From: an uncultured bacterium
GTDB taxonomy: Bacteria; Bdellovibrionota; Bacteriovoracia; Bacteriovoracales; CAZZBM01
Length of the DNA stretch: 64,000 nucleotides
NCBI GenBank assembly: GCA_964652255.1
Contig: CAZZBM010000001.1
Location: 530,985-594,984 of the forward strand
Reading direction: 5' to 3'
In this document: in pieces, positions 1 to 64,000 of the stretch
Position numbering within the stretch: position 1 is the stretch's first letter
How the letters are laid out: each line of letters opens with the position of its first letter
The notes under the pieces: model-generated
What the model was told of the DNA's origin: nothing
Databases searched by the model: none
What the model saw: only the letters and a program-made list of their open reading frames with translations
Translations under genes and position numbers: made by a program

Positions 1-931
1 GCTCTGAAAATTTTTCCTGAAGTGTTTTTAATACTGTGTTAATTTCTGTAGGATGATGAGCATAATCATCAAAAATTTTCTTTTTTTCATTAGAAAAAAT
101 AAGTTGTAGTCTTCTTTCTACTCCTAAAAAAGAAAAAAGTCTTTTTTGAATGAGAGAAAAGTTTAAGTGTCGAATTCTGCCAATACAAGTAGCAAAAAAA
201 GCATTTTTTAATTGATGGTCACCAAAAATTTGGAGTTGAATTTCACCAAGAATTTTTCCTTCTTCATAAAAAAGAAAAGAAGAAAGAGAAGTTTTTTTAT
301 AAGAAAATTTTTTTAATAACTTAGCTTCATCATAAAAATGAGTACTTTGTTTTTTTAGTTGTTCTAAGCTTGATTGTAACTTTTCAAAAGAGCCATAAAA
401 ATCAAGATGATCTCCTTCTAAATTAGTAAGAAGTAAAATATGAGGATGAAGCTTTAAAAAAGAAGGTTCTGATTCATCAATTTCTAGAATAGTATAAGAA
501 GAATTTGTTTCATAAAAATGATTTTGATCTTGAATGAGACTACCTCCTACAAAAGCATTATCTTCAGGAAACAGAGTTCTTAAAAGTGCTGTAGTAGAAG
601 TTTTTCCATGACTTCCCGTTACACCAATAATCTTTTGATCTTTTAAAAAAGAAGCTAAGAATTCACCTCGGGAATAGCATGGGTATTTTTTTTTTGCTTC
701 TAAATATTCTTCTGTGTGAGTGGCAACAGGAGTATAAACAACACAAGTAAGATCAGGGGGAAGTGAGTCTTGAGTTTGACTTTGATAAATGGGAATTCCT
801 AAAGCAAGGAGTTTGCGGGTATAGCTGTTAAAGTGATGATCAGATCCAGAAACTTGATAACCTTTTTTGTAACAAGCTAAAGCTAGTGCACTCATCCCCA
901 CCCCACCAATTCCAATAAAATGCACTCTCAT
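1..931 (-). CDS. murC: UDP-N-acetylmuramate--L-alanine ligase MurC, 3' end cut by the window edge
   Basis: Not in the ORF track because it runs off the edge. The reverse-strand ATG at 931-929 overlaps the murG stop (ATGA). Translation starts MRVHFIGIGGVGMSALA, contains the P-loop GVTGSHGKTSTT, and reads AHHPTEI near position 60. The frame stays open to position 1. Confidence 0.85.
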   Translation of the reverse strand, partial: MRVHFIGIGGVGMSALALACYKKGYQVSGSDHHFNSYTRKLLALGIPIYQSQTQDSLPPDLTCVVYTPVATHTEEYLEAKKKYPCYSRGEFLASFLKDQKIIGVTGSHGKTSTTALLRTLFPEDNAFVGGSLIQDQNHFYETNSSYTILEIDESEPSFLKLHPHILLLTNLEGDHLDFYGSFEKLQSSLEQLKKQSTHFYDEAKLLKKFSYKKTSLSSFLFYEEGKILGEIQLQIFGDHQLKNAFFATCIGRIRHLNFSLIQKRLFSFLGVERRLQLIFSNEKKKIFDDYAHHPTEINTVLKTLQEKFSE

Positions 932-1923
932 AAATTCATCTCTTCTTTAATTTTCATTGTTGCTGATTTTTGTACCTTAATGTCATATTTTAAATCAATC
1001 ATCAGGGGGTATTTTTCTAAAATTTCTTGAAGACAAATATCTTTTCCCCAAGATTCTTGAAGAATTTCTACTGGAAAATGAGCTTGTTGTTGAAAACTTT
1101 TTGCATTAATTTCTTGATGATTATTCATAGACTTTGACCATGGAATAAGAATACAAGGTTTTTGAATACAAAAAAGTTCAGCTAAAGTACTTGCACCGGC
1201 TCTGGCGATGATAAGATCAGCTCTTTGGCAAAAAGGAATAATATCTTCAATATAAGAGTAGCGATGATAAGAATCTTCGCTAAAATCTTTATGATGTTTT
1301 CCTGATTGATGTTCTATAATAAAACGACCCGTAGCTCTTAAGCCAAGAGTGATTTCATTTAAAAATTCTGATCCTAAACTTCCCCCAAGAACAAAAATTC
1401 TATTTTTATCCTGAGTGTTTACATGAAAGTTTGTTGTAAAAAATTCTTTACGAATAGGATTTCCTGTTAGGGTTTCTTTAAGAGACTCAAATTGAGTAAA
1501 AATTTTTTTAACAAAAGGTTTTAAAAGCTTATTAGATCGACCCATAATAGCATTTTGTTCTAATAAATAAAGAGGAATTCTTAAAATAAATCCACTAAGA
1601 ATGGGTCCAATGCTTGTATAACTTCCAATTCCTAAAATGGCTTTAGGTCTTTTAAAAAGAAAAAGAAAAAAACAATATAGAAAAGAATAAAAATAAAAAA
1701 TCAGAGAAAGAAAAAGATCTTTTTTTGTTTGATAACCTGTTAAAGGGAAAAAATAAGTTTTTTTCTTGGAAAGTAATTTTTCATCTAACTTCTTTTTACT
1801 AGCAATAAAATACACATCGTAATCTTGCTCTAGTTCCTGTGCCATAGCTAAAGCTGGATAGATGTGCCCCCCAGTTCCTCCCGCTGTTAAATAAATTCTA
1901 GGTTTTTTCTTTACTAATAACAT
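928..1923 (-). CDS. murG: Undecaprenyl-PP-MurNAc-pentapeptide GlcNAc transferase MurG
   Basis: N-terminal glycine loop LTAGGTGGHIYPALA. Lies between ftsW and murC in a dcw cluster. Confidence 0.9.
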   Translation of the reverse strand: MLLVKKKPRIYLTAGGTGGHIYPALAMAQELEQDYDVYFIASKKKLDEKLLSKKKTYFFPLTGYQTKKDLFLSLIFYFYSFLYCFFLFLFKRPKAILGIGSYTSIGPILSGFILRIPLYLLEQNAIMGRSNKLLKPFVKKIFTQFESLKETLTGNPIRKEFFTTNFHVNTQDKNRIFVLGGSLGSEFLNEITLGLRATGRFIIEHQSGKHHKDFSEDSYHRYSYIEDIIPFCQRADLIIARAGASTLAELFCIQKPCILIPWSKSMNNHQEINAKSFQQQAHFPVEILQESWGKDICLQEILEKYPLMIDLKYDIKVQKSATMKIKEEMNL

Positions 1924-2929
1924 ATATAATTCCTAGTAAACTAAAAGAGACTAATAAGGAAGAGCCCCCATAACTAAAAAAAGGAAGGGTTAATCCTTTT
2001 GTTGGTAATAATCCTAAACAAACAGCCATATTGGTAAAAGCTTGAAAAAATAAAACAAAAACAAGACTCATCCCTAAATAAGGATTTTTTTTTAATGAAA
2101 GATCTTTATAAAGAAGAAAAAAAAAAATAAAATAAGAAGTAACAAATAAAAAAACTCCTAAAAAACCAAGTTCTTCACCTAAAACACTAAATAAAAAATC
2201 ATTATGAGCCTCTGGTAGGTAAAAAAGTTTTTCATGACCATTTCCAAGCCCCACACCAGTGATTCCTCCCTTGGAAAAAGCTAAAAAAGATTGAATGATT
2301 TGAAAACCTTTATGATAAGGATCTTGCCAAGGATCAAGAAAAGAGAGAAATCTTTTAAGACGATAAGGTGCTATGAGAATAAGGCTTGAAATTAAGGTTA
2401 TGAAAGATAAAAAAGAAAGAAGAAGATGTTGCCAAGAAAAATATTTTAAAAAAAGAAAATAAAGAATAGAAAGTAAACATAAAACAAAAGTTCCAAAATC
2501 TGGCTGTAACAATAAAAGAATAAAAGGAAGAAAATAAACAATCCATAAAAAAGAATGTCTTTTTTTTTCAGTTAAAAAATCTAGAGCTAGTAGAGAAGAA
2601 ATCTTTAAAAATTCTCCTGGCTGCAAGCTATAACCAAAAAAATGAATCCATCTTTTTGATCCCTTTAAAGCATGAGGAAAAATAAAAGTAAGAATGATAA
2701 GGATTAAAACAAGAAGATGACTAGGGTAGAAAAACTTCTTTAAAAAAGAAAAAGATGCTCTTGAAATCATGAAAAAAGCTAGGATTCCAATAAGAGTAAA
2801 GAGTAACTGTCTGTAAATAAAGAAATGACCTGATTGGAAGTATTCCCTAGCATAGATATAACTAGAAGAATAAACCATGAGAAGCCCAAAAACTTGAAGA
2901 ATAAAGGCTAAGAAAAAAGAAAATTTCAT
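1898..2929 (-). CDS. ftsW: SEDS-family peptidoglycan polymerase / cell division protein FtsW
   Basis: Polytopic membrane protein with a conserved C-terminal GLLPTKGLTLPFFSYGGSS block. Position in the dcw cluster. Confidence 0.9.
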   Translation of the reverse strand: MKFSFFLAFILQVFGLLMVYSSSYIYAREYFQSGHFFIYRQLLFTLIGILAFFMISRASFSFLKKFFYPSHLLVLILIILTFIFPHALKGSKRWIHFFGYSLQPGEFLKISSLLALDFLTEKKRHSFLWIVYFLPFILLLLQPDFGTFVLCLLSILYFLFLKYFSWQHLLLSFLSFITLISSLILIAPYRLKRFLSFLDPWQDPYHKGFQIIQSFLAFSKGGITGVGLGNGHEKLFYLPEAHNDFLFSVLGEELGFLGVFLFVTSYFIFFFLLYKDLSLKKNPYLGMSLVFVLFFQAFTNMAVCLGLLPTKGLTLPFFSYGGSSLLVSFSLLGIIYVISKEKT

Positions 2930-4332
2930 AATTGAAAAATAAGCTTTTTGTACTGTTTTCCTTTTTCTTTGTAATCTCTAAAGCTATCTGTACTAGGAGC
3001 TCCTGGACAAAGAAGTATTTTTTCTCCACTTTTTGCTTTTTGATAAGCCACTAAAACAGCTTCTCCAAAACTACCTACTAAAAAACAAGCTTCTACATGA
3101 TCAGCAAAAAATCTATTCATTACCTCTTTGCATTCTCCCATCAAAATAAGAATTCTTACTTTATTTTTTAACACGGGACCATAAGGAGCAAAATTTTCTT
3201 CCGTTTCTTTACCACCAGCAATGACAATAAGAGATCCTTGAATGGCTTGAATAGCCTTAACAAACTCTTCCATGTTTTCAGCTTTGGCATGATTAAAAAA
3301 AGAAACTTTATTTTTAGTCACAACAAATTCTAGACGATGAGCAATGCTTGGAAAAAAATCAATAAGCTTTTGAATAGCCACATGACTTGTTTCCAGAAGA
3401 AGATTCACTAAAATGGCAGCTAATAAATTTTCTTTGTTCTCTTTTCCTTGTATAAGAGTTTTGTTGACTAGAAAAGTAGCATGTCCCTTGAGATGAGAAT
3501 AAATTTTTCTCTCTTCAAAAGAAATTCCTTTAAAAGTTTTTTCTTCTAAATTTAGAACTTGAAGGGATTTTCTTGTATACCAATATTTTTTCCCAGGGAT
3601 TTTTTTAATCATAGGGTGATCAAAAAGCTCATGATGACTTAAAACAATTTTTAAATCCTCTTCTTTAGAAAATAAAACAGGTTTAAAAAGAAGATCCATA
3701 TATTCTTCTATGGAGTTAAAACCATATTTTTTATACTGATCATCAACATTGGGATAAACAATGAGTTTTGTTTTGAAATGAGACTGATGTTTTAATTGCC
3801 AAGGAGAAACTTCTAAAACAATATAATCAGCTTTTTCTTCCTCTAAAAAATAAGAAATCAAAGGATTATCTTGATCTCCTCCTGAAAACACTTTTTTACC
3901 ATCATTTCTTAGAGCAAAAGCAATCATTTCAACAATGGTTGTTTGACCATAACTTCCACCCACTAAAATAAGTTCTTCTTTTAAAAATTTTAAAGGAAAA
4001 GATAACTCATCATAAACTTCAATTTTCTCTTTTCTAGCCGCTTGGAGTTCTTTTAGCTGAGAATCTACCCTAGAAGCATGAATAATAAGATCAGCTTCTA
4101 AAAAATCCTTTAATCGATGTTCTCCAAAAACAGTACTATGTTGCTCTGAAAGAAGTTTTTTTAGTTTTTTAATTTCCTTATTAAGATCAAAAATATGCTT
4201 AATATCTGTGATTTTAATCTGACAGTTAAGTTTTTGAAAAAGCTCGATATATTTAAAAGCAACTTCACTTAATCCAACAATTAAAATCTTCTTGTTTTTG
4301 TATTTATCAAAGACCTTGTAGTTCATAAACAA
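2926..4332 (-). CDS. murD: MurD-like UDP-MurNAc-L-Ala--D-Glu ligase with a divergent ATP-binding loop
   Basis: Lies between mraY and ftsW. N-terminal Rossmann-like ILIVGLSEV, AHRLEFV, and C-terminal LLCPGAPSTDSF align by eye with E. coli MurD. The P-loop reads GGSYGQTT instead of GSNGKST. Confidence 0.75.
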   Translation of the reverse strand: MFMNYKVFDKYKNKKILIVGLSEVAFKYIELFQKLNCQIKITDIKHIFDLNKEIKKLKKLLSEQHSTVFGEHRLKDFLEADLIIHASRVDSQLKELQAARKEKIEVYDELSFPLKFLKEELILVGGSYGQTTIVEMIAFALRNDGKKVFSGGDQDNPLISYFLEEEKADYIVLEVSPWQLKHQSHFKTKLIVYPNVDDQYKKYGFNSIEEYMDLLFKPVLFSKEEDLKIVLSHHELFDHPMIKKIPGKKYWYTRKSLQVLNLEEKTFKGISFEERKIYSHLKGHATFLVNKTLIQGKENKENLLAAILVNLLLETSHVAIQKLIDFFPSIAHRLEFVVTKNKVSFFNHAKAENMEEFVKAIQAIQGSLIVIAGGKETEENFAPYGPVLKNKVRILILMGECKEVMNRFFADHVEACFLVGSFGEAVLVAYQKAKSGEKILLCPGAPSTDSFRDYKEKGKQYKKLIFQL

Positions 4333-5218
4333 CCCCTAAAGTTGAACAAATAATAATAAAAGTAATGACGAAGAAAAAATAAGTAATTTTTTTCTCAGAC
4401 CATCCTTTTAATTGTAAGTGATGATGAAAAGGAGACATAAGAAAAATTCTTTTTTTTCTATATTTAAAAGATAAAACCTGTAAGATAACAGAAAGAGTTT
4501 CAAAAACAAAAATACTTCCAAAAATAATTAATAAAAATTCTTGTTGAACTAAAATAGAACAATAAGCAAGAAAAAAACCTAAAGGTAAAGATCCAGTATC
4601 GCCCATAAAGATTCTTGCTGGGTATTTATTATAGTAAAAAAAACCTAATCCTGACCCTAAAAAAATAGAAAAAGGAGTGAGGTGTTCAAGCTCTTCAATA
4701 AAAAACATAAAACCAAAAACAATCATTAAAGATAAACCCATAGCTAAACCATCTAATCCATCAGTGAGATTGACTGCATTGCTGGTTGCTACAAACATAA
4801 AAGCCCAAAGAAAGATCATTAAAGGACCAAGATAAACTCCTAGAAAACTTTTAGAAGTAATGGAAGAAAAATAAAGAGAAGAGCTAGTAATAAAAGCAAT
4901 AATCCACTGCAAAATAAATCTTAATTGAATAGAGAGTCCTTCTTTGTTGTTTTTTTTATACTTAAGATAGTCATCAACAAAGCCTAAGGCACCAAAAGCA
5001 CAAAGACCAAAGACTAGAAAAAGATGCTCTTGAGTAGGATAAAATAAGAGTAAAAAAATAAGAGGAAGAAGAAAGATAAAGCCCCCAAAAGTAGGAGTAG
5101 TTTTTTTATCAGTATAAGGAATAAATTCTCTTAAAGAATCAAAAATAGATTTTTTTTTTAAAAAAGTTAATAAAAAAAAACCTAAAATTAAACTTAAAAA
5201 TAGAGCCATTAAAAACAT
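4307..5218 (-). CDS. mraY: Phospho-N-acetylmuramoyl-pentapeptide transferase MraY
   Basis: Motifs TPTFGG, VDDYLKY, NAVNLTDGLDGLA, MGDTGSLPLG and SPFHHHL. Confidence 0.92.
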   Translation of the reverse strand: MFLMALFLSLILGFFLLTFLKKKSIFDSLREFIPYTDKKTTPTFGGFIFLLPLIFLLLFYPTQEHLFLVFGLCAFGALGFVDDYLKYKKNNKEGLSIQLRFILQWIIAFITSSSLYFSSITSKSFLGVYLGPLMIFLWAFMFVATSNAVNLTDGLDGLAMGLSLMIVFGFMFFIEELEHLTPFSIFLGSGLGFFYYNKYPARIFMGDTGSLPLGFFLAYCSILVQQEFLLIIFGSIFVFETLSVILQVLSFKYRKKRIFLMSPFHHHLQLKGWSEKKITYFFFVITFIIICSTLGVVYELQGL

Positions 5219-6405
5219 AAGGTCCCTAAGCTTAACACATAGTCTTTATCTTTGTGAGGTATTTTTTCATGACCTCTATCAAGGTAAGTTTCTTCACCCT
5301 TGCCAGCAATCACAATAAGGTCTAATTCTTGAGCCTCTTGAAAAACTTTTAAAATAGCTTCTTTCCTTTCTTTGATAAAAGGAACATTAAGATTGATCTC
5401 TTGATAAATATTATAAGGATCTTCACTTCTTGAATTATCTTCTGTGATGATAATTTGAGAAGCATATTTTTGAGCTATTTGACCCATAAGAGGTCTTTTT
5501 CCTCTATCTCTATCTCCACCACAACCAAAGATAAGATAATCTATTTTAGGTAAAGATTGTAAAAGTTTTTCTAAACCATCAGGAGTATGAGCGTAGTCAA
5601 TAATAATTCTTAGTTTTTTTCCTTCAAATTCAATATTAATTTGTTCACATCGACCGGGAATAGGTCGAATATTTTCTATTTTTGCTTCTAGGTTTAAACT
5701 TTCAACTAAAGCATAAGCTAGAGAAAAGTTTTTTTCTTGAAAAGTGTTTTGAAAAAAACTAGGAATATTTTTAGCTAAAGGAACTAAATAAGAAGAAGGA
5801 AATTTTTCATGAAGATCTTTTTCTGAAACAAATAAAGGATACTGACAATAATTTAAAATTTTTTTCTTAGTTTGAAAATAGTGTTCTAAGCTTTTATGAT
5901 AATCAAGATGATCTTGAGAAAAATTAGTCCAAGCAATTCTTTCAAAAGAAACACCATAAAATCTTTCTTGATCTAAAGCATGAGAAGAAACCTCTATAAA
6001 ACAATACCCTTTTCTTCCTTGCATAAGTTTTCTCCAAAGAAGATAAGGGGGAGAGGTATAATTAGTTTTTGTTAAAAACTCACCCTCATAGTAAAGACCC
6101 AAAGTTCCTAGATAATAACTTTGAGGCACCATTAAGTGAGCTAAAAAAGCTGTAGAAGTTTTTCCGTTGGTCCCAGTAATCCCAATAAACTTTAAATCAT
6201 GAGGATAATAAAAATCTGCTAATTTTTTTTGTAAAGGAAGAAAATCTTCTTTTTTTACATGAAAAATATGTTGTGAATTTAAATGAGTAGTTGAAAAAAT
6301 TAAAGGATGATTTGTTGAAAATTCTTCTTGATCTGTAAAAAGAATTTCATCAGATTGCCCTTCATTAAAACATAATCCTTTAATCATCATAGAAAGGATC
6401 TCCAA
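5209..6405 (-). CDS. murE: UDP-MurNAc-L-Ala-D-Glu--2,6-diaminopimelate ligase MurE (compact form)
   Basis: Motifs GITGTNGKTST, EVSSHALDQ, NFSQDHLDYH, DYAHTPDGL, GCGGDRDRGKRPLMG, DNSRSEDP and AGKGEETY. Confidence 0.92.
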   Translation of the reverse strand: MEILSMMIKGLCFNEGQSDEILFTDQEEFSTNHPLIFSTTHLNSQHIFHVKKEDFLPLQKKLADFYYPHDLKFIGITGTNGKTSTAFLAHLMVPQSYYLGTLGLYYEGEFLTKTNYTSPPYLLWRKLMQGRKGYCFIEVSSHALDQERFYGVSFERIAWTNFSQDHLDYHKSLEHYFQTKKKILNYCQYPLFVSEKDLHEKFPSSYLVPLAKNIPSFFQNTFQEKNFSLAYALVESLNLEAKIENIRPIPGRCEQINIEFEGKKLRIIIDYAHTPDGLEKLLQSLPKIDYLIFGCGGDRDRGKRPLMGQIAQKYASQIIITEDNSRSEDPYNIYQEINLNVPFIKERKEAILKVFQEAQELDLIVIAGKGEETYLDRGHEKIPHKDKDYVLSLGTLCF

Positions 6406-8185
6406 GATAAACCTTTAACTGCCCTTTAGCAAGTCTCTCCTCCTTATAAATAACACCCTGAGAACCTTCAAAGATTAGATGAGGATTGATTTTTAAAGCT
6501 TCTTGCTGAGTGAGTCCCTTAAGAGATTTAGTTGATGTGGGTAAAAAAGTTTTTTGATCTAAAAGAGAAAGATATTTATTTTTGGGTTCTTGCAAAAAAA
6601 GATACTCTGCAATTTCTTTAAAGACTGGAGCAGCTAGTTTGCCTCCAAAATAGTTTTTCACCTGGGGCTCATCCAAATAGACATAAATTAAAAACCTCTC
6701 TTGAGTATTGGTAGAATAACCAATAAAACTAGAAACATAACCACTATACTGACCATTCTTGCTTTTTTGAGCTGTGCTGGTTTTACCAGCAATAGTGACA
6801 TATTTCATTTGAGCTGATCGACCAGTCCCTTCTAAGGTTACTCTCTCTAAAAGTTCATTCATTTTAGAAGCAATCTCCTTAGAAAGAACTCGTTTAAAAG
6901 GTTTCCTTTTATTTTTTAAAAGAGTTAATTCAGGTAATAAACCATTGGTGGCAAAAACAAGAAATCCTCTAATAACTTGTAAAGGTGTTAAGGCTAAACC
7001 CTGACCAAAAGTTAGCGTAGCCAACTCCAAAGAGCCCTCCCTACTAGGCTTTAATCCCTTAGACTCTCCAGAAAGCTCAATGCCAGTTTTTTCAAAAAAA
7101 CCAAAAAGAGAAAGCTTTTTTACAAGATCTTTTTGATTAAATCGTTGACCAATTTTAACCATTCCAATATTAGAACTCTTTTTAAGAATATCACTCACAC
7201 TTAACCACTGAAATTTTTGAAATTGAGCTTCTTTGATTTTATGTTGATCTATGAGATAAAATCCATTTTCACAAAAAATTTCCGTTTCAGGAGAAATAAG
7301 TCCTTCATTGAGACCCAAGGCAATAATAAAAGGCTTAAGAATGGAGCCAGGTTCAATAGGTTCTGTCATTAAATTTAAATTCCATCTTTCGGAAAAGTTT
7401 CTTAAGTTAGGATTAAAATCAGGAAGATGAGCTAGAGCTAAAATTTCTCCTGTATAAACATCAACAATGGCACCACCAGCAGCTATGCTTTTTGATTCTT
7501 TTAAAGCTTTGTTTAATATTTGCTCAAGTTGTTCCTGCATTTCTTTGGACAGAGAAAGTTCTAAAGATTCTGGTTCTTGACCCTTACCCCTCTCTTGAAT
7601 TTTAATAGCACGCCCCTTGGCATCTTTATAATAAGTAAAGGAAGAAGGAACACCTTTTAAGTTTTCTTCAAAAAAATATTCTAATCCGGCTAAACCTTGA
7701 GCATCTTGACCTACTGTTCCTAAACCTTTTGAAAAAAGATTTTCATAAGGGTAATATCTTTTCCAGGTTTCCTCTAGGTAAATTCCTTCTAATTTCTTTA
7801 GCTCTTCTTTCTCTTTATCCTTTAATAAAATGGAACGAGCTAAAAAAGTATATTTTTTTCTTGTTTCAATTTCTTTTTTAAATTTTTTAAAATCAAGATT
7901 TAAAACAAGGGAAGCTTTTTTTAAAGAATCTAAAAAAAGATCATTTTTTTTAGGAATCAAAAAAATATTATAAGATTTAATGTTCATAGCTAAGAGATGC
8001 CCATCACGATCATAGATAAGACCCCTAGGGGGGAAATACTTTACTTCACGAACAATTTGTTGATGAGCATACTGGGTTAAATCTTTTTTTTTATAAACTT
8101 GAAGATAAAAAGCTTTCATAAGAATAGAGCCATAAAAAAAAGTAAAAAAATAAAAAGTAATTTTTAGTTTTTTTCTAAGATCCAT
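6380..8185 (-). CDS. ftsI: Class B penicillin-binding protein / division transpeptidase FtsI
   Basis: N-terminal TM anchor. Transpeptidase motifs S-I-L-K (SxxK), SSN, and K-T-S in place of KTG. dcw position after ftsL. Confidence 0.88.
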   Translation of the reverse strand: MDLRKKLKITFYFFTFFYGSILMKAFYLQVYKKKDLTQYAHQQIVREVKYFPPRGLIYDRDGHLLAMNIKSYNIFLIPKKNDLFLDSLKKASLVLNLDFKKFKKEIETRKKYTFLARSILLKDKEKEELKKLEGIYLEETWKRYYPYENLFSKGLGTVGQDAQGLAGLEYFFEENLKGVPSSFTYYKDAKGRAIKIQERGKGQEPESLELSLSKEMQEQLEQILNKALKESKSIAAGGAIVDVYTGEILALAHLPDFNPNLRNFSERWNLNLMTEPIEPGSILKPFIIALGLNEGLISPETEIFCENGFYLIDQHKIKEAQFQKFQWLSVSDILKKSSNIGMVKIGQRFNQKDLVKKLSLFGFFEKTGIELSGESKGLKPSREGSLELATLTFGQGLALTPLQVIRGFLVFATNGLLPELTLLKNKRKPFKRVLSKEIASKMNELLERVTLEGTGRSAQMKYVTIAGKTSTAQKSKNGQYSGYVSSFIGYSTNTQERFLIYVYLDEPQVKNYFGGKLAAPVFKEIAEYLFLQEPKNKYLSLLDQKTFLPTSTKSLKGLTQQEALKINPHLIFEGSQGVIYKEERLAKGQLKVYLGDPFYDD

Positions 8186-8421
8186 AAAGAAGACTCTTTT
8201 GGATGTATCATATCATATTTTTTGATTAAAGGTTGTAAAAAATCATGAGAATAAAGCTTTGCTTTTTCAAGTTTTTTTTGACTTAAAATAAATTGTTCCT
8301 CTCTGAGTTCATGAAGAACTTGATGAAGCTCATAGTGAATTTCAAAGGTTAGAAGTCTTAACATCGCTAGAAGAAAAGATGAAAAGATGACAAATAAAAA
8401 AAGAAAGGTCCATTTCTTCAT
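8164..8421 (-). CDS. ftsL: Small bitopic coiled-coil protein, FtsL-like
   Basis: 85 aa with one N-terminal TM helix followed by a heptad-like region. Lies between rsmH and ftsI. No sequence motif beyond topology. Confidence 0.5.
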   Translation of the reverse strand: MKKWTFLFLFVIFSSFLLAMLRLLTFEIHYELHQVLHELREEQFILSQKKLEKAKLYSHDFLQPLIKKYDMIHPKESSLWILEKN

Positions 8422-9269
8422 TTTTCAAGAACTCTAAGTTTTGCACTTCTCGATCTTGGATTAAGATCAATCTCTTCTTCACTTGGAGTAACAGGTTTTT
8501 TTGTAAGAATCTTTCCTTCACTGGATTTAAAAAAGTGTTTAACAATTCTATCTTCTAAAGAATGAAAACTAATCACTAAGAGTCTCCCCCTCTTGTTCAA
8601 AGACTGAAACAGTAAAGGAAGTGTTGTCTCTAAATATTCAAGTTCGTCATTGATATGAATTCTTAAAGCTTGAAATACTTTTGTTGCAGGATGAATTTTA
8701 TGATATCCAGGAAAAAGATTCTTCACAAACTCAGCTAAATCTAAAGTTGTTAAAAAAGGTTTTTTTTTTCTTCTTAATACTATCTGCTTAGCAATTCTTC
8801 TAGAAGATCTCTCTTCTGCATAGTAAAAAAATAAATCAGCTAAGTCTTTTTCAGAATAAGTTTGTAAAACTTCACTGGCAGTTAAAGAATTTTTCTGATT
8901 CATCCTCATATCTAATGGACCTTCTTTTTGAAAAGAAAATCCTCTCTGTTGAGATTCTAATTGATGTGATGAAACTCCTATATCCATTAGAATAAAGTCT
9001 GGATGATACGTTTTTTTTTCTAAAAAAGAAGGAACATCTTTAAAGTTTAAATGATGAGCTTGAAATCTTTGGTCTTGAATCTTTTTTGCATTCTCAATAG
9101 ACTCTAAGTCTTGGTCAAAAGCTATAATTTGAGCTTTTGATTTTTTTAATAAAGCTAGACTATGACCACCAGCTCCTAGAGTTAAATCTAAAATAAGTTT
9201 TTCTTGACCTTGAAGATAAGAAAGAACTTCTTGAAGTAAAACTGGGGTATGATCTTTATACAAAATCAT
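8418..9269 (-). CDS. rsmH: 16S rRNA (cytosine1402-N4)-methyltransferase RsmH (MraW)
   Basis: Motifs HTPVLLQEV, DLTLGAGGHS, DIGVSSHQL and ISFHSLEDR. Sits at the head of the dcw cluster. Confidence 0.9.
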   Translation of the reverse strand: MILYKDHTPVLLQEVLSYLQGQEKLILDLTLGAGGHSLALLKKSKAQIIAFDQDLESIENAKKIQDQRFQAHHLNFKDVPSFLEKKTYHPDFILMDIGVSSHQLESQQRGFSFQKEGPLDMRMNQKNSLTASEVLQTYSEKDLADLFFYYAEERSSRRIAKQIVLRRKKKPFLTTLDLAEFVKNLFPGYHKIHPATKVFQALRIHINDELEYLETTLPLLFQSLNKRGRLLVISFHSLEDRIVKHFFKSSEGKILTKKPVTPSEEEIDLNPRSRSAKLRVLEK

Positions 9270-9672
9270 GAAAATTTATAGTAGAACCAAGCGATTTAGT
9301 TTGCTTTTCAAAAAAGTTTTGAGATTCTTCAAATTCAAATTTTTCTTTACAGTGTATACAGCATTCAGCTGTAGGTCTAGCAAGAAGTCGTTCATATTTA
9401 ATCCCTTCACCACAAGAGATGCAAATACCAAATTCTTCTTTTTCAAATTTTTCTAAAGATTTTTCGACTTTTTTTAAATAAAGAATATCCCTATTTCTAA
9501 ATCTTAAAACTTCATTCCTAAAATATTCAGTAGTTGCTGAATCTACCTCATCGCCAGTTTTTCTTTCTAGAATGGTTTCATAACTGTTTTTTCCTAAAAG
9601 AAGAAGTTTTCTCTTTTCTTCTAAAAGCTTGTTTTTTAAATTCTTTAATTGCAGAGTTGTTAATTTTTTCAT
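9256..9672 (-). CDS. dksA: DksA/TraR-family C4 zinc-finger RNA polymerase-binding factor
   Basis: Coiled-coil tip DEVDSA (DxxDxA), then RNRD, and a zinc finger C-I-S-C ... C-I-H-C, aligning by eye with E. coli DksA. Confidence 0.8.
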   Translation of the reverse strand: MKKLTTLQLKNLKNKLLEEKRKLLLLGKNSYETILERKTGDEVDSATTEYFRNEVLRFRNRDILYLKKVEKSLEKFEKEEFGICISCGEGIKYERLLARPTAECCIHCKEKFEFEESQNFFEKQTKSLGSTINFHDFV

Positions 9673-10241
9673 AAATGAATCCTCATCTCTTTTCTAATTT
9701 CTTGTATAAGAGATGAAAGAGTTTCAAAAACTCCTTCACCTTTGCTAGCAATAGCTTCTTGACTTAAATACTGTTCACAATGAAGTAATTTTTTTAGTTT
9801 TGAAGTTGGATAAATATCTTTTAAATCCCTTTTATTTAATTGAATAATCATGGGAATTTTTAAGTTTTCTTCTGTCATTATTTTTTGTAAATCCTGTAAA
9901 CTTTCTTCATTATCTTTAAGTCTTTTTCTTTGAGAATCAACAACAAAAACTATGCCATCTAAGCCTTGTAGAATGAGTTCCCGGATTTCTTCATTGATGA
10001 GTTGACCTGGAATTGTATATAAATGAATTTTAACATTAAAACCACCAAAAGAATCTCCTTGAACAGGAAGAAAATCAAAAAATAAAGTTCTTTCATTTTC
10101 TTTTTTTAAAAGATTGAGATCTAAGTCTGGTTGTTGAGAATAGTAAATATATTGTAAATTAGTAGTTTTTCCACCAAGTCCAGGGCCAAAATAAAGAATT
10201 TTTAAATGAATCTCCTTAGAAGAAAAATTTACAAAGGACAT
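9669..10241 (-). CDS. mglA: Ras-like polarity GTPase MglA
   Basis: The N-terminus MSFVNFSSKEIHLKILYFGPGLGGKTTNLQYIY is near-identical in pattern to Myxococcus MglA. Also NKRD (G4). The stop overlaps the dksA start by 4 nt. Confidence 0.85.
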   Translation of the reverse strand: MSFVNFSSKEIHLKILYFGPGLGGKTTNLQYIYYSQQPDLDLNLLKKENERTLFFDFLPVQGDSFGGFNVKIHLYTIPGQLINEEIRELILQGLDGIVFVVDSQRKRLKDNEESLQDLQKIMTEENLKIPMIIQLNKRDLKDIYPTSKLKKLLHCEQYLSQEAIASKGEGVFETLSSLIQEIRKEMRIHL

Positions 10242-10283
10242 CTAAGATAAAAGAATAAACTTTTTTTTTTAAAAGGTAAAATT

Positions 10284-10871
10284 TTAAAAACTTTGTCTGT
10301 GATCAAAAGCTTTTGCGATCGTATAAGAATCAAAATATTCTAAATGACCACCAGCAGGTAAACCTAAACCTATTCGTTCTATTTGAACTTGATCTTTAAA
10401 AAGTTCTCTTAAATAAAAACAAGTTGTTTCAGCTTCTAAAGAAGACCCTAAAGCAAGTAGAATTTTTTTAATCTCTTTTTGATCAATTAATTTTTTAAGC
10501 TGTCCTATGGGAAGATCACTTGGACCAATACCTTTTAAAGGGTTGAGTATTTGTTTAAGAATAAAATAACATCCTTGAAAAACACCACTCTTTTCCATGG
10601 CTAATAAATCTGACATGCTTTCTACGATACATAAAAAATCTTGTTCTCTGTGAGGATCAAGACAAATATGACAAAGATCTTTTTCAGTAATAAAGCCACA
10701 ATGAGAACAAAAGTTTAGAGATTCAATGGTAAGAAGTTGTTCTCGGATTTTTTTTAAATCTTGTTTAGAAAAAGAAAGAAGCTGAAAAGCATAGCGCTGA
10801 GCTGTTTTTTCACCTACTCCTGGAATTTTACTAAGGCTTTTAATGAGATCTTTTAAAGATTCTGGAATCAT
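10284..10871 (-). CDS. recR: Recombination protein RecR
   Basis: Helix-hairpin-helix IPGVGEKTAQR, a C4 zinc finger CSHCG...CHIC, and a Toprim-like C-terminus. Confidence 0.92.
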   Translation of the reverse strand: MIPESLKDLIKSLSKIPGVGEKTAQRYAFQLLSFSKQDLKKIREQLLTIESLNFCSHCGFITEKDLCHICLDPHREQDFLCIVESMSDLLAMEKSGVFQGCYFILKQILNPLKGIGPSDLPIGQLKKLIDQKEIKKILLALGSSLEAETTCFYLRELFKDQVQIERIGLGLPAGGHLEYFDSYTIAKAFDHRQSF

Positions 10872-12090
10872 CTTTTCCTATAAATGTATCAGCTAAGTTG
10901 CCAAAAACTTTTTCTAAATCTTGAATTATAGGATCTGAAAAAGGATCCTCTTTTTTTTCTTCCTGAAATAAATGATAGCCTAAATTTTCTAGCTCATCTT
11001 TGTAAAGAGAGGAATCTTTAAAAGAAGAATCAAAATAAATAGTTTTATCTTCAATAAAAGGAAGAGTCTGAGAGTAAAATTCTTGAGCTTCTTCAGATAA
11101 AAGTGTTAAAATTTTTTTCCATCTTTGATCTGTTCCTTGATAGTAGTGTCTTAAAGTTATTTTCTGTAATAATAAGGTAAAGGGTTCTTGAAAAAGAGGA
11201 CTCTTATCAATCCATTGAAGATCCTTAAAAATAACTTCAGTGCACCAGAGTAGATCTAAGTTTTGAATATCTTCACTGCTTTTTTGAAAAAAAACTTTTA
11301 AAAAATCTCTAATAAAAAATTCTTGATGAAAAGCTATGGAAAAGATGTTGTTAAGAATTTTTTTAACCTCAATCCAATTACCTTTTAAAACATAGGTAAA
11401 AAGATCATTTAAGGTCTTTTGATCAATGAGTCCAAAGTAATCTTTAAGATCTTGATAAGTAATAAAATCTTTTTGTAAAAATAGAGGCTCTACTAAAGTT
11501 AAAGCATCTCGGTAAGAGCCTTGAGCTAGAAAAGCTAATTTTTCAAAAACTAAATCTTCAGCTTCCTTAGATTCTTTTTTAAAAAGAAGTTTTAAAAAAG
11601 AAATTAAATTTTCAACTGTTGGTTCCTCACAGTGAAGAACCAATACTCTTGAGAGAACAGTAAGAGGAATCTTATGTTTTTCTGTCGTAGCAAATAAAAA
11701 TCTTAAATGCTTTGGAGGCTCTTCTAATATTTTTAACAAAGCATTAAAAGCACTTTGAGAAAGCATGTGAACTTCATCAATAAGATAAATCTTATAAGAA
11801 GCTTTTAAAGGTGGATATGAACTTTGTTCAATAATTTCTCTGATTTCATCAACACCATTATAACTGGCTCCATCAATTTCAATAAAATCAGGATGCCTTT
11901 CTAGTGAATCTTTTAGAAGCTCTTGAGCGTATAAACGAGCTAAGGTGGTTTTACCTAAGCCTCTTCCTCCTACAAAAAGAAATGGACCTCCATGATTTTT
12001 TTTTAAGGCTTCTTGTAGAAGATGAACAAGATGATCCTGACCCACAACTTCTTTAAAGTTTTTAGGTCTCCATTTTTGAGCTAATGTCAT
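10840..12090 (-). CDS. dnaX: DNA polymerase III subunit gamma/tau (short form)
   Basis: Motifs WRPKNFKEVVGQ, Walker A GGRGLGKTT, DEVHMLS, a sensor region SRVLVL, and LAQGSYRDAL. Confidence 0.9.
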   Translation of the reverse strand: MTLAQKWRPKNFKEVVGQDHLVHLLQEALKKNHGGPFLFVGGRGLGKTTLARLYAQELLKDSLERHPDFIEIDGASYNGVDEIREIIEQSSYPPLKASYKIYLIDEVHMLSQSAFNALLKILEEPPKHLRFLFATTEKHKIPLTVLSRVLVLHCEEPTVENLISFLKLLFKKESKEAEDLVFEKLAFLAQGSYRDALTLVEPLFLQKDFITYQDLKDYFGLIDQKTLNDLFTYVLKGNWIEVKKILNNIFSIAFHQEFFIRDFLKVFFQKSSEDIQNLDLLWCTEVIFKDLQWIDKSPLFQEPFTLLLQKITLRHYYQGTDQRWKKILTLLSEEAQEFYSQTLPFIEDKTIYFDSSFKDSSLYKDELENLGYHLFQEEKKEDPFSDPIIQDLEKVFGNLADTFIGKDDSRIFKRSH

Positions 12091-12095
12091 AGGTG

Positions 12096-12203
12096 TCTAA
12101 CCTTGGCTTTAAGCACCCTAGATTGACATTCTACCGCTGCTAGATTTCTCTCCTCACGGGGTTCAAAGCAAGTCTAGTCACTTAAGAGACCAAGGCAGCT
12201 AGA
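12096..12203 (-). ncRNA. ffs: Signal recognition particle RNA (4.5S type)
   Basis: The reverse strand reads ...CCCCGUGAGG-AGA-GAAA-UCU-AGCAGCGG..., the domain IV pattern (compare E. coli CAGG-UCC-GGAA-GGA-AGCAGCC). It is closed by long pairing CCUUGG/CCAAGG and CUAGA/UCUAG. Canonical position immediately upstream of dnaX. Ends approximate. Confidence 0.75.
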
Positions 12204-12206
12204 ACA

Positions 12207-12249
12207 TAACTTAGAAGAGATCTTTTTACAAGAGATCTCTTCTAAGTTA
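12207..12249. other. 17-bp perfect inverted repeat (taacttagaagagatct / agatctcttctaagtta) between ffs and the divergent ORF
   Basis: Arms 12207-12223 and 12233-12249 are exact reverse complements. Function unknown. Confidence 0.6.
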
Positions 12250-12260
12250 CCTTTTAATTT

Positions 12261-12923
12261 ATGTATTATTTCTTTTTTTTATCCTCTTGTCTTAGTTCTT
12301 CCTATCGCCCCTTAGCTTCTTCTTTCACTCTGAAAGAAATTTTAAATGATTATAAAAATGAGCCGTTTTATAGGCTTTATTATGATTTAAATGAATTTAA
12401 AAATTTTGAGAATATCTTTACAGATACAGAGAGAAAAATACTTCATGAGTTTACTTTTAGTGAATGGAATGAACAACATTTTAATCTTTTTCTTAAGCCT
12501 TTGGTTGAACAAAATTTTTCTTATTTGGGAAAGATAGACTTGTATTACTTTTTTATTATCAATCTAGAGAAAAATATTTTATCATTTAAGGATGATTTGT
12601 TAAAAATAAAAACCAAGAAAGATTTTTTTCAATTACTTCTAACTTATAAAAAATATTATGAACAAGAATATGATGAAAATGAGTTAAATATTTTCTATAA
12701 TATTTCTGATTCTAATTATCAAAATTTAATAAAAAAAAAATATTTTCAAGAAAATTTTTCAAATTCTCAAAAAGAATCTATTGATTTTTTAAATCAAGTT
12801 TATAGAAGTCTTTCTTATGTCAACATTCTTAGCTTGATAGAGGCTTATAAAGAACAAGGTACCGTATCTTTAGAAGCATCATTTGGAAAAGTTCTCAAGT
12901 TAAGATATAAAATTTCTTTTTAA
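12261..12923 (+). CDS. Hypothetical lipoprotein
   Basis: N-terminus MYYFFFLSSCLSS has a lipobox-like LSSC. Asn/Lys/Phe-rich with no recognisable motif. Confidence 0.5.
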   Translation: MYYFFFLSSCLSSSYRPLASSFTLKEILNDYKNEPFYRLYYDLNEFKNFENIFTDTERKILHEFTFSEWNEQHFNLFLKPLVEQNFSYLGKIDLYYFFIINLEKNILSFKDDLLKIKTKKDFFQLLLTYKKYYEQEYDENELNIFYNISDSNYQNLIKKKYFQENFSNSQKESIDFLNQVYRSLSYVNILSLIEAYKEQGTVSLEASFGKVLKLRYKISF

Positions 12924-13921
12924 GGAGATGAATATCCTAGTTGAGAGTCAGTATTTAATGTTTTTTTTCTAAAGTAGCTTTTAATTAATGTCATTGGATT
13001 ATTATGGGGATTAAAAGAATCGTTTATATTTATACAACCTTTAAGATTTAAAAAAATAAGATTAGAAAGAATAAATTGATCATTATCATCGATTAATTCT
13101 TTAAAATGATTTTGAGTTAAAAAATAATTTTTTGATAAAATTAAATGTTGTAAATTCGAAGCTTTTTTCAAAAGAGATAAAACTTGTTTTTTTGAGTCAT
13201 CTTTTCCTAAGCTTTGAAAAGTGATATCTAGAATTTTTAATTTTTCGATAAAAGGATTTAAAAAATCTAAGTTTTGAATAGGACCATAAAGTTTATTTTT
13301 GTTAGTTTCAATGTTTAAATCAGGTCCTTGAAGATAGAAAAACTCAATATTTTTTGTTTCCGGTCCTATAAAATCAATTTTTGAAAAAATATTATCACTT
13401 AGGTCTAGTCTTTTTAAGGAAGAAGAATTAATTTCTTTTAAAGACTTTAATTGATTATGATCTAAGTTTAGAGCTTGCAATTTGGAAAATTGAGAAAAAT
13501 CAAAAAAACATTCTGTTAGTTGAGAAAAAGACAAAGAAAGATTTTGTAAACTGTTTTTAAAAGGGAGCAAAACTTCTAGGGCAGAGCAATCAAATTTTGC
13601 ATGAGAAAATTCTACTGTTTTTAATATAGTGTCTTGATGTTTTTTAATTTGTGCTTGAGCAAGTAGTTCAAAATTTTCTTTTAATTTTTCTAGATTATCC
13701 TTGGTATTGATGGCATGATATTTTATTTCTAAAGTTTCTAGATTTGTAAATTTTTCAAGTCCATCTAAAGAATTTATTTTATTTTTTGTGTCTTTTTGAT
13801 ATAAGCTGATGTTCTCGACATCATAGTTATCTTTAAATTGGTTAATTATACTAAATTTTGTATCATTGTTATGATAGTTTTGTGAAAAAACATTATATGT
13901 TAAAATAAAAAAAATCATCAT
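12920..13921 (-). CDS. Secreted leucine-rich-repeat (LRR) protein
   Basis: Hydrophobic N-terminus. Repeated LxxLxLxxNxL units (LETLEIKYH, LQNLSLSFSQL, LQALNLDHNQLKSL, LKRLDLSDNIFSKI, LQHLILSKN). Confidence 0.75.
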   Translation of the reverse strand: MMIFFILTYNVFSQNYHNNDTKFSIINQFKDNYDVENISLYQKDTKNKINSLDGLEKFTNLETLEIKYHAINTKDNLEKLKENFELLAQAQIKKHQDTILKTVEFSHAKFDCSALEVLLPFKNSLQNLSLSFSQLTECFFDFSQFSKLQALNLDHNQLKSLKEINSSSLKRLDLSDNIFSKIDFIGPETKNIEFFYLQGPDLNIETNKNKLYGPIQNLDFLNPFIEKLKILDITFQSLGKDDSKKQVLSLLKKASNLQHLILSKNYFLTQNHFKELIDDNDQFILSNLIFLNLKGCININDSFNPHNNPMTLIKSYFRKKTLNTDSQLGYSSP

Positions 13922-13973
13922 AGTTGAAAAATAAACGATATTTTTAAGTAAAAAGATAGATTCTAGGTATTTT

Positions 13974-14381
13974 TTACTTTTTTCTCACAAGTATTTGATT
14001 ATCTTTAAAAGATTCTACAATGAGAATCTCGCCTTTTTTAGCAGGGGTTCCCTGAGCTTGCCAAATAGTTCCCATACATGACAAAAAACCTGAGCCAGAA
14101 AAATCTTCTTGTAAAAGAATCTCTTCATGTAGGGGATTTCTGGCAAAAGGATCTTCTTTTTGTTTTCTTTTTTTTAGAAGATATCGAGCAAGAAGAGATC
14201 CAATAAGAACAAAAAAAGAAAAAGAAGAAAAAAGAATATAAAGATTAGAAGTAAAAAAACCAATAAGAGAAGTAAGAAAAGATCCTATCCCAAAGAAAAG
14301 AAGAAAGTAAGTAAAGCTTGTTAATTCTAAAATTAAAAAAAATAATCCTAGAAGAAAAAAAGCTAAAACTGGTGAAATCAT
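13974..14381 (-). CDS. NfeD-family membrane protein
   Basis: Three N-terminal TM helices plus a short soluble C-terminal domain. Overlaps (4 nt) and follows an SPFH gene, the classic NfeD-SPFH operon. Confidence 0.7.
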   Translation of the reverse strand: MISPVLAFFLLGLFFLILELTSFTYFLLFFGIGSFLTSLIGFFTSNLYILFSSFSFFVLIGSLLARYLLKKRKQKEDPFARNPLHEEILLQEDFSGSGFLSCMGTIWQAQGTPAKKGEILIVESFKDNQILVRKK

Positions 14382-15304
14382 TCTTTGTCCTTTTTTATGG
14401 TTTCAAGAAGGGCTAGGAGAGGAGCAAAACTTTGCTGTGCTTCTAAGGGAAGAAAAAGAACTTTATGATTAGGTGAAGATGCCATCTCTTTTAAAGACTC
14501 AACATATTTTAAAGACATAAAATATCTCATAGTTTTATCATTGCTTGACTCAGCAACGCTTTTAATAGCATTAGCTTCAGCTATGGCTAATCTTTCTTTG
14601 ATTTCAGCTTCTTTTTCTGCTGCTATTCTTTTTCCTTCAGCTTCTACAATAGTTGCCATTTTTTGACCTTCTGCAGTAAGAATTGCTGATTGTTTCTCTC
14701 CTTCAGATTTTAAAATAGCTGCTTGTCTTAGTCCCTCAGCTTCTAAAATATTAGCTCTTTTATCTCTTTCTGCCTTCATTTGTCTTGCCATGGAATTTAC
14801 TAAATCTTGAGGAGGTTTAATGTCTTTAATCTCTACTCTTGTCACTTTTGTTCCCCAAGGACTTGTAGCCTCATCAATCACTTGAAGTAACTTAGCATTA
14901 ATAGCTTCTCTGTGAGAGAGGAGCTCATCAAGGTCCATAGATCCCATTACAGTTCTTAAACTGGTCATAGAAAGATTTAAAATAGCTTGTCTAAGATTTT
15001 CAACACCATAAACAGCTTTGGAAGGTTCTAAGATTCTAAAAAAAACTATACCATCGGTTTGAACAACAGCATTATCTTTTGTAATAACATCTTGAGAGGG
15101 AACTTGAAGAACTGTTTCCATGAGAGAAACCTTTTGTCTTATATTCTCAATAAAAGGACTAATAAATTGAATGCCTGGAGTAAGGGTTGTTTTATACTGA
15201 CCAAATCTTTCACAAACATAGTGATAACCTTGTGGCACAATCACAATCATCTTACTTAAAAAAGTAAGAAGAAAAACAACTAAAATAATAATAAAATAAG
15301 TCAT
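14378..15304 (-). CDS. SPFH/band-7 (stomatin/QmcA-like) protein
   Basis: One TM, then an SPFH core (TKDNAVVQTDGIVFFRI, RVEIKDIKPP) and an Ala/Glu-rich coiled-coil tail. Start moved to the ATG at 15304 because the track start (15379) lies inside tRNA-Arg. Confidence 0.85.
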   Translation of the reverse strand: MTYFIIILVVFLLTFLSKMIVIVPQGYHYVCERFGQYKTTLTPGIQFISPFIENIRQKVSLMETVLQVPSQDVITKDNAVVQTDGIVFFRILEPSKAVYGVENLRQAILNLSMTSLRTVMGSMDLDELLSHREAINAKLLQVIDEATSPWGTKVTRVEIKDIKPPQDLVNSMARQMKAERDKRANILEAEGLRQAAILKSEGEKQSAILTAEGQKMATIVEAEGKRIAAEKEAEIKERLAIAEANAIKSVAESSNDKTMRYFMSLKYVESLKEMASSPNHKVLFLPLEAQQSFAPLLALLETIKKDKE

Positions 15305-15317
15305 AAAGCTCCTTTTA

Positions 15318-15394
15318 TGGCGCAACCGGTACGATTCGAACGTACGACCTTCTGATTCGTAGTCAGATGCTCTATCCAACTAAGCTACGGCTGC
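15318..15394 (-). tRNA. tRNA-Arg (anticodon ACG), CCA encoded
   Basis: Hand-folded cloverleaf on the reverse strand: acceptor GCAGCCG/CGGTTGC, D arm GCTTAGTTGGATAGAGC, anticodon stem TCTGA/TCAGA with loop CTACGAA, T arm GTACG-TTCGAAT-CGTAC, 3' GCCA. Confidence 0.93.
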
Positions 15395-15455
15395 TCTAAT
15401 GAACTTTATTATGTAGATTCTTTCATATCTGTCAATAAAATGCTAAGAAAAGTTC

Positions 15456-15767
15456 ATGAATTTTTTATCCTTTCTTTTTAGGGACCCTATTGATTATAAA
15501 AAATTATATACAAAAGAAGTCATTCTTTTAGATGTAAGGACAGTTGAAGAATTTTCTAGAAAATCAATTCAAGGGAGTCAGCATCTTCCTTTACAAGAAT
15601 TAGGAGAAAAATATAAAAAATTAGATAAAAATAAAACTTATTTTATCTATTGTGCCAGTGGTGGAAGAAGCAGAACAGCCATGAATTTTTTAAAAAAACA
15701 AGGCTTTAATCATGTTTATAACACAGAAAGTGTGGAAAAAACAAAAACTATTATTGAATCAAAATGA
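15456..15767 (+). CDS. Single-domain rhodanese (sulfurtransferase)
   Basis: Active-site loop YCASGGRS (CxxGxRS) in a ~100 aa alpha/beta domain. Confidence 0.8.
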   Translation: MNFLSFLFRDPIDYKKLYTKEVILLDVRTVEEFSRKSIQGSQHLPLQELGEKYKKLDKNKTYFIYCASGGRSRTAMNFLKKQGFNHVYNTESVEKTKTIIESK

Positions 15768-15946
15768 ATTTTACAAAAATTTTTTTCTTATTTTTATTAG
15801 CCTTTATCATAAGAGATAAACCCATGGCTCAAAATTCAATCAATGTAGCATTTGAAATAATACCAGTAGAAAATGCTACTAATGCAACAACTTCTCAACC
15901 AAGCTATATAATTAAAATAAATGCTCATGATAAAAAAAAATTTTAG
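15764..15946 (+). CDS. Signal-peptide-bearing N-terminal fragment of the downstream LRR protein (frame broken at A9)
   Basis: The ATG overlaps the rhodanese stop (ATGA). Hydrophobic N-terminus MNFTKIFFLFLLAFII. Ends ...GAT AAA AAA AAA TTT TAG in the A9 tract. Confidence 0.5.
   Translation: MNFTKIFFLFLLAFIIRDKPMAQNSINVAFEIIPVENATNATTSQPSYIIKINAHDKKKF
15932..15940 (+). repeat. A9 homopolymer at a frame break
   Basis: Nine consecutive A read directly. It separates the two frames of the LRR gene. Confidence 0.95.
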
Positions 15947-16047
15947 ATTTAAGCTCTTTAAATATAGAGTATTTAAATTATTTAAAGACTTTTGATACGG
16001 TAGAAATATTAATCTTAAAAAATAATAATTTAACCTCAAAAGAGTTA

Positions 16048-16887
16048 ATGAATTTAAAGGATCATTTTCCTAATTTAAAAGAATTAGATCTATCCAGAAA
16101 TAATATTAAAGATTTAAACTTTTTAAACAATCTTACAAAATTAGAAAAACTTGATGTTAGCGGCAATCCTCTTGATGATCTGGTTATTGAGAATCACCCT
16201 TCTCTTAGGGAATTTATTTTTATGTCTAAACCAGGTTATTTTAAAAGATTTTCCTTTAAAAACTTACCTTCTTTAGAAAAAATTTATGTTACTATTGACG
16301 AAGAAAGTCCAGCTGGGTCTTTCATTTATCCAAGAGAACCTTTTGAGTTAAGTTTTTTACCTAGCTTAAAAACACTATATATGGACGCTATTTCTCATTA
16401 TAAATTTCATCTTGAAGGAGATTTTTCTGCTTTAAAATATTTAACTTATAGACAGACTAAAGTTCGTTATCTTGATTTTCTTTATTTTTTTCCTAATATT
16501 GAAGTTTTGGATCTTTCTTATAATGACATTGATGAATTTAACCCTTTAACATATTTAAAAAAATTAAAAGTTTTAGATCTCACTTTTAATCCCTTAATTG
16601 ATCTTCCAGAAAATTTATCTCCCGTTTTGCAGATTGTTTTTTTAGATAGAAGTACTGTGACAGGACTTCATCCTCTTTTAGCGATTCCCTCTGTTGAATT
16701 TATTTCTGCTGATTCATGCTCTTGGATTAAAAAGATGATTCCAGAATATAAACCTATTATGGGGGAAAAAGAAGTTAGTCTTTATGGGTCTTTTAGTGGA
16801 TTAACAACACAGGAAAGAAAAACTATTAATGTAGAAAAAAAAGCTCTAGAAGAAGTAGGAGTTAGGGTTTATACTGATGATTTTTAA
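16048..16887 (+). CDS. LRR protein (frame is open and LRR-like from 15934)
   Basis: LRR units LKELDLSRNNIKDLNFL, LEKLDVSGNPL, IEVLDLSYNDIDEFNPL and LKVLDLTFNPL. The upstream in-frame sequence KKILDLSSLNIEYLNYLKTFDTVEILILKNNNLTSKEL is also LRR-like. Confidence 0.75.
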   Translation: MNLKDHFPNLKELDLSRNNIKDLNFLNNLTKLEKLDVSGNPLDDLVIENHPSLREFIFMSKPGYFKRFSFKNLPSLEKIYVTIDEESPAGSFIYPREPFELSFLPSLKTLYMDAISHYKFHLEGDFSALKYLTYRQTKVRYLDFLYFFPNIEVLDLSYNDIDEFNPLTYLKKLKVLDLTFNPLIDLPENLSPVLQIVFLDRSTVTGLHPLLAIPSVEFISADSCSWIKKMIPEYKPIMGEKEVSLYGSFSGLTTQERKTINVEKKALEEVGVRVYTDDF

Positions 16888-16944
16888 AATTTAATAGGAT
16901 TAAAAATTTGATCTTTTTTTTAAAAAATGTCATCATAAGCCTTT

Positions 16945-17127
16945 ATGTTTTTTATTATTTTTTTTCTAAAGCTCTTTCTTCTTTCTTGCTCTACCCAGCA
17001 AGATAAACAATTTGATCCTCTTGATTCTTTTGTACCTTCTACAAACAAAGATGTTCAAGCTTATGATTCAGAAGAAGAGGTTTCAGTTCATACTTTAGAT
17101 AAAGATGAACGTTCTATATTTGATTGA
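16945..17127 (+). CDS. Small putative lipoprotein (60 aa)
   Basis: MFFIIFFLKLFLLSCSTQQ has the lipobox LLSC. The acidic tail overlaps the nagZ 3' end convergently. Confidence 0.4.
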   Translation: MFFIIFFLKLFLLSCSTQQDKQFDPLDSFVPSTNKDVQAYDSEEEVSVHTLDKDERSIFD

Positions 17128-18077
17128 ACTCTATTTATCTTTTCTATTTTTTTTAAAAGAAAATTTTCATTCAATTCTCCATTTTTAATAGCTTGTTCAA
17201 TGATTTTATTAACTTGATTAACAAGATTTGGTTGAAATTCTTCTGGATATTTTACTCTCATTTTTCCACTAGAAGCAAGGTCATTTTGAGAAAATAAAAG
17301 AAGATCATGTCCTGATTTTAAAGAGAATATTACTCTTTCTTTTAAGGAGTAATTTAAAAGTGCTCCCATATGAAGATCATCAGTAATAAGTAGCCCAGGA
17401 TAATTTTTTAAATGCTGCTTAATAAAATCTTTATCAAAAGTAATAGGTAAAGCATTTTCTTTTAAAAGAACATGAGCAGAAAGAATACAAGGGCTTTTTA
17501 GTTTTAAAAAAGGTTCTAATTCTTTTTTTTGATAGTTTTCTAAATAAAAAAGTCCTTGGTGTGAATCTTGATTGAGAGTAGCACTTCCATGACCTGGAAA
17601 ATGTTTAATGCAGGAGAGAATTCCTACTTCATTGTAAGCTTTAATAAAATCTTCAGCTATAGAAATAATTTTTTTAGTATCATCAGAAAACGCTCTATTT
17701 TTCATAATAGAGTTTTTGTCCCAAAGATCAACTAGAGGAGAATAATTAAGATTAATTCCAAGATTTTTTAAAAATAAAGCTTGTTCTTTAAAGTAAGCAT
17801 AGCGTTCAGGAGAGTTCATTTTGGAAACAAGAGTAGGATCTTTAAAAGAATAATGATCTTTTAATCTGTTTACTGAAGGGCTTTCAAAATCTGTAGAAAG
17901 AATTTGATTCTTTGGAAATTGAGCTAAAAAATTTTTAATTTCTTCTAGATTTTTGCTCTTAAAATCCGAATAAAAAAAGATATAACCAGCTTGGTTGCTG
18001 TTGATTTCTTCCATAAAAGAAGTAACACAAAGTTTTTCAAACATATTCTTAGTTATAGCTTTTTTTTTTACAATCAT
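17088..18077 (-). CDS. nagZ: Glycoside hydrolase family 3 beta-N-acetylglucosaminidase (NagZ-like)
   Basis: Motifs IKHFPGHGSATLNQDSH and ITDDLHMGAL. No signal peptide. The true start may be an internal Met (MFEKL or MEEIN). Confidence 0.8.
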   Translation of the reverse strand: MIVKKKAITKNMFEKLCVTSFMEEINSNQAGYIFFYSDFKSKNLEEIKNFLAQFPKNQILSTDFESPSVNRLKDHYSFKDPTLVSKMNSPERYAYFKEQALFLKNLGINLNYSPLVDLWDKNSIMKNRAFSDDTKKIISIAEDFIKAYNEVGILSCIKHFPGHGSATLNQDSHQGLFYLENYQKKELEPFLKLKSPCILSAHVLLKENALPITFDKDFIKQHLKNYPGLLITDDLHMGALLNYSLKERVIFSLKSGHDLLLFSQNDLASSGKMRVKYPEEFQPNLVNQVNKIIEQAIKNGELNENFLLKKIEKINRVQSNIERSSLSKV

Positions 18078-18375
18078 AAACTCTTACTTCATAAAGAAAA
18101 TTTTCGATTTTTTCTGAACCATGAAAAGAATAAGTGTACTCTTTTTTTATAAGATAAAAAGTATTACCAAAAAGTTCCAAGCTGTTTTTTTCTTCTATTT
18201 TTTTTAAAACATTTTTTTTATTAGGACCAGACATAATAATGCTTGCAATAAAATTACATTTTTTTGGTTCTTTTTCTGAAAAATTAACAGAAGAGAGATC
18301 TCTAGAAGAAGAACAAGATTGAAGACTAAGAATGATTATAAAGATCATCTGGATGAATAAAATAAATCTTTTCAA
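18049..18375 (-). CDS. Hypothetical lipoprotein
   Basis: MKRFILFIQMIFIIILSLQSCSSS has a lipobox. Confidence 0.45.
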   Translation of the reverse strand: MKRFILFIQMIFIIILSLQSCSSSRDLSSVNFSEKEPKKCNFIASIIMSGPNKKNVLKKIEEKNSLELFGNTFYLIKKEYTYSFHGSEKIENFLYEVRVYDCKKKSYN

Positions 18376-18898
18376 GATTTATAAATCTTAAGCTTAAGAT
18401 CTTAAAAATAAAACTACTTATTTTAAAAAAGTCATTTTCTAATGGAGTTGAAGAAATTTTTTGTGAGACGTTATTTTTTTCAAATTTGATAAAATTAATT
18501 TTATTTTCTCTGATAATATATTTTTTTAAAAGTATTTCTTTTCTATCCAAAAGAAGATCTTCAAATTTACTTGGCAGAGGAAGATAAATCTTTTTTATTT
18601 TTGATTTTTTTTTAAAAAAATTTTTTATTTTAAAAAATTGATTCTTTTTTTTATCTTTTATGTAGGAATTATCAATCAAAATATTAGCTTGTACGGCTGG
18701 TTCTTCTAGAAGATTATGATTGTTGATGAGTTGATTATAAGAATCAGGTGATGGAATTTCAAATCCAGCTCTTTCTTCATTGAAATAAACTTGTAAAAAT
18801 ATTTTTTTTGAATTTTTACTATTATTAAAGGGTAGTGATTTGAAGTATTGTTTCTCTAATTCAGAACAAGAAAAAATAAAAAAACAAAGAAAAAACAT
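18326..18898 (-). CDS. Hypothetical lipoprotein
   Basis: MFFLCFFIFSCSELEK has the lipobox IFSC. Lys/Asn-rich. Confidence 0.45.
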   Translation of the reverse strand: MFFLCFFIFSCSELEKQYFKSLPFNNSKNSKKIFLQVYFNEERAGFEIPSPDSYNQLINNHNLLEEPAVQANILIDNSYIKDKKKNQFFKIKNFFKKKSKIKKIYLPLPSKFEDLLLDRKEILLKKYIIRENKINFIKFEKNNVSQKISSTPLENDFFKISSFIFKILSLRFINLEKIYFIHPDDLYNHS

Positions 18899-19055
18899 CA
18901 GAAACTTATCTTAGTGGAGTTTTTTGCTTTAATACAGTAAATAAGTCTTTTTTACCAAAAAAGGAGGCTCTGTAGACAGAGTCTTTTTAAAAGAGTAGAG
19001 TTCAAGAAAAAAAGATTTTTGAAAAAAGAGTTCAAAGATCTAAAGGAGTGGATCA

Positions 19056-20135
19056 ATGATGTCTTTTCAAGAATTTTTATTGCCAGAAAAACTAAAAAAT
19101 AATGTAAAAAAAATGGGTTTTAATGAACCTACCCCTATTCAAGCTAAGGTTTTACCTTTGGCTTTTCAAGGGCATGACGTGATTGGATTAGCCCAAACAG
19201 GCTCAGGAAAAACAGCTGCTTATGCTATTCCAGGAGTTAAATATCTTTTGGAAAACAATCAAGGCAAAATTTTGATTTTAGTTCCTACAAGAGAACTAGC
19301 CTCTCAAGTGGCTGAAGTCTTTAAAAAGTTAATTTTAGATACTTCTTTAAAACAAGCCTTATTAGTGGGTGGTGTTCCTATGTATAAGCAGATAAGAGAT
19401 CTTAAATTTAAGCCAAGAATTTTTATTGGAACTCCTGGAAGAATTAATGATCTTTTAAAAAGAAAGATGCTTAGATTAGAAGATGTTCAGTATTTAGTTT
19501 TTGATGAAGTGGATAGAATGTTAGATATTGGGTTTCAAGTGCAAGTTGATGAAATCTTAAAATACTTAAAACAAAAAAAACAAACTTTATTTTTTTCAGC
19601 TACTTTAAGTCCTAAAGTCTCTAGTTTAGTGAAAAACTACTTAATAGATCCTAAAAAAATAACCATAGGAACAATTAATAAACCAGTGGCTTTATTAGAG
19701 CAAAAAACAATTAAAGTAAATGAGAAAGAAAAGTACACATCTTTAAAAGATGCTTTAATAAAGATTGATGGATCAAGTTTAATTTTTGTTAAAACAAAAC
19801 ATATGTCAGCTAACTTAGCAAAAAAACTCAAGGAAGATGGTTTTTTCACAGAAGCTTTTCATGGTGATTTAAGTCAAGGTGCTAGAAATAGAGCCATACA
19901 GTCTTTTAAGAGAAATGATAAAGCTATTCTAGTAGCGACAGATATCGCTTCTAGAGGACTTGATATTGATCATATTAAATGTGTTTTTAATTTTGATCTT
20001 CCTCATAATCCAGAAGATTTTGTTCATAGAGTGGGTAGAACTGCTAGAGCAGGAAGAACAGGTCAGTCTATTACATTTTTATCAAGAAAAGATGAATTTC
20101 TTTGGAAAAAAATCTTAAGGTTAATCAATAGTTAA
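19056..20135 (+). CDS. DEAD-box ATP-dependent RNA helicase (core only)
   Basis: Q motif FNEPTPIQ, then AQTGSGKT, PTRELA, DEVD (motif II variant), SAT, and HRVGRTARAG. Confidence 0.9.
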   Translation: MMSFQEFLLPEKLKNNVKKMGFNEPTPIQAKVLPLAFQGHDVIGLAQTGSGKTAAYAIPGVKYLLENNQGKILILVPTRELASQVAEVFKKLILDTSLKQALLVGGVPMYKQIRDLKFKPRIFIGTPGRINDLLKRKMLRLEDVQYLVFDEVDRMLDIGFQVQVDEILKYLKQKKQTLFFSATLSPKVSSLVKNYLIDPKKITIGTINKPVALLEQKTIKVNEKEKYTSLKDALIKIDGSSLIFVKTKHMSANLAKKLKEDGFFTEAFHGDLSQGARNRAIQSFKRNDKAILVATDIASRGLDIDHIKCVFNFDLPHNPEDFVHRVGRTARAGRTGQSITFLSRKDEFLWKKILRLINS

Positions 20136-20951
20136 ATTTTCTTCTTTTAAATAAGGAAGAGTTTTTAAAACTTCTTCCTTATTAATATCATTATTTCTAA
20201 TGTTTAAAATTTCTAAAGATGGGAGTTCCTTTATTGGAGTAACATCACAGATATAGTTATTTTCTATGTTAAGATAAGTAAGTTTTTTTTTATCTTGAAG
20301 ATAATCTAAATCTGTTAAAGAGTTGTTCATTAAGGAAAGATATCTTAATTGGCTAAGATTACGTAGACCTATGAGTTGATGTATCTCATTTCCATTAGCT
20401 ATCAGAAAATGAAGATTAAAAAGAATCCTTGCAAAATTAATATTATTTAAAGCATTGTAACTCACAGAAAGAGTTTTAAGTTGATGTAATTTACCAATAG
20501 AGTTAATATTTTTTGGATAAGTACCATTAAGATTTAAAAAAATAATAGATTTTAAATTTTCAATTTCTTTTAAATCTACATTCTTATTATAAGAAAGATC
20601 TAAAAATTTTAAATTTGGTAAAGAATAAAAATTAATTCTAAAAAAAAGTTTCTTTTTTGAGAGCTTAAGAACAATCATTTGAGAGAGAGTCTTGATTTTA
20701 TTATTTCTTAAATTGAGGTCTTCAAGAGAAGAAAGTTCATGAAGAGAAGAAAGATCTGAAATAGCATTAAAACTAAGATTTAGTCTTTTTAGTTTTTTAA
20801 CCTTTTCTAAGCCTTTTGTACTTGTAATTTTATTATAACTTAAATCAAGAACTTCAAGATCAGGATAAGAGGATAAATCAGGAATTTCAGTATATCCTTT
20901 TTTAGAAAGATTAAGTTCAGTGGTACTATGAACTATCCATAAAAAAAACAT
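20121..20951 (-). CDS. LRR protein
   Basis: About ten 22-residue repeats (LEVLDLSYNKITSTKGL, LKRLNLSFNAISDLSSL, LEDLNLRNNKIKTL, LKFLDLSYNKN, LRYLSLMNNSLTDLDYL, LTYLNIENNYICDV, LEILNIRNNDI). Confidence 0.78.
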   Translation of the reverse strand: MFFLWIVHSTTELNLSKKGYTEIPDLSSYPDLEVLDLSYNKITSTKGLEKVKKLKRLNLSFNAISDLSSLHELSSLEDLNLRNNKIKTLSQMIVLKLSKKKLFFRINFYSLPNLKFLDLSYNKNVDLKEIENLKSIIFLNLNGTYPKNINSIGKLHQLKTLSVSYNALNNINFARILFNLHFLIANGNEIHQLIGLRNLSQLRYLSLMNNSLTDLDYLQDKKKLTYLNIENNYICDVTPIKELPSLEILNIRNNDINKEEVLKTLPYLKEENLTID

Positions 20952-20975
20952 AAAGAATTTATCGGAAAAATTTTC

Positions 20976-22130
20976 TTATTTTAGAAGAGCTTCTAAAAAA
21001 GAAATAGGCATCACTACAACTTCACCTGCTTTCTTAAAATGATTTTCATTCTTTCCAACAATGTTTTTAACATAATCTTGATATTCTTTAGGTAAGTTTT
21101 CTATTTCAATTTCAGAGGGTTCAATAAAACGCCTAGGAGGATTATTCTCTATAAACAACATACTTGAAATAATATTAACATAATGAACGAGTTTTTTTTC
21201 CACCAAGGGCTCTTTTTGGCTTTCCTCAACAAGATTAATTTGTTGTCTTAAACCTTCTTGTTCCTGTAGATATTTTTCCAAAAGAAGTTTTCTTAAAACC
21301 TCTTCTTTTTGTTCTCTCAATTCGTCCATATTAAGACCCAAGGACTCAGTATTTTTTAATAATTCTTCTTTTGTTTGAGAGGTTAATACTTTTTTATAAA
21401 GAGCTGTTTTTAGGTCTAAATCATCTTTTATCAGCTTGGTTTCAGATTTTTTTTCATTGACCTCTTGACTGGAAAGATAGACAATTTTTTCAAAATTTTT
21501 TTCAATCTCTATTTGATCTAAATCTAGAGCAATTCCTTGAGCCTCCTCTAGTTGTTTATAAGCCAGATCTAACTGTTTTTTTCCTGAAAGGTGTTCTTTA
21601 ATACTTCTTTGAAGAAGACAAGCTTCTGGATTTTTTGGACAATCTAATTTAAGCCCCTTTAAACATAATTCAAAAGAAGATTCGAGATTTTCACTGTTTT
21701 CTTGTAAGAGACATATAGAGTCCTTGCATTTAAAAGAAGCAGTTTTTTTATTTAAGCAGTAGGCACCAATTTGTAGAAGTAAGCGTCTAGAGGTAAGACT
21801 ATCCATAAGCTTTAAAAGATCCATTCTGTTTAATTGTTGTTTACTTACTTTATAGCCCTTACCTAGGAGTCCTTCAAGAATTCTTTCCTGAAGAAATTCT
21901 TTGTTTTTTTTATTTTCTGGATAAAGATCTAAAAGATGAGTTTCATGGTTTAATGTTTTAATTTCTTTAGGGGTTAAACGATTCAAAATTTTATAATAAC
22001 AATCAATAGGATCTTTTTCATTAAGACAAGATTTGAAAGTAGGGTGATTTAAAAGTCGATCTTGGGCTAGTTTTTTTTTCAAAGCTTCAGCAGCTTCTTG
22101 TTCTAGAGAAGAAAATAAAAAGAACAACAT
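20976..22130 (-). CDS. Hypothetical protein with a Cys-containing middle and a coiled-coil C-terminal half
   Basis: Long ORF 24 nt upstream of the LRR gene. No recognisable motif. Confidence 0.5.
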   Translation of the reverse strand: MLFFLFSSLEQEAAEALKKKLAQDRLLNHPTFKSCLNEKDPIDCYYKILNRLTPKEIKTLNHETHLLDLYPENKKNKEFLQERILEGLLGKGYKVSKQQLNRMDLLKLMDSLTSRRLLLQIGAYCLNKKTASFKCKDSICLLQENSENLESSFELCLKGLKLDCPKNPEACLLQRSIKEHLSGKKQLDLAYKQLEEAQGIALDLDQIEIEKNFEKIVYLSSQEVNEKKSETKLIKDDLDLKTALYKKVLTSQTKEELLKNTESLGLNMDELREQKEEVLRKLLLEKYLQEQEGLRQQINLVEESQKEPLVEKKLVHYVNIISSMLFIENNPPRRFIEPSEIEIENLPKEYQDYVKNIVGKNENHFKKAGEVVVMPISFLEALLK

Positions 22131-22172
22131 TTAAGGTTATTGTAATTTTTTTTATAAAAATAATAAAGTTTT

Positions 22173-23231
22173 TTAATAAAAATCAAAACTTAAAGAATAA
22201 GCTCCTTTTTCTTCGAATTTCAAAGACACTTGCCTATCAGTAGAGCCTTTATTGAAAATATATGGAAAAGAAGGTGATAAGTTGCTGAAGTTTGTAGTCT
22301 CGTACTCATATTGAATTGTTGGAGGAGAGAACTTAAAATTTAATGATATATCTTTAGGTTTTTTGTCTCCAACGTCTTTAATTGTGAAGCCACTAGGATG
22401 ACCTGAATCTCTATATAGATCGATATATGTCCTAAGTGTCTTGGAAGAATTTTTGTATAGCTTAAAAATAATACTAATATACAAATATGTGTTTATAAAA
22501 AAAGTTGAATAATATAAAGCAATTTTTAGTTTTTCTAATGAAGGAAAAAGTTGAGGTTGTTCAATATCTATTAGATAGCTTGAAGCAGATATACTATTTT
22601 TTTTCAATTTCAATTTTATTTAATATATAAAAATCAATGGATAATAACTTTAAAGAAGAAAAAAAAGTAGAATTAGTTTTTTTATCAAAAAGTAATTCAG
22701 TACTTAATATGTTATAAAAACGACGTTTTGGTGTAATTTGTTGAAAACAAGAAGAATCTTTTAAATAGATTGTTAGAAACAATTTTTCTAGCTTGTTGAG
22801 TTTGCTTATATCTTTAAAAAGTGCTAAATATTCATCGGAATTATCTATATATACGCTAAATGCAAGTGTATTAAAATAGAAGATATGTTCCATGGGGTTG
22901 AGTAAAGAATATAAATTCTTTTTATCTTTTAAAACTTTTGAATAAGATAAAATTCCATTAAACTTAGTTGAGTCATTATTAATTATTTTTTTATATCTTC
23001 TTCAAAGCTTGCTACATCTGAAAATATATTTTGAAAATATGATGCTATCGTGGGCTCAAGTACATATGAATTAGAGTCAGAAGGAGCTTAAAATGACAAA
23101 AAGTCAGAATTTGAGAAACCAAAAGTAGATGTTTCATTAGAAAAAGTAATGTAGGGATATGTGAATGTAAACGGAGTATTATCTTCGTTATTTGAAAATA
23201 ATATAAAAAAGATATTAAAAAAAATTATTAT
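22173..23231 (-). pseudogene. Decayed secreted-protein gene: no ATG, one in-frame TAA, one frameshift in A8
   Basis: Track ORFs 22594-22893 and 22173-22613 join if the A8 tract (plus-strand T8 at 22597-22604) loses one base. The frame of 22594-22893 continues upstream through TAA at 23090-23088 to a signal-peptide-like IIIFFNIFFILFS. That peptide begins at ATA (23231) 6 nt after AAGGA. Confidence 0.55.
22597..22604 (-). repeat. A8 (coding strand) homopolymer at a frame break
   Basis: Eight consecutive T on the plus strand, at the junction of two overlapping ORFs. Confidence 0.95.
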
Positions 23232-23330
23232 TTTTTTCCTTATATTTAAAGTAAATTAGCGATAGAAAAGTACTGTGTTGTAAGAAAAAAGTCTATCTAA
23301 TATGTAAAAATGCAAAAAATCAAAATTAAT

Positions 23331-24710
23331 CTAATTTAAAATTTTCTTCAGGCAATCACTTACTTGCTGAGGAGCCACTTTGCCTTGTAATCTTTTAAGA
23401 ACTTGACCTACAAAAAGAGTAAATAATCTATCTTTTCCTTTTTTATATTCTTCTACTTCTTGATGAAAATCTTGAAGCACTTCTAGGCATATTTTTTGAA
23501 GATCTTCTTCTCTAATATCAATTTGTTCAAAAGAGAGGATTTTTAATGCTTCAGAAAGAGATTTTTTTTCTTGAATGATAAAAGAAATTAATTCTTTAGC
23601 TTGAGAAGAGAGAAGTTTTTTGTTTTCTAGAAGGGAAAGTATTTCACCAAGGGTAGCTCCAGAAAGAAAAGAATTTTTAAAGGAAATTTTTTCATCTTTT
23701 AAAATTCCTTGAACTTCATTCATCATCCATTGAAAAGATTTTTTAGGATGAGGGTAAGTTGTTAAGATAGATCTAAAATAATTCTCTACATCTTTGTCTA
23801 AAAGTAGAGAAGTTTCTTTCTCACTTAAATGAAATTCTTCTAAAAGTCTTTTAAGTTTTTCTTGTGGAAGCTCTGGTAGAATTGCTGTATGAATAAAAGG
23901 ATTTTTTAGTGTCAAAAGGTCAGGTTCGTTAAAATAACGATAATCTTCATCTGTATCTTTTTTTCTTAAAGCAATGGTTTTTTCTCCATCAAAAAGAAGA
24001 GTTTCTCTGTGAATGATTTGATTGTTTTCTAAAAGAGTTCGATGTTTTTTTTCTTCGTACTCAATAGCTTTTTCAATGGCTTTAAAACTATTTAAATTTT
24101 TTATTTCTGTTCTTGTTCCTAGTTCTTTCGTTGAAGAAAGAGATAAATTTACATCACACCTAAATTGACCCTCTTGCATTTTTCCCTCGCAAATTTCTAG
24201 AGTGGTGACAAGTTCATGAAGAGTTTTTAAAAAAAGAAGAGCTTCTTCTTTGCTAGAAAAAGTTGGTTCAGTCACAAGCTCAATTAAAGGAACTCCACAA
24301 CGATTAAGATCTAAGTAAGTTACATCATTCTCGTGAAGAAGTTTACCTGTATCTTCTTCCAGTTGAATTCTTTCAATGAGATATTTTTTATGATCAATTT
24401 CTAAATAACCTTTAGTAGCAAAAGGTTCTTTGAGTTGTGTGATTTGATACCCTTTTGGCAAATCAGCATAACGATAGTGTTTTCTTACAAAAGTACTTTC
24501 TTCATGAAGAGTAGAGTTTGTTGCTAGGGCTAAATAAGTAGCAAAAAGAACAGCTTGTTCATTGACTTGAGGCAAAGCTCCAGGCTGAGCTGTACAAACT
24601 GGACACAAAGAAGTGTTAGGATAAAGTGTCATTGTAGAACAAGCACAAAACATTTTTGTTTGAGTCTTAAGTTGTAAGTGAATTTCCAGTCCTAGGGTCA
24701 TTTTAAACAT
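23331..24710 (-). CDS. gatB: Asp/Glu-tRNA(Asn/Gln) amidotransferase subunit B
   Basis: Motifs GLEIHLQL, CPVCTAQPGALP, NRCGVPLIELVTEP, and a C-terminal YqeY-like tail. gatCAB order. Confidence 0.93.
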   Translation of the reverse strand: MFKMTLGLEIHLQLKTQTKMFCACSTMTLYPNTSLCPVCTAQPGALPQVNEQAVLFATYLALATNSTLHEESTFVRKHYRYADLPKGYQITQLKEPFATKGYLEIDHKKYLIERIQLEEDTGKLLHENDVTYLDLNRCGVPLIELVTEPTFSSKEEALLFLKTLHELVTTLEICEGKMQEGQFRCDVNLSLSSTKELGTRTEIKNLNSFKAIEKAIEYEEKKHRTLLENNQIIHRETLLFDGEKTIALRKKDTDEDYRYFNEPDLLTLKNPFIHTAILPELPQEKLKRLLEEFHLSEKETSLLLDKDVENYFRSILTTYPHPKKSFQWMMNEVQGILKDEKISFKNSFLSGATLGEILSLLENKKLLSSQAKELISFIIQEKKSLSEALKILSFEQIDIREEDLQKICLEVLQDFHQEVEEYKKGKDRLFTLFVGQVLKRLQGKVAPQQVSDCLKKILN

Positions 24711-26088
24711 AAAACTCTTCTCCTAGAGCTAAAAGTTGTTCTTCTTGAAAGTGAGGTGCAACAAGTTGTAAGCCACAAGATAAATTTTGCTCAGCTAAAC
24801 CCAAAGGAATATTAAGTGCAGGAAGATTAGCTAAGCTGATACCAACAGTGAAAAGATCAAGAGTATGTTCTTGTAAGGGAGTTAGTGTGTCAGTAAGTTT
24901 TGGAGCTACAAAAGCATTGGTTGGAATCATGATAAAATCAAGACATTCAAAATGTTTTAAAAATTCTTCAGTAATTTTTTGTCTTAAAAAAAGAGATTTT
25001 TCAAAGTAAGCTTCTTTTTTTGAAGAGTGAAGAAAATAAGTTCCTTCTAAAATTCTTCTTTTAACTTCAGGTCCAAAAAGTTCTCTTTGATTTAAAATAT
25101 AATCTTGTAAAGAATCATAGTCTTTAAAATCTCCGCCATATCTAAGACCATCTAGCCGAGCAAGATTAGAACTTGCTTCCGCTGAAACAAGAATATAATA
25201 AACCTGTCCCCAATAAGAAGCTGTATCAAAAGAAATTTCTTTGAGTTGAATGTTTTTTTTCTCAGCTTCCCTTAAAAAAGAAGAAAGTTGTTTTTGAATA
25301 AGAGGAGAACATTTTAAAATAAAGCTAGGATCATAACCTAATTTAATTTTACGAGATCTTTTTTCTTCTAAGGCTTTTAAGCAATTTGTTTTTGAAGAAT
25401 TCATGGTAGAATCTCGTAAATCTCTTTCTGATAAAACATCCAAAATCATAGCTAAATCCCTAGGACTTCTAGCTATAGGAGCTGCTTGATCAAAACTAGA
25501 AGCATAGGCAATTTGACCATAGCGACTAATTCTAGAGTAAGTAGGTTTTAAAGACCAAAGTCCTTGAAAAGCAGCGGGCAGTCTAATAGAGCCCCCAGTA
25601 TCAGTTCCAATGCTAAAAAAAGAAGAACCTTCTAAAACACTTGAAGCAGATCCTCCACTAGATCCCCCCGCATAATGATCTTGAGAGTGAGCATGAGTGC
25701 AAATTCCAAAAGCTGAATGACGATTTAAAGATCCCATCCCAAATTCATCACAATTGTTTTTTCCAATAAGAATAGCTTCTTCTTTTTTTAATAACTCAGA
25801 CACCTGTCCATCATAGGGAGCAACATAGTGAAGAAGATGTCTTGAAGCTCCTGTAGTTCTAAGTCCTTTGGTGAGAAAAAGATCTTTTAAAGAATAAGGA
25901 ATAGCTGTTAAATAATGATGAATTTTTTTTATTTGAGAAGCTTGAAAAAGAGCCTGATCTTTTAAAAGAGAAATAAAAGCATTACTTGAAGATTTTTCAG
26001 CTTTATGAAAAGCTTCAGTAGTTAATTCCGTGGGAGTAATTTTTTTTTCAATTAAAGCCTGATGAGCTTCGCTAATTGTTTTAAACAT
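24703..26088 (-). CDS. gatA: Asp/Glu-tRNA(Asn/Gln) amidotransferase subunit A
   Basis: Amidase signature GGSSGGSASSV...GTDTGGSIRLPAAF. Confidence 0.93.
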   Translation of the reverse strand: MFKTISEAHQALIEKKITPTELTTEAFHKAEKSSSNAFISLLKDQALFQASQIKKIHHYLTAIPYSLKDLFLTKGLRTTGASRHLLHYVAPYDGQVSELLKKEEAILIGKNNCDEFGMGSLNRHSAFGICTHAHSQDHYAGGSSGGSASSVLEGSSFFSIGTDTGGSIRLPAAFQGLWSLKPTYSRISRYGQIAYASSFDQAAPIARSPRDLAMILDVLSERDLRDSTMNSSKTNCLKALEEKRSRKIKLGYDPSFILKCSPLIQKQLSSFLREAEKKNIQLKEISFDTASYWGQVYYILVSAEASSNLARLDGLRYGGDFKDYDSLQDYILNQRELFGPEVKRRILEGTYFLHSSKKEAYFEKSLFLRQKITEEFLKHFECLDFIMIPTNAFVAPKLTDTLTPLQEHTLDLFTVGISLANLPALNIPLGLAEQNLSCGLQLVAPHFQEEQLLALGEEFYV

Positions 26089-26323
26089 CTTGAACCAGAG
26101 GGATTTTAATAAGATTTTTTTTTCTTCTTGGAGCTAAATGAAGAAGAGGAATAGATTCTTTAACTTCATCTTTTCTAAGATGAAGATAATTTTTTTTAGA
26201 AACGATCATTTTAGCTGAGAGAGAATCTAAAAACTCTGTATAATGAACAATTTCTAAAAGATCTTCTTCTAGTTCTTGAGTTTTTTTGATCCCAGCTAGC
26301 TCAAATATTTTATCTATCTTCAT
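26081..26323 (-). CDS. gatC: Asp/Glu-tRNA(Asn/Gln) amidotransferase subunit C
   Basis: 80 aa, immediately upstream of and overlapping gatA. Weak sequence signal (LRKDE). Confidence 0.7.
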   Translation of the reverse strand: MKIDKIFELAGIKKTQELEEDLLEIVHYTEFLDSLSAKMIVSKKNYLHLRKDEVKESIPLLHLAPRRKKNLIKIPLVQDV

Positions 26324-28122
26324 TAAAAAACCCTTTCAAGAAGGTAATATTTTGAAGGGATTTCGTCAAGAAAGAGGCTAGGGATTTGATACTGAAAGCT
26401 TCCATAAAGATATCTTGTTTTAGAATAAGAAAGATAAAGCTTTTTTTTAGCTCGAGTGAGAGCTACATAAAAAAGTCTTCTTTCTTCTTCTAGGTCATCT
26501 TTTTGAAGACTTTGATAAGAGGGAAAAATTTGATTTTCAAGACCTAGAATGAAGACATGGTCAAACTCTAAGCCTTTAGTGGCATGAATGGTCATAAGTT
26601 GAACTTGAAAAGTAGTTTCTCTTACTTCGTCTTTGAGTTGAACTTGGTAGAGAAAATCTTCTAGTTCTTCTATGGAAACTTGTTTTAAAACTGATCTTAA
26701 TTCTTGAACATGATCTATTTTTTCTTGACCATTCTTTTCTTTCTTTAATTCTTGTAAAAAAGAAGTTTTTTCTAAAAGAAAATCAAGAATTTTGTTAGGT
26801 TCAATTTTTGACTCTACTAGAGCTTGAAGTTCTTTAATAAGGGTGAAAACTTCTTTGAAAGATTCTTGTACTTTTTTTGATCCCAAAGAAAATGACTCTA
26901 AAAAAGAGAAAAGAGGTCTATCTAAACTTTGTTGTAAAAAAAGTAGTTTATCAATAGATGTTTTTCCTAGAGATCTTTTAGGAACATTAAGAATTCTTAA
27001 GAGATAAAAATCATCTTCTGGCTGAAACATAAGTTTAAAATAAGCTAAAAGATCTTTAATTTCTTTACGATCATAAAATTTAAGCCCACCATAAACTTGA
27101 TAGGAAATTTTTTTCCTAGAAAGAGCTTCTTCTAAGTTTCTGGAAAGAAGATTATTTCTGTAGATAATAGCAATGGATTCTTCTTGAGAAATATTTTTAA
27201 TTTTTTCAGCAATAAAATTCGCTTCTACTTTTTCATCAAAACATTCTTTGACCTCAATCAAAGGTCCTTCTTCTTGCTCACTAAAAAGATTTTTCTCTTT
27301 TCTTTCTTTATTGTTTTGAATGACTTCATAGGCGGCTTCTAAAATAGTTTTTGAAGATCTGAAATTTTGTTCTAGTTTAAAGATTTTTACCTCTGGAAAA
27401 TGTTCTTCAAAGTGTAAGATATTTCTAATGTCAGCTCCTCTCCAAGAATAAATACTTTGATCTTCATCTCCTACAACACAAAGATTTTTATTGTAGCTTC
27501 TTAAGTGCTTAAGAAGAAGAAATTGAGCTCTGTTAGTATCTTGATATTCATCAACAAGAATATGCGTATAGAGAGAAGAGTACTTTTGTTCAAGGTGAGG
27601 CTTCTCATGAAAAATTTCTAAAGTTTTAGTAAGAAGTGAAGAGAAATCTAGAGCTTTATTGTGATGTAAAATATCTTCAAAAAGAAGAAAATATTTATGA
27701 AAAAGAGAATCTCTTATAGGGTAATCTTTATAAAAACCTTCTTGCTTGATGCTTTCTCTGTAGTTAAGAAGTTCATAGGCTGAAAAGAGATTTTTTTCTC
27801 CCTGAGAGAGAAGAAGATCATCCATGATTTTTTTGCTATCTTTTTCATCATAAACAGAAAAATTTTTAATCCATTCAATTCTAAGAAATTTTACACAAAA
27901 AGCATGAAAAGTAGATACTTCACAAGAAGTTTTTAACCTAGAAAGAATTTCATGAACAGCTTTATTAGAAAAAGTTAAAGTCAGAATTCTTCCTTTTAAA
28001 TCTTGCAATCTTTGAATTCTTTCAACTAAAACTCTTGTTTTTCCTGACCCAGCACCAGCCAAAATCATCACAGGTCCGTCTAAATGAGATAAAGCTTCTT
28101 GTTGTTGTGGTGTAAAGTTCAT
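26323..28122 (-). CDS. pcrA: UvrD/PcrA/Rep-family superfamily 1 DNA helicase (short)
   Basis: Motifs AGAGSGKT, TFHAFC, VDEYQDTN, VGDEDQSIYSWRGA, QNFRS, TIHATKGLEF and YVALTRAKK. Confidence 0.88.
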   Translation of the reverse strand: MNFTPQQQEALSHLDGPVMILAGAGSGKTRVLVERIQRLQDLKGRILTLTFSNKAVHEILSRLKTSCEVSTFHAFCVKFLRIEWIKNFSVYDEKDSKKIMDDLLLSQGEKNLFSAYELLNYRESIKQEGFYKDYPIRDSLFHKYFLLFEDILHHNKALDFSSLLTKTLEIFHEKPHLEQKYSSLYTHILVDEYQDTNRAQFLLLKHLRSYNKNLCVVGDEDQSIYSWRGADIRNILHFEEHFPEVKIFKLEQNFRSSKTILEAAYEVIQNNKERKEKNLFSEQEEGPLIEVKECFDEKVEANFIAEKIKNISQEESIAIIYRNNLLSRNLEEALSRKKISYQVYGGLKFYDRKEIKDLLAYFKLMFQPEDDFYLLRILNVPKRSLGKTSIDKLLFLQQSLDRPLFSFLESFSLGSKKVQESFKEVFTLIKELQALVESKIEPNKILDFLLEKTSFLQELKKEKNGQEKIDHVQELRSVLKQVSIEELEDFLYQVQLKDEVRETTFQVQLMTIHATKGLEFDHVFILGLENQIFPSYQSLQKDDLEEERRLFYVALTRAKKKLYLSYSKTRYLYGSFQYQIPSLFLDEIPSKYYLLERVF

Positions 28123-29777
28123 TCTACTGTAATAGATTTAGCTAAATTTCTTGGTCGATCAATAGGACGTTTTTTTAAAAGAGAAAATTCATAACTAAAA
28201 AGTTGGGTTAAAACATTAAGAAAGAGACTATCTAAATATTCATTTTCTTCATGAGCATGAAAAATTTCTACAAAAGAGTGACGACTAAGAATTTCTCTGG
28301 CTGCAATTTCATTTTTTTGAGTAAAATTTTTAGTGTTAAGAATGAAAGTTAAGGATCTTTCATCAATAAGAGCTAATGGACCATGTTTAAATTCTGAAGA
28401 GTAGTATCCTTCACAAGGATAGTAGGAAACTTCTTTAAGTTTCAAAGCTCCTTCTAGGGCTAGAGAATAAGAAAGGGAGCGCCCTAGAAAGAAAAATTTT
28501 TCTAGGTGAGAATATTTTTGAGCTAATTTTTTTATAGCGTGATGATGCATGAGTGCTTTTTGAATGGTCTTTGAGGCTTTTTTTTCTGGGTCTAAGTGAA
28601 GTCCAAAAATAAAACTATAAATCTGATGAGTGAAAACTTTTGTACTTGCCACAGCAACTTCTTCTCCAGCATGCAAAAGAAGAGACTTTGTATTAAGAGC
28701 TAGATAAGAGTGAGCTTGATTGACCAAAGAATAAATGGAATAAGTAGGAAATTCTTCTAAAATAGGTAAAAGATCTGCTGTTTCACCAGATTGAGAGATA
28801 ATAAGAAGAGGAGCTTTTTTTTTAACAAGATAAGGAGAAGATCTTAATTCTCCCCCTATAAAAACATCAACAGAAAATTTTTGTGTTTTGAGTAAAAGTT
28901 CTTTGATAAAAAGAGCAGCATGATAAGAACTTCCACAACCTGTTATATATAATTGCTTCTCTTGAATACATTCAGAAAGAAGTTCTTCAAATAAAATGTG
29001 ATTAAAATGTTCAGTGAAAGTATTCAAACTTTCTGCTTGATCATAAATTTCTTTGATCATAAAGTGATCAAAGATTCCTTTAGATATTTTTTTTTTCTTT
29101 TGAGGAAAAAAAGTTTTTGTTAATTGAAGGGGTATTAGATCTTTGTGAAAAAAATGAAATTCTTGATCAAGTGAAAAAATAATGTTTTCAGGTAGGAGGA
29201 ATATTTCATCATCTTTTAAACCCAAAGGATCGGAAGCAAGAGAAAGACTTTTAGCAGAGCAAACAAGAGAGAGTCCTTTTTTAAGTCCATAAAGAATTTT
29301 ACTTTCATGATGGATAAAAACAAAAACGTTTTTTCCTTTAATTTTTTCATAAAGTATTTTTAAGCAAGATAAAATATTAGAATTTTCTTTGTAAAGCTTT
29401 GTTAAAATATTTAAAAAAAGAAGAGTGTCTGTTGTTTCTGGAGAGAAAAAAATATTAAATTCTTCACATAGTTCTTGAACGTTTTCAATAATGCCATTAT
29501 GTACAACAGAAAAAAATTCATTTTGAAAAGGATGAGTGTTGTCTAAAGAAACCGGTCCATGGGTTGCCCATCTACTATGACCTAAAATGAAAGAAGATTC
29601 AATAAAAGGAATTTTTTTTGATTCAAAAGCTCCTAAATGTTTTTCAATTAAAAATTGTTGATTTTTTTCATAAACAAAACCAAAAGAATCATACCCTCTA
29701 TAAGAAAGGTAATTTAATCCTTCTTTTAAAGAAGTAAAAGCTTCAGTTTGGTTTTTAAAAGCTACAATTGCACACAT
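28119..29777 (-). CDS. glmS: Glutamine--fructose-6-phosphate aminotransferase
   Basis: The N-terminal MCAIVA supplies the nucleophile Cys. Two SIS domains (GCGSSYHA, SQSGETADL). The C-terminal KSITVE is the canonical GlmS end. Confidence 0.9.
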   Translation of the reverse strand: MCAIVAFKNQTEAFTSLKEGLNYLSYRGYDSFGFVYEKNQQFLIEKHLGAFESKKIPFIESSFILGHSRWATHGPVSLDNTHPFQNEFFSVVHNGIIENVQELCEEFNIFFSPETTDTLLFLNILTKLYKENSNILSCLKILYEKIKGKNVFVFIHHESKILYGLKKGLSLVCSAKSLSLASDPLGLKDDEIFLLPENIIFSLDQEFHFFHKDLIPLQLTKTFFPQKKKKISKGIFDHFMIKEIYDQAESLNTFTEHFNHILFEELLSECIQEKQLYITGCGSSYHAALFIKELLLKTQKFSVDVFIGGELRSSPYLVKKKAPLLIISQSGETADLLPILEEFPTYSIYSLVNQAHSYLALNTKSLLLHAGEEVAVASTKVFTHQIYSFIFGLHLDPEKKASKTIQKALMHHHAIKKLAQKYSHLEKFFFLGRSLSYSLALEGALKLKEVSYYPCEGYYSSEFKHGPLALIDERSLTFILNTKNFTQKNEIAAREILSRHSFVEIFHAHEENEYLDSLFLNVLTQLFSYEFSLLKKRPIDRPRNLAKSITVE

Positions 29778-29778
29778 T

Positions 29779-30771
29779 TTATAAAGGTTTATCTAACCTA
29801 GAAGCTCTTGTTAAAGCAAGAGTTTTCCTCTTAACTTTTTTGCTCACTGTTGTTCCAGCCCCTGTTTTACCATAATCTTCTATAACTATTGGAGCTATAA
29901 GATTAGTATTAGCTCCAATAAAGGTATGATTTTTGATAATAGTTTGATGTTTTTCAGTCCCGTCAAAATTGCAAGTAATAGTTCCTGCTCCTATATTGTT
30001 ATGAGACCCTAAAGAGCTATCCCCAAGATAAGTATGGTGTTTGATTTTGTTATGATTTTTTCCTTTACTTCTTTTGATCTCCACAAAGTTACCTAAAATA
30101 TTATCATGACCCAAATGACAATCTTGAGTATGACAAAAGGGGCCAAGGATAGATTTTTGTTTGAAAGAAGAATTTTTAAGATAACAAAAGCTTTTGATTA
30201 AAGAATCTTTACCTAGTTTAATAGAATTTAAAACATTAAAAGATTCAATAGTGCAGTTATGATCAAATATACTATTTATAATGGTCACATGAGGATGAAT
30301 ACAACAAGGTCCTTTAAAAATTGTATCATGATCAATGTAAGTAGAAGAAAAATCTAAAATATGAACACCTTTTTTTTTTAATTTTTTATAGAATTTAAAT
30401 TTTAATTTTTGTAAAATTTCTTGTTCATGTTCTTTAATGTTTAGAGTTTTTACATATTGAATTGATTGAAAATCTTTTTCCTGAAGATTTTTTAATTGTT
30501 CAAAAGAAATAGTAAAAGAAATACAGTTTTCTAAAGTTGTTTTTTTTTCTTGAACTAAAGTATTTTTTTTTGGTTTTAATTTTAACAAGGGATAATCGCC
30601 GTTAACATAAAAACAAAAATCTTTTCGGTCTGTTTTTTTTTTCACTAAAATTTCTTTATAAGAAGAAATAAAAATAGCTTTAGGATAGAGTTCTGAAAAA
30701 TATTGCGTTAATTTTTTGCCTAGAAAAGAAAAATCTTGAGAAATTTTTACAAAAGTATGAACTTTTTCCAT
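29779..30771 (-). CDS. glmU: GlmU-like protein: conserved left-handed beta-helix acetyltransferase domain, shortened and degenerate N-terminal domain
   Basis: The C-terminus HHTYLGDSSLGSHNNIGAGTITCNFDGTEKHQTIIKNHTFIGANTNLIAPI aligns by eye with E. coli GlmU residues ~360-430. The N-terminal ~135 aa lack the L-x2-G-x-G-T-R-M signature. Confidence 0.7.
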   Translation of the reverse strand: MEKVHTFVKISQDFSFLGKKLTQYFSELYPKAIFISSYKEILVKKKTDRKDFCFYVNGDYPLLKLKPKKNTLVQEKKTTLENCISFTISFEQLKNLQEKDFQSIQYVKTLNIKEHEQEILQKLKFKFYKKLKKKGVHILDFSSTYIDHDTIFKGPCCIHPHVTIINSIFDHNCTIESFNVLNSIKLGKDSLIKSFCYLKNSSFKQKSILGPFCHTQDCHLGHDNILGNFVEIKRSKGKNHNKIKHHTYLGDSSLGSHNNIGAGTITCNFDGTEKHQTIIKNHTFIGANTNLIAPIVIEDYGKTGAGTTVSKKVKRKTLALTRASRLDKPL

Positions 30772-30850
30772 AACAATTTTATAAATGGACTTTTTTATAG
30801 AGAAAAGCCCTTTTAGACTTTTTTCCTAAAAGTCGATAATTTTTTTATCT

Positions 30851-32965
30851 ATGTCAAAGAAATCTTATCCTTGTCTTGTTGTTACTGATAATTATCTTCT
30901 ACCGAAAATGAAAAAAGAATTTTCATTTAAGAAAAAAGAATCTTTGGAAATTTTAAAAAAAACTGAAAAACATCTTGTTCTTCTTTATCGTGATCAAATA
31001 AAATCTATTCTTTGTGAGATTGTAAGAAAAGAAACAGATAAAGTCGTTTTGAAAGGGATTTCTTTTGTAGAAGTCTTAGATAAGAATAAAAACTTAGTTC
31101 AAGTTGAAGAGATTAAAGAAGAATATGAGTTAGCTTTAGGAGAAAAACTTCAAGGAGATCTTTTAAAACAATCTATTGTGGATCTTCTTATTCATGAAAA
31201 AAGTGAAGAACTTAGTCCACAACAAATTTTAGATTTAAGATCTATTGATAGTTTGTTTGATTTTTTTAATGAAACAGTTTCAAAGTTAAATCTTTCACCG
31301 GAGTTGGAAAAAAAATTTTTTAATGAAAAAAATATTATTAAAAAACTAAAGACTCTTCAAGAAAGTCTAGAAAAGAAAAATGATTCTTTACCAAGACTTT
31401 TTGAGTTTCATCCTTTTTTTTCACCTAGAAATAATCCTTATGAAGAAAAATTAATGAATAAAAAATTTACTTCTGAAGTGAAAGAAGAACTTTTAAAAGA
31501 AGCTAAAAAATTAGATCGCTTGCCTCAAGAATCACAAGAATCTTTTGTGATTAAGCAATATTTAGACTTTGTTCTTTCTCTTCCTTGGGGAAATTTAAAA
31601 GAAGGGGCATTGGATTTAAAAGAAATAGAAAAAAAATTTCATTTGAGTCACTATGGTTTAGATGAAGTCAAAGAAAGAATTTTGGACTATCTTTTTAGTT
31701 ATTCTTTAAAATTACAAAGTCCTATTCTTTGTTTAGTTGGTCCCTACGGAGTAGGGAAAACAACTTTTGTTCAAAACCTAGCTGAAGCTATTGATCGTCC
31801 TTTTGAAAAGATTAGTTTGGCTGGTTTGAGTGATGAAGCTGAAATTAGAGGTCATAGAAAAACTTATGTAGGTTCAATGCCAGGAAGAATTTTATCTCTT
31901 TTAAAAAAAGTTCAAGTAGACAATCCTGTTATTCTTCTTGATGAGGTTGATAAGGTAGCTAAACAAACTCGTGGTGATGTCTATGGAGCACTGTTAGAAT
32001 TACTGGATCCAAGTCAGCAGAGTCAATTTAGAGATCATTTTCTTGGTTTAGATTATGATCTTTCAAAAGTTTTATTTGTTTGTACAGCTAATCATATTGA
32101 AGATATCCCTAGAGCTTTAAAAGATAGAATGGAATTTATTTATTTAGAGGGATTTTCTTTAGAAGAAAAAAAGATTATTGCTCAAAACTATTTATTACCT
32201 AAAATTAGAAAGGAATACAAATTAAAAGATTTTGAATTTAGTCCTAAATTAATAGAAAAGATTATATTAAATTTAGATCAAGAATCAGGGGTAAGACAAT
32301 TAGAAAAATTTTTAAGATCATTTACAGAAAGGCAAATAAGAAAAAATTTTTTAGGTCCTTTTGAGGAACAAGATTTATTACCTTTTTTAAAGAAAAAAGA
32401 TCTTCCTCTTTTAGATCGTTATCCTGGTAGCTTTGATCTTTTAGCTTATACGCCCTATGGTGGGGTTCTTATTCCTTTAGAAGTTCTTCTTATTGATGGA
32501 ATGAAAATGGAACTTACTGGTGAAATTGGAGAAACTTTTAAGGAATCTATTAAGGTAGCTTATTCTTTAGTAAAACGTTCTTTAAAATCTTTAGGTTTAG
32601 TTGAAAATTTTTTTGATCAAAAAAGTTTTCATATTCATGTTCCTCTTATTCTTGGAGAAAAACAAGGTCCTAGTGGTGGTCTTCCTCTGTATGTTGCTAT
32701 GATTTCAAGCTTGATGAATAAATCTTTACCACAAGATTTAGTTATGAGTGCAGAATTGAGTCTTCAGGGTCAAATACTTCCTGTTGGAGGAATTAAAGAA
32801 AAACTATTGGCTGCTCAAAGAGCTGGAAAAAAAAGAGTTTTTCTTTCTGTTCATAATCAAAAAGATATTCCTCTAAATCTTGATTTAGAGGTTTATTTTT
32901 TTCATTCTATTCAAGAAGTTCTTTCTTTGCTATTCTTTGAAGAAAGAGAATTACAAGTCATATGA
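30851..32965 (+). CDS. lon: ATP-dependent Lon protease
   Basis: Walker A GPYGVGKTT, Walker B LLDEVDK, catalytic Ser in QGPSGG, and Lys in GGIKEKLLAAQRAG. Confidence 0.9.
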   Translation: MSKKSYPCLVVTDNYLLPKMKKEFSFKKKESLEILKKTEKHLVLLYRDQIKSILCEIVRKETDKVVLKGISFVEVLDKNKNLVQVEEIKEEYELALGEKLQGDLLKQSIVDLLIHEKSEELSPQQILDLRSIDSLFDFFNETVSKLNLSPELEKKFFNEKNIIKKLKTLQESLEKKNDSLPRLFEFHPFFSPRNNPYEEKLMNKKFTSEVKEELLKEAKKLDRLPQESQESFVIKQYLDFVLSLPWGNLKEGALDLKEIEKKFHLSHYGLDEVKERILDYLFSYSLKLQSPILCLVGPYGVGKTTFVQNLAEAIDRPFEKISLAGLSDEAEIRGHRKTYVGSMPGRILSLLKKVQVDNPVILLDEVDKVAKQTRGDVYGALLELLDPSQQSQFRDHFLGLDYDLSKVLFVCTANHIEDIPRALKDRMEFIYLEGFSLEEKKIIAQNYLLPKIRKEYKLKDFEFSPKLIEKIILNLDQESGVRQLEKFLRSFTERQIRKNFLGPFEEQDLLPFLKKKDLPLLDRYPGSFDLLAYTPYGGVLIPLEVLLIDGMKMELTGEIGETFKESIKVAYSLVKRSLKSLGLVENFFDQKSFHIHVPLILGEKQGPSGGLPLYVAMISSLMNKSLPQDLVMSAELSLQGQILPVGGIKEKLLAAQRAGKKRVFLSVHNQKDIPLNLDLEVYFFHSIQEVLSLLFFEERELQVI

Positions 32966-33746
32966 AACTTTATCTTGTTGGTGGGTCTGTAAGAGATCTT
33001 CTACTAAAAAAAAAATTCTAGATTTTGATTATACAGTAGTGAATTCTTTTGAAGAAGAATTTTTTAAACATGGATATAAAAAAAAAAGTGATTATTATCC
33101 AGTTTATCTTCATCCTAAGTATCCTCAAGTGACTTTAGCTTTAGCAAGAAAAGAAAAGTTATTAGATTTTTCTAAAAGATTATTTTCCTTTCAAATAAAA
33201 GATGTTTCTTTAGAAGAAGATCTTTTTAGAAGAGATTTTACTGTTAATGCAATAGCTTTTGGAAAAAAAATTATTGATCCTTATGGAGGGCTTCAAGATT
33301 TAAAAAAAAAACTACTGAAACCTTTAGGGATTCACTTTAAAGAAGATCCTTTAAGGTTTTTCAGAGCAGCTCGTTTTGCTGCTCAGCTAGATTTTGAATT
33401 AGATTTAAAAGAGACTTATTTTGGAGAAGTGAGTCTAGGAAAGCAAGAGGAAGAATTAAGAAAAGTGTTAAGTTTAAAAAAACCTCAAAAATTTTTTATT
33501 TTATCTTCAGAGTTAAAGATACCTTTTTTACATGTAGTAGAAAAAAAATTTTTAACAGGCCTTGAACAATTCTTAGGTTTTAACCAAAGAGTTATTCTTT
33601 TTAATTTTTTTTATCCTAAAAGTCCTATTTTTAAAAATAAAAAACAAGACCATCTTTTAAAAAAAATTTTAAGTGAAAACTCTTTACATAGTTTTGTTGA
33701 TCGTGAAGAATGGTTAAGGTTAAGATCTTTTTTATGGGTAAATTAA
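32962..33746 (+). CDS. cca: CCA-adding tRNA nucleotidyltransferase (short, no HD domain), reading frame broken in an A10 tract
   Basis: The ATG at 32962 overlaps the lon stop (ATGA) and encodes MKLYLVGGSVRDLLLKKK, then hits TAG at 33019. The track ORF (32937-33746) carries the rest in another frame (ILDFDYTVV...RRDFTVNA...EDPLRFFRAARFAA). One extra A in 33006-33015 joins them. Confidence 0.8.
33006..33015 (+). repeat. A10 homopolymer at the cca frame break
   Basis: Ten consecutive A read directly. Confidence 0.95.
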
Positions 33747-33883
33747 TTTTTTATTTTTTCTTTTATTTTTTATTATTCTCTTTTCCAGTTAAGGGGAAAC
33801 CTCTTTTTAATGTTTTACAAGAACATAGTCACTTTTATGTAGATCGATTTTATGAAAAAATCTTATCAAAAATCAATAATTAA
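33734..33883 (+). CDS. Possible small secreted protein (49 aa), below the track cutoff
   Basis: ATG at 33734. Encodes MGKLIFYFFFYFLLFSFPVKGKPLFNVLQEHSHFYVDRFYEKILSKINN with a hydrophobic N-terminus. No Shine-Dalgarno. Could be chance in AT-rich DNA. Confidence 0.2.
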   Translation: MGKLIFYFFFYFLLFSFPVKGKPLFNVLQEHSHFYVDRFYEKILSKINN

Positions 33884-33918
33884 GCTTTAATTTTAATGAA
33901 TCGATAACTCTTTTATGA
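33881..33918 (+). repeat. 38-nt upstream/start module, copy 1 (taagCtttaattttaatgaatcgataactcttttatga)
   Basis: Identical to 34806-34843 except for one base. Confidence 0.9.
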
Positions 33919-34808
33919 AATTATTATTATTATTATTATTATTTACAGCTTGTTCATCAGGGTCAACTTCTAGTTCTGTTGTTAGTTCTAGTGAATCTTT
34001 TTATAGTTTTAAGTATTTTGAAAATGATGCTTTAATATCTTCTGGAGCTGAATCAATTTTAAGTTTAAGCCAAAAAACAAGTGTTGTTATTTCTTTTCAA
34101 GATTATGTTCATATTTATATTAAACTAGATTTGAACAACCTGAATAGCCCTACCAACACTGTGACAAGTCCTTATGTGGCTAATATTGCTTATGCAGATC
34201 CTTTAATATGTTTAGATGGCGAAGACGGTTATGATCCTATTTATTCTGGAGCACCATTTACTATTCCTGAGGGGCTTACTGAGGAAGATATTCAATCTGG
34301 ATTCGCTGCCCATATTTTATCTTGTAAAAATTTTTTATTAGGTTCTATTCTTCCACTCTCACCAAAAGATCCTAGTACTTATTTATTAAAACCTAATATG
34401 TCCATTTTTAAAATGGATGGAACATTTTTAGATATCTCTGTGACAGGAACAATAAATTGGAGTCCATTAAGTGGATATCTTCATATTGACCCTTATAATC
34501 CTCAAACAGCTCAAGAAGAAAATTTAGAACTATTTGTTTACCTTAATTCTGGAGCTATTTTATTTGATGAACAACTTATTACATGTGAAGGATGTGCTAT
34601 GAGTATAGCGTTAGAAAATTCTCCTAATTTTTCCTACAATGATGTTGTATATAAAATTACCATTAATAGAACTAATAACTCTGAAAAAGGTGTTCTTACT
34701 ATCCCAGAAGGTGTTTTTCAAGATTCAGAGGGAAATAATTACTTAGGGTTTTATCCTTTGCATTTACCTTGGGGAGAACCAATTGTTAAATTTGCCCCAG
34801 AAATTTAA
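33915..34808 (+). CDS. Surface lipoprotein, paralog 1 of a tandem pair (C...P-E-G-x-F family)
   Basis: MKLLLLLLLFTACSSGSTSSS carries a lipobox and a Ser tether. Shares blocks with the N-terminal ~290 aa of the next gene (TGTINW, LITCEGCAMSIA vs LITIGNSCNMSIS, TIPEGVFQDSEGN vs EFAEGAFVNSED). Confidence 0.6.
   Translation: MKLLLLLLLFTACSSGSTSSSVVSSSESFYSFKYFENDALISSGAESILSLSQKTSVVISFQDYVHIYIKLDLNNLNSPTNTVTSPYVANIAYADPLICLDGEDGYDPIYSGAPFTIPEGLTEEDIQSGFAAHILSCKNFLLGSILPLSPKDPSTYLLKPNMSIFKMDGTFLDISVTGTINWSPLSGYLHIDPYNPQTAQEENLELFVYLNSGAILFDEQLITCEGCAMSIALENSPNFSYNDVVYKITINRTNNSEKGVLTIPEGVFQDSEGNNYLGFYPLHLPWGEPIVKFAPEI
33921..33941 (+). repeat. (TTA)7 trinucleotide repeat encoding Leu7 of the signal peptide
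   Basis: Seven exact TTA units in frame. Confidence 0.95.
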
Positions 34809-34843
34809 GTTTTAATTTTAATGAATCGATAACTCTTTTATGA
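34806..34843 (+). repeat. 38-nt upstream/start module, copy 2
   Basis: See 33881-33918. Confidence 0.9.
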
Positions 34844-34857
34844 GATTTTTATTATTA

Positions 34858-34864
34858 TTTTTTT
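34858..34864 (+). repeat. T7 homopolymer inside a signal-peptide coding region, at a frame break
   Basis: Seven consecutive T. With T8, the ATG at 34840 reads MRFLLLFFLSLVSCS in frame with the long ORF. Confidence 0.95.
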
Positions 34865-34868
34865 ATCC

Positions 34869-36545
34869 TTGGTGAGTTGTTCTTTAAGTAGCAACAATCA
34901 ATCTTTAAGTTCATCAAATACTTCTGAGGAATTATACAAGTTTTTTTATTATACTCAAAGTGGGGATTATCTAGGATCAAGCTCTAATCTTAGTGATTCT
35001 TTAGAATTAAACTCTGGTGGTTCAGCTAATATTTTTGTAGTTTTATCTGATTATGCACACATGACTATTTATCCTCCTTATGTTGAATCAACAAATTTTC
35101 AAGCTAATGCCAAACTTCCACAGTGCATGGATGGAGTCGTTGATACTGATAACCTAGAGTTCATCCCTGAATTGATGGAATATTTAGGAGGAGTGATGCC
35201 TCCAGTGTATGAAGGAGATTTTTCTTTACCTGATGGATTTACTGATCCAACTCCAGAAGAAAGACAATTAAATTTTATTCCTTGTAAAGTTTGGCTTTTT
35301 AGAGATTTTAAACCTATTGATGCTAGTGAATCATCTACTTTTAGTATTAAAAATACAGGTGTCTTTTTTGCTGATGGATCCAGTCCATCAATAGATTTTA
35401 CAGGGACCATTAATTGGGATGTTCTTGGAGGATTAACTACTTTAGAGACTTATCCTCAATATACCCAAAAACATGATCCTAATGGGACAGAGATTACTTT
35501 AACTTTTCAGCAAGGATTTAGATTATATGATGAAGACTTAATTACGATAGGAAATAGTTGTAATATGAGTATTTCTCCTAATGATAATGATTTTCATACA
35601 GAGTTTACTATTACAATTACTCCAAAGATTCCAACTGCATTATCTTCTTGTACTTTAGAGTTTGCCGAGGGAGCTTTTGTTAATAGTGAAGATGTTTCTT
35701 CTTTGCCTATTTCACCTATTGAAATTGATTGGGCTGATAGAATGTTTTTTACAGTGGAATTTCCTGAAGATCCAGTAAATAAGAATCCTCCTGTGGATCC
35801 AGTAAGTGTGATTAAAAAAATTCCTTATGGTGATTTAACTTGGAATGGAACAAATGTGATGTATGAAGGAGTACCTTATACTCCTACGACAACAAAAATA
35901 GAAGTAAATTTAATTCCAACTTATAGATCTATTGAAGAAGATAAGTTTGAACTGGCTACAGGTTTAATTGAATTTTTAGATGAGTCTAATTCAACAAATG
36001 TTATTGTCCCTGATGAAGAAGATTTTATTAATATTTTTGATGAAGATGGAGAATCAAATAAGATGACGTACTATTTAAATCCTATAGCATCTTTTCAGCA
36101 TATTATAGGTGATACTGCTCCTATCGATTTAACTTTTAAATTAGATTTTTTCACTGAAACTTTATCTTATGCTGGAGCTGAGATTGAAGTTGGTTCTCAA
36201 CCAACAGATCAAAAAAGTTTTTCTTGGAGTACACTGTTTGATATTAATAATGTTTTAAAAGGAGTTGATACAGGGTACACTTCAGGAACTACTCAAATAG
36301 TTAGGGTGATCTTACCTTTAGGTTCAAGTGTGGATACTGATTTAATAAGTACAACCTGTAATAGTATTCAATCTGCAACTAGTGTGGTTGGTAGTAACAA
36401 TATGGTTTTTGATATCATTGTTGAAAATCTAGTCGATGAAAACTGCACAGTTACCTTTGATAAAGGAGCCTTCATTGGCATAAACTATGATATTAAGTCT
36501 CAGGCTATTGCTCCTGTTGAAATTACTTTTACTGGAACTACCTAA
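34869..36545 (+). CDS. Large surface lipoprotein, paralog 2 (three C...G-A-F type modules). The canonical ATG at 34840 is out of frame by one base.
   Basis: The track ORF starts at TTG and reads MVSCSLSS, so only the lipobox Cys remains of a signal peptide. The homologous ATG with its upstream module lies at 34840. Confidence 0.6.
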   Translation: MVSCSLSSNNQSLSSSNTSEELYKFFYYTQSGDYLGSSSNLSDSLELNSGGSANIFVVLSDYAHMTIYPPYVESTNFQANAKLPQCMDGVVDTDNLEFIPELMEYLGGVMPPVYEGDFSLPDGFTDPTPEERQLNFIPCKVWLFRDFKPIDASESSTFSIKNTGVFFADGSSPSIDFTGTINWDVLGGLTTLETYPQYTQKHDPNGTEITLTFQQGFRLYDEDLITIGNSCNMSISPNDNDFHTEFTITITPKIPTALSSCTLEFAEGAFVNSEDVSSLPISPIEIDWADRMFFTVEFPEDPVNKNPPVDPVSVIKKIPYGDLTWNGTNVMYEGVPYTPTTTKIEVNLIPTYRSIEEDKFELATGLIEFLDESNSTNVIVPDEEDFINIFDEDGESNKMTYYLNPIASFQHIIGDTAPIDLTFKLDFFTETLSYAGAEIEVGSQPTDQKSFSWSTLFDINNVLKGVDTGYTSGTTQIVRVILPLGSSVDTDLISTTCNSIQSATSVVGSNNMVFDIIVENLVDENCTVTFDKGAFIGINYDIKSQAIAPVEITFTGTT

Positions 36546-36553
36546 GCTACTAA

Positions 36554-36587
36554 TAATTAAGACTGAAGAATTCTTCAGTCTTAATTA
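36554..36587. terminator. 34-nt perfect palindrome (17-bp stem, EcoRI-centred) between convergent genes
   Basis: taattaagactgaagaa / ttcttcagtcttaatta are exact reverse complements. Located at the convergent 3' ends: about 9 nt past the stop of the plus-strand lipoprotein gene, while its right arm overlaps the stop and last codons of the minus-strand ORF (36581-36961). No long U tract. Confidence 0.5.
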
Positions 36588-37190
36588 AAATCATGATTCC
36601 AAAGTTTTTTAATAAAATCATCTAATGAAAGAATAAAAAGATTTTCTGTTATTTTTCTAGAATGCTTTTCTAAGGAAACAACATAATCTTTTTTAAATGT
36701 TTTGTTGTGAAGATATTTTACAATAGTTTTTAATTCTTGAAAGGAAATGTGTTCTTTAGCTTTAATCTCTAGAGGAATTTCTTTATTTAAAATAAAATCA
36801 ATTTCTTCTTTTTGTAAAGTTCTAAAATGTTCTATAGATAAAGATCTGTTGAGGTAGCTTTTGTAACTAAAAAGTTCATTATAAATAAGATGCTCAAAAG
36901 AAAAACTAAATTCAGGTGTTTTTTGAACAATATTTTTTCTTTTGATTAAAGTATTAATCAAGCCTAAGTCAAAGAAAAAAAATGTAGAACTTTTAACAAG
37001 TTTTCTCGAAGAAGAATCAAAAAAAGGTAAAACTTCTTGGATAAGAAGAGTGTCCTTTAAAAGATCAAAATAATGATCAACAGTTGTTCTTTTGACTTGA
37101 GAATCATTAGCAAGAGAGCTAAATTCAATTAATTGTCCTGATGATAAAGCTGCACTGTTGTCATTTTTATTAATTATTTGACAATAAGAA
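36581..37190 (-). pseudogene. 5'-truncated remnant of a COG1373-type AAA+ ATPase (winged-helix + DUF4143 nuclease-like C-terminus)
   Basis: The open frame upstream of the track ORF reads SSGQLIEFSSLANDSQVKRTTVDHYFDLLKDTLLIQEVLPFFDSSSRKLVKSSTFFFFDLGLIN, followed by EEIDFILNKEIPLEIKAK. This pattern recalls DUF4143 proteins. No ATPase domain or start codon is present, and it abuts the neighbouring gene. Confidence 0.55.
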
Positions 37191-37197
37191 GATTTTT

Positions 37198-37689
37198 TTA
37201 CATTTTCCAGTCTTTTAAATTTAAAAGATATTTGGTTCCTCTTAAAAGCTTTTCAACTTGAGTTAAAGCGTAGAGCTCATAAATAAGAGCAATGAAAAGA
37301 GTGATCATATGACTTAAACTAAGTCCAAAATGGTAAAATCTAGGAAGAAGAGAAGCTCCTAGAAAAGAAGTTAAACTTAGAAGAGTGATATTAAGAAAAG
37401 TCCAAGAAAAAATTTTTTTTTGATGAACTTCTAATCTCTTTTGATTTCTAGAAATTTCTAGAAGATGATCCTGATAGTTTTCATCAATAGATTCAAAGGA
37501 TTCTTGAAAAAGTTTTTTTAATCCTAAAAAAAAGAAGAGAAGAAAAGCTTTAATAAAAAGAGTAATTAAGAAAGTAAAAATAGCAAAAAGAATATGATGA
37601 ATATTTATAAAGCCTAAGCCTGAAAAAAAAGTTAATAGATTAAGAATAAAAGAGAATATCAATAAACATTTTAATAAGTAAGAGACCAT
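37198..37689 (-). CDS. Hypothetical polytopic membrane protein
   Basis: Four predicted TM helices with a central charged loop. No motif. Confidence 0.5.
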   Translation of the reverse strand: MVSYLLKCLLIFSFILNLLTFFSGLGFINIHHILFAIFTFLITLFIKAFLLFFFLGLKKLFQESFESIDENYQDHLLEISRNQKRLEVHQKKIFSWTFLNITLLSLTSFLGASLLPRFYHFGLSLSHMITLFIALIYELYALTQVEKLLRGTKYLLNLKDWKM

Positions 37690-37725
37690 TGAGTTTTACC
37701 TTACCCTTTGTTAGGATCAAGATCA

Positions 37726-38451
37726 ATGTTTGGTAAGATTCTTATTCCTGTGATTCTTTTTCTTTTAGGTTATGGTTCTGTTCAATTATTTTCTGGTTTA
37801 TTTGAAGTTAAAAATGATTACAAGAGATGTTTGCAAGATCTTGCCTCTTCTCGTTTTGGAAATAAGTGGGTAGCTGCTTTTGAATTATCAAAAATTTTTC
37901 CTAAGATTGATCAAAAAGATTATCCTGATTTATTTCAAGAGATAGCTTCCTTAAAAGAATTAGATGAGAGGAGTGAGGTCTTTCTTACCCTAACGGTAGC
38001 TCAATTAAGATTAGAAGAAGCTAGGTCTTATTTAAAAAAGAGATTAAATTCTACTCATCCCGAAATAAGAATGTATGCTTTGTTGGGTTTAAGTTATCTT
38101 GATTTTCAAGATGAAGATTACTCGTCTTATTTTAATATTCACGATACTCATTATTTGCAAGCTCTGACTTACTATGTCTTACAAGGTTCAGTGGAAAAAT
38201 ATAGGTCTATAGCAGAAAAATTTTATCAAGAGAAAGAAAAAAGAAACTTAGCTTGTTTATTTTTTTTTAAACTAGGAGAAGATCTTTGTTTGAAAGAAAT
38301 TGAACTTTATCCCTTGGAGATGCAAAAAAATTTCATGAAAGCTATGAGTAAGACTCTTTATTCTTTAGTGGAAAGAGAAAAATTAGACCTTGCAGTTTTA
38401 GAGGTTCTCAGAAGTCTTGAAAAAGAACATCAATCTAAGCATACTAATTAA
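37726..38451 (+). CDS. Membrane-anchored helical-repeat protein (possibly HEAT-like) at the head of the Rieske/cyt b operon
   Basis: ATG at 37726 (the track TTG at 37708 is less likely). N-terminal TM MFGKILIPVILFLLGYG, then repeated helical pairs (HPEIRMYALLGLSYL). 3 nt before the Rieske gene. Confidence 0.45.
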   Translation: MFGKILIPVILFLLGYGSVQLFSGLFEVKNDYKRCLQDLASSRFGNKWVAAFELSKIFPKIDQKDYPDLFQEIASLKELDERSEVFLTLTVAQLRLEEARSYLKKRLNSTHPEIRMYALLGLSYLDFQDEDYSSYFNIHDTHYLQALTYYVLQGSVEKYRSIAEKFYQEKEKRNLACLFFFKLGEDLCLKEIELYPLEMQKNFMKAMSKTLYSLVEREKLDLAVLEVLRSLEKEHQSKHTN

Positions 38452-38454
38452 AGA

Positions 38455-38943
38455 ATGAAACATCTTTCAAGAAGAGGCTTTATTAAGCTCTTTTCTTTGG
38501 GTTTAATTTTTTTACTTGCTAGTTTATTAGGAATGTTTTCCTTCCTTTATCGCTATCTTTTTCCTAACTTAGTCATTGAACCTGAAATGATTTTTGTCGC
38601 AGGTTATCCTCAAGATTTTAAAGAAGGTGTAGATCTTAAATTTAGTTCTAGCCACGGAGTTTTTATCTATCGTCATGAAGGTCAAATTATTGCTTTATCA
38701 ACTATTTGTACCCATTTAGGTTGTGTTCCTGGTTGGTCTAAAGTGGAAGAAAAATTTAAATGTGCTTGTCATGGTTCTGGCTTTTATGCCAATGGCATTA
38801 ATTTTGAAGGACCAGCTCCAAGACCCCTAGAAAGATTTAAGATTAGTTTAAATGCAGAAGGTAAAATTTTAATTGATAAAACTAAAGTTTATCGTCATGA
38901 AAAAGGAGAATGGTCCTATCCAGGATCTTTTATTGAAGTATGA
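38455..38943 (+). CDS. petA: Rieske [2Fe-2S] subunit with a Tat signal
   Basis: Twin-arginine SRRGFIK. Cluster ligands CTHLGC and CACHGS. Confidence 0.88.
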
Positions 38944-39710
38944 ATTGGAAAAAAATTACTTCAACTCAAGTATGGAAATCTATTTTTAGAGTAGGTCCAC
39001 CAGATAATCCCAGAAATAGAGCTAGTCTGATCACAGGTAATGTCTTTCTTCACTTGCATCCCATTAAGTTAAAAAAATCTGGTGTTCAACTAGGCTATAC
39101 TTGGTGCATGGGAGGTTTAAGTTTTTTTCTTTTTTTAGCTTTAGCTCTCACAGGAGTACTCCTCATGTTTTACTATCGCCCTACAGCTGAATATGCCTAT
39201 AATGATATTATTGCTTTTAGAGAACATGTTCCTTTAGGCTTCTTAAGAGAGGTTCATCGCTGGGCAGCCCATGCTATGGTGATCACCGTTTGGATTCATA
39301 TGTTTAGAGTCTTTATGACAGGTTCTTATAAACCTCCTAGAGAATTTAATTGGGGAATAGGAGTCTTGTTACTTGTTTTTACTCTCTTACTTTCTTTTAC
39401 AGGTTATCTTCTCCCTTGGGATCAAATTGCTGTTTGGGGAATTACCGTAGGAGCTAATATGGCAAAATCAGTTCCTTTTTTAGGTCATTCTGGACCAGGA
39501 GCAAGTTTAGCTAAAATTGGAGATTTTGTTTTAGTTTCAGATAAAAGTGATGTCAGATTTGCTCTTTTAGGTGGTCGTTTTGTTGGGGAAGCAGCTTTAC
39601 TAAGATTTTATGTTCTTCATTGTGTTTTTATTCCTATGATTTTAGCTCTTTTAATTGCTGTTCATTTTTGGAGAGTTAGAAAAGATGGGGGAATTTCAGC
39701 TCCTTTATGA
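38940..39710 (+). CDS. petB: Cytochrome b, N-terminal (b6-like) four-helix subunit
   Basis: Haem-ligand His pairs in helices B and D (HRWAAHAMV...[13 protein letters not shown]...HFW). Confidence 0.88.
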
Positions 39711-40777
39711 AATCTTTAATTAATTTTTTAGCTTATCCGCAATATTCATTTACTCTTATTATTGGATTTTTTTTTTTCATTATTAAATATCCACAACATT
39801 TTGCTTCCATTAGGTTTCTTAAGATTACTTCTTCTTTGATTCTTCTTTTTTTTCTTTATCTTTGCTCAGATCCGAATTTTTTCAAGATTATTTCTTTAGC
39901 AGATAATGTGCCTATTCTTTTTTTAAATGGTTTATTCTTTTTTTTTCTCTGGTATTCTTTTTATAAAGCTCACAAAAATGATCAACGAACTACACAAGGT
40001 TTAGAACCCATAGAAGCTCTACCAGAAAACAGAGAAAAAGTTTGGGTGTGGCCACATCTTGTTTATGTAGAACTATTAGCGATGATGGGAGCTATTATAT
40101 TTCTTTTATTGTGGGCTTTATTTTTAAAAGCTCCTTTAGAAGAACCTGCTGATTTAAGTTGGGCACCTAATCCAGCGAAAGCCCCTTGGTATTTTCTAGG
40201 TCTTCAAGAAATGCTTGTTTATTTTGATCCTTGGATTGCTGGTATTTTAATTCCAGGGCTTATTGTTGTAGGACTTATTGCTATCCCCTATATTGATACC
40301 AATCCAAAGGGAAGTGGTTATTTTACTTTTAAAGAGAGAAAAACAGCTATTTCTATTTGGGTTTTTGGATGGTTGGTTCTTTGGGTTTATTTGATTCAAG
40401 TAGGGACTTTTTTAAGAGGACCCAATTGGACTTTTTATGGTCCCATGGAATATTGGGATAAACACAAAGTCGTGAGTGAAGCCAATGTAAACTTTTCAGA
40501 AGTTATTTGGATTAAACTTTTTAGACAACTTCTTCCTCAAAATCTTTTTCTAAGAGAACTTCCTGGTATTATTTTTGTGCTTTTATATATTTTAGGAGGA
40601 TATTTTTTAATTAAGAAAGTCTTTTCAGGAAAAGAACAGCAATTAGGTTCTATAAGATATAAAATTTTTGTTTTTTTACTCCTTATGTTAGGAAGTTTAC
40701 CTTTAAAAATGTACTTAAGATGGTTGTTTAATCTTAAATACATTATTGCTCTTCCTGAATTAGAATTAAGTATATGA
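39707..40777 (+). CDS. Cytochrome b C-terminal (subunit IV-like) protein with extra TM helices
   Basis: [17 protein letters not shown] is the P-x-W-Y-F motif of the cytochrome b C-terminal half. Extended on both sides by additional TM helices. Confidence 0.8.
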
Positions 40778-43515
40778 AAGAACCTGGGTTTGATTTAAAA
40801 AAACTTCATAAAGTCTTTTTTACTCTTTCTATTGCATTGTTCACTGTTCTTGTAGGATCCTTTTTAGGAGATTATTTTAAACCTTGGAGAAGTTTTCAGG
40901 TTAAAGCTCTAGAAATAGAGAAAAATATTTTGCAAGATCGACTCTTAGAACAAGATAAAAATTTGGATAAAAATATTCTAGAAGAATTAGATCAATCTTA
41001 TCATAAAGAAAAACAAAATGTTGCGAGAAAACAAGGAAAAATTCAAGAATTACAAAAAGAAATTCGTTTTATTGATGGAGAAATTTTACCTTTAAACTCT
41101 TCTTTATCAAAATCTTCTTCTGAGCTTAATGCTTTAATTTTTCAGTATGAAGCTAGTGGTTCCAAGGATGCAAAGCTTTTAAAGAAAATAGAAGAGAGAA
41201 GAGAAGTTGTTTCTCTGACTAAAGATAAAATAAAACTTTTAGAAGAGAAAAAAAAAGATTTTTTACAAGAGCAAAAAAATATCACTCAAGAATTAGTTAA
41301 AATAGAAAAAGCTCAAGAAGAATTTTTAGCTCAACAAAAAAGAACTAGCCAAGCTTTGGAAAAAACAGAACAAAATTTTATTTGGTTGCTAAGAAATGCT
41401 CCTTTTTTAGATTATATAGATCCTACAATCAAACCAGATCAATTAGTGTTAAAAAATTTAAAACAAGATTTTTATTTTGCCTCTACCTTTGTGGTAGATA
41501 CTTGTAAAACTTGCCATGTTTTTATTGATAAAAAAGGGTTTGAAAAACAAGAACAACCTTATAAAACTCATTCTCAGCTAGGAATTTTAGTAGGAGAAGG
41601 AAGTCCACATTCTTTTAAAGAGTTTGGATGTACCACTTGTCATGAGGGTAATGGTAGAAAATTTCATGAATTTAATGCACCAGCTCATAGACCTCAAAAT
41701 GAAGAACAAAAAAAAGAATGGGAAAGAAAATATGCTTTTAAAGAATCTCATCATGAGCCTTACCCCATGCTCCCTTTGCAGTTCACTGAAGCTTCTTGCC
41801 AAAAATGTCATAGTGAAGAAGTGAGAGTTACTGGAGCTAATAAACTCAACGAAGGAAAACATTTAGTAGAAACAGCTGGGTGTTATGCTTGTCATGAAAT
41901 TAAAAATTTTCATTTTATGCCTAAAGTTGGTCCTAACTTAGATCATCTTCCCTCTAAGATGAGTAAAGATTATCTCTTAAGTTGGATTTATTATCCGCAT
42001 AATCTTAATCCTAAATCACGCATGCCTGCTTTTTTTAATTTAAGTAATCAAAAAGATAGTCAACAATTTAACCTTGTTGAAGTCCATTCTATGGGTGAAT
42101 ATCTTTGGAAAAAATCAACTGAAAAAAAACCACTTTTATTCTATAAAAAAGGATCTAAAGAAAAAGGACAAGAACTTTTTAAAAGTATTGGTTGTTTAGC
42201 CTGTCATCAAGCACCTCAAGAAGAAGTTTCTTTAGCAAAAAGAGGTCCTTATCTTTTTGCTCCAGGATCAAAATTAAATCCTGATTGGTTAGTGTCTTGG
42301 ATTAAAAATCCCAAATATTATAATGCTAAAACAATTATGCCATCCTTTCGGTTAAAGGATGATGAAATACAAGATCTTGCTACTTATCTTTTAAGTTTAA
42401 AAAGTTCTTTAGTAGAAGAGACAAAATTAGATTCTTATCAAGAGCAATCTTTAGATCAACTTGTTCTTTATTATTTAAAAGAATTTGCTTCCAGTGAAAG
42501 AGCTCAAAAAAATCTTTTAAAAATGAATAAAGAAGAAAAATTGGATTATTTAGCTCTTAAATCTATTCAAAAATATGGTTGTTATTCCTGTCATGAACTC
42601 TCTTTTATGGATAAAGATATTCCTGGGATAGGACCAGAATTAAATAAAATAGGAGAAAAACCTCTTTCACAATTAGGTTTTGGAACACAAAAGATTGAAC
42701 ACTCAAGACAAGCTTGGTTAAAAGAACATCTTCTCAATCCTAGAATTTGGGATGAAGGAGTTCCTTCTCTTTTTAAAGATAGAAAAAAAATGCCAAAGTT
42801 TTTCTTTACTGAACAAGAAGCTGATAAAATCGTCACCTTTCTTTTAGGATTAAAAAAATCTAATGGAGAAAAAAAATTATCTGATCGTGAAAAATTAGTA
42901 GAAGAAGGTCGTCAAGAAATGATGCAAAAAAATTGTTATTCTTGTCATAAAATTGCAGGTCATGGTGGAGATATTCTTCCACTTTATGAAGAAGATGAAA
43001 ATTTAGGTCCACCTTGGCTAGTTCAAGAGGGAGCAAGAGTGAAGAGTTCTTGGTTGTATGAATTTCTAGATCAAGTCAGTATCATTAGACCGAATATAAA
43101 AGTAAAAATGCCTAGTTATGATCTCTCCCATGAATCTAAAATGAAAATTATTAAAGGCTTTGAAGCAGAAGCTAAAGTTGATTTTTTAACCAATCCTTTA
43201 GATAACAAAGTGAGTTTAACTCCTGAAGAAAATCTAGCAGTCAATAAAATGATGAATGAACTCATTTGCGTGACTTGTCACACTCAAGGTTTTAATCAAA
43301 GTCCAGCTAAAGCTCCTGATTTAAAACTTTCAGCAAAAAGATTAAGAAGAGATTGGATTAAAGACTGGATGAGGCATCCTCAAAAGTATCTTCCTTACAC
43401 TTCTATGCCTAATTTTTGGGAAGAAGGTCAATCTACTACTGTAGATTATCTAAATAAAGATCCTAATGAACAATTAGAAGCTTTTACAAAATGGATTATA
43501 AATTATGGTCAGTAA
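40774..43515 (+). CDS. Membrane-anchored octahaem c-type cytochrome with an N-terminal coiled coil
   Basis: Eight CxxCH motifs (CKTCH, CTTCH, CQKCH, CYACH, CLACH, CYSCH, CYSCH, CVTCH). An N-terminal TM helix is followed by ~200 aa rich in Lys/Glu/Leu heptads. Confidence 0.85.
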   Translation: MKEPGFDLKKLHKVFFTLSIALFTVLVGSFLGDYFKPWRSFQVKALEIEKNILQDRLLEQDKNLDKNILEELDQSYHKEKQNVARKQGKIQELQKEIRFIDGEILPLNSSLSKSSSELNALIFQYEASGSKDAKLLKKIEERREVVSLTKDKIKLLEEKKKDFLQEQKNITQELVKIEKAQEEFLAQQKRTSQALEKTEQNFIWLLRNAPFLDYIDPTIKPDQLVLKNLKQDFYFASTFVVDTCKTCHVFIDKKGFEKQEQPYKTHSQLGILVGEGSPHSFKEFGCTTCHEGNGRKFHEFNAPAHRPQNEEQKKEWERKYAFKESHHEPYPMLPLQFTEASCQKCHSEEVRVTGANKLNEGKHLVETAGCYACHEIKNFHFMPKVGPNLDHLPSKMSKDYLLSWIYYPHNLNPKSRMPAFFNLSNQKDSQQFNLVEVHSMGEYLWKKSTEKKPLLFYKKGSKEKGQELFKSIGCLACHQAPQEEVSLAKRGPYLFAPGSKLNPDWLVSWIKNPKYYNAKTIMPSFRLKDDEIQDLATYLLSLKSSLVEETKLDSYQEQSLDQLVLYYLKEFASSERAQKNLLKMNKEEKLDYLALKSIQKYGCYSCHELSFMDKDIPGIGPELNKIGEKPLSQLGFGTQKIEHSRQAWLKEHLLNPRIWDEGVPSLFKDRKKMPKFFFTEQEADKIVTFLLGLKKSNGEKKLSDREKLVEEGRQEMMQKNCYSCHKIAGHGGDILPLYEEDENLGPPWLVQEGARVKSSWLYEFLDQVSIIRPNIKVKMPSYDLSHESKMKIIKGFEAEAKVDFLTNPLDNKVSLTPEENLAVNKMMNELICVTCHTQGFNQSPAKAPDLKLSAKRLRRDWIKDWMRHPQKYLPYTSMPNFWEEGQSTTVDYLNKDPNEQLEAFTKWIINYGQ

Positions 43516-44071
43516 AGATTATCCTCTTAAAACAGCCATGTGGCTATTTTTAATTACTGATGCACTTACCTTTGGTACCTTTTTAATTGGTTATGGAGCC
43601 TACCGAGCTCAATTAGAGTGGCCATCACCGGTGAAGTATTTGGGAATTGAACTTTCAGCTTTAGCCACTTTTATTTTAATTTGTAGTTCAGTGTCTATGG
43701 TTTTTACTATTGATGATTGTCGACAAAAAAACAAGTCTGGAATGTTGCTTTGGTTGTTGTTAACCATCTTAGGAGGAGTGATTTTTTTAGGTATTCAAGC
43801 TTATGAATATACTCATCTCATTCAATCAGGGATGACTTTTAATCATTTTGATCATGGAACAAGTTTATTTGCGACAACTTTTTATGCCATTACAGGATTT
43901 CATGGGTTGCACGTATTAACGGGAGTGATCTATCTTTTAGTTCTTTATATTAAAGCTTTTCAAGGAAAATACGATCAAGCCCAGTATGAAGAACTAGAAG
44001 TTGCTGGTTTGTTTTGGCACTTTGTTGATTTAGTTTGGATTTTAGTTTTTACTTTTATTTATTTATTATGA
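43505..44071 (+). CDS. ctaE: Haem-copper oxidase subunit III
   Basis: Five TM helices. C-terminal FWHFVDLVWILVFTFIY signature. The start overlaps the octahaem gene by 11 nt. Confidence 0.85.
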   Translation: MVSKDYPLKTAMWLFLITDALTFGTFLIGYGAYRAQLEWPSPVKYLGIELSALATFILICSSVSMVFTIDDCRQKNKSGMLLWLLLTILGGVIFLGIQAYEYTHLIQSGMTFNHFDHGTSLFATTFYAITGFHGLHVLTGVIYLLVLYIKAFQGKYDQAQYEELEVAGLFWHFVDLVWILVFTFIYLL

Positions 44072-44208
44072 ACTTTTTATTTGCTTGTCCTAATTGTGCT
44101 AATAGTCCAGGATCTGGAGATCAAACTTTTCTTATTGTTTTTATTTTTATTCTTTGTACTTATTTTCCCATAAGTTATTGTTTTTATCTTTTAAAAAAAT
44201 TTAAGTGA
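44068..44208 (+). CDS. Small CxxC + TM protein (46 aa), ATGA-coupled to coxIII
   Basis: MNFLFACPNCANSPGSGDQTFLIVFIFILCTYFPISYCFYLLKKFK. Below the track cutoff. The start overlaps the coxIII stop. Confidence 0.35.
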   Translation: MNFLFACPNCANSPGSGDQTFLIVFIFILCTYFPISYCFYLLKKFK

Positions 44209-44233
44209 GAGTTTTTTTTTATCTCTCACTTAA
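44200..44233. terminator. Hairpin between convergent genes (ttaagtgagagt / atctctcacttaa, T-rich loop)
   Basis: 12-bp stem read directly. Flanked by A/T runs on both sides. Confidence 0.55.
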
Positions 44234-44246
44234 AAATTAAGATGAC

Positions 44247-44966
44247 TTATTGATTTAATGTAATTTTAAATTTTAACTCAGCAAGTTTTTGAGATGTATC
44301 AGAGCAGTTTTTAGTGACTCTTATTTTTCCTTTAACAACTATTGTACATGGATTATTTGTTCCAAGATCTTCTTCATCAGGGTTGGTGTCATTTGTTGGC
44401 ACCCCTTGAATAAAAACATCACTTAATTGCTGTGGAGTGATAAGATTTTGAAGTCCTAATTGAGTAAAGTACTCAGATAAAATAACTAAAAGATGATCAT
44501 ATAAAGATAAAGTCAAATTATTATCTTTTGGATCAGGAATAGTAGGACATTCTTGAGAGCTAATAAATTTTTGAAAATTACTAACTTGTTGTGTAAGATC
44601 ATCATAATTTATGTTTTCTAAGTTTTGGGAAAAAAGAGAAGTAATAAAAGTCATGAGAGTGGTTATGTTAGAAAGAGGATAATTTGGAGAAGAGTCAGAG
44701 TAAGTTGTTGAAATTTGAGAAAAAAAAGTATTTAAATTATTACTTAAAGTCTGATCATTTAGATTATCTATGAGTGTTTGTCTTAAGGTTAAAGCATTAT
44801 TAACAATAACTTCAGCAGGATAATAAATATAATTTGAATGATCTGGTGTTAACATCAGAACAACGAGTTTTTTCATCTCTGAATACATTGAGTTATAGGT
44901 CTCATTATTTTCAGCAAAAACTTTTATTGGCAATAGTAAAGTCATTAGAAATAGAAATTTTTTCAT
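44247..44966 (-). CDS. Secreted hypothetical protein, antisense insert in the respiratory cluster
   Basis: Perfect Shine-Dalgarno AAGGAGA 5 nt before the ATG. Signal peptide MKKFLFLMTLLLPIKVFA/EN. Asn/Ser/Thr/Leu-rich with four Cys in the C-terminal half. Confidence 0.55.
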   Translation of the reverse strand: MKKFLFLMTLLLPIKVFAENNETYNSMYSEMKKLVVLMLTPDHSNYIYYPAEVIVNNALTLRQTLIDNLNDQTLSNNLNTFFSQISTTYSDSSPNYPLSNITTLMTFITSLFSQNLENINYDDLTQQVSNFQKFISSQECPTIPDPKDNNLTLSLYDHLLVILSEYFTQLGLQNLITPQQLSDVFIQGVPTNDTNPDEEDLGTNNPCTIVVKGKIRVTKNCSDTSQKLAELKFKITLNQ

Positions 44967-45066
44967 AGAATTCTCCTTTTTTGATTACTATTATTTTGGG
45001 AAAAAAAATCTTTGTCTAGTAAAAAATCAAGTTTTTATCAAAAGATTTTTAGAGTATAGATAAGTT

Positions 45067-45864
45067 ATGCAAATTTTTTGGATTTCAGCTTCTTTAATTA
45101 TTTTTATCATGATTACTTTGGGGGGAGTGGTCCATAATATGGGAGCAAGTTTAGCTTGTCCTGATTGGCCACTGTGCTTTAATGAGTTTTTTCCTAAGAT
45201 GGAAGGTTTAGTAGCTATTGAACATAGTCATAGATTACTAGGAGCTTTTATAGGAATGATGTTTGTGGGGCTTAATATTTATAAGTTTAGTAGAAAGCAT
45301 TTGATGTTATTAACTTTAGTGATTTTACAAGGTGTTTTTGGTGGAGTGACTGTTTTATTGCAACTGTCAACTTTATTTTCTACTTTACACTTAACACTTT
45401 CATTAGTGTTTTTTTTCTTGGTTTTTAGAGAAATTGAGTGGAATTTAACACCTGAACAAAGTTCTAGAAGACTTTGGCAGGTGATCTTTGTTTTAGTTTT
45501 TGTTCAAGTGGTTTATGGAGCTTTAATGAGACATCTAGGTCTTGGTCTTGCCTGTGGTGGAGGCTTAAATCAATTTATTTTTTACTGTGATTTTGTAGCA
45601 GAAGAAGTGAAAGGATATCTTCATTTAATTCATCGTTATTATGGATATTTTTTATTTTTATTCCTAGTATTTGTCACTTATAAAGAAAGAAAATTAAGTT
45701 TTTTTTATAAACTACCTTTGATAGTGACTTTTTTTCAGGTTTTATTAGGGGTAGTAACTATTATTACTTATATTAGTCCCACTTGGACAACATTACATCT
45801 AATGGTAGCTGTTGTTCTTCTTTGTGTTCTTTTTCTAGGAATAAAAAAGAGTTTCCGTGATTAA
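45067..45864 (+). CDS. ctaA: Haem A synthase (CtaA/COX15 family)
   Basis: Eight TM helices. Conserved His in EHSHRLLG and HLIHRYYG, and a Cys pair CPDWPLC. Adjacent to ctaB. Confidence 0.75.
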   Translation: MQIFWISASLIIFIMITLGGVVHNMGASLACPDWPLCFNEFFPKMEGLVAIEHSHRLLGAFIGMMFVGLNIYKFSRKHLMLLTLVILQGVFGGVTVLLQLSTLFSTLHLTLSLVFFFLVFREIEWNLTPEQSSRRLWQVIFVLVFVQVVYGALMRHLGLGLACGGGLNQFIFYCDFVAEEVKGYLHLIHRYYGYFLFLFLVFVTYKERKLSFFYKLPLIVTFFQVLLGVVTIITYISPTWTTLHLMVAVVLLCVLFLGIKKSFRD

Positions 45865-46624
45865 AGCCTTTTTGATAGTCAGTAAAGCTAGATTAAATCT
45901 TTCAGTGCTCATGAGTTACGCTTTTGGATTATTTTTAACGGACAAGGAAAAAATCTATTCTCTTATAGGGGCTTTTTTAGTTTTATCTAGTGCTTCTTTA
46001 AGCAATGTTTTAATAGAAAAAAAAGAAGATGCAATGATGTTAAGAACAAAAAAAAGAAAAGATTATTTAAAAATCTTTTCTTTTTGGTGGTTTGTTGTCT
46101 TTCTTCTTTTTATAGGTGGTTGTTTCTTAACTCCTCAAAGAGATACTCTATTATTTTTTATTTTAGGTTTTATTTTTTATGTGGGAATTTACACTCCTTT
46201 AAAAAAGATGACTCCTTTAGCTTTATACATAGGAACTATACCAGGAGCTATTCCCGCTTTTGCTGGAGCTTATCCCAATCCTTGGGCTTATTACTTGTTT
46301 GTTTTGTTGGTTTTTTGGCAAATTCCTCACTTTCTTGCTTTAAGTCTTCTTTATAAAAAAGATTATGAAAAAGCTCATTTTAGAGTTCATTCTGTTATTT
46401 ATGGAGAGAGAAAAACAAGAAAAATTTTAGAATTTTTTTTGATCATTTTTTTTATAGTGACTATGAGTGTTTTTATTAAAAGTTGGCTTTATTTAACTTT
46501 AACTTTTTTATTTAATCTTGTCTTGTTTTTAATTTATAAAAAAAATATGAGATATTTTTTTTTAATGACTTTAATTTATCTTCCTTTGTTTTTTATTCCT
46601 TTATTTTTCTATATTAAAAATTAA
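45857..46624 (+). CDS. ctaB: Protohaem IX farnesyltransferase (haem O synthase)
   Basis: UbiA-type polytopic protein with a GTG start. Motifs YTPLKKMTP and WQIPHFLALS. Confidence 0.8.
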   Translation: MIKAFLIVSKARLNLSVLMSYAFGLFLTDKEKIYSLIGAFLVLSSASLSNVLIEKKEDAMMLRTKKRKDYLKIFSFWWFVVFLLFIGGCFLTPQRDTLLFFILGFIFYVGIYTPLKKMTPLALYIGTIPGAIPAFAGAYPNPWAYYLFVLLVFWQIPHFLALSLLYKKDYEKAHFRVHSVIYGERKTRKILEFFLIIFFIVTMSVFIKSWLYLTLTFLFNLVLFLIYKKNMRYFFLMTLIYLPLFFIPLFFYIKN

Positions 46625-47020
46625 ATCAACAATAATGGTTGTGTCATCCTCAGATAGAATGAGTTGAAAGGATTTTAGAGAATTAAGTAGGTTGTATGTT
46701 TCTAGATACTTTTGAGATATTTCTAAGTCAAGGTTTAAATAAGTTAAAAATAAATTTGAAAAATAATCAAAACTTCTATAATGAAAGAAAACATGAGAAG
46801 GAAAGGAATGAAGCTTAGATCGAATGATGGATTTATTGAATAAAGAGAAGTCAGTGAGGGAATCTTTGAAATGTTGAATGATAAAAGTTTGAATATCTTC
46901 AAAGCTTAAATTTTTTTGAGATAAAGATTTTTTGATGATTTCTTTACAGGAATAAGGTGGCTGTTCAAGAAAGGTTTTAAATAAAGTTGTTGCTGGGGTT
47001 GCTAAAAGAAAGAAAAACAT
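46601..47020 (-). CDS. Hypothetical protein, antisense insert between ctaB and coxII
   Basis: ORF only. Short hydrophobic N-terminus. Confidence 0.4.
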   Translation of the reverse strand: MFFFLLATPATTLFKTFLEQPPYSCKEIIKKSLSQKNLSFEDIQTFIIQHFKDSLTDFSLFNKSIIRSKLHSFPSHVFFHYRSFDYFSNLFLTYLNLDLEISQKYLETYNLLNSLKSFQLILSEDDTTIIVDLIFNIEK

Positions 47021-47108
47021 AGAAAGCTTTTAAGGGATAAAAGAGAAGAGATCAATATTTTTTCTCTCATTGCAGGAAAAAAGAGGCTTTGTTAAGATAA
47101 GAGGCGTC

Positions 47109-47846
47109 ATGAGTTTTTTAGAAGTGATTACTCCTCCAGAAATTATCTCCAAAGATGGTCATCTTATTGATGAACTATTTTATTACATTACTTGGATGAT
47201 TGGATTTTACTTTTTAGTGATTTGCATTGCCTTAATTTATGTCAGTTATAGATATTCAGCTAAAAGAAATCCACAGCCCTTATTTACTTATGGAAATAAA
47301 AAAGTTCATGTATGGATTACGACTTTTTTAGGAGCTTTAGTTTTTTTTAGTGTAGATTTTAATATTACAAGAATTTCTAATAATGATATGATGAATTTTT
47401 TTTGGAAAAATCCTAAAGAAGCTCTTAAGATTGAAGTTTTGGGACTTCAATGGATGTGGGCTTTTAGATATCCTAATGAAGAAGGAAAATTTAATACAAA
47501 AGAAGATTTAGTCCTTAATTCAGAGCTAAGAATTCCTGTGAATAGACCTGTTGTTTTTCAAATTACTTCTAAGGATGTGATTCATTCTCTTTTTTTTCCT
47601 CATACGAGATTAAAAACAGATGCTATTCCTGGAAAAGTAACAAGGTTATGGTTTGAGCCAGTGAAAACTGGAACTTTTGAAATTGTTTGTGCAGAAATGT
47701 GTGGAGCTAATCACTATCTCATGAAAGCAAAACTTGTAGTGATGAAAGAAGATGAGTATGATGAGTGGTTGAAAAAACAAAGAGAAGTCAATATGAACTT
47801 AGTATCAGATGAGTTTAGTCATTGGGGTTGGGAATGGAGAGAATAG
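47109..47846 (+). CDS. ctaC: Cytochrome c oxidase subunit II (no fused cytochrome c)
   Basis: Two TM helices. CuA site DVIHS...CAEMCGANH..M. The ATG at 47109 is preferred over the track TTG at 47070. Confidence 0.9.
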   Translation: MSFLEVITPPEIISKDGHLIDELFYYITWMIGFYFLVICIALIYVSYRYSAKRNPQPLFTYGNKKVHVWITTFLGALVFFSVDFNITRISNNDMMNFFWKNPKEALKIEVLGLQWMWAFRYPNEEGKFNTKEDLVLNSELRIPVNRPVVFQITSKDVIHSLFFPHTRLKTDAIPGKVTRLWFEPVKTGTFEIVCAEMCGANHYLMKAKLVVMKEDEYDEWLKKQREVNMNLVSDEFSHWGWEWRE

Positions 47847-49543
47847 AGCAAGAGATACATCATGAGCCGACTTCTTTTCTAAGAAAATATCTTTTTTCTA
47901 CTGATCATAAAATGATTGCCAAACAATTTTTATGGTACGGTTTTTTCTTTCTTTTTATTGGTGGAATCATGGCTTTGCTCATTAGGTGGGTTTTAGCTTA
48001 TCCTACTATTCCTTTTCCTTTGTTAGGAAAATTACTTTATTTTAATAATGCAGGATTAGTTTCACCACAAGAATATGCTTCTTTATTTACTCTTCATGGC
48101 ACTATTATGATTTTTTATGCCATCACCCCTTTGTTAATTGGAGCCTTTGGTAATTATTGTATCCCTTTAATGATTGGAGCTAGAGATATGGCTTTTCCAA
48201 CTCTGAATATGCTTTCTTTCTGGTTTATGGTTATTTCAGGAGTATTATTATTAGCTTCTTTTTTTCTTCCTTTAGGAGCTGCTGCTGGAGGTTGGACTAG
48301 TTACCCTACTTTAAGTACCTTAATTGGAAGTCCTGGTCATGGACAAACCTTTTGGTGTTTAGCTATTTTTTTTTTAGGAATCTCATCGACGATGGGAGCT
48401 ATTAATTATATTACCACTATTATTGCTTATAGAGCTCCTGGAATGCACTATTTTAGAATGCCTCTTACTATTTGGGGTTTACTCTTAACAGCTATTCTTA
48501 ATGTTATTTTCTTACCTGTCTTAGCTGCTGGAATTTTACTATTACTTTTTGATCGTTTATTTGGAACAACATTTTTTTTAGCTGGAGCAGGTGCTATTTC
48601 AGGGTCAGGGGATCCTATTTTATATCAACATGTTTTTTGGATTTTTGGTCATCCTGAGGTTTATATTTTAATTCTTCCTGCCTGGGGAATAGTTTCAGAT
48701 TTATTATCTTTTTTTTCCAGAAAACCTGCCTTTGCTGCTAAAACCACAGCCCTAGCTATGAGTTCAGTGACGATTTTATCTACTATTGTTTACGGTCATC
48801 ATATGTTTACTACTCAAATGAGTCCACTACTCACTCAGTCTTTTATGACTTTAACTTTAACGATTTCTATTCCTTCTACTGTCTTGTTTGCGAATTGGAT
48901 TTTAACCATGTGGGGTGGATCTCTAAGATTTACTGTTCCAATGTTATTTACGATGAGTGTTGTTTTTGTTTTTGGCTTAGGAGGCTTAACAGGTCTTTAT
49001 TTAGGGGCTGTTTCAACAGACTTATATCTTCATGATACTTATTTTGTCGTAGGTCATTTTCACTATACAATGGCTGCTTCAGTTCTTATGGGAACTTTTG
49101 CTGGAATTTATTATTGGTTTCCAAAGATGTATGGCAAAATGATGAATGTAACCTTAGGTAAAATTCATTTTTGGGGAACTTTTTTAACTTTGAATGTTGT
49201 TTTTACAGTGATGATGCTTATGGGTTTTGCTGGAATGCATAGAAGAATTTTTAATCCTTTTGTGTATGAGTATTTAGTAAAGTTGATTCCTTTAAATACT
49301 TTAACGACAACAGCAGCTTTATTACTAGGCTTGTCTCAAATTCCTTTTATCATAAATCTTTTTTATTCTTTATTTAAAGGAGAAAAAGCAAAAGACAATC
49401 CTTGGGAAGTAGGAACATTAGAGTGGACCTTACCTTCACCTCCACCTTATCACAACTATGATGTGATCCCTGTGGTGGAATGTGGACCACATGAGTTAGG
49501 TCGAAAAGAAAAGGATTTTTACTATCAAACAGAAAAGATCTGA
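47834..49543 (+). CDS. ctaD: Cytochrome c oxidase subunit I
   Basis: Motifs WIFGHPEVYILILP, GHHMFT and VGHFHY. The ATG at 47834 is preferred over the TTG at 47822. Confidence 0.93.
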   Translation: MERIEQEIHHEPTSFLRKYLFSTDHKMIAKQFLWYGFFFLFIGGIMALLIRWVLAYPTIPFPLLGKLLYFNNAGLVSPQEYASLFTLHGTIMIFYAITPLLIGAFGNYCIPLMIGARDMAFPTLNMLSFWFMVISGVLLLASFFLPLGAAAGGWTSYPTLSTLIGSPGHGQTFWCLAIFFLGISSTMGAINYITTIIAYRAPGMHYFRMPLTIWGLLLTAILNVIFLPVLAAGILLLLFDRLFGTTFFLAGAGAISGSGDPILYQHVFWIFGHPEVYILILPAWGIVSDLLSFFSRKPAFAAKTTALAMSSVTILSTIVYGHHMFTTQMSPLLTQSFMTLTLTISIPSTVLFANWILTMWGGSLRFTVPMLFTMSVVFVFGLGGLTGLYLGAVSTDLYLHDTYFVVGHFHYTMAASVLMGTFAGIYYWFPKMYGKMMNVTLGKIHFWGTFLTLNVVFTVMMLMGFAGMHRRIFNPFVYEYLVKLIPLNTLTTTAALLLGLSQIPFIINLFYSLFKGEKAKDNPWEVGTLEWTLPSPPPYHNYDVIPVVECGPHELGRKEKDFYYQTEKI

Positions 49544-49562
49544 ACTTGTTTTTAGTCTTCTT

Positions 49563-49955
49563 ATGATGATGATTGGAATGTTCTTTTTAACTCTTTTTTT
49601 ACTCTTTTTTCTTTATCAAACAAGAAATCTTCTTGGTGTTTTTGAGCATAAGAAGGTTTTATTTTTTAGTGGAGCCTGGATTGCTTTAAGTTCTTTTTTT
49701 TATGAAGAGCTTTATATTTTTTTTTATTCGAGTGCTTTATTTTGTATAAGTCAATTTTTTTTACTTACTCATTTTGAAAAACAAGGAGCATTAGGTTCTT
49801 GGCTTTATTTTTTTATTCTTTTACACTTAGTTCATCTAGGGGGAGGAATAATCTTGAGAGCCAAAGAAAATCTTTTTGTGTATAGTAGAAGATACTGGCA
49901 TTTTTTAACAGGATTATGGTTTATTTGTTCATTTTTACTTTTTTACTTCACTTAA
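49563..49955 (+). CDS. Second, short subunit III-like membrane protein
   Basis: Four TM helices, ending in a YWHFLTGLWFICSF signature reminiscent of the CoxIII C-terminus. Confidence 0.55.
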   Translation: MMMIGMFFLTLFLLFFLYQTRNLLGVFEHKKVLFFSGAWIALSSFFYEELYIFFYSSALFCISQFFLLTHFEKQGALGSWLYFFILLHLVHLGGGIILRAKENLFVYSRRYWHFLTGLWFICSFLLFYFT

Positions 49956-50773
49956 GTTGTTCAAGAAAAACTTTTATTGAACAAAAAGTTTTTGTCAATA
50001 ATTTGACTGTTGAAGTTAAAACTTTGCATCATGGGGAAAAGGTTTATGTTCAATATTGTCAAGCTTGTCACGGAATTAAAGGTGATGGTCAGGGACTTAG
50101 TGGTCGAGGTTTAATTCCAGCTCCTAGAAATTTTCAGCAGGGAATTTTTAAATTTGGTTTAAGTGAAGGAGCTGGACTACCTAGTGATGAAGATTTTAAA
50201 AGAATTATTAGGTACGGATTAAAAGGAACTGGAATGATGCCACAAGATCTTACAGATCAAGAGATTTTTGCAGTAACACAATTTATTAAGACCTTTGCTC
50301 CACAAGTTTGGGAAAAACCTCAGGAAACAATAAAGACAATTACTTTTATTGATGATCCCTATGGGGAAGGAAAGAAAACTTTTGCGATTAAAAAAGGAAA
50401 AGAACTTTATCATACATTAACCAACTGTGTGATTTGTCACAAATCCTATATTACAAGAGAAGATTTTAAAACTTTAGATCCAGAAAATGTTCTTGTTCAA
50501 TCTCATGATTTATTTCAGTTAAAGATTCAAGAGACAGAATATTTTACTTCTAATGCTGAAAAGCTTCAAAAAAGTCTACCTCCTGATTTTGAACTTCATC
50601 CTTTAAGACTTATTCACATAGATAAAACTTTAGAGGAAGGTGTTTATAAAAGAATTGCTGCTGGGATTACTGGGGGTAATATGCCTGCTTGGCATGGATT
50701 GATTTCTCATGAAGAGATGTATGCCATTGCTTATTATGTTGTGTCTTTAATTCCTGAGGAATCAAAAAAATGA
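49916..50773 (+). CDS. Dihaem c-type cytochrome lipoprotein
   Basis: Lipobox LHLSCS. Two CxxCH motifs (CQACH, CVICH) with distal Met candidates. Confidence 0.8.
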   Translation: MVYLFIFTFLLHLSCSRKTFIEQKVFVNNLTVEVKTLHHGEKVYVQYCQACHGIKGDGQGLSGRGLIPAPRNFQQGIFKFGLSEGAGLPSDEDFKRIIRYGLKGTGMMPQDLTDQEIFAVTQFIKTFAPQVWEKPQETIKTITFIDDPYGEGKKTFAIKKGKELYHTLTNCVICHKSYITREDFKTLDPENVLVQSHDLFQLKIQETEYFTSNAEKLQKSLPPDFELHPLRLIHIDKTLEEGVYKRIAAGITGGNMPAWHGLISHEEMYAIAYYVVSLIPEESKK

Positions 50774-51357
50774 CTTTAGTTTTAAAACCTGTTTTTTGGT
50801 GGGCTTTAATTCTTTTTCTTTTTGCTGTTCCTTTTTATCGTTCTGTGAATAGAGATTTAAAAAAAGAAATCCCTATCATAAAAAGTATTAAAAACTTTCA
50901 AGGAATTGATCAAGATAATCAGGTGAAGTCTTTTCAAGATTTTAGAAAGTATTTAGTTCTTAATCTACATTTTACTCGTTGTCCTGGAGAGTGTGTTGAT
51001 TTAATGAAGCAGAGTCAAAAACTTCAAGTGAAACTTCTTCCTTTTATAGATCATATTCATATGATTTCTCTCACAGTAGATTCAGAATATGATTCAGTTG
51101 AAGTGTTGAAAAGATACAGTACAGACTTAGGAGCTCACAAGAATCTTTGGTCTTTTTGGAGAGCTAAAAATTCTCAAGATTTAGAAACTTATTTACAAAA
51201 AGAACTCTACTTAAGCATAAATGAAAGCTTGGATCCTTTTGAGATTGCTCATTCCACTAAATTTGTTCTTATAGATTCAAAGCTTCAAATTAGAGGTTAT
51301 TATGATCAGGTAGAAGATTTACTTTTAGATTTCGCTTTCTTGTTACATCATTTATGA
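50770..51357 (+). CDS. sco: SCO1/SenC copper chaperone
   Basis: N-terminal TM anchor. Thioredoxin-fold CPGEC motif and a downstream conserved His (EIAHS). Confidence 0.8.
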   Translation: MTLVLKPVFWWALILFLFAVPFYRSVNRDLKKEIPIIKSIKNFQGIDQDNQVKSFQDFRKYLVLNLHFTRCPGECVDLMKQSQKLQVKLLPFIDHIHMISLTVDSEYDSVEVLKRYSTDLGAHKNLWSFWRAKNSQDLETYLQKELYLSINESLDPFEIAHSTKFVLIDSKLQIRGYYDQVEDLLLDFAFLLHHL

Positions 51358-51608
51358 AGAAGTTATATTTAATTGTTTTCTTTTTTCTCACACTTTTCAC
51401 TGTTCTTGAAATTTTTGCAGCAGAATATTTTTCGGGTTTTTTAAAACAAAGTTCTTTAGTTATTTTGGCTTTTGTTAAGGCTTTTTTAGTGGCTTGGTAT
51501 TATATGCATTTAAAGGATGAATCTAAGTTATTAAAATTTATTGCTTCTATGTTAATTTTTGGAGTGATTTTAGCTTTAGTAGTGATTGTTGAAGTGGTGA
51601 TTAGATGA
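51354..51608 (+). CDS. Prokaryotic cytochrome c oxidase subunit IV family protein
   Basis: 84 aa, three TM helices, WYYMHLKDE motif (the xxMHL signature of the COX4_pro family). Confidence 0.6.
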   Translation: MKKLYLIVFFFLTLFTVLEIFAAEYFSGFLKQSSLVILAFVKAFLVAWYYMHLKDESKLLKFIASMLIFGVILALVVIVEVVIR

Positions 51609-51730
51609 AAGTATCAAACTTAATCATGATGCCTACTTGGGTTCTTCTTTTAGGTCTTATTGTTGTTTTTTTTATTGTGAAGACTTTTATTTATATTAAA
51701 GATAAAGAAAGAGAAGATGAAGAAAGCTAA
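51605..51730 (+). CDS. Small single-TM protein (41 aa), ATGA-coupled to coxIV
   Basis: MKVSNLIMMPTWVLLLGLIVVFFIVKTFIYIKDKEREDEES. Below the track cutoff. Confidence 0.3.
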   Translation: MKVSNLIMMPTWVLLLGLIVVFFIVKTFIYIKDKEREDEES

Positions 51731-52173
51731 TGATCTATGTCTTCTTCTACTGTAATGACGACTATTTTAGAGGGACTTAAATAAGAATCAATTGAGAATA
51801 ATCCTTCAGGCAGCTGAATAGAGATATTTTGATCTTTAATTAAGATATCTGAGCAGTCTTCGTTGGAAAGAGTCCTGATTTTATAAGAATAGTTTTGAGG
51901 AGGCGAGATATCAACAATATCTATAGTCATCTCATTGTCAAAACCAAGGGTGCAATTTTCTTCATTGAAAGATAGAAAAATTTCTTTTGAGGTATTTAAT
52001 ATGGGATTAGGGTTTTGATTAAAAACAGGATTAAAATGCACATTAAAAATGAGATCAAATTCTTTATCTATGGTGATGTCATGGATTAAGATGGGAGAAA
52101 GACCAGAAGAGCTATTTATGAAGGAAGAATGATTAAAATTAGAGCAAGAAAAGAGGAGTAAAAATAAGAACAC
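51727..52173 (-). CDS. Two-cysteine lipoprotein family member A
   Basis: GTG start. Lipobox LFSC. Pattern NCTLGF...x32...EDC...IQLPEGLF. Confidence 0.55.
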   Translation of the reverse strand: MFLFLLLFSCSNFNHSSFINSSSGLSPILIHDITIDKEFDLIFNVHFNPVFNQNPNPILNTSKEIFLSFNEENCTLGFDNEMTIDIVDISPPQNYSYKIRTLSNEDCSDILIKDQNISIQLPEGLFSIDSYLSPSKIVVITVEEDIDH

Positions 52174-52222
52174 AAAAAATTCTATCGTCTTTTTAAGAGT
52201 AAAACTTAACTAAAGACCCTTA

Positions 52223-52251
52223 TTGACGAATAGGGTAAAAAAATTTAAATT
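52223..52251 (+). promoter_or_regulatory. Candidate sigma70-type promoter for tRNA-Ala (TTGACG-N17-TAAATT)
   Basis: Hexamers read directly. The -10 ends 13 nt before the tRNA 5' end. Confidence 0.3.
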
Positions 52252-52264
52252 AAGCACTCAAAGT

Positions 52265-52340
52265 GGGGGTGTAGCTCAGCTGGAAGAGCATCTGATTTGC
52301 ATTCAGAGGGTCGCAGGTTCGACTCCTGTCATCTCCACCA
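52265..52340 (+). tRNA. tRNA-Ala (anticodon UGC), CCA encoded
   Basis: Hand-folded: acceptor GGGGGTG/CATCTCC with the G3:U70 Ala identity pair, D arm GCTCAGCTGGAAGAGC, anticodon loop TTTGCAT, T arm GCAGG-TTCGACT-CCTGT, 3' ACCA. Confidence 0.93.
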
Positions 52341-52359
52341 AGTTTTTTTATAAAAAAGA

Positions 52360-52863
52360 TTAATCTAAAATCATAATTGATCCTTCTGTGTAAGCTTCAT
52401 TGCCAATAGTGTCTATGATAAAACTATCAGCTGAAACAGTAACAGATAGATCTTCAGGGTTATTCTCGAGAATATTCATTACAGGACCAAGACAATCCAT
52501 AGATTCTTGGTTTATTTCTTCAGTATTATCTATATTAAAAATAATATCACCTGAGACATAACCAATCAAATCAAGAAGTTCTTGGGGTATCTCATCAACA
52601 TCTGCACTAAGGTCAATAAGAAAATCTCTGCTAGTTAAAGTAACAGAACAAAGGGGATTGCCCTGATTAAAGAAAGCCATGGTTCCATTTTCGCTGAGGA
52701 TCATACTGTTAACGTCAAGATTTGTAGTAGCGACAAATAAGAATAGATCTTCATAAACGATATTTTTTAAGACAAAATTTTGATTAGAAGAACTAGAGTT
52801 AGGAAGATCAGAAATGTTTGAATTAGTGCAAGATAAGATTAAAAATAAAAATAAATTTCTCAT
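52360..52863 (-). CDS. Two-cysteine lipoprotein family member B
   Basis: Lipobox ILSC. Pattern LCSVTLT...x51...MDC...VTVSADSF. Confidence 0.55.
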   Translation of the reverse strand: MRNLFLFLILSCTNSNISDLPNSSSSNQNFVLKNIVYEDLFLFVATTNLDVNSMILSENGTMAFFNQGNPLCSVTLTSRDFLIDLSADVDEIPQELLDLIGYVSGDIIFNIDNTEEINQESMDCLGPVMNILENNPEDLSVTVSADSFIIDTIGNEAYTEGSIMILD

Positions 52864-52893
52864 ATAATCTTTATCGATTGAATAAAAAAATTA

Positions 52894-53364
52894 CTAAAGC
52901 ATATTTTCATATTGCCAAGGGGTGAGTCCTGTTTGAGTGAATTCTGTATTGAAAACTCCATTTACAGAAACAGTTTCTGTTGGAATAGTAATGATAGCAG
53001 TTTGACTAGACCAAACATCAATCAAGTTACAATCTCCTATAGCACTTAAATTTGCATGATAGATGGTTTTACCAGCAATACCTTCTAGTTCTGGATCCTG
53101 CGGAATAATCTGATTATAAATTTCTAGAGCATAAGTACAAGTGACGGGACCACCTTCTGTGTCATCAGTAATGCTAATGGTAGGATTTTGAGTAAAAATG
53201 ATATCTTCATGGGCACCATAAATAACAAAAAAAAAGCCTTCTGTAGTGAAAAGTCCTTCGATAAGAGAAGAGTCTACTTCTGAGCTAGAAGAGGTATATT
53301 TTGATTCATTATTCCAATGAAAATCAGCACAAGAAGATAAAAATAAACATAATAAAAATCTCAT
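52894..53364 (-). CDS. Two-cysteine lipoprotein family member C
   Basis: Lipobox LSSC. Pattern TCTYALE...x35...GDC...ITIPTETV. Confidence 0.55.
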   Translation of the reverse strand: MRFLLCLFLSSCADFHWNNESKYTSSSSEVDSSLIEGLFTTEGFFFVIYGAHEDIIFTQNPTISITDDTEGGPVTCTYALEIYNQIIPQDPELEGIAGKTIYHANLSAIGDCNLIDVWSSQTAIITIPTETVSVNGVFNTEFTQTGLTPWQYENML

Positions 53365-53445
53365 AAATTCTTCTATCGGAAAAAAAACAAAAAAACTAAA
53401 AACTAATCTAATTTGGAAAAATTTTTAAGTTTTTGTCAAAAAAAC

Positions 53446-53477
53446 TTCTCAAAGATGATCATTGTCATCTTTGAGAA
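53446..53477 (-). terminator. Rho-independent terminator of lipoprotein gene D
   Basis: 13-bp perfect stem (ttctcaaagatga / tcatctttgagaa) with a 6-nt loop. On the minus strand it is followed by T7 (plus-strand A7 at 53438-53444). Confidence 0.65.
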
Positions 53478-53493
53478 AAAAGAGAATTACATC

Positions 53494-53967
53494 TTATAAT
53501 AGAGTTACTTCTTCAGAATATTCTGGGCTTTCAACAGTTGAAAGCTTTTCTACAGTAAAAAGATTTGCTGGGAGTTCAAAGGTGACTTCAGTTGCAGGAA
53601 CTATCATTGTGTCACAAGGTGCTTCCTTAGGAATAGTTACTGAGTTTATTGTAATTTTATTTGGATTATTTACATCATCTTGAGTTAAAGATGCTCCTCC
53701 AAGAGTAAGAGTACAAATATCTTCGCCTGAAGTAACGGTAATAGTGGAATCAGTATTTAAATTATATTCTGGGTCAGTTCCAAAATCTGTTCCAAGAGTG
53801 ACTGTGAATTGAAGGCTTCCAGTTGATGACTTGAAAGATAGATCTGAAATCTCAACAGAAAGGTCTTGTTCATTTTCTGGATCAGAGGTTGAATTACTTG
53901 CTGTTGAATTGGTGGTGTTATTGAGACAGCCTAGTAGTAGAAAGAAAGGTAGTGATAATTTTTTCAT
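53494..53967 (-). CDS. Two-cysteine lipoprotein family member D
   Basis: Shine-Dalgarno AAGGAGA. Lipobox LLGC. Pattern ICTLTLG...x32...APC...FELPANLF. Confidence 0.65.
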   Translation of the reverse strand: MKKLSLPFFLLLGCLNNTTNSTASNSTSDPENEQDLSVEISDLSFKSSTGSLQFTVTLGTDFGTDPEYNLNTDSTITVTSGEDICTLTLGGASLTQDDVNNPNKITINSVTIPKEAPCDTMIVPATEVTFELPANLFTVEKLSTVESPEYSEEVTLL

Positions 53968-54021
53968 AAAAATCTCCTTTTTTATAAAATTATGTTTTTA
54001 ATGAGTTCAAAAGACAAGTGA

Positions 54022-54570
54022 TTAATTTGATCTTGTGGTATTAATTTTCATTTTTGCTAATTTAGCGACAGTGATTTTTTCTTCAGGAGAATTTTCATAG
54101 AAAAATCCTGGGCTAAAAATAACGTCAACATTTTCTGGAACTTGAGAACTTCCTGTTAAAGCATGAATGACGTTAAAATAATTTTGTCTTTCAGGGTCCT
54201 GATTAATATGAAGACAGGGTTTTGTTTTTAAAAAAGATAATCCTGGAAAGTAGCCTAATTCAAGAAGAGATTGAGTTTTTTCTATAAGATTATTGTTTGA
54301 TTTGGAGTTAGTTGTATTTGTAAGAATTGTATCAGTAGATTTACCTTTAGGAGTTTTGTTTTCAAATCTTAATTGAGGAAAATTTACAAGACTGTTTTTT
54401 TTCACCAAAAGAACACAGGTATTTTGTCCTGATTTTAAAGTGATTTTACCTCCGGGGAGTGAAACAATAAAATCCTCTCTAGGTTCTTTTAAACCCAAAG
54501 TCATATGTGAATAATTACTACTTAGAATAATTTCTTTAATAAAAGAAAAAGCTATAGATATAAAAAACAT
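54022..54570 (-). CDS. Hypothetical secreted protein
   Basis: Hydrophobic N-terminus. AGGAGA Shine-Dalgarno. No motif. Confidence 0.45.
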   Translation of the reverse strand: MFFISIAFSFIKEIILSSNYSHMTLGLKEPREDFIVSLPGGKITLKSGQNTCVLLVKKNSLVNFPQLRFENKTPKGKSTDTILTNTTNSKSNNNLIEKTQSLLELGYFPGLSFLKTKPCLHINQDPERQNYFNVIHALTGSSQVPENVDVIFSPGFFYENSPEEKITVAKLAKMKINTTRSN

Positions 54571-54672
54571 AAATAATCTCCTAGAAAAATTGTTAAAAAT
54601 GTTTTATTAAAAGTCAAAAAAAACTTGAAAAAATCTTGTATTATTTTTAATATCGATCAAGGGAGGTGTTTA

Positions 54673-54798
54673 ATGAAAATTTTAACTTTAGTATTAATGA
54701 ATGTCTTTTTTTTACCAACTTGGGATATAGATAAAAAAGATGGTACAATTAAAAATAACCCTAAAGACCCTAAGAGATTAAGAGATTTGACTCTTTAA
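54673..54798 (+). CDS. Small hydrophobic-N-terminus peptide (41 aa) behind a near-consensus Shine-Dalgarno
   Basis: AAGGGAGGTG lies 6 nt before the ATG. Encodes MKILTLVLMNVFFLPTWDIDKKDGTIKNNPKDPKRLRDLTL. Below the track cutoff. Confidence 0.4.
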   Translation: MKILTLVLMNVFFLPTWDIDKKDGTIKNNPKDPKRLRDLTL

Positions 54799-54810
54799 AG
54801 TAATAATATC

Positions 54811-55230
54811 ATGATTAATTTCATGATATTATTACTTTTCTTTTTATTTTTAGGATGCAGGAGTTCTGAAAGAGATTTAAATGCTGCTACTCAAAGCCTT
54901 TTTTTTAATCTGATTAATCCTTTAAAAAATGACCTTAAAAATCTTTCTTATGCAAATCTAGTAGAAGGATTTTCTGCTGACTCTAATTATTCAGAACTTT
55001 TATTCAGCGTTGAAAGCAACAAAAAAACACAAGGTGATTGTTCTTTTGTAAAGAAAAACAATAAGTTTGTGCTTATGAAAAAATGTGCTTTAGCGACTCC
55101 TTTGACTTTAAAAGATTTTAGATTAGCCCCTAAAAATTCTTTTTCTCACCAAGGAACGAGTTCCTCTATAAGAGAACATGGAAGATATCAACAAGAATTA
55201 AGTGAATTAAAATTTACTTTTTTAAAATAA
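54811..55230 (+). CDS. Hypothetical lipoprotein
   Basis: MINFMILLLFFLFLGCRSS has the lipobox FLGC. Confidence 0.5.
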   Translation: MINFMILLLFFLFLGCRSSERDLNAATQSLFFNLINPLKNDLKNLSYANLVEGFSADSNYSELLFSVESNKKTQGDCSFVKKNNKFVLMKKCALATPLTLKDFRLAPKNSFSHQGTSSSIREHGRYQQELSELKFTFLK

Positions 55231-55242
55231 TAAGGAGAACAC

Positions 55243-55869
55243 ATGAAGCTATTATTAGTATTTTTACTAGGTTGTGTTTCTGAGTCGAGAAACACACAGT
55301 CGTTAATGGGAGGGTTTTCTATCTCAACAAATAGGATGAAAAAGCCATCTAAAAAAGAATTAAAATTTGTTTTAAACAAAATTGATAATAATTTTTTAGG
55401 TGGAATTTATACTACAGATTCTTTTTTTCAGGAAGCGATGACAAATACAAAATTTACTCTTTTTGCTTTTATAAAAGATAGTGAAGAATGCTTGCTTTAT
55501 TTTAATAAAGAATCTGGCATAAAAAGTTTAGACAATGGAGCCGCTGGATTTCAATTTTCTCTTGAAGAGTTCAAAAAAAATGAAAAATTAGATTTAAGTT
55601 TAAAAGATGATTCTTTTAGATGTAGCACTATGATTGATAAAATAAGTGATGTTGATGAGTTCTATTTTGTTCCTTTAAGTCATGGACAGTACCAAGAAAC
55701 TTATGGTTTAAATACTGTGAAAACAAATTTAAATAATGCTATCAATTCTCAAAAATTAAATCCAATAAAAAATTTTATGAATGAACTTATTTTAGAACAA
55801 ATATCTAATCAAGTGCCATATACAGGAGATTCCTATCAGGGAAATCTGGTTTCTATTAAAAAAAAATGA
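55243..55869 (+). CDS. Hypothetical lipoprotein
   Basis: Shine-Dalgarno AAGGAGA. MKLLLVFLLGCVSES has the lipobox LLGC. Confidence 0.55.
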   Translation: MKLLLVFLLGCVSESRNTQSLMGGFSISTNRMKKPSKKELKFVLNKIDNNFLGGIYTTDSFFQEAMTNTKFTLFAFIKDSEECLLYFNKESGIKSLDNGAAGFQFSLEEFKKNEKLDLSLKDDSFRCSTMIDKISDVDEFYFVPLSHGQYQETYGLNTVKTNLNNAINSQKLNPIKNFMNELILEQISNQVPYTGDSYQGNLVSIKKK

Positions 55870-55881
55870 AATAATAAAAAA

Positions 55882-55923
55882 TATCTTGTCTAGATTTTTG
55901 TTAAAAAAGATTTAGGCAAGATA
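55882..55923 (+). terminator. Candidate terminator hairpin after 55243-55869
   Basis: 14-bp stem (tatcttgtctagat / atttaggcaagata) that is perfect on the plus strand if two G:U pairs are allowed. No clean U tract. Confidence 0.4.
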
Positions 55924-56049
55924 GGTTAAAAGGTTTTTAAAAAAATAAATTTATTGATTGTTCATGTATTGATAATCTATCAAAGATAGTAGACTTTTTC
56001 TAATTTTTTAATAAAAAAATCTGCTATAGGCGGACAAGCTTAGTTGATT

Positions 56050-56391
56050 TTATTCTTTTAAAAATAAGGTAAGAAGATCTTGCTCAATAAAAAAGTCCAG
56101 TGGGATCTCTTTTAGAGGATTTTTAGGACAAAGAAAAAGATTTTTTGTACCATCTCGATTAATGAGTAGTTTTAATGTAAAATTTTTTAAGATTAGATCC
56201 TCATTATCTGATAAAAAGAATAAAATTTTTTTTAAAGAGGGAAGAGTAGCATTGTCCCTATTAAGGAAGGCATCACCAAGAAATAAACAATATTCAGCAA
56301 GGATCATAAGCTGATCTGGTTCTGGAAGTGGACATTTATTTTTATCCTGGGCATCTTCAGGGGGATTATAGATAGGAATAGCATAACCCAT
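56050..56391 (-). CDS. Hypothetical protein whose signal-peptide-like extension (to 56451) lacks a canonical start codon
   Basis: The in-frame upstream sequence KEIIFYILLTTALLALGHSS precedes the track Met. No ATG, GTG or TTG is available there. Confidence 0.4.
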   Translation of the reverse strand: MGYAIPIYNPPEDAQDKNKCPLPEPDQLMILAEYCLFLGDAFLNRDNATLPSLKKILFFLSDNEDLILKNFTLKLLINRDGTKNLFLCPKNPLKEIPLDFFIEQDLLTLFLKE

Positions 56392-56759
56392 GGAGCTATG
56401 ACCTAGTGCTAAAAGTGCTGTAGTAAGTAAAATATAAAAAATAATCTCTTTTTAAGATTAAAAAAAGTCTTAGTCTTATTTAAAAAGACTTACTTTATCT
56501 TATTGTAAGTAGAAAAAAATAAAACTTATTCTTTTAAAAAAGAATTTTATAAAATTGCTCTTGAGATCTTCTTTTCAAATTTTTTAATAGATAGTTTTTT
56601 TATGAAGATAACTAGAAGATTTTCTAAGAGTTGTTTTAAGTACACAATTTGTTAAAAGATAAAGAATAAAATTTGTATTGTTATCATTAAATGTAGAATA
56701 AAAAGCAAGGAACTAAGTTAAAAAGATGAAATTTTAATGAAAAATTAAGGATTTGTTAA

Positions 56760-56792
56760 ATCCAACAACCTTGCTAAGCAAGGCTGTTGGAT
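56760..56792 (-). terminator. Candidate terminator hairpin after lipoprotein gene E
   Basis: 15-bp stem (atccaacaaccttgc / gcaaggctgttggat). Its single mismatch is an A:C on the plus strand but a G:U wobble on the minus strand, which favours a minus-strand RNA structure. Confidence 0.45.
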
Positions 56793-56806
56793 AAATATTT
56801 GAGATA

Positions 56807-57256
56807 TTATAGTTTTTCTATAGTTCCAGCTGAAGTTGTTAGAAGTGGAGATTTTGTTGATGTTCCGTAAGTAAAAGTCTCTGCAGGAACACTAACAGTC
56901 ACATCTGTAAGTGCAGCTGCAGTATTATCAAGGGTCTTACCACCACCAATGCAATCACTATTAGTAGTAGTTATTATGATAGTTCTTGGATCAGTTGTTT
57001 TAGTAGCTGCAGCATTCACAGCAGTCCCAGTAAAGTCAGCATTAGTAGTAGTAAGATTACAAGTTGCAGTTCCTTTTGTAAGTTTTATAGCTACATCACC
57101 TGCTGATGTAGGTGTTACTTTGTCTAAAAAGCCTGTAACGGTTAAGGTTACCAAAGTCCCACTCTTATTGATAGAGACAGAAGATAAAGTGATAGTGGCA
57201 TCATCCTTACAAGATCCTAGTAGTAGAGGTAGTAATAAAGTCATTTTTTTTAACAT
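56807..57256 (-). CDS. Two-cysteine lipoprotein family member E (Thr/Ala-rich)
   Basis: Shine-Dalgarno AAGGAGA. Lipobox LGSC. Pattern TCNLTTT...x35...SDC...VSVPAETF. Confidence 0.65.
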   Translation of the reverse strand: MLKKMTLLLPLLLGSCKDDATITLSSVSINKSGTLVTLTVTGFLDKVTPTSAGDVAIKLTKGTATCNLTTTNADFTGTAVNAAATKTTDPRTIIITTTNSDCIGGGKTLDNTAAALTDVTVSVPAETFTYGTSTKSPLLTTSAGTIEKL

Positions 57257-57359
57257 AAATATATTCTCCTTTTTAATTTTTTAAAATCTTTTTTTATTTA
57301 ACATGATGATAGAATCAAAGTAAATAGATTTTTTTATCACAAGATTTATTATCGATCAG

Positions 57360-58292
57360 TTAAGTAAAAAACTGTAGTAGTGAAAAAAGTTTCTTGGAAG
57401 CTAAAATTTGAACTTCTTGAGTGGTTTTTAAAAGCAGGGGAGAGAGATCTTGCTTGAGATAATCTTGGTAAACCTCTTGAAAAGGAGAAAGTTCTTTTAA
57501 AAGATCCTCGTAAAAAAGATCCTTGGCTTCTTTCCAGGAAAGCTTTGAAGAGTAAATCTTTTCAAGATTTTGCTTGTTGGTAAAAGGCTCATGCAGCTGA
57601 AAAAGAAGAGAAGAAGGGCTTTTTGGCTCCTCAGCAGGAGTTGAATCAGTGGGAATTTTTTGAATTTTTTTATAAAGATCTTCTTTGTTAAAGAAAAGTG
57701 GTAAGGTATTAAGATAACTTTTACTCATCTTTCTTCCATCAAGACCAGGATAAGAAAGGGTAGAAATTTCCCCAGTGGGTAGTGTGAAGAAGGAAGTCTT
57801 TAACTTTTCATTTAGAATCCTAGCTAAATCTCTTGTAATATCTAAATGTTGTTTTTGATCAGGTCCTAAAGGAACATGAGTGGCATCAAAAATAAGAATA
57901 TCAGCAGCCATTAAAACTGGATAAGTAAAAAGACCAGGATTAATACCTTGATCAGGATCTTTGTTCTCACTAAGATTTTTCTCTACAAGACTTTTATAAG
58001 CATGAGAACGATTTAAATGTGATTTTGGTAAATGACAAAGAAGTATCCAAAACAATTCGAAGATTTCAGGGATTTTTGATTGTTGATAAATTTTATGCTT
58101 GTTAAGATTAAAAGCATAAAGAGCAGAAGCAATGGTTTTTAAAGACCCTGGATCATAACTTGTTGTATAACCATGAGCATCTGCTAAAAAAATAAAAGTC
58201 TCACAAGAAGAAGTAAGAAGAGGCTTGATGACCCCTATATAATGCCCAAGATGAAGAGAACCTGAACATTTAATACCTGTAAGTCTTCTCAC
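57360..58292 (-). CDS. trpS: Tryptophan--tRNA ligase
   Basis: Class I motifs: HLGH (the HIGH motif) and KMSKS. Size ~310 aa, typical of TrpS. Confidence 0.88.
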   Translation of the reverse strand: MRRLTGIKCSGSLHLGHYIGVIKPLLTSSCETFIFLADAHGYTTSYDPGSLKTIASALYAFNLNKHKIYQQSKIPEIFELFWILLCHLPKSHLNRSHAYKSLVEKNLSENKDPDQGINPGLFTYPVLMAADILIFDATHVPLGPDQKQHLDITRDLARILNEKLKTSFFTLPTGEISTLSYPGLDGRKMSKSYLNTLPLFFNKEDLYKKIQKIPTDSTPAEEPKSPSSLLFQLHEPFTNKQNLEKIYSSKLSWKEAKDLFYEDLLKELSPFQEVYQDYLKQDLSPLLLKTTQEVQILASKKLFSLLQFFT

Positions 58293-58350
58293 TTAAGCAT
58301 CTTAGGAAAAAGAGATGATTTTTGTCAAGAAATTGTGCTATAGAGTGTGA

Positions 58351-59610
58351 GTGAAAATTGTTAAAATTCTTGAAACAGGTGAAGGTCTCTCTGAAAACAA
58401 TCTATTGGTACCCTTTGTTTTAGAAGGAGAAGAAGTTGAGGTCCTAAAAAAAGGTAAACAAGGAATCTTGAAAAAGATTGTAAAACCTTCTTTGGCAAGA
58501 AGAAATTCTAAATGCTCTCATTTTCAAACTTGTGGAGGTTGTCAGTGGCAACATATCCATTACGAAGAACAATTAAGAATAAAAAAAAGAAACTTAGAAG
58601 AAAAGTTTCAACATATTTTAAAATGGAATCAAGATATTCCTATTCATTCTCAAGAAGAGTGGTTTTATCGTAATAAACTAGATCTTAGTTTTGGCGTGGG
58701 TTTTAATACAGGAGAAAAAGCCATAGGACTTCATCCTAGAGGTGTTTATTCTAAAATTTTAGATTTAAAAGAGTGTTTTATTTTTGATCCAAAATTAGGT
58801 GAATTGCTAACTTTTGTTAAAGAATTAACTCAAGATCAATCTTATTATGAGGTGAAAAAAGAAGAAGGCTTCCTTAGAAATTTAATTCTTAGAAAAGAAC
58901 AAGATCAATGGATGATACTCCTTGTTACTAATGAAAAAAAAGAAACTTGGATTTTAAATTTTTTTCAACAACTTCAAAAAAAAATTTCTTATGTAGTAAG
59001 TTGCTACTGGGCTCTGAATCAAAAAAAAAATGATGCCTTATGGGACTTAGAATTTAAAAAAATTTTAGGACAAGATTATTTAGAAGTGAAAGGTTTTTTT
59101 CTTGGACCTAAATCCTTTTTTCAACCCAATGAAAAAACTCATGAACTTTTTTTTCAACTCGTGAAAGATTTTGTTCAAGCTGAAGAAAAAGATGTTTTAC
59201 TTGATCTTTATTGTGGAGTAGGAACCTTAGGATTAGTGGCAGGGGTGAATCAAATTATTGGTATTGAAAACAATTATGAAGCCATTGAAATAGCTAAAAT
59301 CAATAGCAAGGGAAAAAATGCTCTGTATTTTTGCCAAAGTGCAGAACAATCTCTAAATGAAATTATTCAACAATATAAAATTAATAAAATTATTCTTGAT
59401 CCTCCTAGAGCTGGATTAGAAGATCAGGTGATAAAAATTTTAAATCATTGTTCTGTCAAAGATTTAATTTATATTAGTTGCCATCCCGCCACTCTTTTAA
59501 GAGATTTAACAAAATTAAATTATGAATTAGTAAGAGTTGAAGCTTTGGATCAATTTCCACAAACTCGTCATGTAGAAGTTTTCACTCACCTTAAAAAAAA
59601 AGAGAAGTAA
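58351..59610 (+). CDS. RumA/TrmA-family RNA (uracil-5)-methyltransferase with an Fe-S cluster
   Basis: GTG start. Cys cluster CSHFQTCGGCQWQH, SAM motif DLYCGVGT, and the catalytic region DPPRAG...ISCHPATLLRDL. Confidence 0.85.
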   Translation: MKIVKILETGEGLSENNLLVPFVLEGEEVEVLKKGKQGILKKIVKPSLARRNSKCSHFQTCGGCQWQHIHYEEQLRIKKRNLEEKFQHILKWNQDIPIHSQEEWFYRNKLDLSFGVGFNTGEKAIGLHPRGVYSKILDLKECFIFDPKLGELLTFVKELTQDQSYYEVKKEEGFLRNLILRKEQDQWMILLVTNEKKETWILNFFQQLQKKISYVVSCYWALNQKKNDALWDLEFKKILGQDYLEVKGFFLGPKSFFQPNEKTHELFFQLVKDFVQAEEKDVLLDLYCGVGTLGLVAGVNQIIGIENNYEAIEIAKINSKGKNALYFCQSAEQSLNEIIQQYKINKIILDPPRAGLEDQVIKILNHCSVKDLIYISCHPATLLRDLTKLNYELVRVEALDQFPQTRHVEVFTHLKKKEK

Positions 59611-60859
59611 TCCAAAAATAAATCAAAAGACCAGTAATATCTACAATAGTAGAAATAGCTGGACTGGCTGCTACAGCAGGATCACGTCCAAGGGCATAAA
59701 TACCAAGAGGAATAGCAGTGGCTAAAAAAGTAGAAGTAAGAACTTGAATTAAAATGGCAAAAGAAATAACTTGAGCTAAAAGAAATTGATTAAAAAAAAG
59801 ATAAATACTAATAAAAAGAAAAAGAGAAAGAATGGAACCTAAGAAAAAACCAATTCTAAATTCTTTCCAGAAAATTTTTAAAGTAGAAAGTGATTTTAAC
59901 TCTCCTAAAGAAAGTGATTTAATAATTACTGAAGCTACCTGACTAGCGGAATTACCTCCTGTTGCTGTCATGAGAGGCATAAAAATAGTGAGAAGAGAGT
60001 GATGTTCTAAAAATAAACGATAACGCTCTACAATAAAACTAGAAATTAAACCTACAATAGCAAGAAGAACAATCCAGATAATTCTTTTTTGTAAGTGAGA
60101 AAAAATATTTAAAGACGTGTAGGTCTCTTCACCAGTAGAGACAATCCCCATGAATTTTTCTAAATCTTCTTTTTCTTCTGTTCTAATAACCTCAAAAGCT
60201 TCATCATAAGAAACAATTCCCATGAGTTGTTTTCTGGAGTTGACTATAGGAATAGCTAAAAGATCATACTTTTCAATTTTCTTTGCTACAGATTCTTGGT
60301 CTTCTAAAATATCAGCAAAAATCACTTGATCATGCAGAAGGTCTTTTAAAAGAGTTTTAGCTGGACTTAAAATTAAATCTCTTAAGGAAACAACCCCAAG
60401 AAGCTCTTCTTTGAGATTAACTATATAAAGATAATAAATAAGAATTTTAGATCCTCTTTGATCCTTTCTGAGAGACTCTAAGGCTTGCACCACAGTCATA
60501 TTCTCAGTGAGAGAAACATAATCAGTGCTCATAATACTTCCAGCAGATTCTTCTGGATAAGATGAAAGCTCTAAAAGTTCTTCTTTCAGTTCTTTTTTTA
60601 ACAAAGGAAGTAAATGAAGCTGATCTTCTCTTGAAAGTTTTTGATAAAGATCAATCCTGTCATTAGAATACATGGATTCAAAAAGAGGAATAAAATTTTC
60701 TTGAAGATCTTCAAACAGAAGAAGTTGATCTTCTAAAGAAAGTTTAGAAAAAACTTCTCCTTGAAGCTCCTGTTCAAGACTTAAGAGCTGCTCTTTTTTT
60801 TCCTCTAAAGAAAGAGAAGAGAGTTTTTCTGCTAAGTCAACGGCTAAATGATCATTCAT
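59591..60859 (-). CDS. mgtE: Magnesium transporter MgtE
   Basis: N-terminal helical domain, a CBS pair (IMSTDYVSL, LLGVVSLRDL, LLAIPIVNSRKQLMGIVSYDE) and a five-TM C-terminal domain with ATGGNSASQ. Confidence 0.9.
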   Translation of the reverse strand: MNDHLAVDLAEKLSSLSLEEKKEQLLSLEQELQGEVFSKLSLEDQLLLFEDLQENFIPLFESMYSNDRIDLYQKLSREDQLHLLPLLKKELKEELLELSSYPEESAGSIMSTDYVSLTENMTVVQALESLRKDQRGSKILIYYLYIVNLKEELLGVVSLRDLILSPAKTLLKDLLHDQVIFADILEDQESVAKKIEKYDLLAIPIVNSRKQLMGIVSYDEAFEVIRTEEKEDLEKFMGIVSTGEETYTSLNIFSHLQKRIIWIVLLAIVGLISSFIVERYRLFLEHHSLLTIFMPLMTATGGNSASQVASVIIKSLSLGELKSLSTLKIFWKEFRIGFFLGSILSLFLFISIYLFFNQFLLAQVISFAILIQVLTSTFLATAIPLGIYALGRDPAVAASPAISTIVDITGLLIYFWITSLFF

Positions 60860-60920
60860 CTCTTCTCCAAGTTCTTAATTTTTGTTAAGAATAACAAAAA
60901 GAAATAAAAAGGGGAAGAAT

Positions 60921-61685
60921 ATGTTACTCAAAGGAAAAAAAGCCTTGGTCCTAGGTGCTGCTAATGAACGCTCTATTGCTTGGGCTATTGCTAAAGCTTT
61001 TTACAGAGAAGGCTGTATAGTGGGTCTCACTTATGTGAATGATAAAATTAAAGAAAAAATGGAGTCTTTAATAGAAGAGGTGAAATCTCCTTTTGTTGCT
61101 AAGCTGGATGTAACCAATGAAAATGACTTTGAACAATTAACTTTGCAATTAGAACGATCTTTTCAGGATATTGATATCGTGGTGCATTCTCTAGCTTATG
61201 CAGAAAAAGAAGATTTAGAAAAAAATTTTTCTCTGACAAGTAAAAAAGGATTTCTTCTGGCTCATGAAATCTCTTCCTATTCCTTTATTGAAACTGCTAG
61301 AGTGGTAAAACCTTTTTTAACAGAAAAATCATCTTTAATGACTTTAACCTATTATGGATCTCAAAAAGTAATTCCTCACTACAATGTTATGGGATTAGCA
61401 AAAGCAAGCTTAGAAAGCGCTGTGAGATATCTTGCTTATGATTTAGGTTCTTTTAATATTAGAGTTAATGCCTTATCAGCTGGTCCTATAAAAACTTTTG
61501 CTGCTTCAGCTATTCCAGGTTTTAGTACCCTGCTTAATGAAATGGAAACAAAATCAGTCCTTAAAGAACCCTTAAAATCTTCTCATTTAGCAGATGCAGC
61601 TGTTTTTTTAGGAAGTGATCTTTCACAGTTAATCACAGGTCAAATTCTTTATGTTGATGGTGGACTCTCTATTAGAGGTCTTTAA
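60921..61685 (+). CDS. fabI: Enoyl-[acyl-carrier-protein] reductase (NADH) FabI
   Basis: GAANERSIAWAIA and the Y-x6-K catalytic pair (YNVMGLAKASLE). The ATG at 60921, behind AAAGGGGAAG, is preferred over the track TTG at 60882. Confidence 0.9.
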   Translation: MLLKGKKALVLGAANERSIAWAIAKAFYREGCIVGLTYVNDKIKEKMESLIEEVKSPFVAKLDVTNENDFEQLTLQLERSFQDIDIVVHSLAYAEKEDLEKNFSLTSKKGFLLAHEISSYSFIETARVVKPFLTEKSSLMTLTYYGSQKVIPHYNVMGLAKASLESAVRYLAYDLGSFNIRVNALSAGPIKTFAASAIPGFSTLLNEMETKSVLKEPLKSSHLADAAVFLGSDLSQLITGQILYVDGGLSIRGL

Positions 61686-61715
61686 TTTTAAAATAAAAAA
61701 ATTACTTACACTAAA

Positions 61716-61745
61716 AAGAAGGTGAGTTTATAAACTCACCTTCTT
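61716..61745. terminator. Bidirectional terminator between fabI and groEL
   Basis: 12-bp perfect stem (aagaaggtgagt / actcaccttctt) with a 6-nt loop. A-run upstream, and T/A-rich downstream. Confidence 0.6.
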
Positions 61746-61753
61746 AAAAGAAA

Positions 61754-63385
<1,632 letters not shown>

Positions 63386-63393
63386 TTACTCCT

Positions 63394-63681
63394 TTAATGT
63401 AAAATTCCAAGAAGATCTTCTTCTTTCATGATGAGATACTCTTGTTGTTCAACCTTCACTTCTGTTCCTGAGTACTTTCCAAAAAGAACCTTATCTCCAA
63501 CCTTTACTTCTAAAGGTCTTACCGTTCCATCTTGTAATCTATAACCAGTTCCAACACTTATAACTTCACCCTGAGAAGGTTTTTCTTTGTGATTATCTGG
63601 AATGATAATTCCGCCAGCTGTCTTGGTTTCTTCTTCTAGTCTTTTAACTAGAACTCTGTCTTGCAATGGACGTACATTCAT
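63394..63681 (-). CDS. groES: Co-chaperonin GroES
   Basis: [29 protein letters not shown]. 95 aa, 11 nt upstream of groEL. Confidence 0.95.
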
Positions 63682-63815
63682 TGTTTCAAATCTCCTTTTT
63701 ATTTATCTACTCAGCTCAAGATAAGACTTCTTTAAGAAGAGTCAAGGGAAAAAGAGAAAATTTTATACTGAATCTATCTTTTTTATTCTTTCTCTATATA
63801 TAAATAAACTTATCT

Positions 63816-64000
63816 ATGAAAATTATAAAAACCTTATTTTTATTAGGATTATTCATTCAACTGAATATGAATGCTCAACCCCTTTTTACTCCTCAAACTT
63901 ATGAAGAAAATCCAGTAGAAATTTATGATGAAAAACCATCGGTGCCTAAAGAGGTACAAGACGAAGAGCCTAATACTTTTAGTGTGGAAGATATAGATGG
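63816..64000 (+). CDS. Secreted hypothetical protein, 3' end cut by the window edge
   Basis: ATG at 63816. Encodes MKIIKTLFLLGLFIQLNMNA/QP, a signal-peptide-like N-terminus, then an acidic region. The frame is open to the edge. Confidence 0.4.
   Translation, partial: MKIIKTLFLLGLFIQLNMNAQPLFTPQTYEENPVEIYDEKPSVPKEVQDEEPNTFSVEDID

What the first reader, a model, noticed from the sequence alone, without database searches (positions are those of the whole stretch)
2926..4332. MurD-like ligase has lost the invariant P-loop lysine and other catalytic residues
The 468-aa protein is collinear with E. coli MurD by eye:
- ILIVGLSEV / VVIIGLGLTG
- LEVSPWQL / LELSSFQL
- AHRLEFV / PHRFEVV
- LLCPGAPSTDSF / LLSPACASLDQF

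Its ATP-binding loop, however, is GGSYGQTT where all Mur ligases have G-x-x-G-K-[ST]-[ST]. The Gln codon CAA lies at 3945-3943. The Mg-binding NVTEDHMDRY region reads NVDDQYKKY (His to Gln), GGNIG reads GGDQD, and the GGDGK region reads GGKETE. In the same cluster MurC (GSHGKTST) and MurE (GTNGKTST, DHLDYH) are fully canonical, so this is not general drift. The gene may encode a pseudo-enzyme, a ligase with altered chemistry, or a scaffold.
Basis: partly seen in the sequence, partly recalled or inferred. Interest (0 to 1): 0.58.

Follow-up and report, generated by a model that had tools for sequence, protein, structure and literature searches.

The report
MurD without its catalytic lysine
This cell-wall enzyme gene really does lack its "invariant" ATP-loop lysine. 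Most of its odd active site is shared by a whole class of predatory bacteria (Bacteriovoracia), where the gene is among the most conserved cell-division genes, so it is a working protein that no longer depends on textbook Mur-ligase chemistry.

Summary
Window 2926-4332(-) encodes a full-length MurD orthologue at the mraY-murD-ftsW position, and its P-loop reads GGSYGQTT (Gln codon CAA at 3945-3943).

The framing needs to change. The organism belongs to Bacteriovoracia (Bdellovibrionota). All 82 species representatives of that class carry a remodelled MurD:
- K115->Arg and N138->Thr in 82/82, and T321->Glu in 75/82.
- D182, H183, K198, K348 and S415 are among the least conserved columns.
- UDP- and adenosine-binding residues stay invariant.
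- MurC, MurE and MurF in the same loci keep canonical motifs.

Class MurD is as conserved as FtsZ, FtsA and MraY (0.70 mean pairwise identity, against 0.39-0.52 for MurC/E/F).

The window lineage adds Arg->Gln, D317->His and T16->Val. Close strains toggle Gln (CAA) and Lys (AAA), yet murD has the lowest dN/dS of seven dcw genes (0.04-0.06). A separate lineage carries Leu at the same site inside a normal dcw cluster.

The gene is therefore not decaying, and the Walker-A basic residue is dispensable for whatever is selected. My preferred reading (about 0.42) is a ligand-binding, non-catalytic or weakly catalytic MurD derivative. A re-wired active ligase is nearly as likely (about 0.36). I could not test for a second D-Glu ligase. 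I found no literature on this.

The parts
2926..4332 (-). murD orthologue (MurD-like protein). 468 aa from TTG at 4332; the more likely start is ATG at 4326, giving 466 aa.
   Evidence: TIGR01087 scores 216.8 bits against a cut-off of 211.95, and three Pfam MurD/Mur-ligase domains are present. The AF2 model has pLDDT 80 and pTM 0.82, and its top 33 PDB fold matches are all MurD. An SD-like AGGGG lies upstream of the ATG.
3937..3960 (-). Degenerate P-loop GGSYGQTT. Gln (CAA, 3945-3943) sits at the Walker-A Lys115 position.
   Evidence: The column is K in 143/144 canonical representatives and R in 82/82 Bacteriovoracia species.
4258..4275 (-). N-domain loop GLSEVA, replacing GxGxTG (E. coli G14-T16, the UDP-diphosphate contact). 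T16->Val.
   Evidence: The class keeps T16 in 81/82 species.
4177..4209 (-). TDIKHIFDLNK: D35 is kept, followed by the class-specific conserved IFDLNK insertion.
3868..3882 (-). GGDQD in place of GGNIG (N138->Asp; the class has Thr).
3733..3750 (-). NVDDQY in place of NVTEDH (D182->Gln, H183->Tyr).
3682..3708 (-). EEYMDLLFK: Leu at the position of the carbamylated Lys198.
3277..3294 (-). NHAKAE in place of NDSKAT (D317->His, K319 kept, T321->Glu).
3199..3216 (-). GGKETE in place of GGDGKS (K348->Thr; Lys at position 346).
4307..5218 (-). mraY. It overlaps the murD start by about 20-26 nt.
   Evidence: TIGR00445 scores 253.7 bits.
1898..2929 (-). ftsW. It overlaps the murD stop by 4 nt.
   Evidence: TIGR02614 scores 318.7 bits.
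5209..6405 (-). murE with canonical GTNGKTS and DHLD motifs. It is directly followed by mraY, with no murF between them.
928..1923 (-). murG.
2..946 (-). murC, cut by the window edge. It has canonical GSHGKTS and GDHLD motifs.
6380..8185 (-). ftsI (class B PBP), the upstream member of the same dcw operon.

Best explanation
Shown. The gene is the orthologue of murD, sitting between mraY and ftsW in the dcw cluster, in an AT-rich member of class Bacteriovoracia with closely packed, overlapping genes.

The whole class carries a remodelled MurD. The residues around the reaction centre are replaced or freed to vary:
- The Walker-A Lys115 is Arg.
- Asn138 is Thr.
- Thr321 is Glu.
- The Mg2 ligands His183 and Lys198, and the D-Glu contacts Asp182, Lys348 and Ser415, are no longer conserved.

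The distal UDP- and adenosine-binding residues and the three-domain fold are kept. The protein as a whole is as conserved as FtsZ, FtsA and MraY.

The window's lineage went further, with Arg->Gln (toggling with Lys among close strains), Asp317->His and Thr16->Val. Even so, its murD has the lowest dN/dS in the cluster.

Inferred. The function under selection no longer depends on the canonical Walker-A-lysine, two-metal acyl-phosphate chemistry. I think the protein most likely acts as a ligand-binding, non-catalytic or only weakly catalytic MurD derivative. In that role it would be a pseudo-ligase or scaffold subunit, co-translated with MraY and FtsW, that holds or hands on UDP-MurNAc-peptide precursors or organises the cytoplasmic peptidoglycan-precursor machinery. 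D-Glu addition would then be supplied some other way, by an unidentified enzyme or by salvage. Residual or re-wired ligase activity is not excluded.
For: Orthology and fold. There is one murD per dcw locus in more than 80 Bacteriovoracia species.

Class-wide remodelling:
- R115 and T138 in 82/82 species.
- D182, H183, K198, K348 and S415 fall at the 4th-22nd percentile of conservation, in a protein whose median column is 91% conserved.
- The same columns are 86-99% conserved in 144 canonical representatives.

Controls: MurC, MurE and MurF of the same loci keep GxxGK[ST][ST] and DHxD. The canonical K-type sister form sits in its own dcw cluster in other Bdellovibrionota.

High conservation: mean pairwise identity is MurD 0.704, against FtsZ 0.698, FtsA 0.711, MraY 0.689, MurC 0.518, MurE 0.394 and MurF 0.385, across 47 species.

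The basic residue is dispensable:
- The window, L093 and L094 carry CAA (Gln), while L002 carries AAA (Lys).
- Over the same comparisons, murD dN/dS is 0.04-0.06, the lowest of 7 genes.
- An independent Arg->Leu (TTA) is kept in two diverged species (L095, L097) with a complete dcw cluster. There MurD is still more conserved than FtsZ.
- No compensating new Lys or Arg appears.

In the window lineage, ligand-contact residues are substituted at the background rate: 4 of 12, against 34% of all class-conserved columns.
Against: - MurC, MurE, MraY, MurG, FtsW and FtsI are intact and under purifying selection. The pathway therefore still needs a D-Glu-adding step, and no alternative enzyme was found. 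I could only inspect +-10 kb around murD and this 64-kb window.
- A small genome keeping both a dead MurD and a second ligase is less parsimonious than one atypical but active MurD.
- In the class, Arg115 is invariant, and E157, T116/T117, N268, N271, R302, D317 and K319 are conserved. That pattern looks like a nucleotide site still in use.
- The class motifs that replace the canonical ones are themselves conserved (GGTSD, NIxExY, GGKDxE, NDSKxE), as would be expected of a re-wired active site.
- No biochemical data exist for any member.
Confidence: 0.42

Rival explanations
1. [quoted passage not shown] Phosphate and transition-state stabilisation would be supplied from other positions, for example K319, K346, class-specific conserved Lys/Arg/His residues, or Arg115 in the class standing in for the lost second metal site. 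The analogy is WNK kinases, which lack the canonical catalytic Lys but use a relocated one.
For: - There is a single murD at the canonical locus in every species examined, including cultured Bacteriovorax.
- It is under the strongest purifying selection in the cluster.
- E157, T116/T117, N268, N271, R302 and K319 are retained, as are the UMA contacts D35 and Q162.
- The rest of the de novo pathway is canonical and constrained.
- 69 class-specific invariant residues could form a new catalytic constellation.
- It passes the curated MurD equivalog cut-off.
Against: - Position 115 tolerates Arg, Lys, Gln and Leu without loss of constraint elsewhere, and no compensating basic residue appears.
- Five reaction-centre and D-Glu-contact columns are among the most variable in the protein. 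That is hard to square with conserved chemistry on a conserved substrate.
- The window lineage also lost D317 and T16, and it does not keep the class's His-rich insert.
Confidence: 0.36
2. It is a ligase with changed substrate or chemistry. Examples would be a different amine (the pocket gains two invariant Glu residues, at 321 and 349, and loses Lys348), L-Glu as in MurD2, or a different nucleotide or energy source.
For: The D-Glu contacts are changed: T321->Glu, S349->Glu is invariant in the class, and K348 and D182 are lost. Published work shows that D182, K348 and K319 control Glu stereospecificity in MurD and MurD2 (PMC8788868).
Against: - The MurD2 signature (Glu at 182, Arg at 348, an adjacent murL) is absent. 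Position 182 is K/R/N/T, position 348 is N/I/T, and the downstream gene is ftsW.
- Variable residues at 182, 348 and 415 argue against a specific new substrate pocket at those positions.
- MurE is canonical and presumably still expects a D-Glu-terminated substrate.
Confidence: 0.12
3. It is a decaying pseudogene or an assembly or sequencing artefact in a reduced genome.
For: The genome is AT-rich (29% GC) and fast-evolving, with tightly packed overlapping genes. The window protein differs from the class consensus at 34% of class-conserved columns.
Against: - The ORF is intact and full-length, and the sequence is identical in an independent assembly.
- dN/dS is 0.04-0.06 within the lineage and at most 0.26 against L002, with the lowest dN of the cluster.
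- MraY, MurG and MurC diverge from the class just as much, at 29-34% of conserved columns.
- Gln is shared by three diverged lineage members.
Confidence: 0.02
4. The loss of catalytic residues is a private event of this one gene in this one genome. This is the implicit framing of the first reader.
For: Gln115, His317, Val16 and Asp138 are restricted to the window lineage.
Against: The changes at H183, N138, T321, K348 and K115 are shared by 82/82 (75/82 for T321) GTDB Bacteriovoracia species representatives and by 116/123 nearest database homologues. K198 is lost only in part of the class: Lys is retained in 48/82 species representatives and 59/123 homologues.
Confidence: 0.05

Closest known systems
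[quoted passage not shown]
   Same: Three-domain fold, collinear over the full length. The best sequence matches (E = 6e-26 to 3LK7) and best structural matches are all MurD. It occupies the same dcw position. It retains D35, G114, T116/T117, E157, Q162, N268, N271, R302, K319 and S415.
   Different: K115->Gln, N138->Asp, D182->Gln, H183->Tyr, K198->Leu, D317->His, T321->Glu, K348->Thr, T16->Val. The TIGR01087 score is 217 bits, against 426 for the canonical Bdellovibrionota sister.
Bacteriovoracia-type MurD (annotated simply as MurD in Bacteriovorax sp. Seq25_V, DB6_IX and about 500 MAG species; not described as a distinct form in the literature I could search)
   Same: This is the closest family, at 41-46% identity. 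It shares the IFDLNK insertion, the YWY(S/T)RKS motif, E321, K346, the loss of H183 and K348, and the same synteny (dnaX-recR-arf-rsmH-ftsL-ftsI-murE-...-mraY-murD-ftsW).
   Different: The class has invariant Arg115, Thr138, Asp317 and Thr16, and a His-rich insert (GTHFHxRRIHSNIHYHSEF). The window lineage has Gln/Lys, Asp, His and Val/Gly at those four positions and lacks most of the histidines. murF is missing from its cluster.
MurD2/MurL alternative pathway (Xanthomonas; PMC8788868)
   Same: [quoted passage not shown]
   Different: MurD2 keeps the ATP machinery, has Glu197 and Arg358 at those positions, and is paired with the epimerase MurL. None of these applies here.
Pseudoenzymes, and enzymes with relocated catalytic residues (for example WNK 'with-no-lysine' kinases). 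This is a functional analogy only, from my own knowledge.
   Same: A conserved fold and ligand-binding residues, with the canonical catalytic Lys absent and strong purifying selection.
   Different: A different superfamily. For this protein neither inactivity nor a relocated catalytic residue has been demonstrated.

Membership tests
MurD (TIGR01087 / EC 6.3.2.9) | Three-domain MurD architecture and fold | tested here: met
   Pfam MurD-like_N, Mur_ligase_M and Mur_ligase_C are all matched. In the AF2 model's Foldseek search, ranks 1-33 are all MurD, with TM 0.55-0.70.
MurD (TIGR01087 / EC 6.3.2.9) | Score above the curated equivalog cut-off | tested here: met
   216.8 bits against a cut-off of 211.95, so only marginally. 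The canonical sister scores 426 and the class 279-281.
MurD (TIGR01087 / EC 6.3.2.9) | Orthologous position between mraY and ftsW in the dcw cluster | tested here: met
MurD (TIGR01087 / EC 6.3.2.9) | Walker-A P-loop GxxGK[ST][ST] (Lys115) | tested here: not met
   The loop reads GSYGQTT.
MurD (TIGR01087 / EC 6.3.2.9) | Mur-ligase invariants E157, H183, N268, N271, R302, D317 (the invariant set is recalled from the Bouhss et al. mutagenesis literature, which I did not re-read) | tested here: not met
   E157, N268, N271 and R302 are present. H183->Tyr and D317->His.
MurD (TIGR01087 / EC 6.3.2.9) | Carbamylated Lys198 (Mg2 site) | tested here: not met
   Leu at this position.
MurD (TIGR01087 / EC 6.3.2.9) | D-Glu contacts D182, T321, K348, S415 | tested here: not met
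   The residues are Gln, Glu, Thr and Ser, so only S415 is kept. The role of D182 and K348 is taken from PMC8788868.
MurD (TIGR01087 / EC 6.3.2.9) | UMA contacts T16, D35, S71, N138, Q162 | tested here: inconclusive
   D35 and Q162 are kept. T16->Val, S71->Ala and N138->Asp.
MurD (TIGR01087 / EC 6.3.2.9) | ATP-dependent D-Glu ligase activity | not testable with these tools
   This needs an enzyme assay or complementation.
Pseudoenzyme (inactive homologue kept by selection) | Loss of residues required for catalysis in the parent family | tested here: met
Pseudoenzyme (inactive homologue kept by selection) | Purifying selection on the gene | tested here: met
   dN/dS is 0.04-0.06, the lowest of 7 dcw genes. 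Class identity is 0.70.
Pseudoenzyme (inactive homologue kept by selection) | The activity is supplied by another gene or route | not testable with these tools
   Whole genomes could not be searched. No second Mur ligase lies within +-10 kb of murD in more than 80 loci, or within the 64-kb window.
Pseudoenzyme (inactive homologue kept by selection) | Demonstrated lack of activity | not testable with these tools
   This needs biochemistry.
MurD2 (L-Glu ligase of the MurD2/MurL pathway) | Glu at position 182, Arg at position 348, adjacent murL | tested here: not met
   The residues are Gln and Thr, and the downstream gene is ftsW.
Bacteriovoracia-type MurD (defined here) | Arg115, Thr138, Glu321, Lys346, the IFDLNK insertion, the WY[ST]RKS motif and the His-rich insert | tested here: inconclusive
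   Glu321, Lys346, IFDLNK and YWYTRKS are present. Arg115, Thr138 and the His-rich insert are absent. In an NJ tree the lineage branches at the base of the class.

The most novel reading that the evidence does not exclude
Across the whole class Bacteriovoracia (about 500 species, including cultivable predators with ordinary murein), the dcw-encoded 'MurD' is no longer the D-Glu ligase. On this reading it is a hyper-conserved pseudo-ligase with a new essential role, and D-Glu is added to UDP-MurNAc-L-Ala by an as-yet-unrecognised enzyme or by a prey-dependent salvage route.
Probability: 0.25. Interest if true: 0.88.

Novelty: new variant of a known kind. Interest (0 to 1): 0.68.

Why it matters
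The Walker-A lysine, His183 and the carbamylated lysine are treated as invariant across Mur ligases and underpin MurD inhibitor design. Here a whole bacterial class, with cultured members, replaces or frees these residues only in MurD, while conserving the protein as tightly as FtsZ. Natural variants carry Gln or Leu at the 'essential' lysine position.

Either outcome changes something. If the protein is active, Mur-ligase chemistry can run on a different catalytic constellation. If it is not, an essential peptidoglycan step in these predators is done by something unknown, and MurD has acquired a new essential role.

Both possibilities can be tested directly with one recombinant protein and a complementation assay. 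The result also warns that automated 'MurD' annotation, which this protein passes by 5 bits, hides a functionally divergent family.

Tried and rejected
- **Second murD, mpl or murF.** I looked in the 64-kb window and in +-10 kb around murD in more than 80 Bacteriovoracia loci. Only MurC, MurD, MurE and MurF turned up, and no murF or murB in the window.
- **Is the class 'MurC' really an Mpl?** That would allow a salvage bypass. Rejected: TIGR01082 scores 505 bits against 182 for mpl.
- **MurD2/MurL.** Rejected: the signature residues are wrong and there is no adjacent epimerase. The two small ORFs after murD in L010 match no family.
- **A compensating relocated Lys or Arg in the Gln and Leu variants.** None is shared.
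- **Misalignment as the cause.** Rejected: phmmer, MAFFT and hmmalign all agree.
- **Literature.** MurD with Bacteriovorax, Halobacteriovorax or Bdellovibrio, and 'Mur ligase' with 'pseudoenzyme', returned nothing relevant.
- **Organism name.** The source genome is not among the GTDB representatives, and database entries carry no name. GroEL places it in Bacteriovoracia.
- **Structure model.** Coordinates are not exposed, so I could not measure distances from candidate replacement residues to the ATP site.
- **Names for the other eroded MurD clusters.** None were available.
Full report
**1. What is at the coordinates**

Window 2926-4332 (minus strand) is an intact ORF of 468 codons from TTG. 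The ATG two codons downstream (4326) has an AGGGG Shine-Dalgarno-like motif in front of it and matches the public gene call of 466 aa, so it is the likelier start.

The ORF lies in a tightly packed dcw operon: rsmH, ftsL, ftsI, murE, mraY, murD, ftsW, murG, murC. It overlaps mraY by about 20-26 nt and ftsW by 4 nt.

It has all three MurD/Mur-ligase Pfam domains. It passes NCBI's MurD equivalog model only narrowly, at 216.8 bits against a cut-off of 211.95. An AlphaFold2 model (pLDDT 80, pTM 0.82) finds MurD crystal structures as its 33 best PDB matches.

**2.

Three independent alignments agree on how the residues map onto E. coli MurD. These are phmmer against solved MurD structures, MAFFT with homologues, and hmmalign to a profile built only from canonical MurDs.

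| E. coli MurD residue | Window residue | Window motif |
|---|---|---|
| K115 | Gln | GGSYGQTT (CAA at 3945-3943) |
| N138 | Asp | GGDQD |
| D182 / H183 | Gln / Tyr | NVDDQY |
| K198 | Leu | EEYMDLLFK |
| D317 | His | NHAKAE |
| T321 | Glu | NHAKAE |
| K348 | Thr | GGKETE |
| T16 | Val | GLSEVA |

The Gln is not an error. An independent assembly is identical (L001), and related strains carry the same CAA codon.

MurC has GSHGKTS and GDHLD, and MurE has GTNGKTS and QDHLD.

**3. The organism and the real scope of the anomaly**

The 123 closest database homologues, and the 80 best loci from one genome per GTDB species, are all Bacteriovoracia: Bacteriovoracaceae, Halobacteriovoraceae, and cultured Bacteriovorax sp. 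Seq25_V and DB6_IX. The window's GroEL is 74-78% identical to theirs. Upstream synteny (dnaX-recR-arf-rsmH) is shared.

The window's own lineage is known only from metagenomes, including activated sludge. It is AT-rich (29% GC) with tightly packed, overlapping genes, and is fast-evolving.

In every Bacteriovoracia locus there is exactly one murD, at the ordinary position, and it carries most of the 'losses'. Across 82 species representatives:
- K115 is Arg in 82/82.
- N138 is Thr in 82/82.
- T321 is Glu in 75/82.
- H183 is never His.
- D182, H183, K198, K348 and S415 sit at the 4th-22nd percentile of column conservation, in a protein whose median column is 91% conserved.

In the 144 nearest non-class cluster representatives the same columns are K 143/144, N 141, H 135, K 133, T 140 and K 134.

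The columns that contact the distal parts of the substrates stay invariant or nearly so in the class. These are T16, D35 and Q162 for UDP-MurNAc-L-Ala, and G114, T116/T117, E157, N268, N271, R302, D317 and K319 for the nucleotide.

MurC, MurE and MurF in the same loci keep canonical P-loops and DHxD motifs. The closest canonical MurDs belong to other Bdellovibrionota and sit in their own dcw clusters, so the class form descends from an ordinary MurD. The family-model score drops stepwise from 426 bits (sister) to about 280 (class) to about 216 (window lineage).

**4. Selection**

The remodelled MurD is not drifting. In 47 species that have all nine genes, mean pairwise identity is as follows:

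| Protein | Mean pairwise identity |
|---|---|
| FtsA | 0.711 |
| MurD | 0.704 |
| FtsZ | 0.698 |
| MraY | 0.689 |
| FtsW | 0.52 |
| MurC | 0.52 |
| MurB | 0.46 |
| MurE | 0.39 |
| MurF | 0.385 |

Between the window and its 65%-identical relative L002, murD and ftsW have the lowest dN of six genes. dN/dS is at most 0.26 with dS near saturation.

Among three closer members of the lineage (L002, L093, L094), murD dN/dS is 0.04-0.06. That is the lowest of seven dcw genes, the others being 0.05-0.18.

The window protein differs from the class consensus at 34% of class-conserved columns. MraY (34%), MurG (33%) and MurC (29%) differ as much, so the lineage is generally fast-evolving and is not degrading murD in particular.

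**5. The Walker-A basic residue is dispensable**

Within the window lineage the codon is CAA (Gln) in the window, L093 and L094, and AAA (Lys) in L002 and P0123. These proteins are 91-99% identical to one another. Parsimony puts Gln at the base of the lineage.

Independently, two species nested among ordinary Arg-type Bacteriovoracaceae carry Leu (TTA). They have a complete ftsI-murE-murF-mraY-murD-ftsW-murG-murC-murB-ftsQAZ cluster. Their MurD proteins are 94% identical to each other, more than their FtsA (93.6%), FtsZ (93.0%) or MurC (88.6%).

In neither case does a new Lys or Arg appear that could take over.

In the window lineage, 4 of the 12 class-invariant ligand-contact residues are substituted (T16, R115, T138, D317). 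That is the background rate, so the active site enjoys no special protection.

**6. Interpretation**

Several things are shown:
- The gene is the murD orthologue.
- Its unusual active site is mostly a class-wide trait.
- It is under strong purifying selection.
- Position 115 can be Arg, Lys, Gln or Leu.

What follows is inference. The pattern has reaction-centre and D-Glu-contact residues free to vary, distal ligand contacts and the whole surface tightly conserved, and the Walker-A residue exchangeable. That is what one expects of a homologue that still binds its ligands but is selected for something other than canonical catalysis.

I therefore favour a non-catalytic or weakly catalytic, ligand-binding MurD derivative that works within the precursor-synthesis machinery. 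Its translational coupling to mraY and ftsW fits that role. Confidence is about 0.42.

The main rival, at about 0.36, is that it is still the D-Glu ligase with a re-wired site. Four points support it:
- The rest of the de novo pathway is intact and constrained.
- No alternative enzyme was seen.
- Arg115 and the nucleotide contacts are invariant in the class.
- The replacement motifs (GGTSD, NIxExY, GGKDxE, NDSKxE, and 69 class-specific invariant residues including a His-rich insert) are themselves conserved.

A changed substrate is possible, since the pocket gains two Glu residues. The MurD2 signature and its MurL partner are absent, however. A pseudogene or artefact is excluded.

**7. Limits**

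- I could not search whole genomes for a second D-Glu ligase, mpl, murI or murF.
- I could not obtain model coordinates.
- No biochemical data exist for any member.
- The literature library returned nothing on this feature. That means it was not found there, not that it is unknown.
- I did not run the conservation comparison against other Mur ligases in other bacterial classes as a control.

**8. Verdict**

The finding is real and more interesting than first framed. It points to a class-wide, previously unremarked variant of an essential, drug-targeted enzyme family. The window's lineage is the extreme case, with Gln at the 'invariant' lysine.

Noticed in passing
window 5209-5218 (murE/mraY junction); also L002-L007, L093, L094: murF is missing between murE and mraY in the window lineage, although most of the other Bacteriovoracia dcw loci examined have it there. 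No murF or murB homologue occurs anywhere in the 64-kb window. FtsI still needs D-Ala-D-Ala donors, so murF is presumably elsewhere in the genome, or the pathway is unusual.
   Followed up: partly
L095:10001-11380 and L097:964-2343: There is an independent Arg->Leu (TTA) replacement at the MurD P-loop position (GSFGLTT) in two diverged Bacteriovoracaceae species. Both have a complete, normal dcw cluster and flagellin nearby. MurD remains the most conserved protein of that cluster.
   Followed up: yes
class MurD, e.g. L008:10001-11383 (between E. coli residues about 250-257); window 3490-3560 region: The class has a conserved His-rich insert, GTHFHxRRIHSNIHYHSEF, with five near-invariant His residues. 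It could be a metal site. The window lineage mostly lacks it (GISFEERKIYSHLKGHATF).
   Followed up: partly
proteins P0126, P0134, P0140, P0142, P0161, P0170, P0208, P0222, P0237: 12 of the 144 nearest non-class MurD cluster representatives also have at least 3 of 13 key residues changed (H183, K198, K319, E157; one has Arg115). Erosion of the MurD reaction centre therefore recurs in other uncultured lineages. No organism names were available.
   Followed up: partly
window 12920-13921(-), 16048-16887(+), 20121-20951(-): Three leucine-rich-repeat proteins occur in an AT-rich genome with tightly packed, overlapping genes. This hints at a host- or prey-interaction lifestyle different from typical free-living predators.
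   Followed up: no
window 17088-18077(-), 28119-29777(-), 29779-30771(-): A GH3 NagZ-like hexosaminidase (peptidoglycan recycling), GlmS, and an adjacent hexapeptide-repeat transferase (GlmU/LpxD-like) are present. Amino-sugar and murein metabolism is therefore retained.
   Followed up: no
window 9256-10241(-): An Arf-family small GTPase and a DksA-like zinc-finger protein lie immediately upstream of rsmH. The Arf-like gene at this position is conserved in other Bacteriovoracia loci (L008, L010, L093, L094).
   Followed up: no
window 5209-6405(-): MurE is short (398 aa here and 388 aa in relatives, against 444-491 aa elsewhere) and has no Pfam hit for the N-terminal domain. Across the class, MurE and MurF are the fastest-evolving dcw proteins, at about 0.39 mean identity.
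   Followed up: partly
window 15321-15394(-) and ORF 14378-15379(-): A tRNA overlaps the 5' end of the mechanically called Band_7/SPFH ORF (TTG start). The true start of that gene must lie further downstream.
   Followed up: no
window 38940-51357(+): There is a large respiratory cluster: cytochrome b, multihaem cytochrome c, COX1/2/3, CtaA/CtaB and SCO1. Aerobic respiration is kept despite the tightly packed gene layout.
   Followed up: no

Follow-up and report, generated by a model that had tools for sequence, protein, structure and literature searches.

Positions 15764 to 16887 of the window (the whole stretch of 64 kb of DNA that was analysed) appear to hold a single lineage-specific LRR gene of 374 aa with a Sec-type signal, interrupted by a genuine one-base change in a poly(A) tract. 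This is the favoured explanation, at somewhat better than even confidence, and we infer that the change was a deletion (A10 to A9). The original prediction was that the A tract divides one LRR gene into a short stub and an LRR body, and it is supported by independent tests that include homology, structure modelling and codon usage. The features of the locus are the following.

15318..15394, minus strand: tRNA-Arg(ACG), the conserved left landmark of the locus
15456..15767, plus strand: rhodanese-domain gene (Pfam Rhodanese PF00581, E 1.4e-16)
15764..15946, plus strand: 60-codon stub ORF, forming the 5' portion of the LRR gene as reconstructed
15764..15829, plus strand: putative Sec signal peptide, residues 1-22 (MNFTK / IFFLFLLAFII / RDKPMA), read from the sequence
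15932..15940, plus strand: A9 tract, the frameshift point
15934..16047, plus strand: 38 open codons 5' of the annotated start, with the first two LRR units (KKILDLSSLNIEYLNYLKTFDTV / EILILKNNNLTSKEL-)
16048..16887, plus strand: annotated LRR ORF of 279 aa (P0001), beginning at ATG 16048
17088..18077, minus strand: nagZ (GH3 beta-N-acetylhexosaminidase), inverted in comparison with the relatives

The layout proposed for this locus was confirmed when the sequence and its reading frames were checked. The TGA stop of the rhodanese gene shares bases with the stub ATG at 15764 (ATGA), so that the rhodanese gene and the stub are probably translationally coupled. The stub ORF (15764-15946) encodes MNFTKIFFLFLLAFIIRDKPMAQNS...INAHDKKKF, its 3' end reads GAT AAA AAA AAA TTT TAG, and the tract is exactly A9 (15932-15940). 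The LRR frame, which is the -1 frame relative to that of the stub, is open from 15934, 38 codons 5' of the listed Met at 16048, and is closed upstream by the TAA at 15931-15933 that gaT AAa forms at the 5' edge of the A tract. With A10 the stub and the LRR body are fused into ...INAHDKKKILDLSSLN..., 374 aa in all (about 375 aa had been predicted), and the junction peptide of the fused form is ...INAHDKKKILDLSSLNIEYLNYLK; a -1 slip on A_AAA_AAA also yields a 374-aa fusion of the two. The expected masses are ~43 kDa for the full-length protein (~40 kDa once processed), ~32 kDa for the product from Met16048 and ~7 kDa for the stub. The frame change is limited to 15934-15946, with 58 open codons upstream and 314-317 downstream.

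The 38-residue extension had been described as consisting of LRR units itself, and this was borne out by Pfam profiles, phmmer alignments and the strands of the AlphaFold model. In the fused protein the Pfam LRR profiles match from residue 55 or 63 on (LRR_9 spans residues 55-133 and LRR_14 residues 63-181), upstream of Met96, which corresponds to 16048, and in the exhaustive phmmer search the alignments to unrelated LRR proteins often begin at residues 2-4 of the extension. Moreover, the first two solenoid strands of the model (60-62 and 82-84, pLDDT 75-91) fall in the extension and Met96 sits within an LRR unit. Both the LRR homology and the modelled solenoid run unbroken from residue ~58-60 through Met96. 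The codon log-odds, for which real genes score 0.55 +/- 0.17, are +0.39 for the stub in frame and -0.68/-0.72 off frame, and for the extension +0.35 in the proposed frame and negative in the others. A scan of the sequence between 15934 and 16048 found no ATG, GTG or TTG. In addition, from the off-frame stop density of the window (0.089-0.099 per codon), the probability that 38 codons stay open by chance is 0.019-0.029, and for 60 codons it is 0.002-0.004.

Pairs of ORFs meeting at a homopolymer were also observed at the ordinary junctions gatC/gatA (26115-26123) and orf108/nagZ (18060-18069), and such a meeting is therefore not diagnostic. The distinguishing feature of the stub/LRR junction is that the protein domain carries on across the tract. 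Sequence comparison and the structural model together support the conclusion that the stub and the LRR body were once a single gene.

The LRR ORF belongs to the Pfam LRR clan, with tandem repeats of the LxxLxLxxNxL type scoring above the curated cut-offs for LRR_4 (63.7 bits against 27, E 1.5e-17), LRR_8 (39.5 against 27, E 4.7e-10), LRR_6 (35.2 against 23.4) and LRR_9 (33.9 against 30.5). The AlphaFold model of the fusion (pTM 0.73) has short strands evenly spaced from residue 60 to ~340, and the block-mean pLDDT of the solenoid is mostly 81-96 (two blocks have 74 and 54), dropping to 60-71 toward residue 340. The predicted fold is a curved beta/alpha solenoid, for which Foldseek returned Roco-LRR, SDS22 and internalin (InlA) folds (E 3e-8 to 1e-6), with probability 1.00 to 5il7, 6hkw, 2omx and 4fmz at 15-21% identity. 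The protein thus shares the curved solenoid and the repeats of ~22 residues with the bacterial internalin, SDS22-like and Roco-LRR class. Unlike the members of this class, it gave no orthologue in the searches and its best non-self matches are repeat-driven, and its central repeats (~150-240) are irregular; moreover, it has no internalin cap, Ig-like inter-repeat domain, LPXTG motif or Roc-COR domain.

The reconstructed protein is probably exported via an N-terminal Sec-type signal, judging from its sequence. In the N-terminus of the stub, K5 precedes a hydrophobic core of 11 residues (I6-I16) and a polar c-region (RDKPMA, followed by Q), and a helix is predicted at residues 4-16 with low pLDDT; it is from this core after K5 and this helix that the putative export is read. 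The candidate cleavage site between PMA and Q has a proline at -3, which is atypical, and the site is uncertain. The window encodes a second LRR protein (20121-20951, minus strand) that lacks a signal peptide, so LRR proteins of this organism need not be Sec-exported.

When the fused 374-aa sequence was searched against 5.8 billion proteins, only the 279-aa self match was obtained, the next best being a generic LRR protein with 29% identity, and no protein corresponding to an A10-fused form came up. An exhaustive phmmer search of 1.84 billion representatives likewise gave no orthologue, and the LRR gene had no match in the GTDB genome contigs or in the JGI metagenome contigs. These searches, none of which gave an orthologue, suggest a dispensable, lineage-specific orphan. 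In the relatives, as far as any were found, the rhodanese gene is followed directly by nagZ on the same strand, with the same ATGA overlap at the junction and no LRR gene between them, and one relative (L002) has the same tRNA-Arg sequence upstream of the rhodanese gene. Here the LRR gene occupies the nagZ slot of the relatives and nagZ is inverted. The idea that the stub is a relic of the 5' end of an ancestral nagZ was rejected, the inverted nagZ being full length (329 aa, as in the relatives). It aligns to the relatives by tblastn from about residue 7-26, and its first residues look related by eye. The nagZ of the relatives begins MNIGSLIIRGF at the ATGA junction compared with MNFTKIFFLFLLAFIIRDK for the stub, and the leftover resemblance amounts to MN and IIR in AT-rich DNA.

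The contig is 746 kb long and the window has about 29% GC; the GroEL of the organism is 74-76% identical to that of Bacteriovoracaceae MAGs, and the lineage looks Bdellovibrionota-like. The window contains 42 A/T runs of 9 or more bases, 33 of them inside intact ORFs of at least 150 aa, and sense-strand tracts of at least nine A occur 25 times in 53 kb of such ORFs, so that the A9 at 15932-15940 is not special in itself. In-frame tracts of 9-11 bases inside long ORFs are found in glmS (A9 at 28815-28823, A10 at 29087-29096), gatA (A9 at 26040-26048), ftsI and coxA, among others, and dnaX has an A9 at 11996-12004. In an orphan region nearby (22173-23260, minus strand) the frame is interrupted by a TAA and changes at A7 and A8 tracts; this region had no homologue at all in the homology search, and its ORF structure suggests a pseudogene.

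It is unlikely that the locus is a phase-variable contingency locus, in which slipped-strand mispairing during replication would interconvert A9 (OFF) and A10 (ON) and so toggle the export of an LRR surface or host-interaction protein within the population. The tract does lie early in the coding region, between the putative signal peptide and the functional domain, which is the classic position of a switch; apart from the frameshift the gene is whole and its codon usage is good, and LRR proteins are typical interaction modules. As in known phase-variable loci, a short run of A's lies close to the sequence coding for the N-terminus of a repeat protein, putatively exported or at the surface, and changing a single base switches the ORF on or off. 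However, tracts of at least nine bases are everywhere in the window, mostly in housekeeping genes, and their density is explained by base composition alone, with no enrichment hinting at a designed switch. Moreover, no length polymorphism is seen between the two assemblies, which both have A9 alone, and no other tract length was found in public proteins or, using a variable-A DNA pattern, in metagenome contigs.

A sequencing or assembly error, the true genome having A10 and an intact 374-aa gene, is also quite unlikely. Homopolymer length is the commonest consensus error, and one added A restores a perfectly continuous LRR protein. In addition, the tract-length data consist of two assemblies, both with A9, that may derive from the same run (SRR12404947), and a systematic miscall or a mixed A9/A10 population may accordingly lie behind both. 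However, the Logan contig of that run, for which another assembler was used, matches over 5,713 nt without a mismatch, the A9 included. The 33 tracts of 9-11 bases within long ORFs are all in frame as well, which indicates that homopolymer errors are rare in the assembly.

It seems improbable that the A9 tract is a maintained device dividing one LRR interaction protein into a full-length form that is exported and a cytoplasmic form from Met16048 that lacks the signal. Such a device would operate by transcriptional slippage or by reversible A9/A10 switching, in a gene that a Bdellovibrionota-related bacterium of reduced genome (~0.75 Mb) would have put in the coupled slot that is normally that of nagZ.

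Programmed recoding is very improbable. According to this explanation a selected -1 frameshift on A_AAA_AAA or programmed transcriptional slippage would keep the 60-aa product and the full-length LRR protein at a set ratio, as happens in dnaX, IS elements and tssM1. Read in the stub frame, A_AAA_AAA (15934-15940) fits the X_XXY_YYZ heptamer pattern, the LRR body is in the -1 frame, and the zero-frame stop lies two codons past the tract; moreover, there is precedent for A-tract recoding with two functional products (PMC4256274, PMC5009743). A slippery A-rich zero-frame heptamer with a downstream ORF in the -1 frame is also the arrangement of dnaX-type frameshifting (PMC5009743), although dnaX combines A_AAA_AAG with stimulators, whereas A_AAA_AAA stands here without a Shine-Dalgarno (SD) element or stem-loop. 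The region downstream (15941-16020) has an MFE of -8.6 kcal/mol (z = 0.10, with 105 of 200 shuffles folding as well), there is no GGAGG-like SD element within 20 nt upstream, and Rfam gave no match. Furthermore, in E. coli frameshifts occur much less readily on A_AAA_AAA than on A_AAA_AAG (PMC5009743), a stop within two codons is ~18% likely by chance at the given stop density, and no conservation can be shown. In Citrobacter rodentium tssM1 an A11 tract gives 20-25% frameshifted product and both products are needed (PMC4256274). As in that gene, the poly(A) run lies just 5' of the premature stop, and added A's in the mRNA restore the frame. However, the tssM1 tract is A11 and its frequency was measured, while the tract here is A9, and tssM1 yields a full-length beside a truncated protein where the short product here would be a mere 60-aa stub. 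There is no sign that a recoding device has evolved here.

It is extremely doubtful that the locus consists of two independent genes, one for a small secreted peptide of 60 aa and one for a cytoplasmic LRR protein of 279 aa from Met16048. The two parts are indeed called separately both in the public annotation and in the Logan assembly, where the stub is likewise a 60-aa gene, and the window's other LRR protein lacks a signal peptide. With a clear Shine-Dalgarno in only ~10 of 54 genes, its absence at the stub or Met16048 start is uninformative and the latter start is not dismissible. However, Met16048 lies inside an LRR unit, two more gene-like LRR units precede it and end exactly at the tract, and no internal promoter or terminator that would serve the LRR body alone scored above chance.

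Under the favoured explanation, a one-base deletion in a single LRR gene, ribosomes from the coupled ATG at 15764 would stop at the TAG at 15944-15946 after 60 residues. The LRR body would then be made either from Met16048, as a product shortened at its N-terminus and lacking the signal, or within a full-length exported protein from minority transcripts, in which backward slippage of the RNA polymerase has inserted an extra A. A rarer route to the full-length protein might be provided by -1 slippage of the ribosome on A_AAA_AAA or by DNA revertants. Slippage during replication would ordinarily produce such a lesion in a reduced genome so rich in AT, and the gene may be either beginning to decay or carrying a leaky frameshift that is tolerated. 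With a single lesion and good codon usage decay is not demonstrated, and a maintained slippage-dependent or phase-variable gene fits equally well.

Rescue by slippage is suggested by analogy with the insect endosymbionts. Poly(A) frameshifts that can be rescued by transcriptional slippage are described for Buchnera and Blochmannia (Tamas et al. 2008, PNAS 105:14934, as given in PMC3017870; for Blochmannia vafer, PMC3017870), and eight genes of Blochmannia are frameshifted at homopolymers of the poly(A)-tract kind (PMC3017870). The locus resembles these cases in that the genome is small and AT-rich, its coding regions have many poly(A) tracts of at least nine bases on the sense strand, and a single indel in an A tract affects an ORF that is otherwise intact and that one added A corrects; the frameshift lies in a sense-strand A run of the typical length (~9 or more) and both sides are intact. 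The main error made when A/T runs are transcribed is the insertion of a single A, and its frequency grows exponentially as the run gets longer (PMC5574713); as the correction needed here is +1 A, the main slippage product, the direction of slippage fits rescue. Among the transcripts of the genome-wide Buchnera study, none had its frame restored by an error (PMC5574713). Unlike these endosymbionts of insects the host is Bdellovibrionota-like, and the gene is an orphan LRR gene instead of a conserved housekeeping gene; conservation of the frameshift was a key argument in the endosymbiont studies, whereas the gene here has no orthologue to compare.

A frameshift in poly(A) is a familiar and common kind of lesion in small AT-rich genomes, and no data show a deliberate switch. 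The annotation should hold one frameshifted gene in place of a 60-aa hypothetical protein and a 279-aa LRR protein that starts inside a repeat. The density of coding poly(A) tracts in this Bdellovibrionota-like organism equals or exceeds that of the insect endosymbionts, and the locus offers a site to test whether such genomes tolerate frameshifts via polymerase slippage or lose the accessory gene. The two LRR proteins in the window, along with the reduced genome, may point to a life in association with a host or prey.

The LRR gene downstream of the rhodanese gene appears to be divided at a poly(A) tract into two ORFs in different frames, and the features concerned are the following:

15456-15767, plus strand: ORF with a rhodanese domain (PF00581, E 1.4e-16), stop TGA
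15764-15946, plus strand: stub ORF, encoding MNFTKIFFLFLLAFIIRDKPMAQNSINVAFEIIPVENATNATTSQPSYIIKINAHDKKKF, with the 3' end GAT AAA AAA AAA TTT TAG
15932-15940, plus strand: A9 tract, a run of exactly nine A
16048-16887, plus strand: LRR ORF as annotated, 279 aa from ATG, its frame open since 15934

The ATG of the stub shares bases with the rhodanese TGA in an ATGA overlap at 15764. The LRR frame lies at -1 relative to that of the stub and is closed upstream by a TAA (15931-15933) that arises where the tract begins, and between 15934 and 16048 the window sequence contains no ATG, GTG or TTG. With A10, or with a -1 slip on A_AAA_AAA, the two frames are joined through ...INAHDKKKILDLSSLN... into a fusion of 374 aa in which Met16048 becomes residue 96. 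The original prediction had described the ATGA overlap, the A9 tract, the frame open from 15934 and a fusion of about 375 aa by one added A, and all of this is borne out by the sequence.

That the stub and the LRR body are a single gene split at the A tract is supported by four independent lines: profiles, pairwise homology, predicted structure and codon usage. Three Pfam matches start before Met96 of the fusion (LRR_9 at residues 55-133, LRR_14 at 63-181 and LRR_8 at 80-137). When the extended LRR frame (317 aa, the first 38 being the extension encoded by 15934-16047) was used as query in an exhaustive phmmer search, many alignments to unrelated LRR proteins started at query residues 2-4, just past the tract lysines. 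The AlphaFold2 model of the fusion (mean pLDDT 74, pTM 0.73) predicts a regular solenoid from about residue 60 to about 340, whose first two strands, 60-62 ILD and 82-84 ILI, fall within the extension, with pLDDT rising from 75 to 91. The 38 extra residues are thus LRR units, as had been proposed. In the same model the helix of repeat two finishes at Met96, and therefore the annotated start splits a repeat. Moreover, a log-odds model of codon usage, with 49 long ORFs from the window as its training set, gave +0.39 for the stub and +0.35 for the extension in the proposed frames and -0.49 to -1.33 in their alternative frames (real genes 0.55 +/- 0.17-0.21; off-frames -0.76). The chance of an off-frame staying open is 2-3% over 38 codons and 0.2-0.4% over 60 codons.

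The LRR body may also be expressed independently from Met16048. Most genes in the window lack a Shine-Dalgarno sequence, so that such a start remains conceivable; no promoter signal stands out above background. A product begun there would be without two repeats and without the signal. The N-terminus of the stub has K5 followed by a hydrophobic core of 11 residues, a length more fitting for a Sec signal peptide than for a membrane anchor; in the AlphaFold2 model residues 1-56 of the fusion are poorly modelled, with a helix at 4-16. Export of the fusion is regarded as putative because the sole AXA-like site, PMA before Q, carries a proline at -3.

Long homopolymers are common in this DNA. The window holds 42 A/T runs of at least nine bases, and 25 sense-strand poly(A) runs of at least nine lie within intact ORFs, which amounts to about 0.47 for each kb of coding sequence. 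These and a further eight poly(T) runs, all 9-11 bases long, are spread over 53 kb of ORFs. Examples in intact genes are:

28815-28823 and 29087-29096: long runs in glmS
26040-26048: long run in gatA
33006-33311: three A10 runs in a single ORF

In E. coli AAA_AAA_AAA occurs just once across all coding sequence (PMC5009743), and the entire coding complement of Blochmannia vafer contains 153 poly(A) runs of at least nine (PMC3017870); the density of long homopolymers in the window appears equal to or higher than that of Blochmannia. A load of this size implies that housekeeping genes are considerably burdened by transcriptional slippage. At about 0.47 runs per kb, approximately half a tract is expected in a 1.1-kb gene from composition alone, and the A9 tract per se is not very special in the window. 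ORFs also meet at homopolymers in the normal junctions gatC/gatA and orf108/nagZ. In the latter (18049-18077, minus strand), nagZ starts with MIVKKKAI and has an A10 over codons 4-6 (T10 on the plus strand, 18060-18069), and an upstream lipoprotein-like ORF of 108 aa (18049-18375) ends ...DCKKKSYN in a different frame over the same A10. A one-base change in this run would join the two ORFs, and the junction is probably an ordinary overlap because nagZ has 329 aa, as in relatives.

Phase variation by tract length fits the position of the tract within a putative exported repeat protein, but neither tract enrichment nor length polymorphism was observed. A mixed A9/A10 population is possible. It is improbable that the A9 is a sequencing or assembly error. 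A collection of 15 billion proteins contains the annotated product of 279 aa, the stub of 60 aa and the rhodanese exactly once each, recorded on the 745,960-bp NCBI contig and on the Logan assembly. The Logan contig SRR12404947_65222 (12 kb), made by a different assembler, matches the window at 5,713/5,713 nt fetched, A9 included, although both assemblies may be built on identical reads. In addition, 33 runs of 9-11 bases sit within ORFs of at least 150 aa (glmS, gatA, ftsI, dnaX and coxA among them) and leave them unbroken, which indicates that the assembly contains few homopolymer miscalls. A protein homology search gave no match to the fused (A10) form.

The best-supported explanation is that an accessory gene has genuinely lost one base from its coding poly(A) run. 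One A would have been removed by replication slippage, which easily gives rise to such losses in AT-rich reduced genomes; translation coupled to the rhodanese would stop after 60 residues as encoded, and any full-length exported LRR protein would depend on an mRNA with one A added. In A/T runs the main transcription error is the insertion of a single base, which becomes exponentially more frequent as the run gets longer (PMC5574713), and an A11 run in Citrobacter tssM1 yields 20-25% of shifted product (PMC4256274). Slippage is also believed to rescue endosymbiont genes that carry a single homopolymer indel, as PMC3017870 relates in citing Tamas et al. 2008; the Buchnera transcriptome study did not see any frame-restoring error (PMC5574713). 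Programmed ribosomal frameshifting on A_AAA_AAA is not favoured, as no downstream structure exceeds expectation (z = 0.10), an SD-like stimulator is absent and Rfam gives no match, and this heptamer is less slippery than A_AAA_AAG (PMC5009743).

On metagenome contigs of relatives, from activated sludge among other sources, the gene order is dnaX, NfeD-like, Band_7, tRNA-Arg, rhodanese and nagZ. There the rhodanese and nagZ genes lie on one strand with an ATGA overlap and the LRR gene is absent (contigs L002, 9600-10990, L004 and L005). In the window (15395-18077) the LRR gene fills the coupled slot after the rhodanese, with nagZ turned round onto the minus strand at 17088-18077, a local rearrangement of that order. 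The closest NagZ homologues, the only relatives found, are 41-45% identical. Orthologues, with which the original prediction had proposed a comparison, were sought in protein collections, GTDB representative genomes and metagenome contigs, and none was detected. The LRR gene is a lineage-specific insertion, with a generic fold resembling Roco-LRR, SDS22 and internalins.

Other calls nearby also deserve mention. The Band_7 ORF (14378-15379, minus strand), mechanically called at 333 aa, enters the tRNA-Arg gene (15318-15394, minus strand), so its true start must lie further down, at Met26 or Met44; its length is 298 aa in relatives and 290 aa in the Logan call. A 60-aa ORF (16945-17127, plus strand), whose N-terminus, MFFIIFFLKLFLLSC, is of lipoprotein type, scores strongly as coding (+0.58), overlaps the convergent nagZ 3' end by 40 nt and is among the genes called on the Logan contig, with no family match. 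The DEAD-box helicase (19056-20135, plus strand) has 359 aa against 504 aa in relatives (L002 12401-13915), with residues 1-358 aligned at 51% identity; its C-terminal ~145 residues are absent where a lineage-specific block (20121-23260) starts. A second LRR ORF (20121-20951, minus strand, 276 aa), convergent with and overlapping the helicase 3' end, lacks a signal peptide, has a T8 run directly after its ATG and is weakly similar to the split LRR (25% over ~230 aa; 52% over 38-40 aa). Adjoining it, between gatB and a 384-aa ORF, region 22173-23260 (minus strand) is a probable decayed orphan gene: its N-terminus, KKIIIFFNIFFILFS, resembles a signal, a TAA interrupts the frame, frame changes occur at A7 (~22988) and A8 (22597-22604), codon and coding scores are weak and there are no homologues among 5.8 billion proteins.

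The window and its 746-kb contig have ~29% GC. The best GroEL matches are Bacteriovoracaceae MAGs (74-76% identical) and a Ras/Arf-like GTPase gene occupies the corresponding place on the contig of a relative, which suggests a Bdellovibrionota-related organism. As the LRR query had no match in GTDB representative genomes and GroEL reached at best 74-76%, neither this genome nor a close relative is apparently among the representatives searched. The window also encodes aa3 cytochrome oxidase, a multihaem cytochrome c, peptidoglycan synthesis and GatCAB. The cumulative GC skew has its minimum near 10-11 kb (~9000-13000), and most genes in the first ~12 kb are on the minus strand, whereas from ~30 kb onward the plus strand predominates; a replication origin may therefore lie a few kb off the LRR locus.

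Poly(A) frameshifts in AT-rich reduced genomes are a known phenomenon to which the LRR case adds another instance. With its single lesion, the gene may be either decaying or leakily expressed. The finding corrects the annotation, and it offers a clean site at which slippage, decay and switching can be tested against each other in an unusual lineage.

Follow-up and report, generated by a model that had tools for sequence, protein, structure and literature searches.

Indels in Blochmannia are confined almost entirely to homopolymers and simple repeats, and are purged from genes by selection (PMC3622351). B. vafer has 153 coding polyA runs of at least 9 nt, and eight of its genes are frameshifted in such runs (PMC3017870). 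For the frameshifted genes of Blochmannia, about 30% of transcripts were reportedly full-length (PMC3017870). Rescue of frameshifted genes by transcriptional slippage on poly(A) was described by Tamas et al. 2008, as cited in PMC3017870 and PMC5009743. In Buchnera, gain of one nucleotide is the dominant error in transcription of A/T runs, and it becomes exponentially more frequent as runs lengthen to 11 nt (PMC5574713). For insect symbionts, conservation of a frameshift across lineages has been the key evidence. Simple-sequence repeats also underlie phase variation, as in the Vlp and Vsp lipoproteins of Mycoplasma and the contingency loci of Campylobacter and Haemophilus.

We analyzed a 64-kb stretch of bacterial DNA, called the window here, which was cut from a single contig of 745,960 bp with about 29% GC (29.5%). 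Several reading frames in the window are broken at A/T runs. These breaks are probably real one-base DNA indels that arose by replication slippage at the runs, in the course of slow gene erosion in an AT-rich genome of about 746 kb.

Results

A/T runs in the window

By sequence, the organism is related to the Bacteriovoracaceae. Its GroEL is 74–78% identical to Bacteriovoracaceae and Halobacteriovorax proteins. No close relatives were found in any collection searched, and the nearest cca homologue is 53% identical. The window is 92% coding and retains genes for peptidoglycan and aerobic respiration.

A/T runs of at least 7 nt occur 301 times in the window, against 56 expected from base composition, which is about a 5-fold excess. 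For runs of at least 9 nt, 42 were observed and 7 expected from base composition. The genome is small and AT-rich, and long A/T runs are overrepresented in its coding sequence: 265 runs of at least 7 nt are coding (including 141 7-mers, 85 8-mers and 25 9-mers), and 3.4% of coding bases lie inside such runs. Nearly all of these runs are in frame (260/265, 98%), as are 28 of the 30 coding A runs of at least 9 nt on the sense strand. Long runs comparable to the broken tracts are present in ftsW, glmS, glmU, cox1 and gatA. The ftsW run at 2117–2127 had been reported as an A11 in an intact gene. The gene is indeed intact (Pfam covers residues 5–342 of 343), and the run reads T11 on the sense strand.

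Frame breaks and the genes that carry them

The preliminary description listed four frame breaks at A/T homopolymers, each repaired by a single-base change. We located all four tracts at their reported positions, and the repairs hold. One base must be added at the A9 of an LRR gene, the A10 of cca and the T7 of a lipoprotein gene, and one must be removed at the A8 of a decayed secreted-protein gene. The total is higher, with a fifth homopolymer break at a T7 (22986–22992) in the same gene as the A8. Each of the five lies in an A/T run of 7–10 nt, and four of these runs are one base short. The probability that 4–5 randomly placed indels would all fall inside A/T runs of at least 7 nt is about 1e-6 or less. 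When ORF leaders and ORF junctions were scanned, no frame breaks were found outside homopolymers.

The frame-disrupting indels in homopolymers are depleted from core genes. Broken runs make up 5/46 in surface ORFans plus cca versus 0/177 in recognizable core genes (Fisher p = 3e-4, with a core/dispensable grouping drawn post hoc and two of the five breaks in one gene). Moving cca to the core group gives p = 0.003. Genes at different stages of decay are found side by side in the window: one gene with multiple lesions, a DUF4143 gene fragment and three genes with a single lesion.

LRR1

The LRR gene (LRR1) spans 15764–16887 on the plus strand. Its N-terminal ORF (15764–15946) begins at ATG 15764, which overlaps the stop codon of the rhodanese gene as ATGA, encodes 58 aa with a signal-peptide-like start, and terminates at TAG 15944–15946. 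The LRR frame runs without a stop from 15934 to 16887. The A9 tract at 15932–15940 (plus strand) is one base short, and addition of one A joins the N-terminal ORF and the LRR frame into a 374-aa product which matches Pfam LRR families. The broken tracts of the exported-protein genes had been described as lying at the signal peptide or adjacent to it. This is correct for the lipoprotein gene only, where the tract is inside it. The A9 of LRR1 forms codons 57–59, about 35 codons beyond the signal peptide, and the A8 tract is mid-gene.

cca

The cca gene (tRNA nucleotidyltransferase) spans 32962–33746 on the plus strand, and its start ATG 32962 overlaps the lon stop codon as ATGA. The frame is split after codon 18 and ends at TAG 33019–33021. 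The A10 tract at 33006–33015 (plus strand) is one base short; one additional A restores a 261-aa product with a class II tRNA nucleotidyltransferase head domain including GGxVRD and DxD. The Pfam PolyA_pol head domain (PF01743) covers residues 3–119 and spans the break (E = 4.5e-19). Aligned with nine homologues, the repaired product is free of gaps across the GGxVRD...DxD motif, and residues G7, G8, R11, D12, D21 and D23 are invariant. With A11, GGxVRD and DxD are again separated by the canonical 8 residues, so the present state is a 1-nt deletion. The repaired product is short (261 aa versus 336–410 aa), and neither PF12627 nor the HD domain was detected in it. All cca homologues are unshifted single ORFs.

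We checked two tRNA genes in the window, tRNA-Arg(ACG) at 15318–15394 on the minus strand and tRNA-Ala(UGC) at 52265–52340 on the plus strand. The 3′ CCA is DNA-encoded in each. Because both of these tRNA genes encode their own CCA end, cca is probably dispensable.

Lipoprotein genes and the DUF4143 remnant

The broken lipoprotein gene, lipoB, spans 34840–36545 on the plus strand. It encodes an ORFan lipoprotein and is split within the signal peptide, with the 0-frame ending at TGA 34873–34875. The T7 tract at 34858–34864 (plus strand) is one base short. T8 gives MRFLLLFFLSLVSC, a lipobox-containing lipoprotein signal peptide, and a repaired product of 568 aa. No lipoB homologues were found in any collection searched. 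Its tandem paralogue lipoA (33915–34808, plus strand; MKLLLLLLLFTAC...) is an intact lipoprotein gene whose 33-bp 5′ region is identical to that of lipoB (33886–33918 and 34811–34843). Many further small lipoprotein genes are present at 51.7–57.3 kb.

A truncated DUF4143 gene remnant is at 36581–37195 on the minus strand. It consists of the C-terminal domain only. The AAA N-terminal half is absent, and the first start codon is about 78 codons inside the open frame. This remnant is further evidence of erosion.

The decayed secreted-protein gene

The decayed ORFan gene at 22173–23243 on the minus strand encoded a putative secreted protein and carries at least four lesions. The A8 on its sense strand (T8 on the plus strand, 22597–22604) is one base too long; removal of one base restores the frame and fuses ORFs of 99 aa and 146 aa. 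At the fifth break, an A7 on the sense strand (T7 on the plus strand), one additional base restores ...EEDIKKIINNDSTKF... An in-frame TAA nonsense codon at 23088–23090 on the minus strand is a lesion outside any homopolymer. We found no ATG, GTG or TTG start for this gene, and no Pfam family match. It is a true pseudogene. Because the nonsense codon is also present, it is not switchable back on.

Reproducibility of the tract lengths

Logan contigs were made independently from run SRR12404947 by assembly with k = 31. Four of them match the window exactly over their whole length: L015 (14175–26232), L013 (32395–33915), L012 (33889–34840) and L019 (34814–36585). The LRR1 A9 and the A8 of the decayed gene have the same length in L015, the cca A10 in L013 and the lipoB T7 in L019. 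Over 16.2 kb, all four tracts included, the two assemblies are identical base for base, which reflects an independent assembler rather than an independent chemistry if SRR12404947 is the source of the reads behind the deposited assembly. The matched region contains 84 A/T runs of at least 7 nt, of which 10 are at least 9 nt. We found no in-frame version of either cca or the lipoprotein in a protein collection of 5.8 billion clusters (about 15 billion sequences).

Discussion

Under gene erosion by replication slippage, the A/T runs, five times commoner than expected, would be the dominant indel hot spots. Frameshifts in essential genes would be purged by selection, so that surviving breaks would pile up in dispensable genes. 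The breaks affect one of three LRR genes and one of roughly a dozen ORFan lipoproteins, and the cca product would have a role only in tRNA 3′-end repair if the tRNA genes encode CCA. The ORFan secreted-protein gene is already a multi-lesion pseudogene. The three single-lesion genes may be recently inactivated or only partly silenced, as the missing base could be supplied by a backward slip of RNA polymerase or a −1 slip of the ribosome. Such leaky rescue might reach a useful rate at the A10 of cca and the A9 of LRR1, and only a trace rate at T7. Ongoing selection on these three genes would fit their open frames and the conserved cca residues as well as recent loss does. Erosion of this kind is an ordinary route of gene decay in reduced genomes and not a new mechanism; we regard the feature as of a familiar type, met here in a new lineage. 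It is also the simplest reading, and the preliminary description left it out. Three alternatives were named there without a choice among them.

One is homopolymer sequencing, polishing or assembly error, with in-frame tracts in the true genome. Every break sits at a homopolymer and four of the five are one base short, the usual direction of long-read consensus errors, and the single 746-kb contig suggests that long reads may have been used. Error is nevertheless disfavored because the tract lengths recur in the Logan contigs from SRR12404947 (identical over 16.2 kb, with 84 runs and the four tracts included), because the breaks are limited to dispensable genes, and because the decayed gene also has lesions outside homopolymers, including substitutions which homopolymer error could not produce. 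Moreover, 98% of coding runs of at least 7 nt are in frame, as are 28/30 sense-strand A runs of at least 9 nt. The sparing of core genes (p = 3e-4 with the post hoc grouping) argues against a technical error, which would strike genes regardless of their function. We consider sequencing or assembly error unlikely and give it very little credence. A slightly larger but still small chance goes to phase variation, in which frequent changes of tract length would turn the LRR and lipoprotein genes on and off as contingency loci, and the assembly would have captured the off state. Exported or surface proteins account for 3/4 of the broken genes versus about 20% of the window genes (gene-level Fisher p = 0.049), and relaxed selection predicts this enrichment of surface ORFans equally. 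The lipoB tract is inside the signal peptide, lipoA and lipoB are tandem paralogues with an identical 33-bp 5′ region, and there are many more small lipoprotein genes at 51.7–57.3 kb. The arrangement of lipoA and lipoB is reminiscent of variable lipoprotein families in Mycoplasma. Against this, the tract lengths are ordinary among coding runs, 141 of which are 7-mers, 85 are 8-mers and 25 are 9-mers, and runs of equal length occur in ftsW, glmS, glmU, cox1 and gatA. A contingency locus would be expected to have an unusually long tract in the promoter or early codons of a surface gene; here two tracts are not near the 5′ end of the gene, and only that of lipoB is in the signal peptide. Both assemblies, as consensus contigs, carry one allele with no in-frame variant on record, and the nonsense codon bars the decayed gene from switching on. 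Phase variation has no specific support.

The third alternative, tolerated frameshifts rescued by slippage, is the closest analogy. Here the cell would still require cca, LRR1 and possibly the lipoprotein gene; RNA polymerase would add an A or U within the run, or the ribosome would slip −1 on A_AAA_AAA, and the downstream frame would be under selection. We consider this unlikely overall, though with an appreciable chance. All three single-lesion genes need one additional nucleotide. Read from the sequence, A9 and A10 are in phase as A_AAA_AAA, and a −1 slip would give exactly the repaired ...DKKKILDLSS and ...LLLKKKILDFD. The downstream frames of the three genes are open for 245–557 codons in a stop-rich genome, the cca head domain keeps all invariant residues, and the ATGA overlaps with the upstream genes are intact. 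On the other hand, a very recent mutation predicts the open frames and conserved residues equally, cca is likely dispensable since CCA is encoded in the tRNA genes, and no stimulatory RNA structure is present 3′ of any site (z-scores −1.0 to +0.25). A single indel within an A or T homopolymer of at least about 9 nt, in an otherwise intact gene, is seen in cca and LRR1, and not in lipoB (T7) or the decayed gene (A8 and A7, multiple lesions); T7 and A8 are short for useful slippage. By analogy, slippage rescue is plausible at A10 and A9 only; efficient rescue at A8 or T7 is unlikely. We also considered a programmed −1 ribosomal frameshift. The heptamer is present in LRR1 and cca, but no downstream structure exceeded shuffled controls and the cca homologues are unshifted, and this candidate was rejected.

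A bolder combination is conceivable, although we think it quite improbable. The organism would be a hitherto unrecognized, genome-reduced relative of the predatory Bacteriovoracaceae, probably host-associated, in which slippage of the polymerase or ribosome at A9–A10 would keep cca and LRR1 in use and which might switch ORFan lipoproteins by run length. If true, this would extend the "impaired and rescued" phenomenon of Buchnera and Blochmannia to an unrelated phylum and lifestyle.

Comparison with known systems

Compared with phase-variable lipoprotein families, lipoB is similar in being part of a tandem pair with a conserved 5′ region and a homopolymer in the part coding for the signal peptide. 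In contrast to these families, its T7 is short and indistinguishable from hundreds of background runs, and the same kind of lesion is found in a cytoplasmic enzyme and a dead pseudogene. The in-phase A_AAA_AAA of cca and LRR1, with a 0-frame stop two codons on, resembles dnaX-type −1 frameshifting. However, there is no stem-loop downstream, the cca homologues are unshifted, and the shift would make the sole product rather than a second one. Rescue of the type described by Tamas et al. is closer, in that the A10 and A9 sense tracts are in otherwise intact genes and gain of one nucleotide is the commonest slip of RNA polymerase. In contrast to that type, runs of 7–8 nt are also involved here, too short for efficient slippage, and our case is known from DNA sequence.

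The erosion that we favor is most like that of Buchnera aphidicola and Blochmannia. The genome is small (a contig of about 746 kb, with about 29% GC) and has a strong excess of long A/T runs within genes. As in those symbionts, frameshifts are in A/T runs only and core genes are purged of them (PMC3622351, PMC3017870), and single-lesion genes exist alongside an advanced pseudogene. Whereas Buchnera and Blochmannia are gammaproteobacterial symbionts of insects, the lineage here is near the Bacteriovoracaceae (Bdellovibrionota) and keeps genes for peptidoglycan and aerobic respiration in the window. The genes hit here are mostly ORFan surface proteins (LRR, lipoproteins), whereas metabolic and replication genes are hit there. 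The density is also higher here, with 4 of about 70 window genes compared to 8 homopolymer-frameshifted genes in the whole B. vafer genome.

Results

Repair of the broken reading frames

Working repairs were found by simulating tract-length changes in silico at each site. The four homopolymer tracts named in the preliminary description lie where it had placed them, and each frame is rejoined by a change of one base. In the LRR gene, addition of one base to A9 (15932-15940) yields an LRR protein of 374 aa. The same +1 change yields a 261-aa CCA-adding enzyme from the A10 of cca (33006-33015), and a 568-aa lipoprotein starting with MRFLLLFFLSLVSC from the T7 of the lipoprotein gene (34858-34864). 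The fourth gene, a decayed minus-strand ORFan for a putative secreted protein (22173-23243), contains T8 on the plus strand (22597-22604), which reads A8 in sense; here removal of one base joins ORFs of 99 aa and 146 aa. Predicted junction peptides of the repaired frames are DKKKILDLSSLNIEYLNYLK and DLLLKKKILDFDYTVVNSFEEEFFK.

The repair can be tested by homology at two sites, the LRR gene and cca, and is backed at both. In the repaired LRR protein, Pfam LRR families match from just past the tract. The ATG starts of these two genes are supported by their ATGA overlaps with upstream stops, that of rhodanese for the LRR gene and that of lon for cca. Unrepaired LRR and lipoprotein products would lack signal peptides. 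As described earlier, the products of three of the four are exported. The tract was also said to lie at or next to the signal peptide; this holds for the lipoprotein gene, where it is inside, but not for the LRR gene (codons 57-59) or for A8, which is mid-gene. The long tract cited as intact in ftsW is indeed crossed by a complete gene, although the sense strand reads T11 rather than A11.

The decayed secreted-protein gene has a second homopolymer break at a sense-strand A7 (22986-22992, +1 required), which brings the homopolymer breaks in the window to five. It also contains an in-frame TAA at 23088-23090, and no ATG, GTG or TTG heads its signal-peptide-like N-terminus. The A7 break, the TAA and the missing start together identify this gene as a genuine multi-lesion pseudogene.

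The local sequence is almost identical at the two longest broken tracts, A(9-10)TT(T/C)TAGATTT (15932-15952 and 33006-33027). Both encode KKKILD after repair, with a 0-frame TAG two codons past the run. This likeness is probably a coincidence arising from AT-rich codons.

Domain content of cca

In the repaired cca product, the PolyA_pol head domain crosses the break (residues 3-119, E = 4.5e-19, Pfam), and the protein aligns with nine homologues free of gaps. The break falls between the invariant G7, G8, R11 and D12, on its upstream side, and the catalytic D21 and D23 on its downstream side. After repair the spacing between these motifs is the canonical eight residues, so the present A10 has lost one base relative to an in-frame A11. 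Without repair, the product would lack the GGxVRD motif.

The 3' CCA is encoded in the DNA of each of the window's two tRNA genes. Where CCA encoding is general, as in E. coli, the cca enzyme has a repair role alone and is dispensable. The cca gene (32962-33746) encodes 261 aa compared with 336-410 aa in homologues, and Pfam detected neither a PolyA_pol RNA-binding domain nor an HD domain in it. With encoded CCA and a short, domain-poor enzyme, a broken housekeeping gene is no paradox here. A glmU-like ORF (29779-30771, 330 aa) likewise showed hexapeptide repeats alone, and a nucleotidyltransferase domain was missing from its N terminus. In this genome at large, as in cca and this ORF, domains may have been lost or have diverged strongly.

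Genome context and relatives

The window has a GC content of 29.5% and is 92% coding; the source contig of its proteins is 745,960 bp with 29% GC and is not among the GTDB representatives. A/T runs of at least 7 nt number 301, compared with 56 expected from base composition, and runs of at least 9 nt number 42 compared with 7. The gene content includes a dcw/mur cluster, gatCAB, lon, groESL and a full aerobic respiratory set. Three genes for LRR proteins and roughly a dozen for ORFan lipoproteins are also present. GroEL shares 74-78% identity with Bacteriovoracaceae/Halobacteriovorax proteins. Its nearest relative, at 83%, is on an activated-sludge contig (L020) that shares GC content, homopolymer density and a trpS-trmA-mgtE-fabI block with the window; the 16.7 kb on hand falls short of all four broken genes.

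A GatA scan of GTDB representative genomes gave a best match of 42% identity, and synteny was absent. The search with repaired cca returned the window's own 269-aa ORF, all other matches being at most 53% identical, and the contigs with P0002 and P0004 showed no synteny to the window. A scan of JGI metagenomes (metagenome_contigs) with the cca alignment gave matches of at most 48% identity. Repaired lipoprotein matched itself alone and is therefore an ORFan. TGA ends 18 of 57 genes, so the code is standard and an alternative genetic code was ruled out. An Rfam search of the window found two tRNAs and nothing else.

Scans for further breaks

A/T runs of at least 7 nt hold 3.4% of coding bases, and the probability that four to five random indels would all hit them is at most about 1e-6. 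No non-homopolymer frame break was found when ORF junctions and long start-less ORF leaders were scanned across the window. The mechanical census suggested in the preliminary description, of ORF pairs joined by a +/-1 homopolymer change, returned 34 candidates and proved unspecific unless joined with homology evidence, because homopolymers are so abundant that most gene junctions have one nearby. Candidates inspected further turned out to be ordinary operon neighbors that overlap or abut; those at 18060, 26115, 37193, 49901 and 49939 were examined and discarded.

Lipoprotein genes and neighboring loci

The broken lipoprotein gene and its intact tandem ORFan neighbor share an identical 33 bp (33886-33918 and 34811-34843) with the start codon at its end (TTTAATTTTAATGAATCGATAACTCTTTTATGA); the proteins are 33% identical over 190 aa. 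Either conservation as a regulatory or 5' element or recent gene conversion could account for the shared stretch. In the intact copy, a (TTA)7 repeat encodes the Leu7 core of the signal peptide. At least seven further small ORFan genes (139-208 aa) lie on both strands around tRNA-Ala (51727-57256); all of them have a lipoprotein signal peptide with a lipobox, and none matches Pfam.

A minus-strand gene remnant (36581-37195) retains the DUF4143 C-terminal domain alone (profile positions 21-159 of 160). It lacks the AAA ATPase N-terminal half, and its first start codon is ~78 codons into the open frame. Between this remnant and the convergent lipoprotein gene is a perfect 32-bp palindrome (36554-36585, core AAGACTGAAGAATTCTTCAGTCTT), probably a bidirectional terminator, at which a Logan contig ends.

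Also on the minus strand, one TAA and 24 nt (20952-20975) separate a 384-aa ORFan (20976-22130) from a same-frame 276-aa LRR protein (20121-20951) with no signal peptide of its own; the two may be one nonsense-split gene. A small minus-strand GTPase (9669-10241, 190 aa) matches the Pfam Arf family (E = 1e-11) and is probably an MglA-like Ras-superfamily protein, as in Bdellovibrio and myxobacteria.

Discussion

With moderate confidence, we attribute the breaks to ordinary gene erosion, still under way, through replication slippage at A/T homopolymers in a small, AT-rich Bacteriovoracaceae-related genome. Sequencing or assembly error is very unlikely to lie behind them. Four independently assembled Logan contigs from run SRR12404947, which may also underlie the deposited assembly, are exact substrings of the window (L015, 14175-26232; L013, 32395-33915; L012, 33889-34840; L019, 34814-36585) and span 84 A/T runs of at least 7 nt, all four tracts among them. 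A 31-mer assembly free of errors over 12 kb of such sequence would imply accurate reads. No in-frame version of cca or the lipoprotein is in the protein collection. Among coding A/T runs of at least 7 nt, 260 of 265 are in frame, as are 28 of 30 sense-strand A runs of at least 9 nt. Broken runs occur in 5/46 for surface ORFans plus cca versus 0/177 for recognizable core genes (Fisher p = 3e-4; p = 0.003 if cca is counted as a core gene, and 0.049 at gene level). The breaks are not spread regardless of gene function, and the decayed secreted-protein gene also has substitution lesions. Tract-length switching of surface genes, i.e. phase variation, is unlikely too. The exported products of three broken genes and the tandem paralogue with its identical 5' region would fit it, but the tracts are no longer than hundreds of background runs, two are distant from the gene 5' end, one gene is beyond switching back on, and a single allele was assembled. 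Enrichment in surface ORFans fits relaxed selection equally well.

Rescue of frameshifted genes by slippage is plausible at A10 and A9, whereas useful levels at T7 and A8 are implausible. In Buchnera, single-nucleotide transcription insertions cluster in A/T runs and rise exponentially with length to 11 nt (PMC5574713); in Blochmannia, a gene whose single indel lies in a polyA/polyT run is regarded as potentially functional, and about 30% full-length transcripts were reported (PMC3017870). All three single-lesion genes require +1 nt. As read directly from the sequence, A9 and A10 are in phase as A_AAA_AAA, and a -1 ribosomal slip there would give exactly the repaired proteins. For cca, the relatives found are at most 53% identical, and the lipoprotein has no homologues. 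A programmed ribosomal frameshift was rejected: RNA folds downstream of the sites were no better than those of shuffled controls, so nothing points to a programmed site. A10 and A9 may allow leaky expression as an incidental effect.

In the erosion that we favor, replication slippage at the abundant A/T homopolymers would produce one-base indels and these would erode genes; selection would filter the outcome, so that dispensable genes alone remain broken. The source looks like an undescribed, genome-reduced relative of predatory Bdellovibrionota, possibly host-associated, which retains genes for peptidoglycan synthesis and aerobic respiration. The breaks suggest a host-dependent lifestyle with weak selection, and hint that accessory LRR protein, accessory lipoproteins and tRNA 3'-end repair are the functions being shed.

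The result is useful chiefly in annotation and as an indicator of how the organism lives. Annotation should mark all four genes as frameshifted or as pseudogenes and avoid silent correction; nor should it divide them into the spurious ORFs of current records, a 269-aa "cca", a 279-aa LRR protein and a 557-aa lipoprotein. Studies of Buchnera and Blochmannia have described the same erosion (PMC3622351, PMC3017870). As the phenomenon is already well described, our finding mainly adds a lineage, not a mechanism. The AT-driven, homopolymer-mediated erosion is like that of insect endosymbionts, whereas the lineage here is kin of the predatory Bdellovibrionota.
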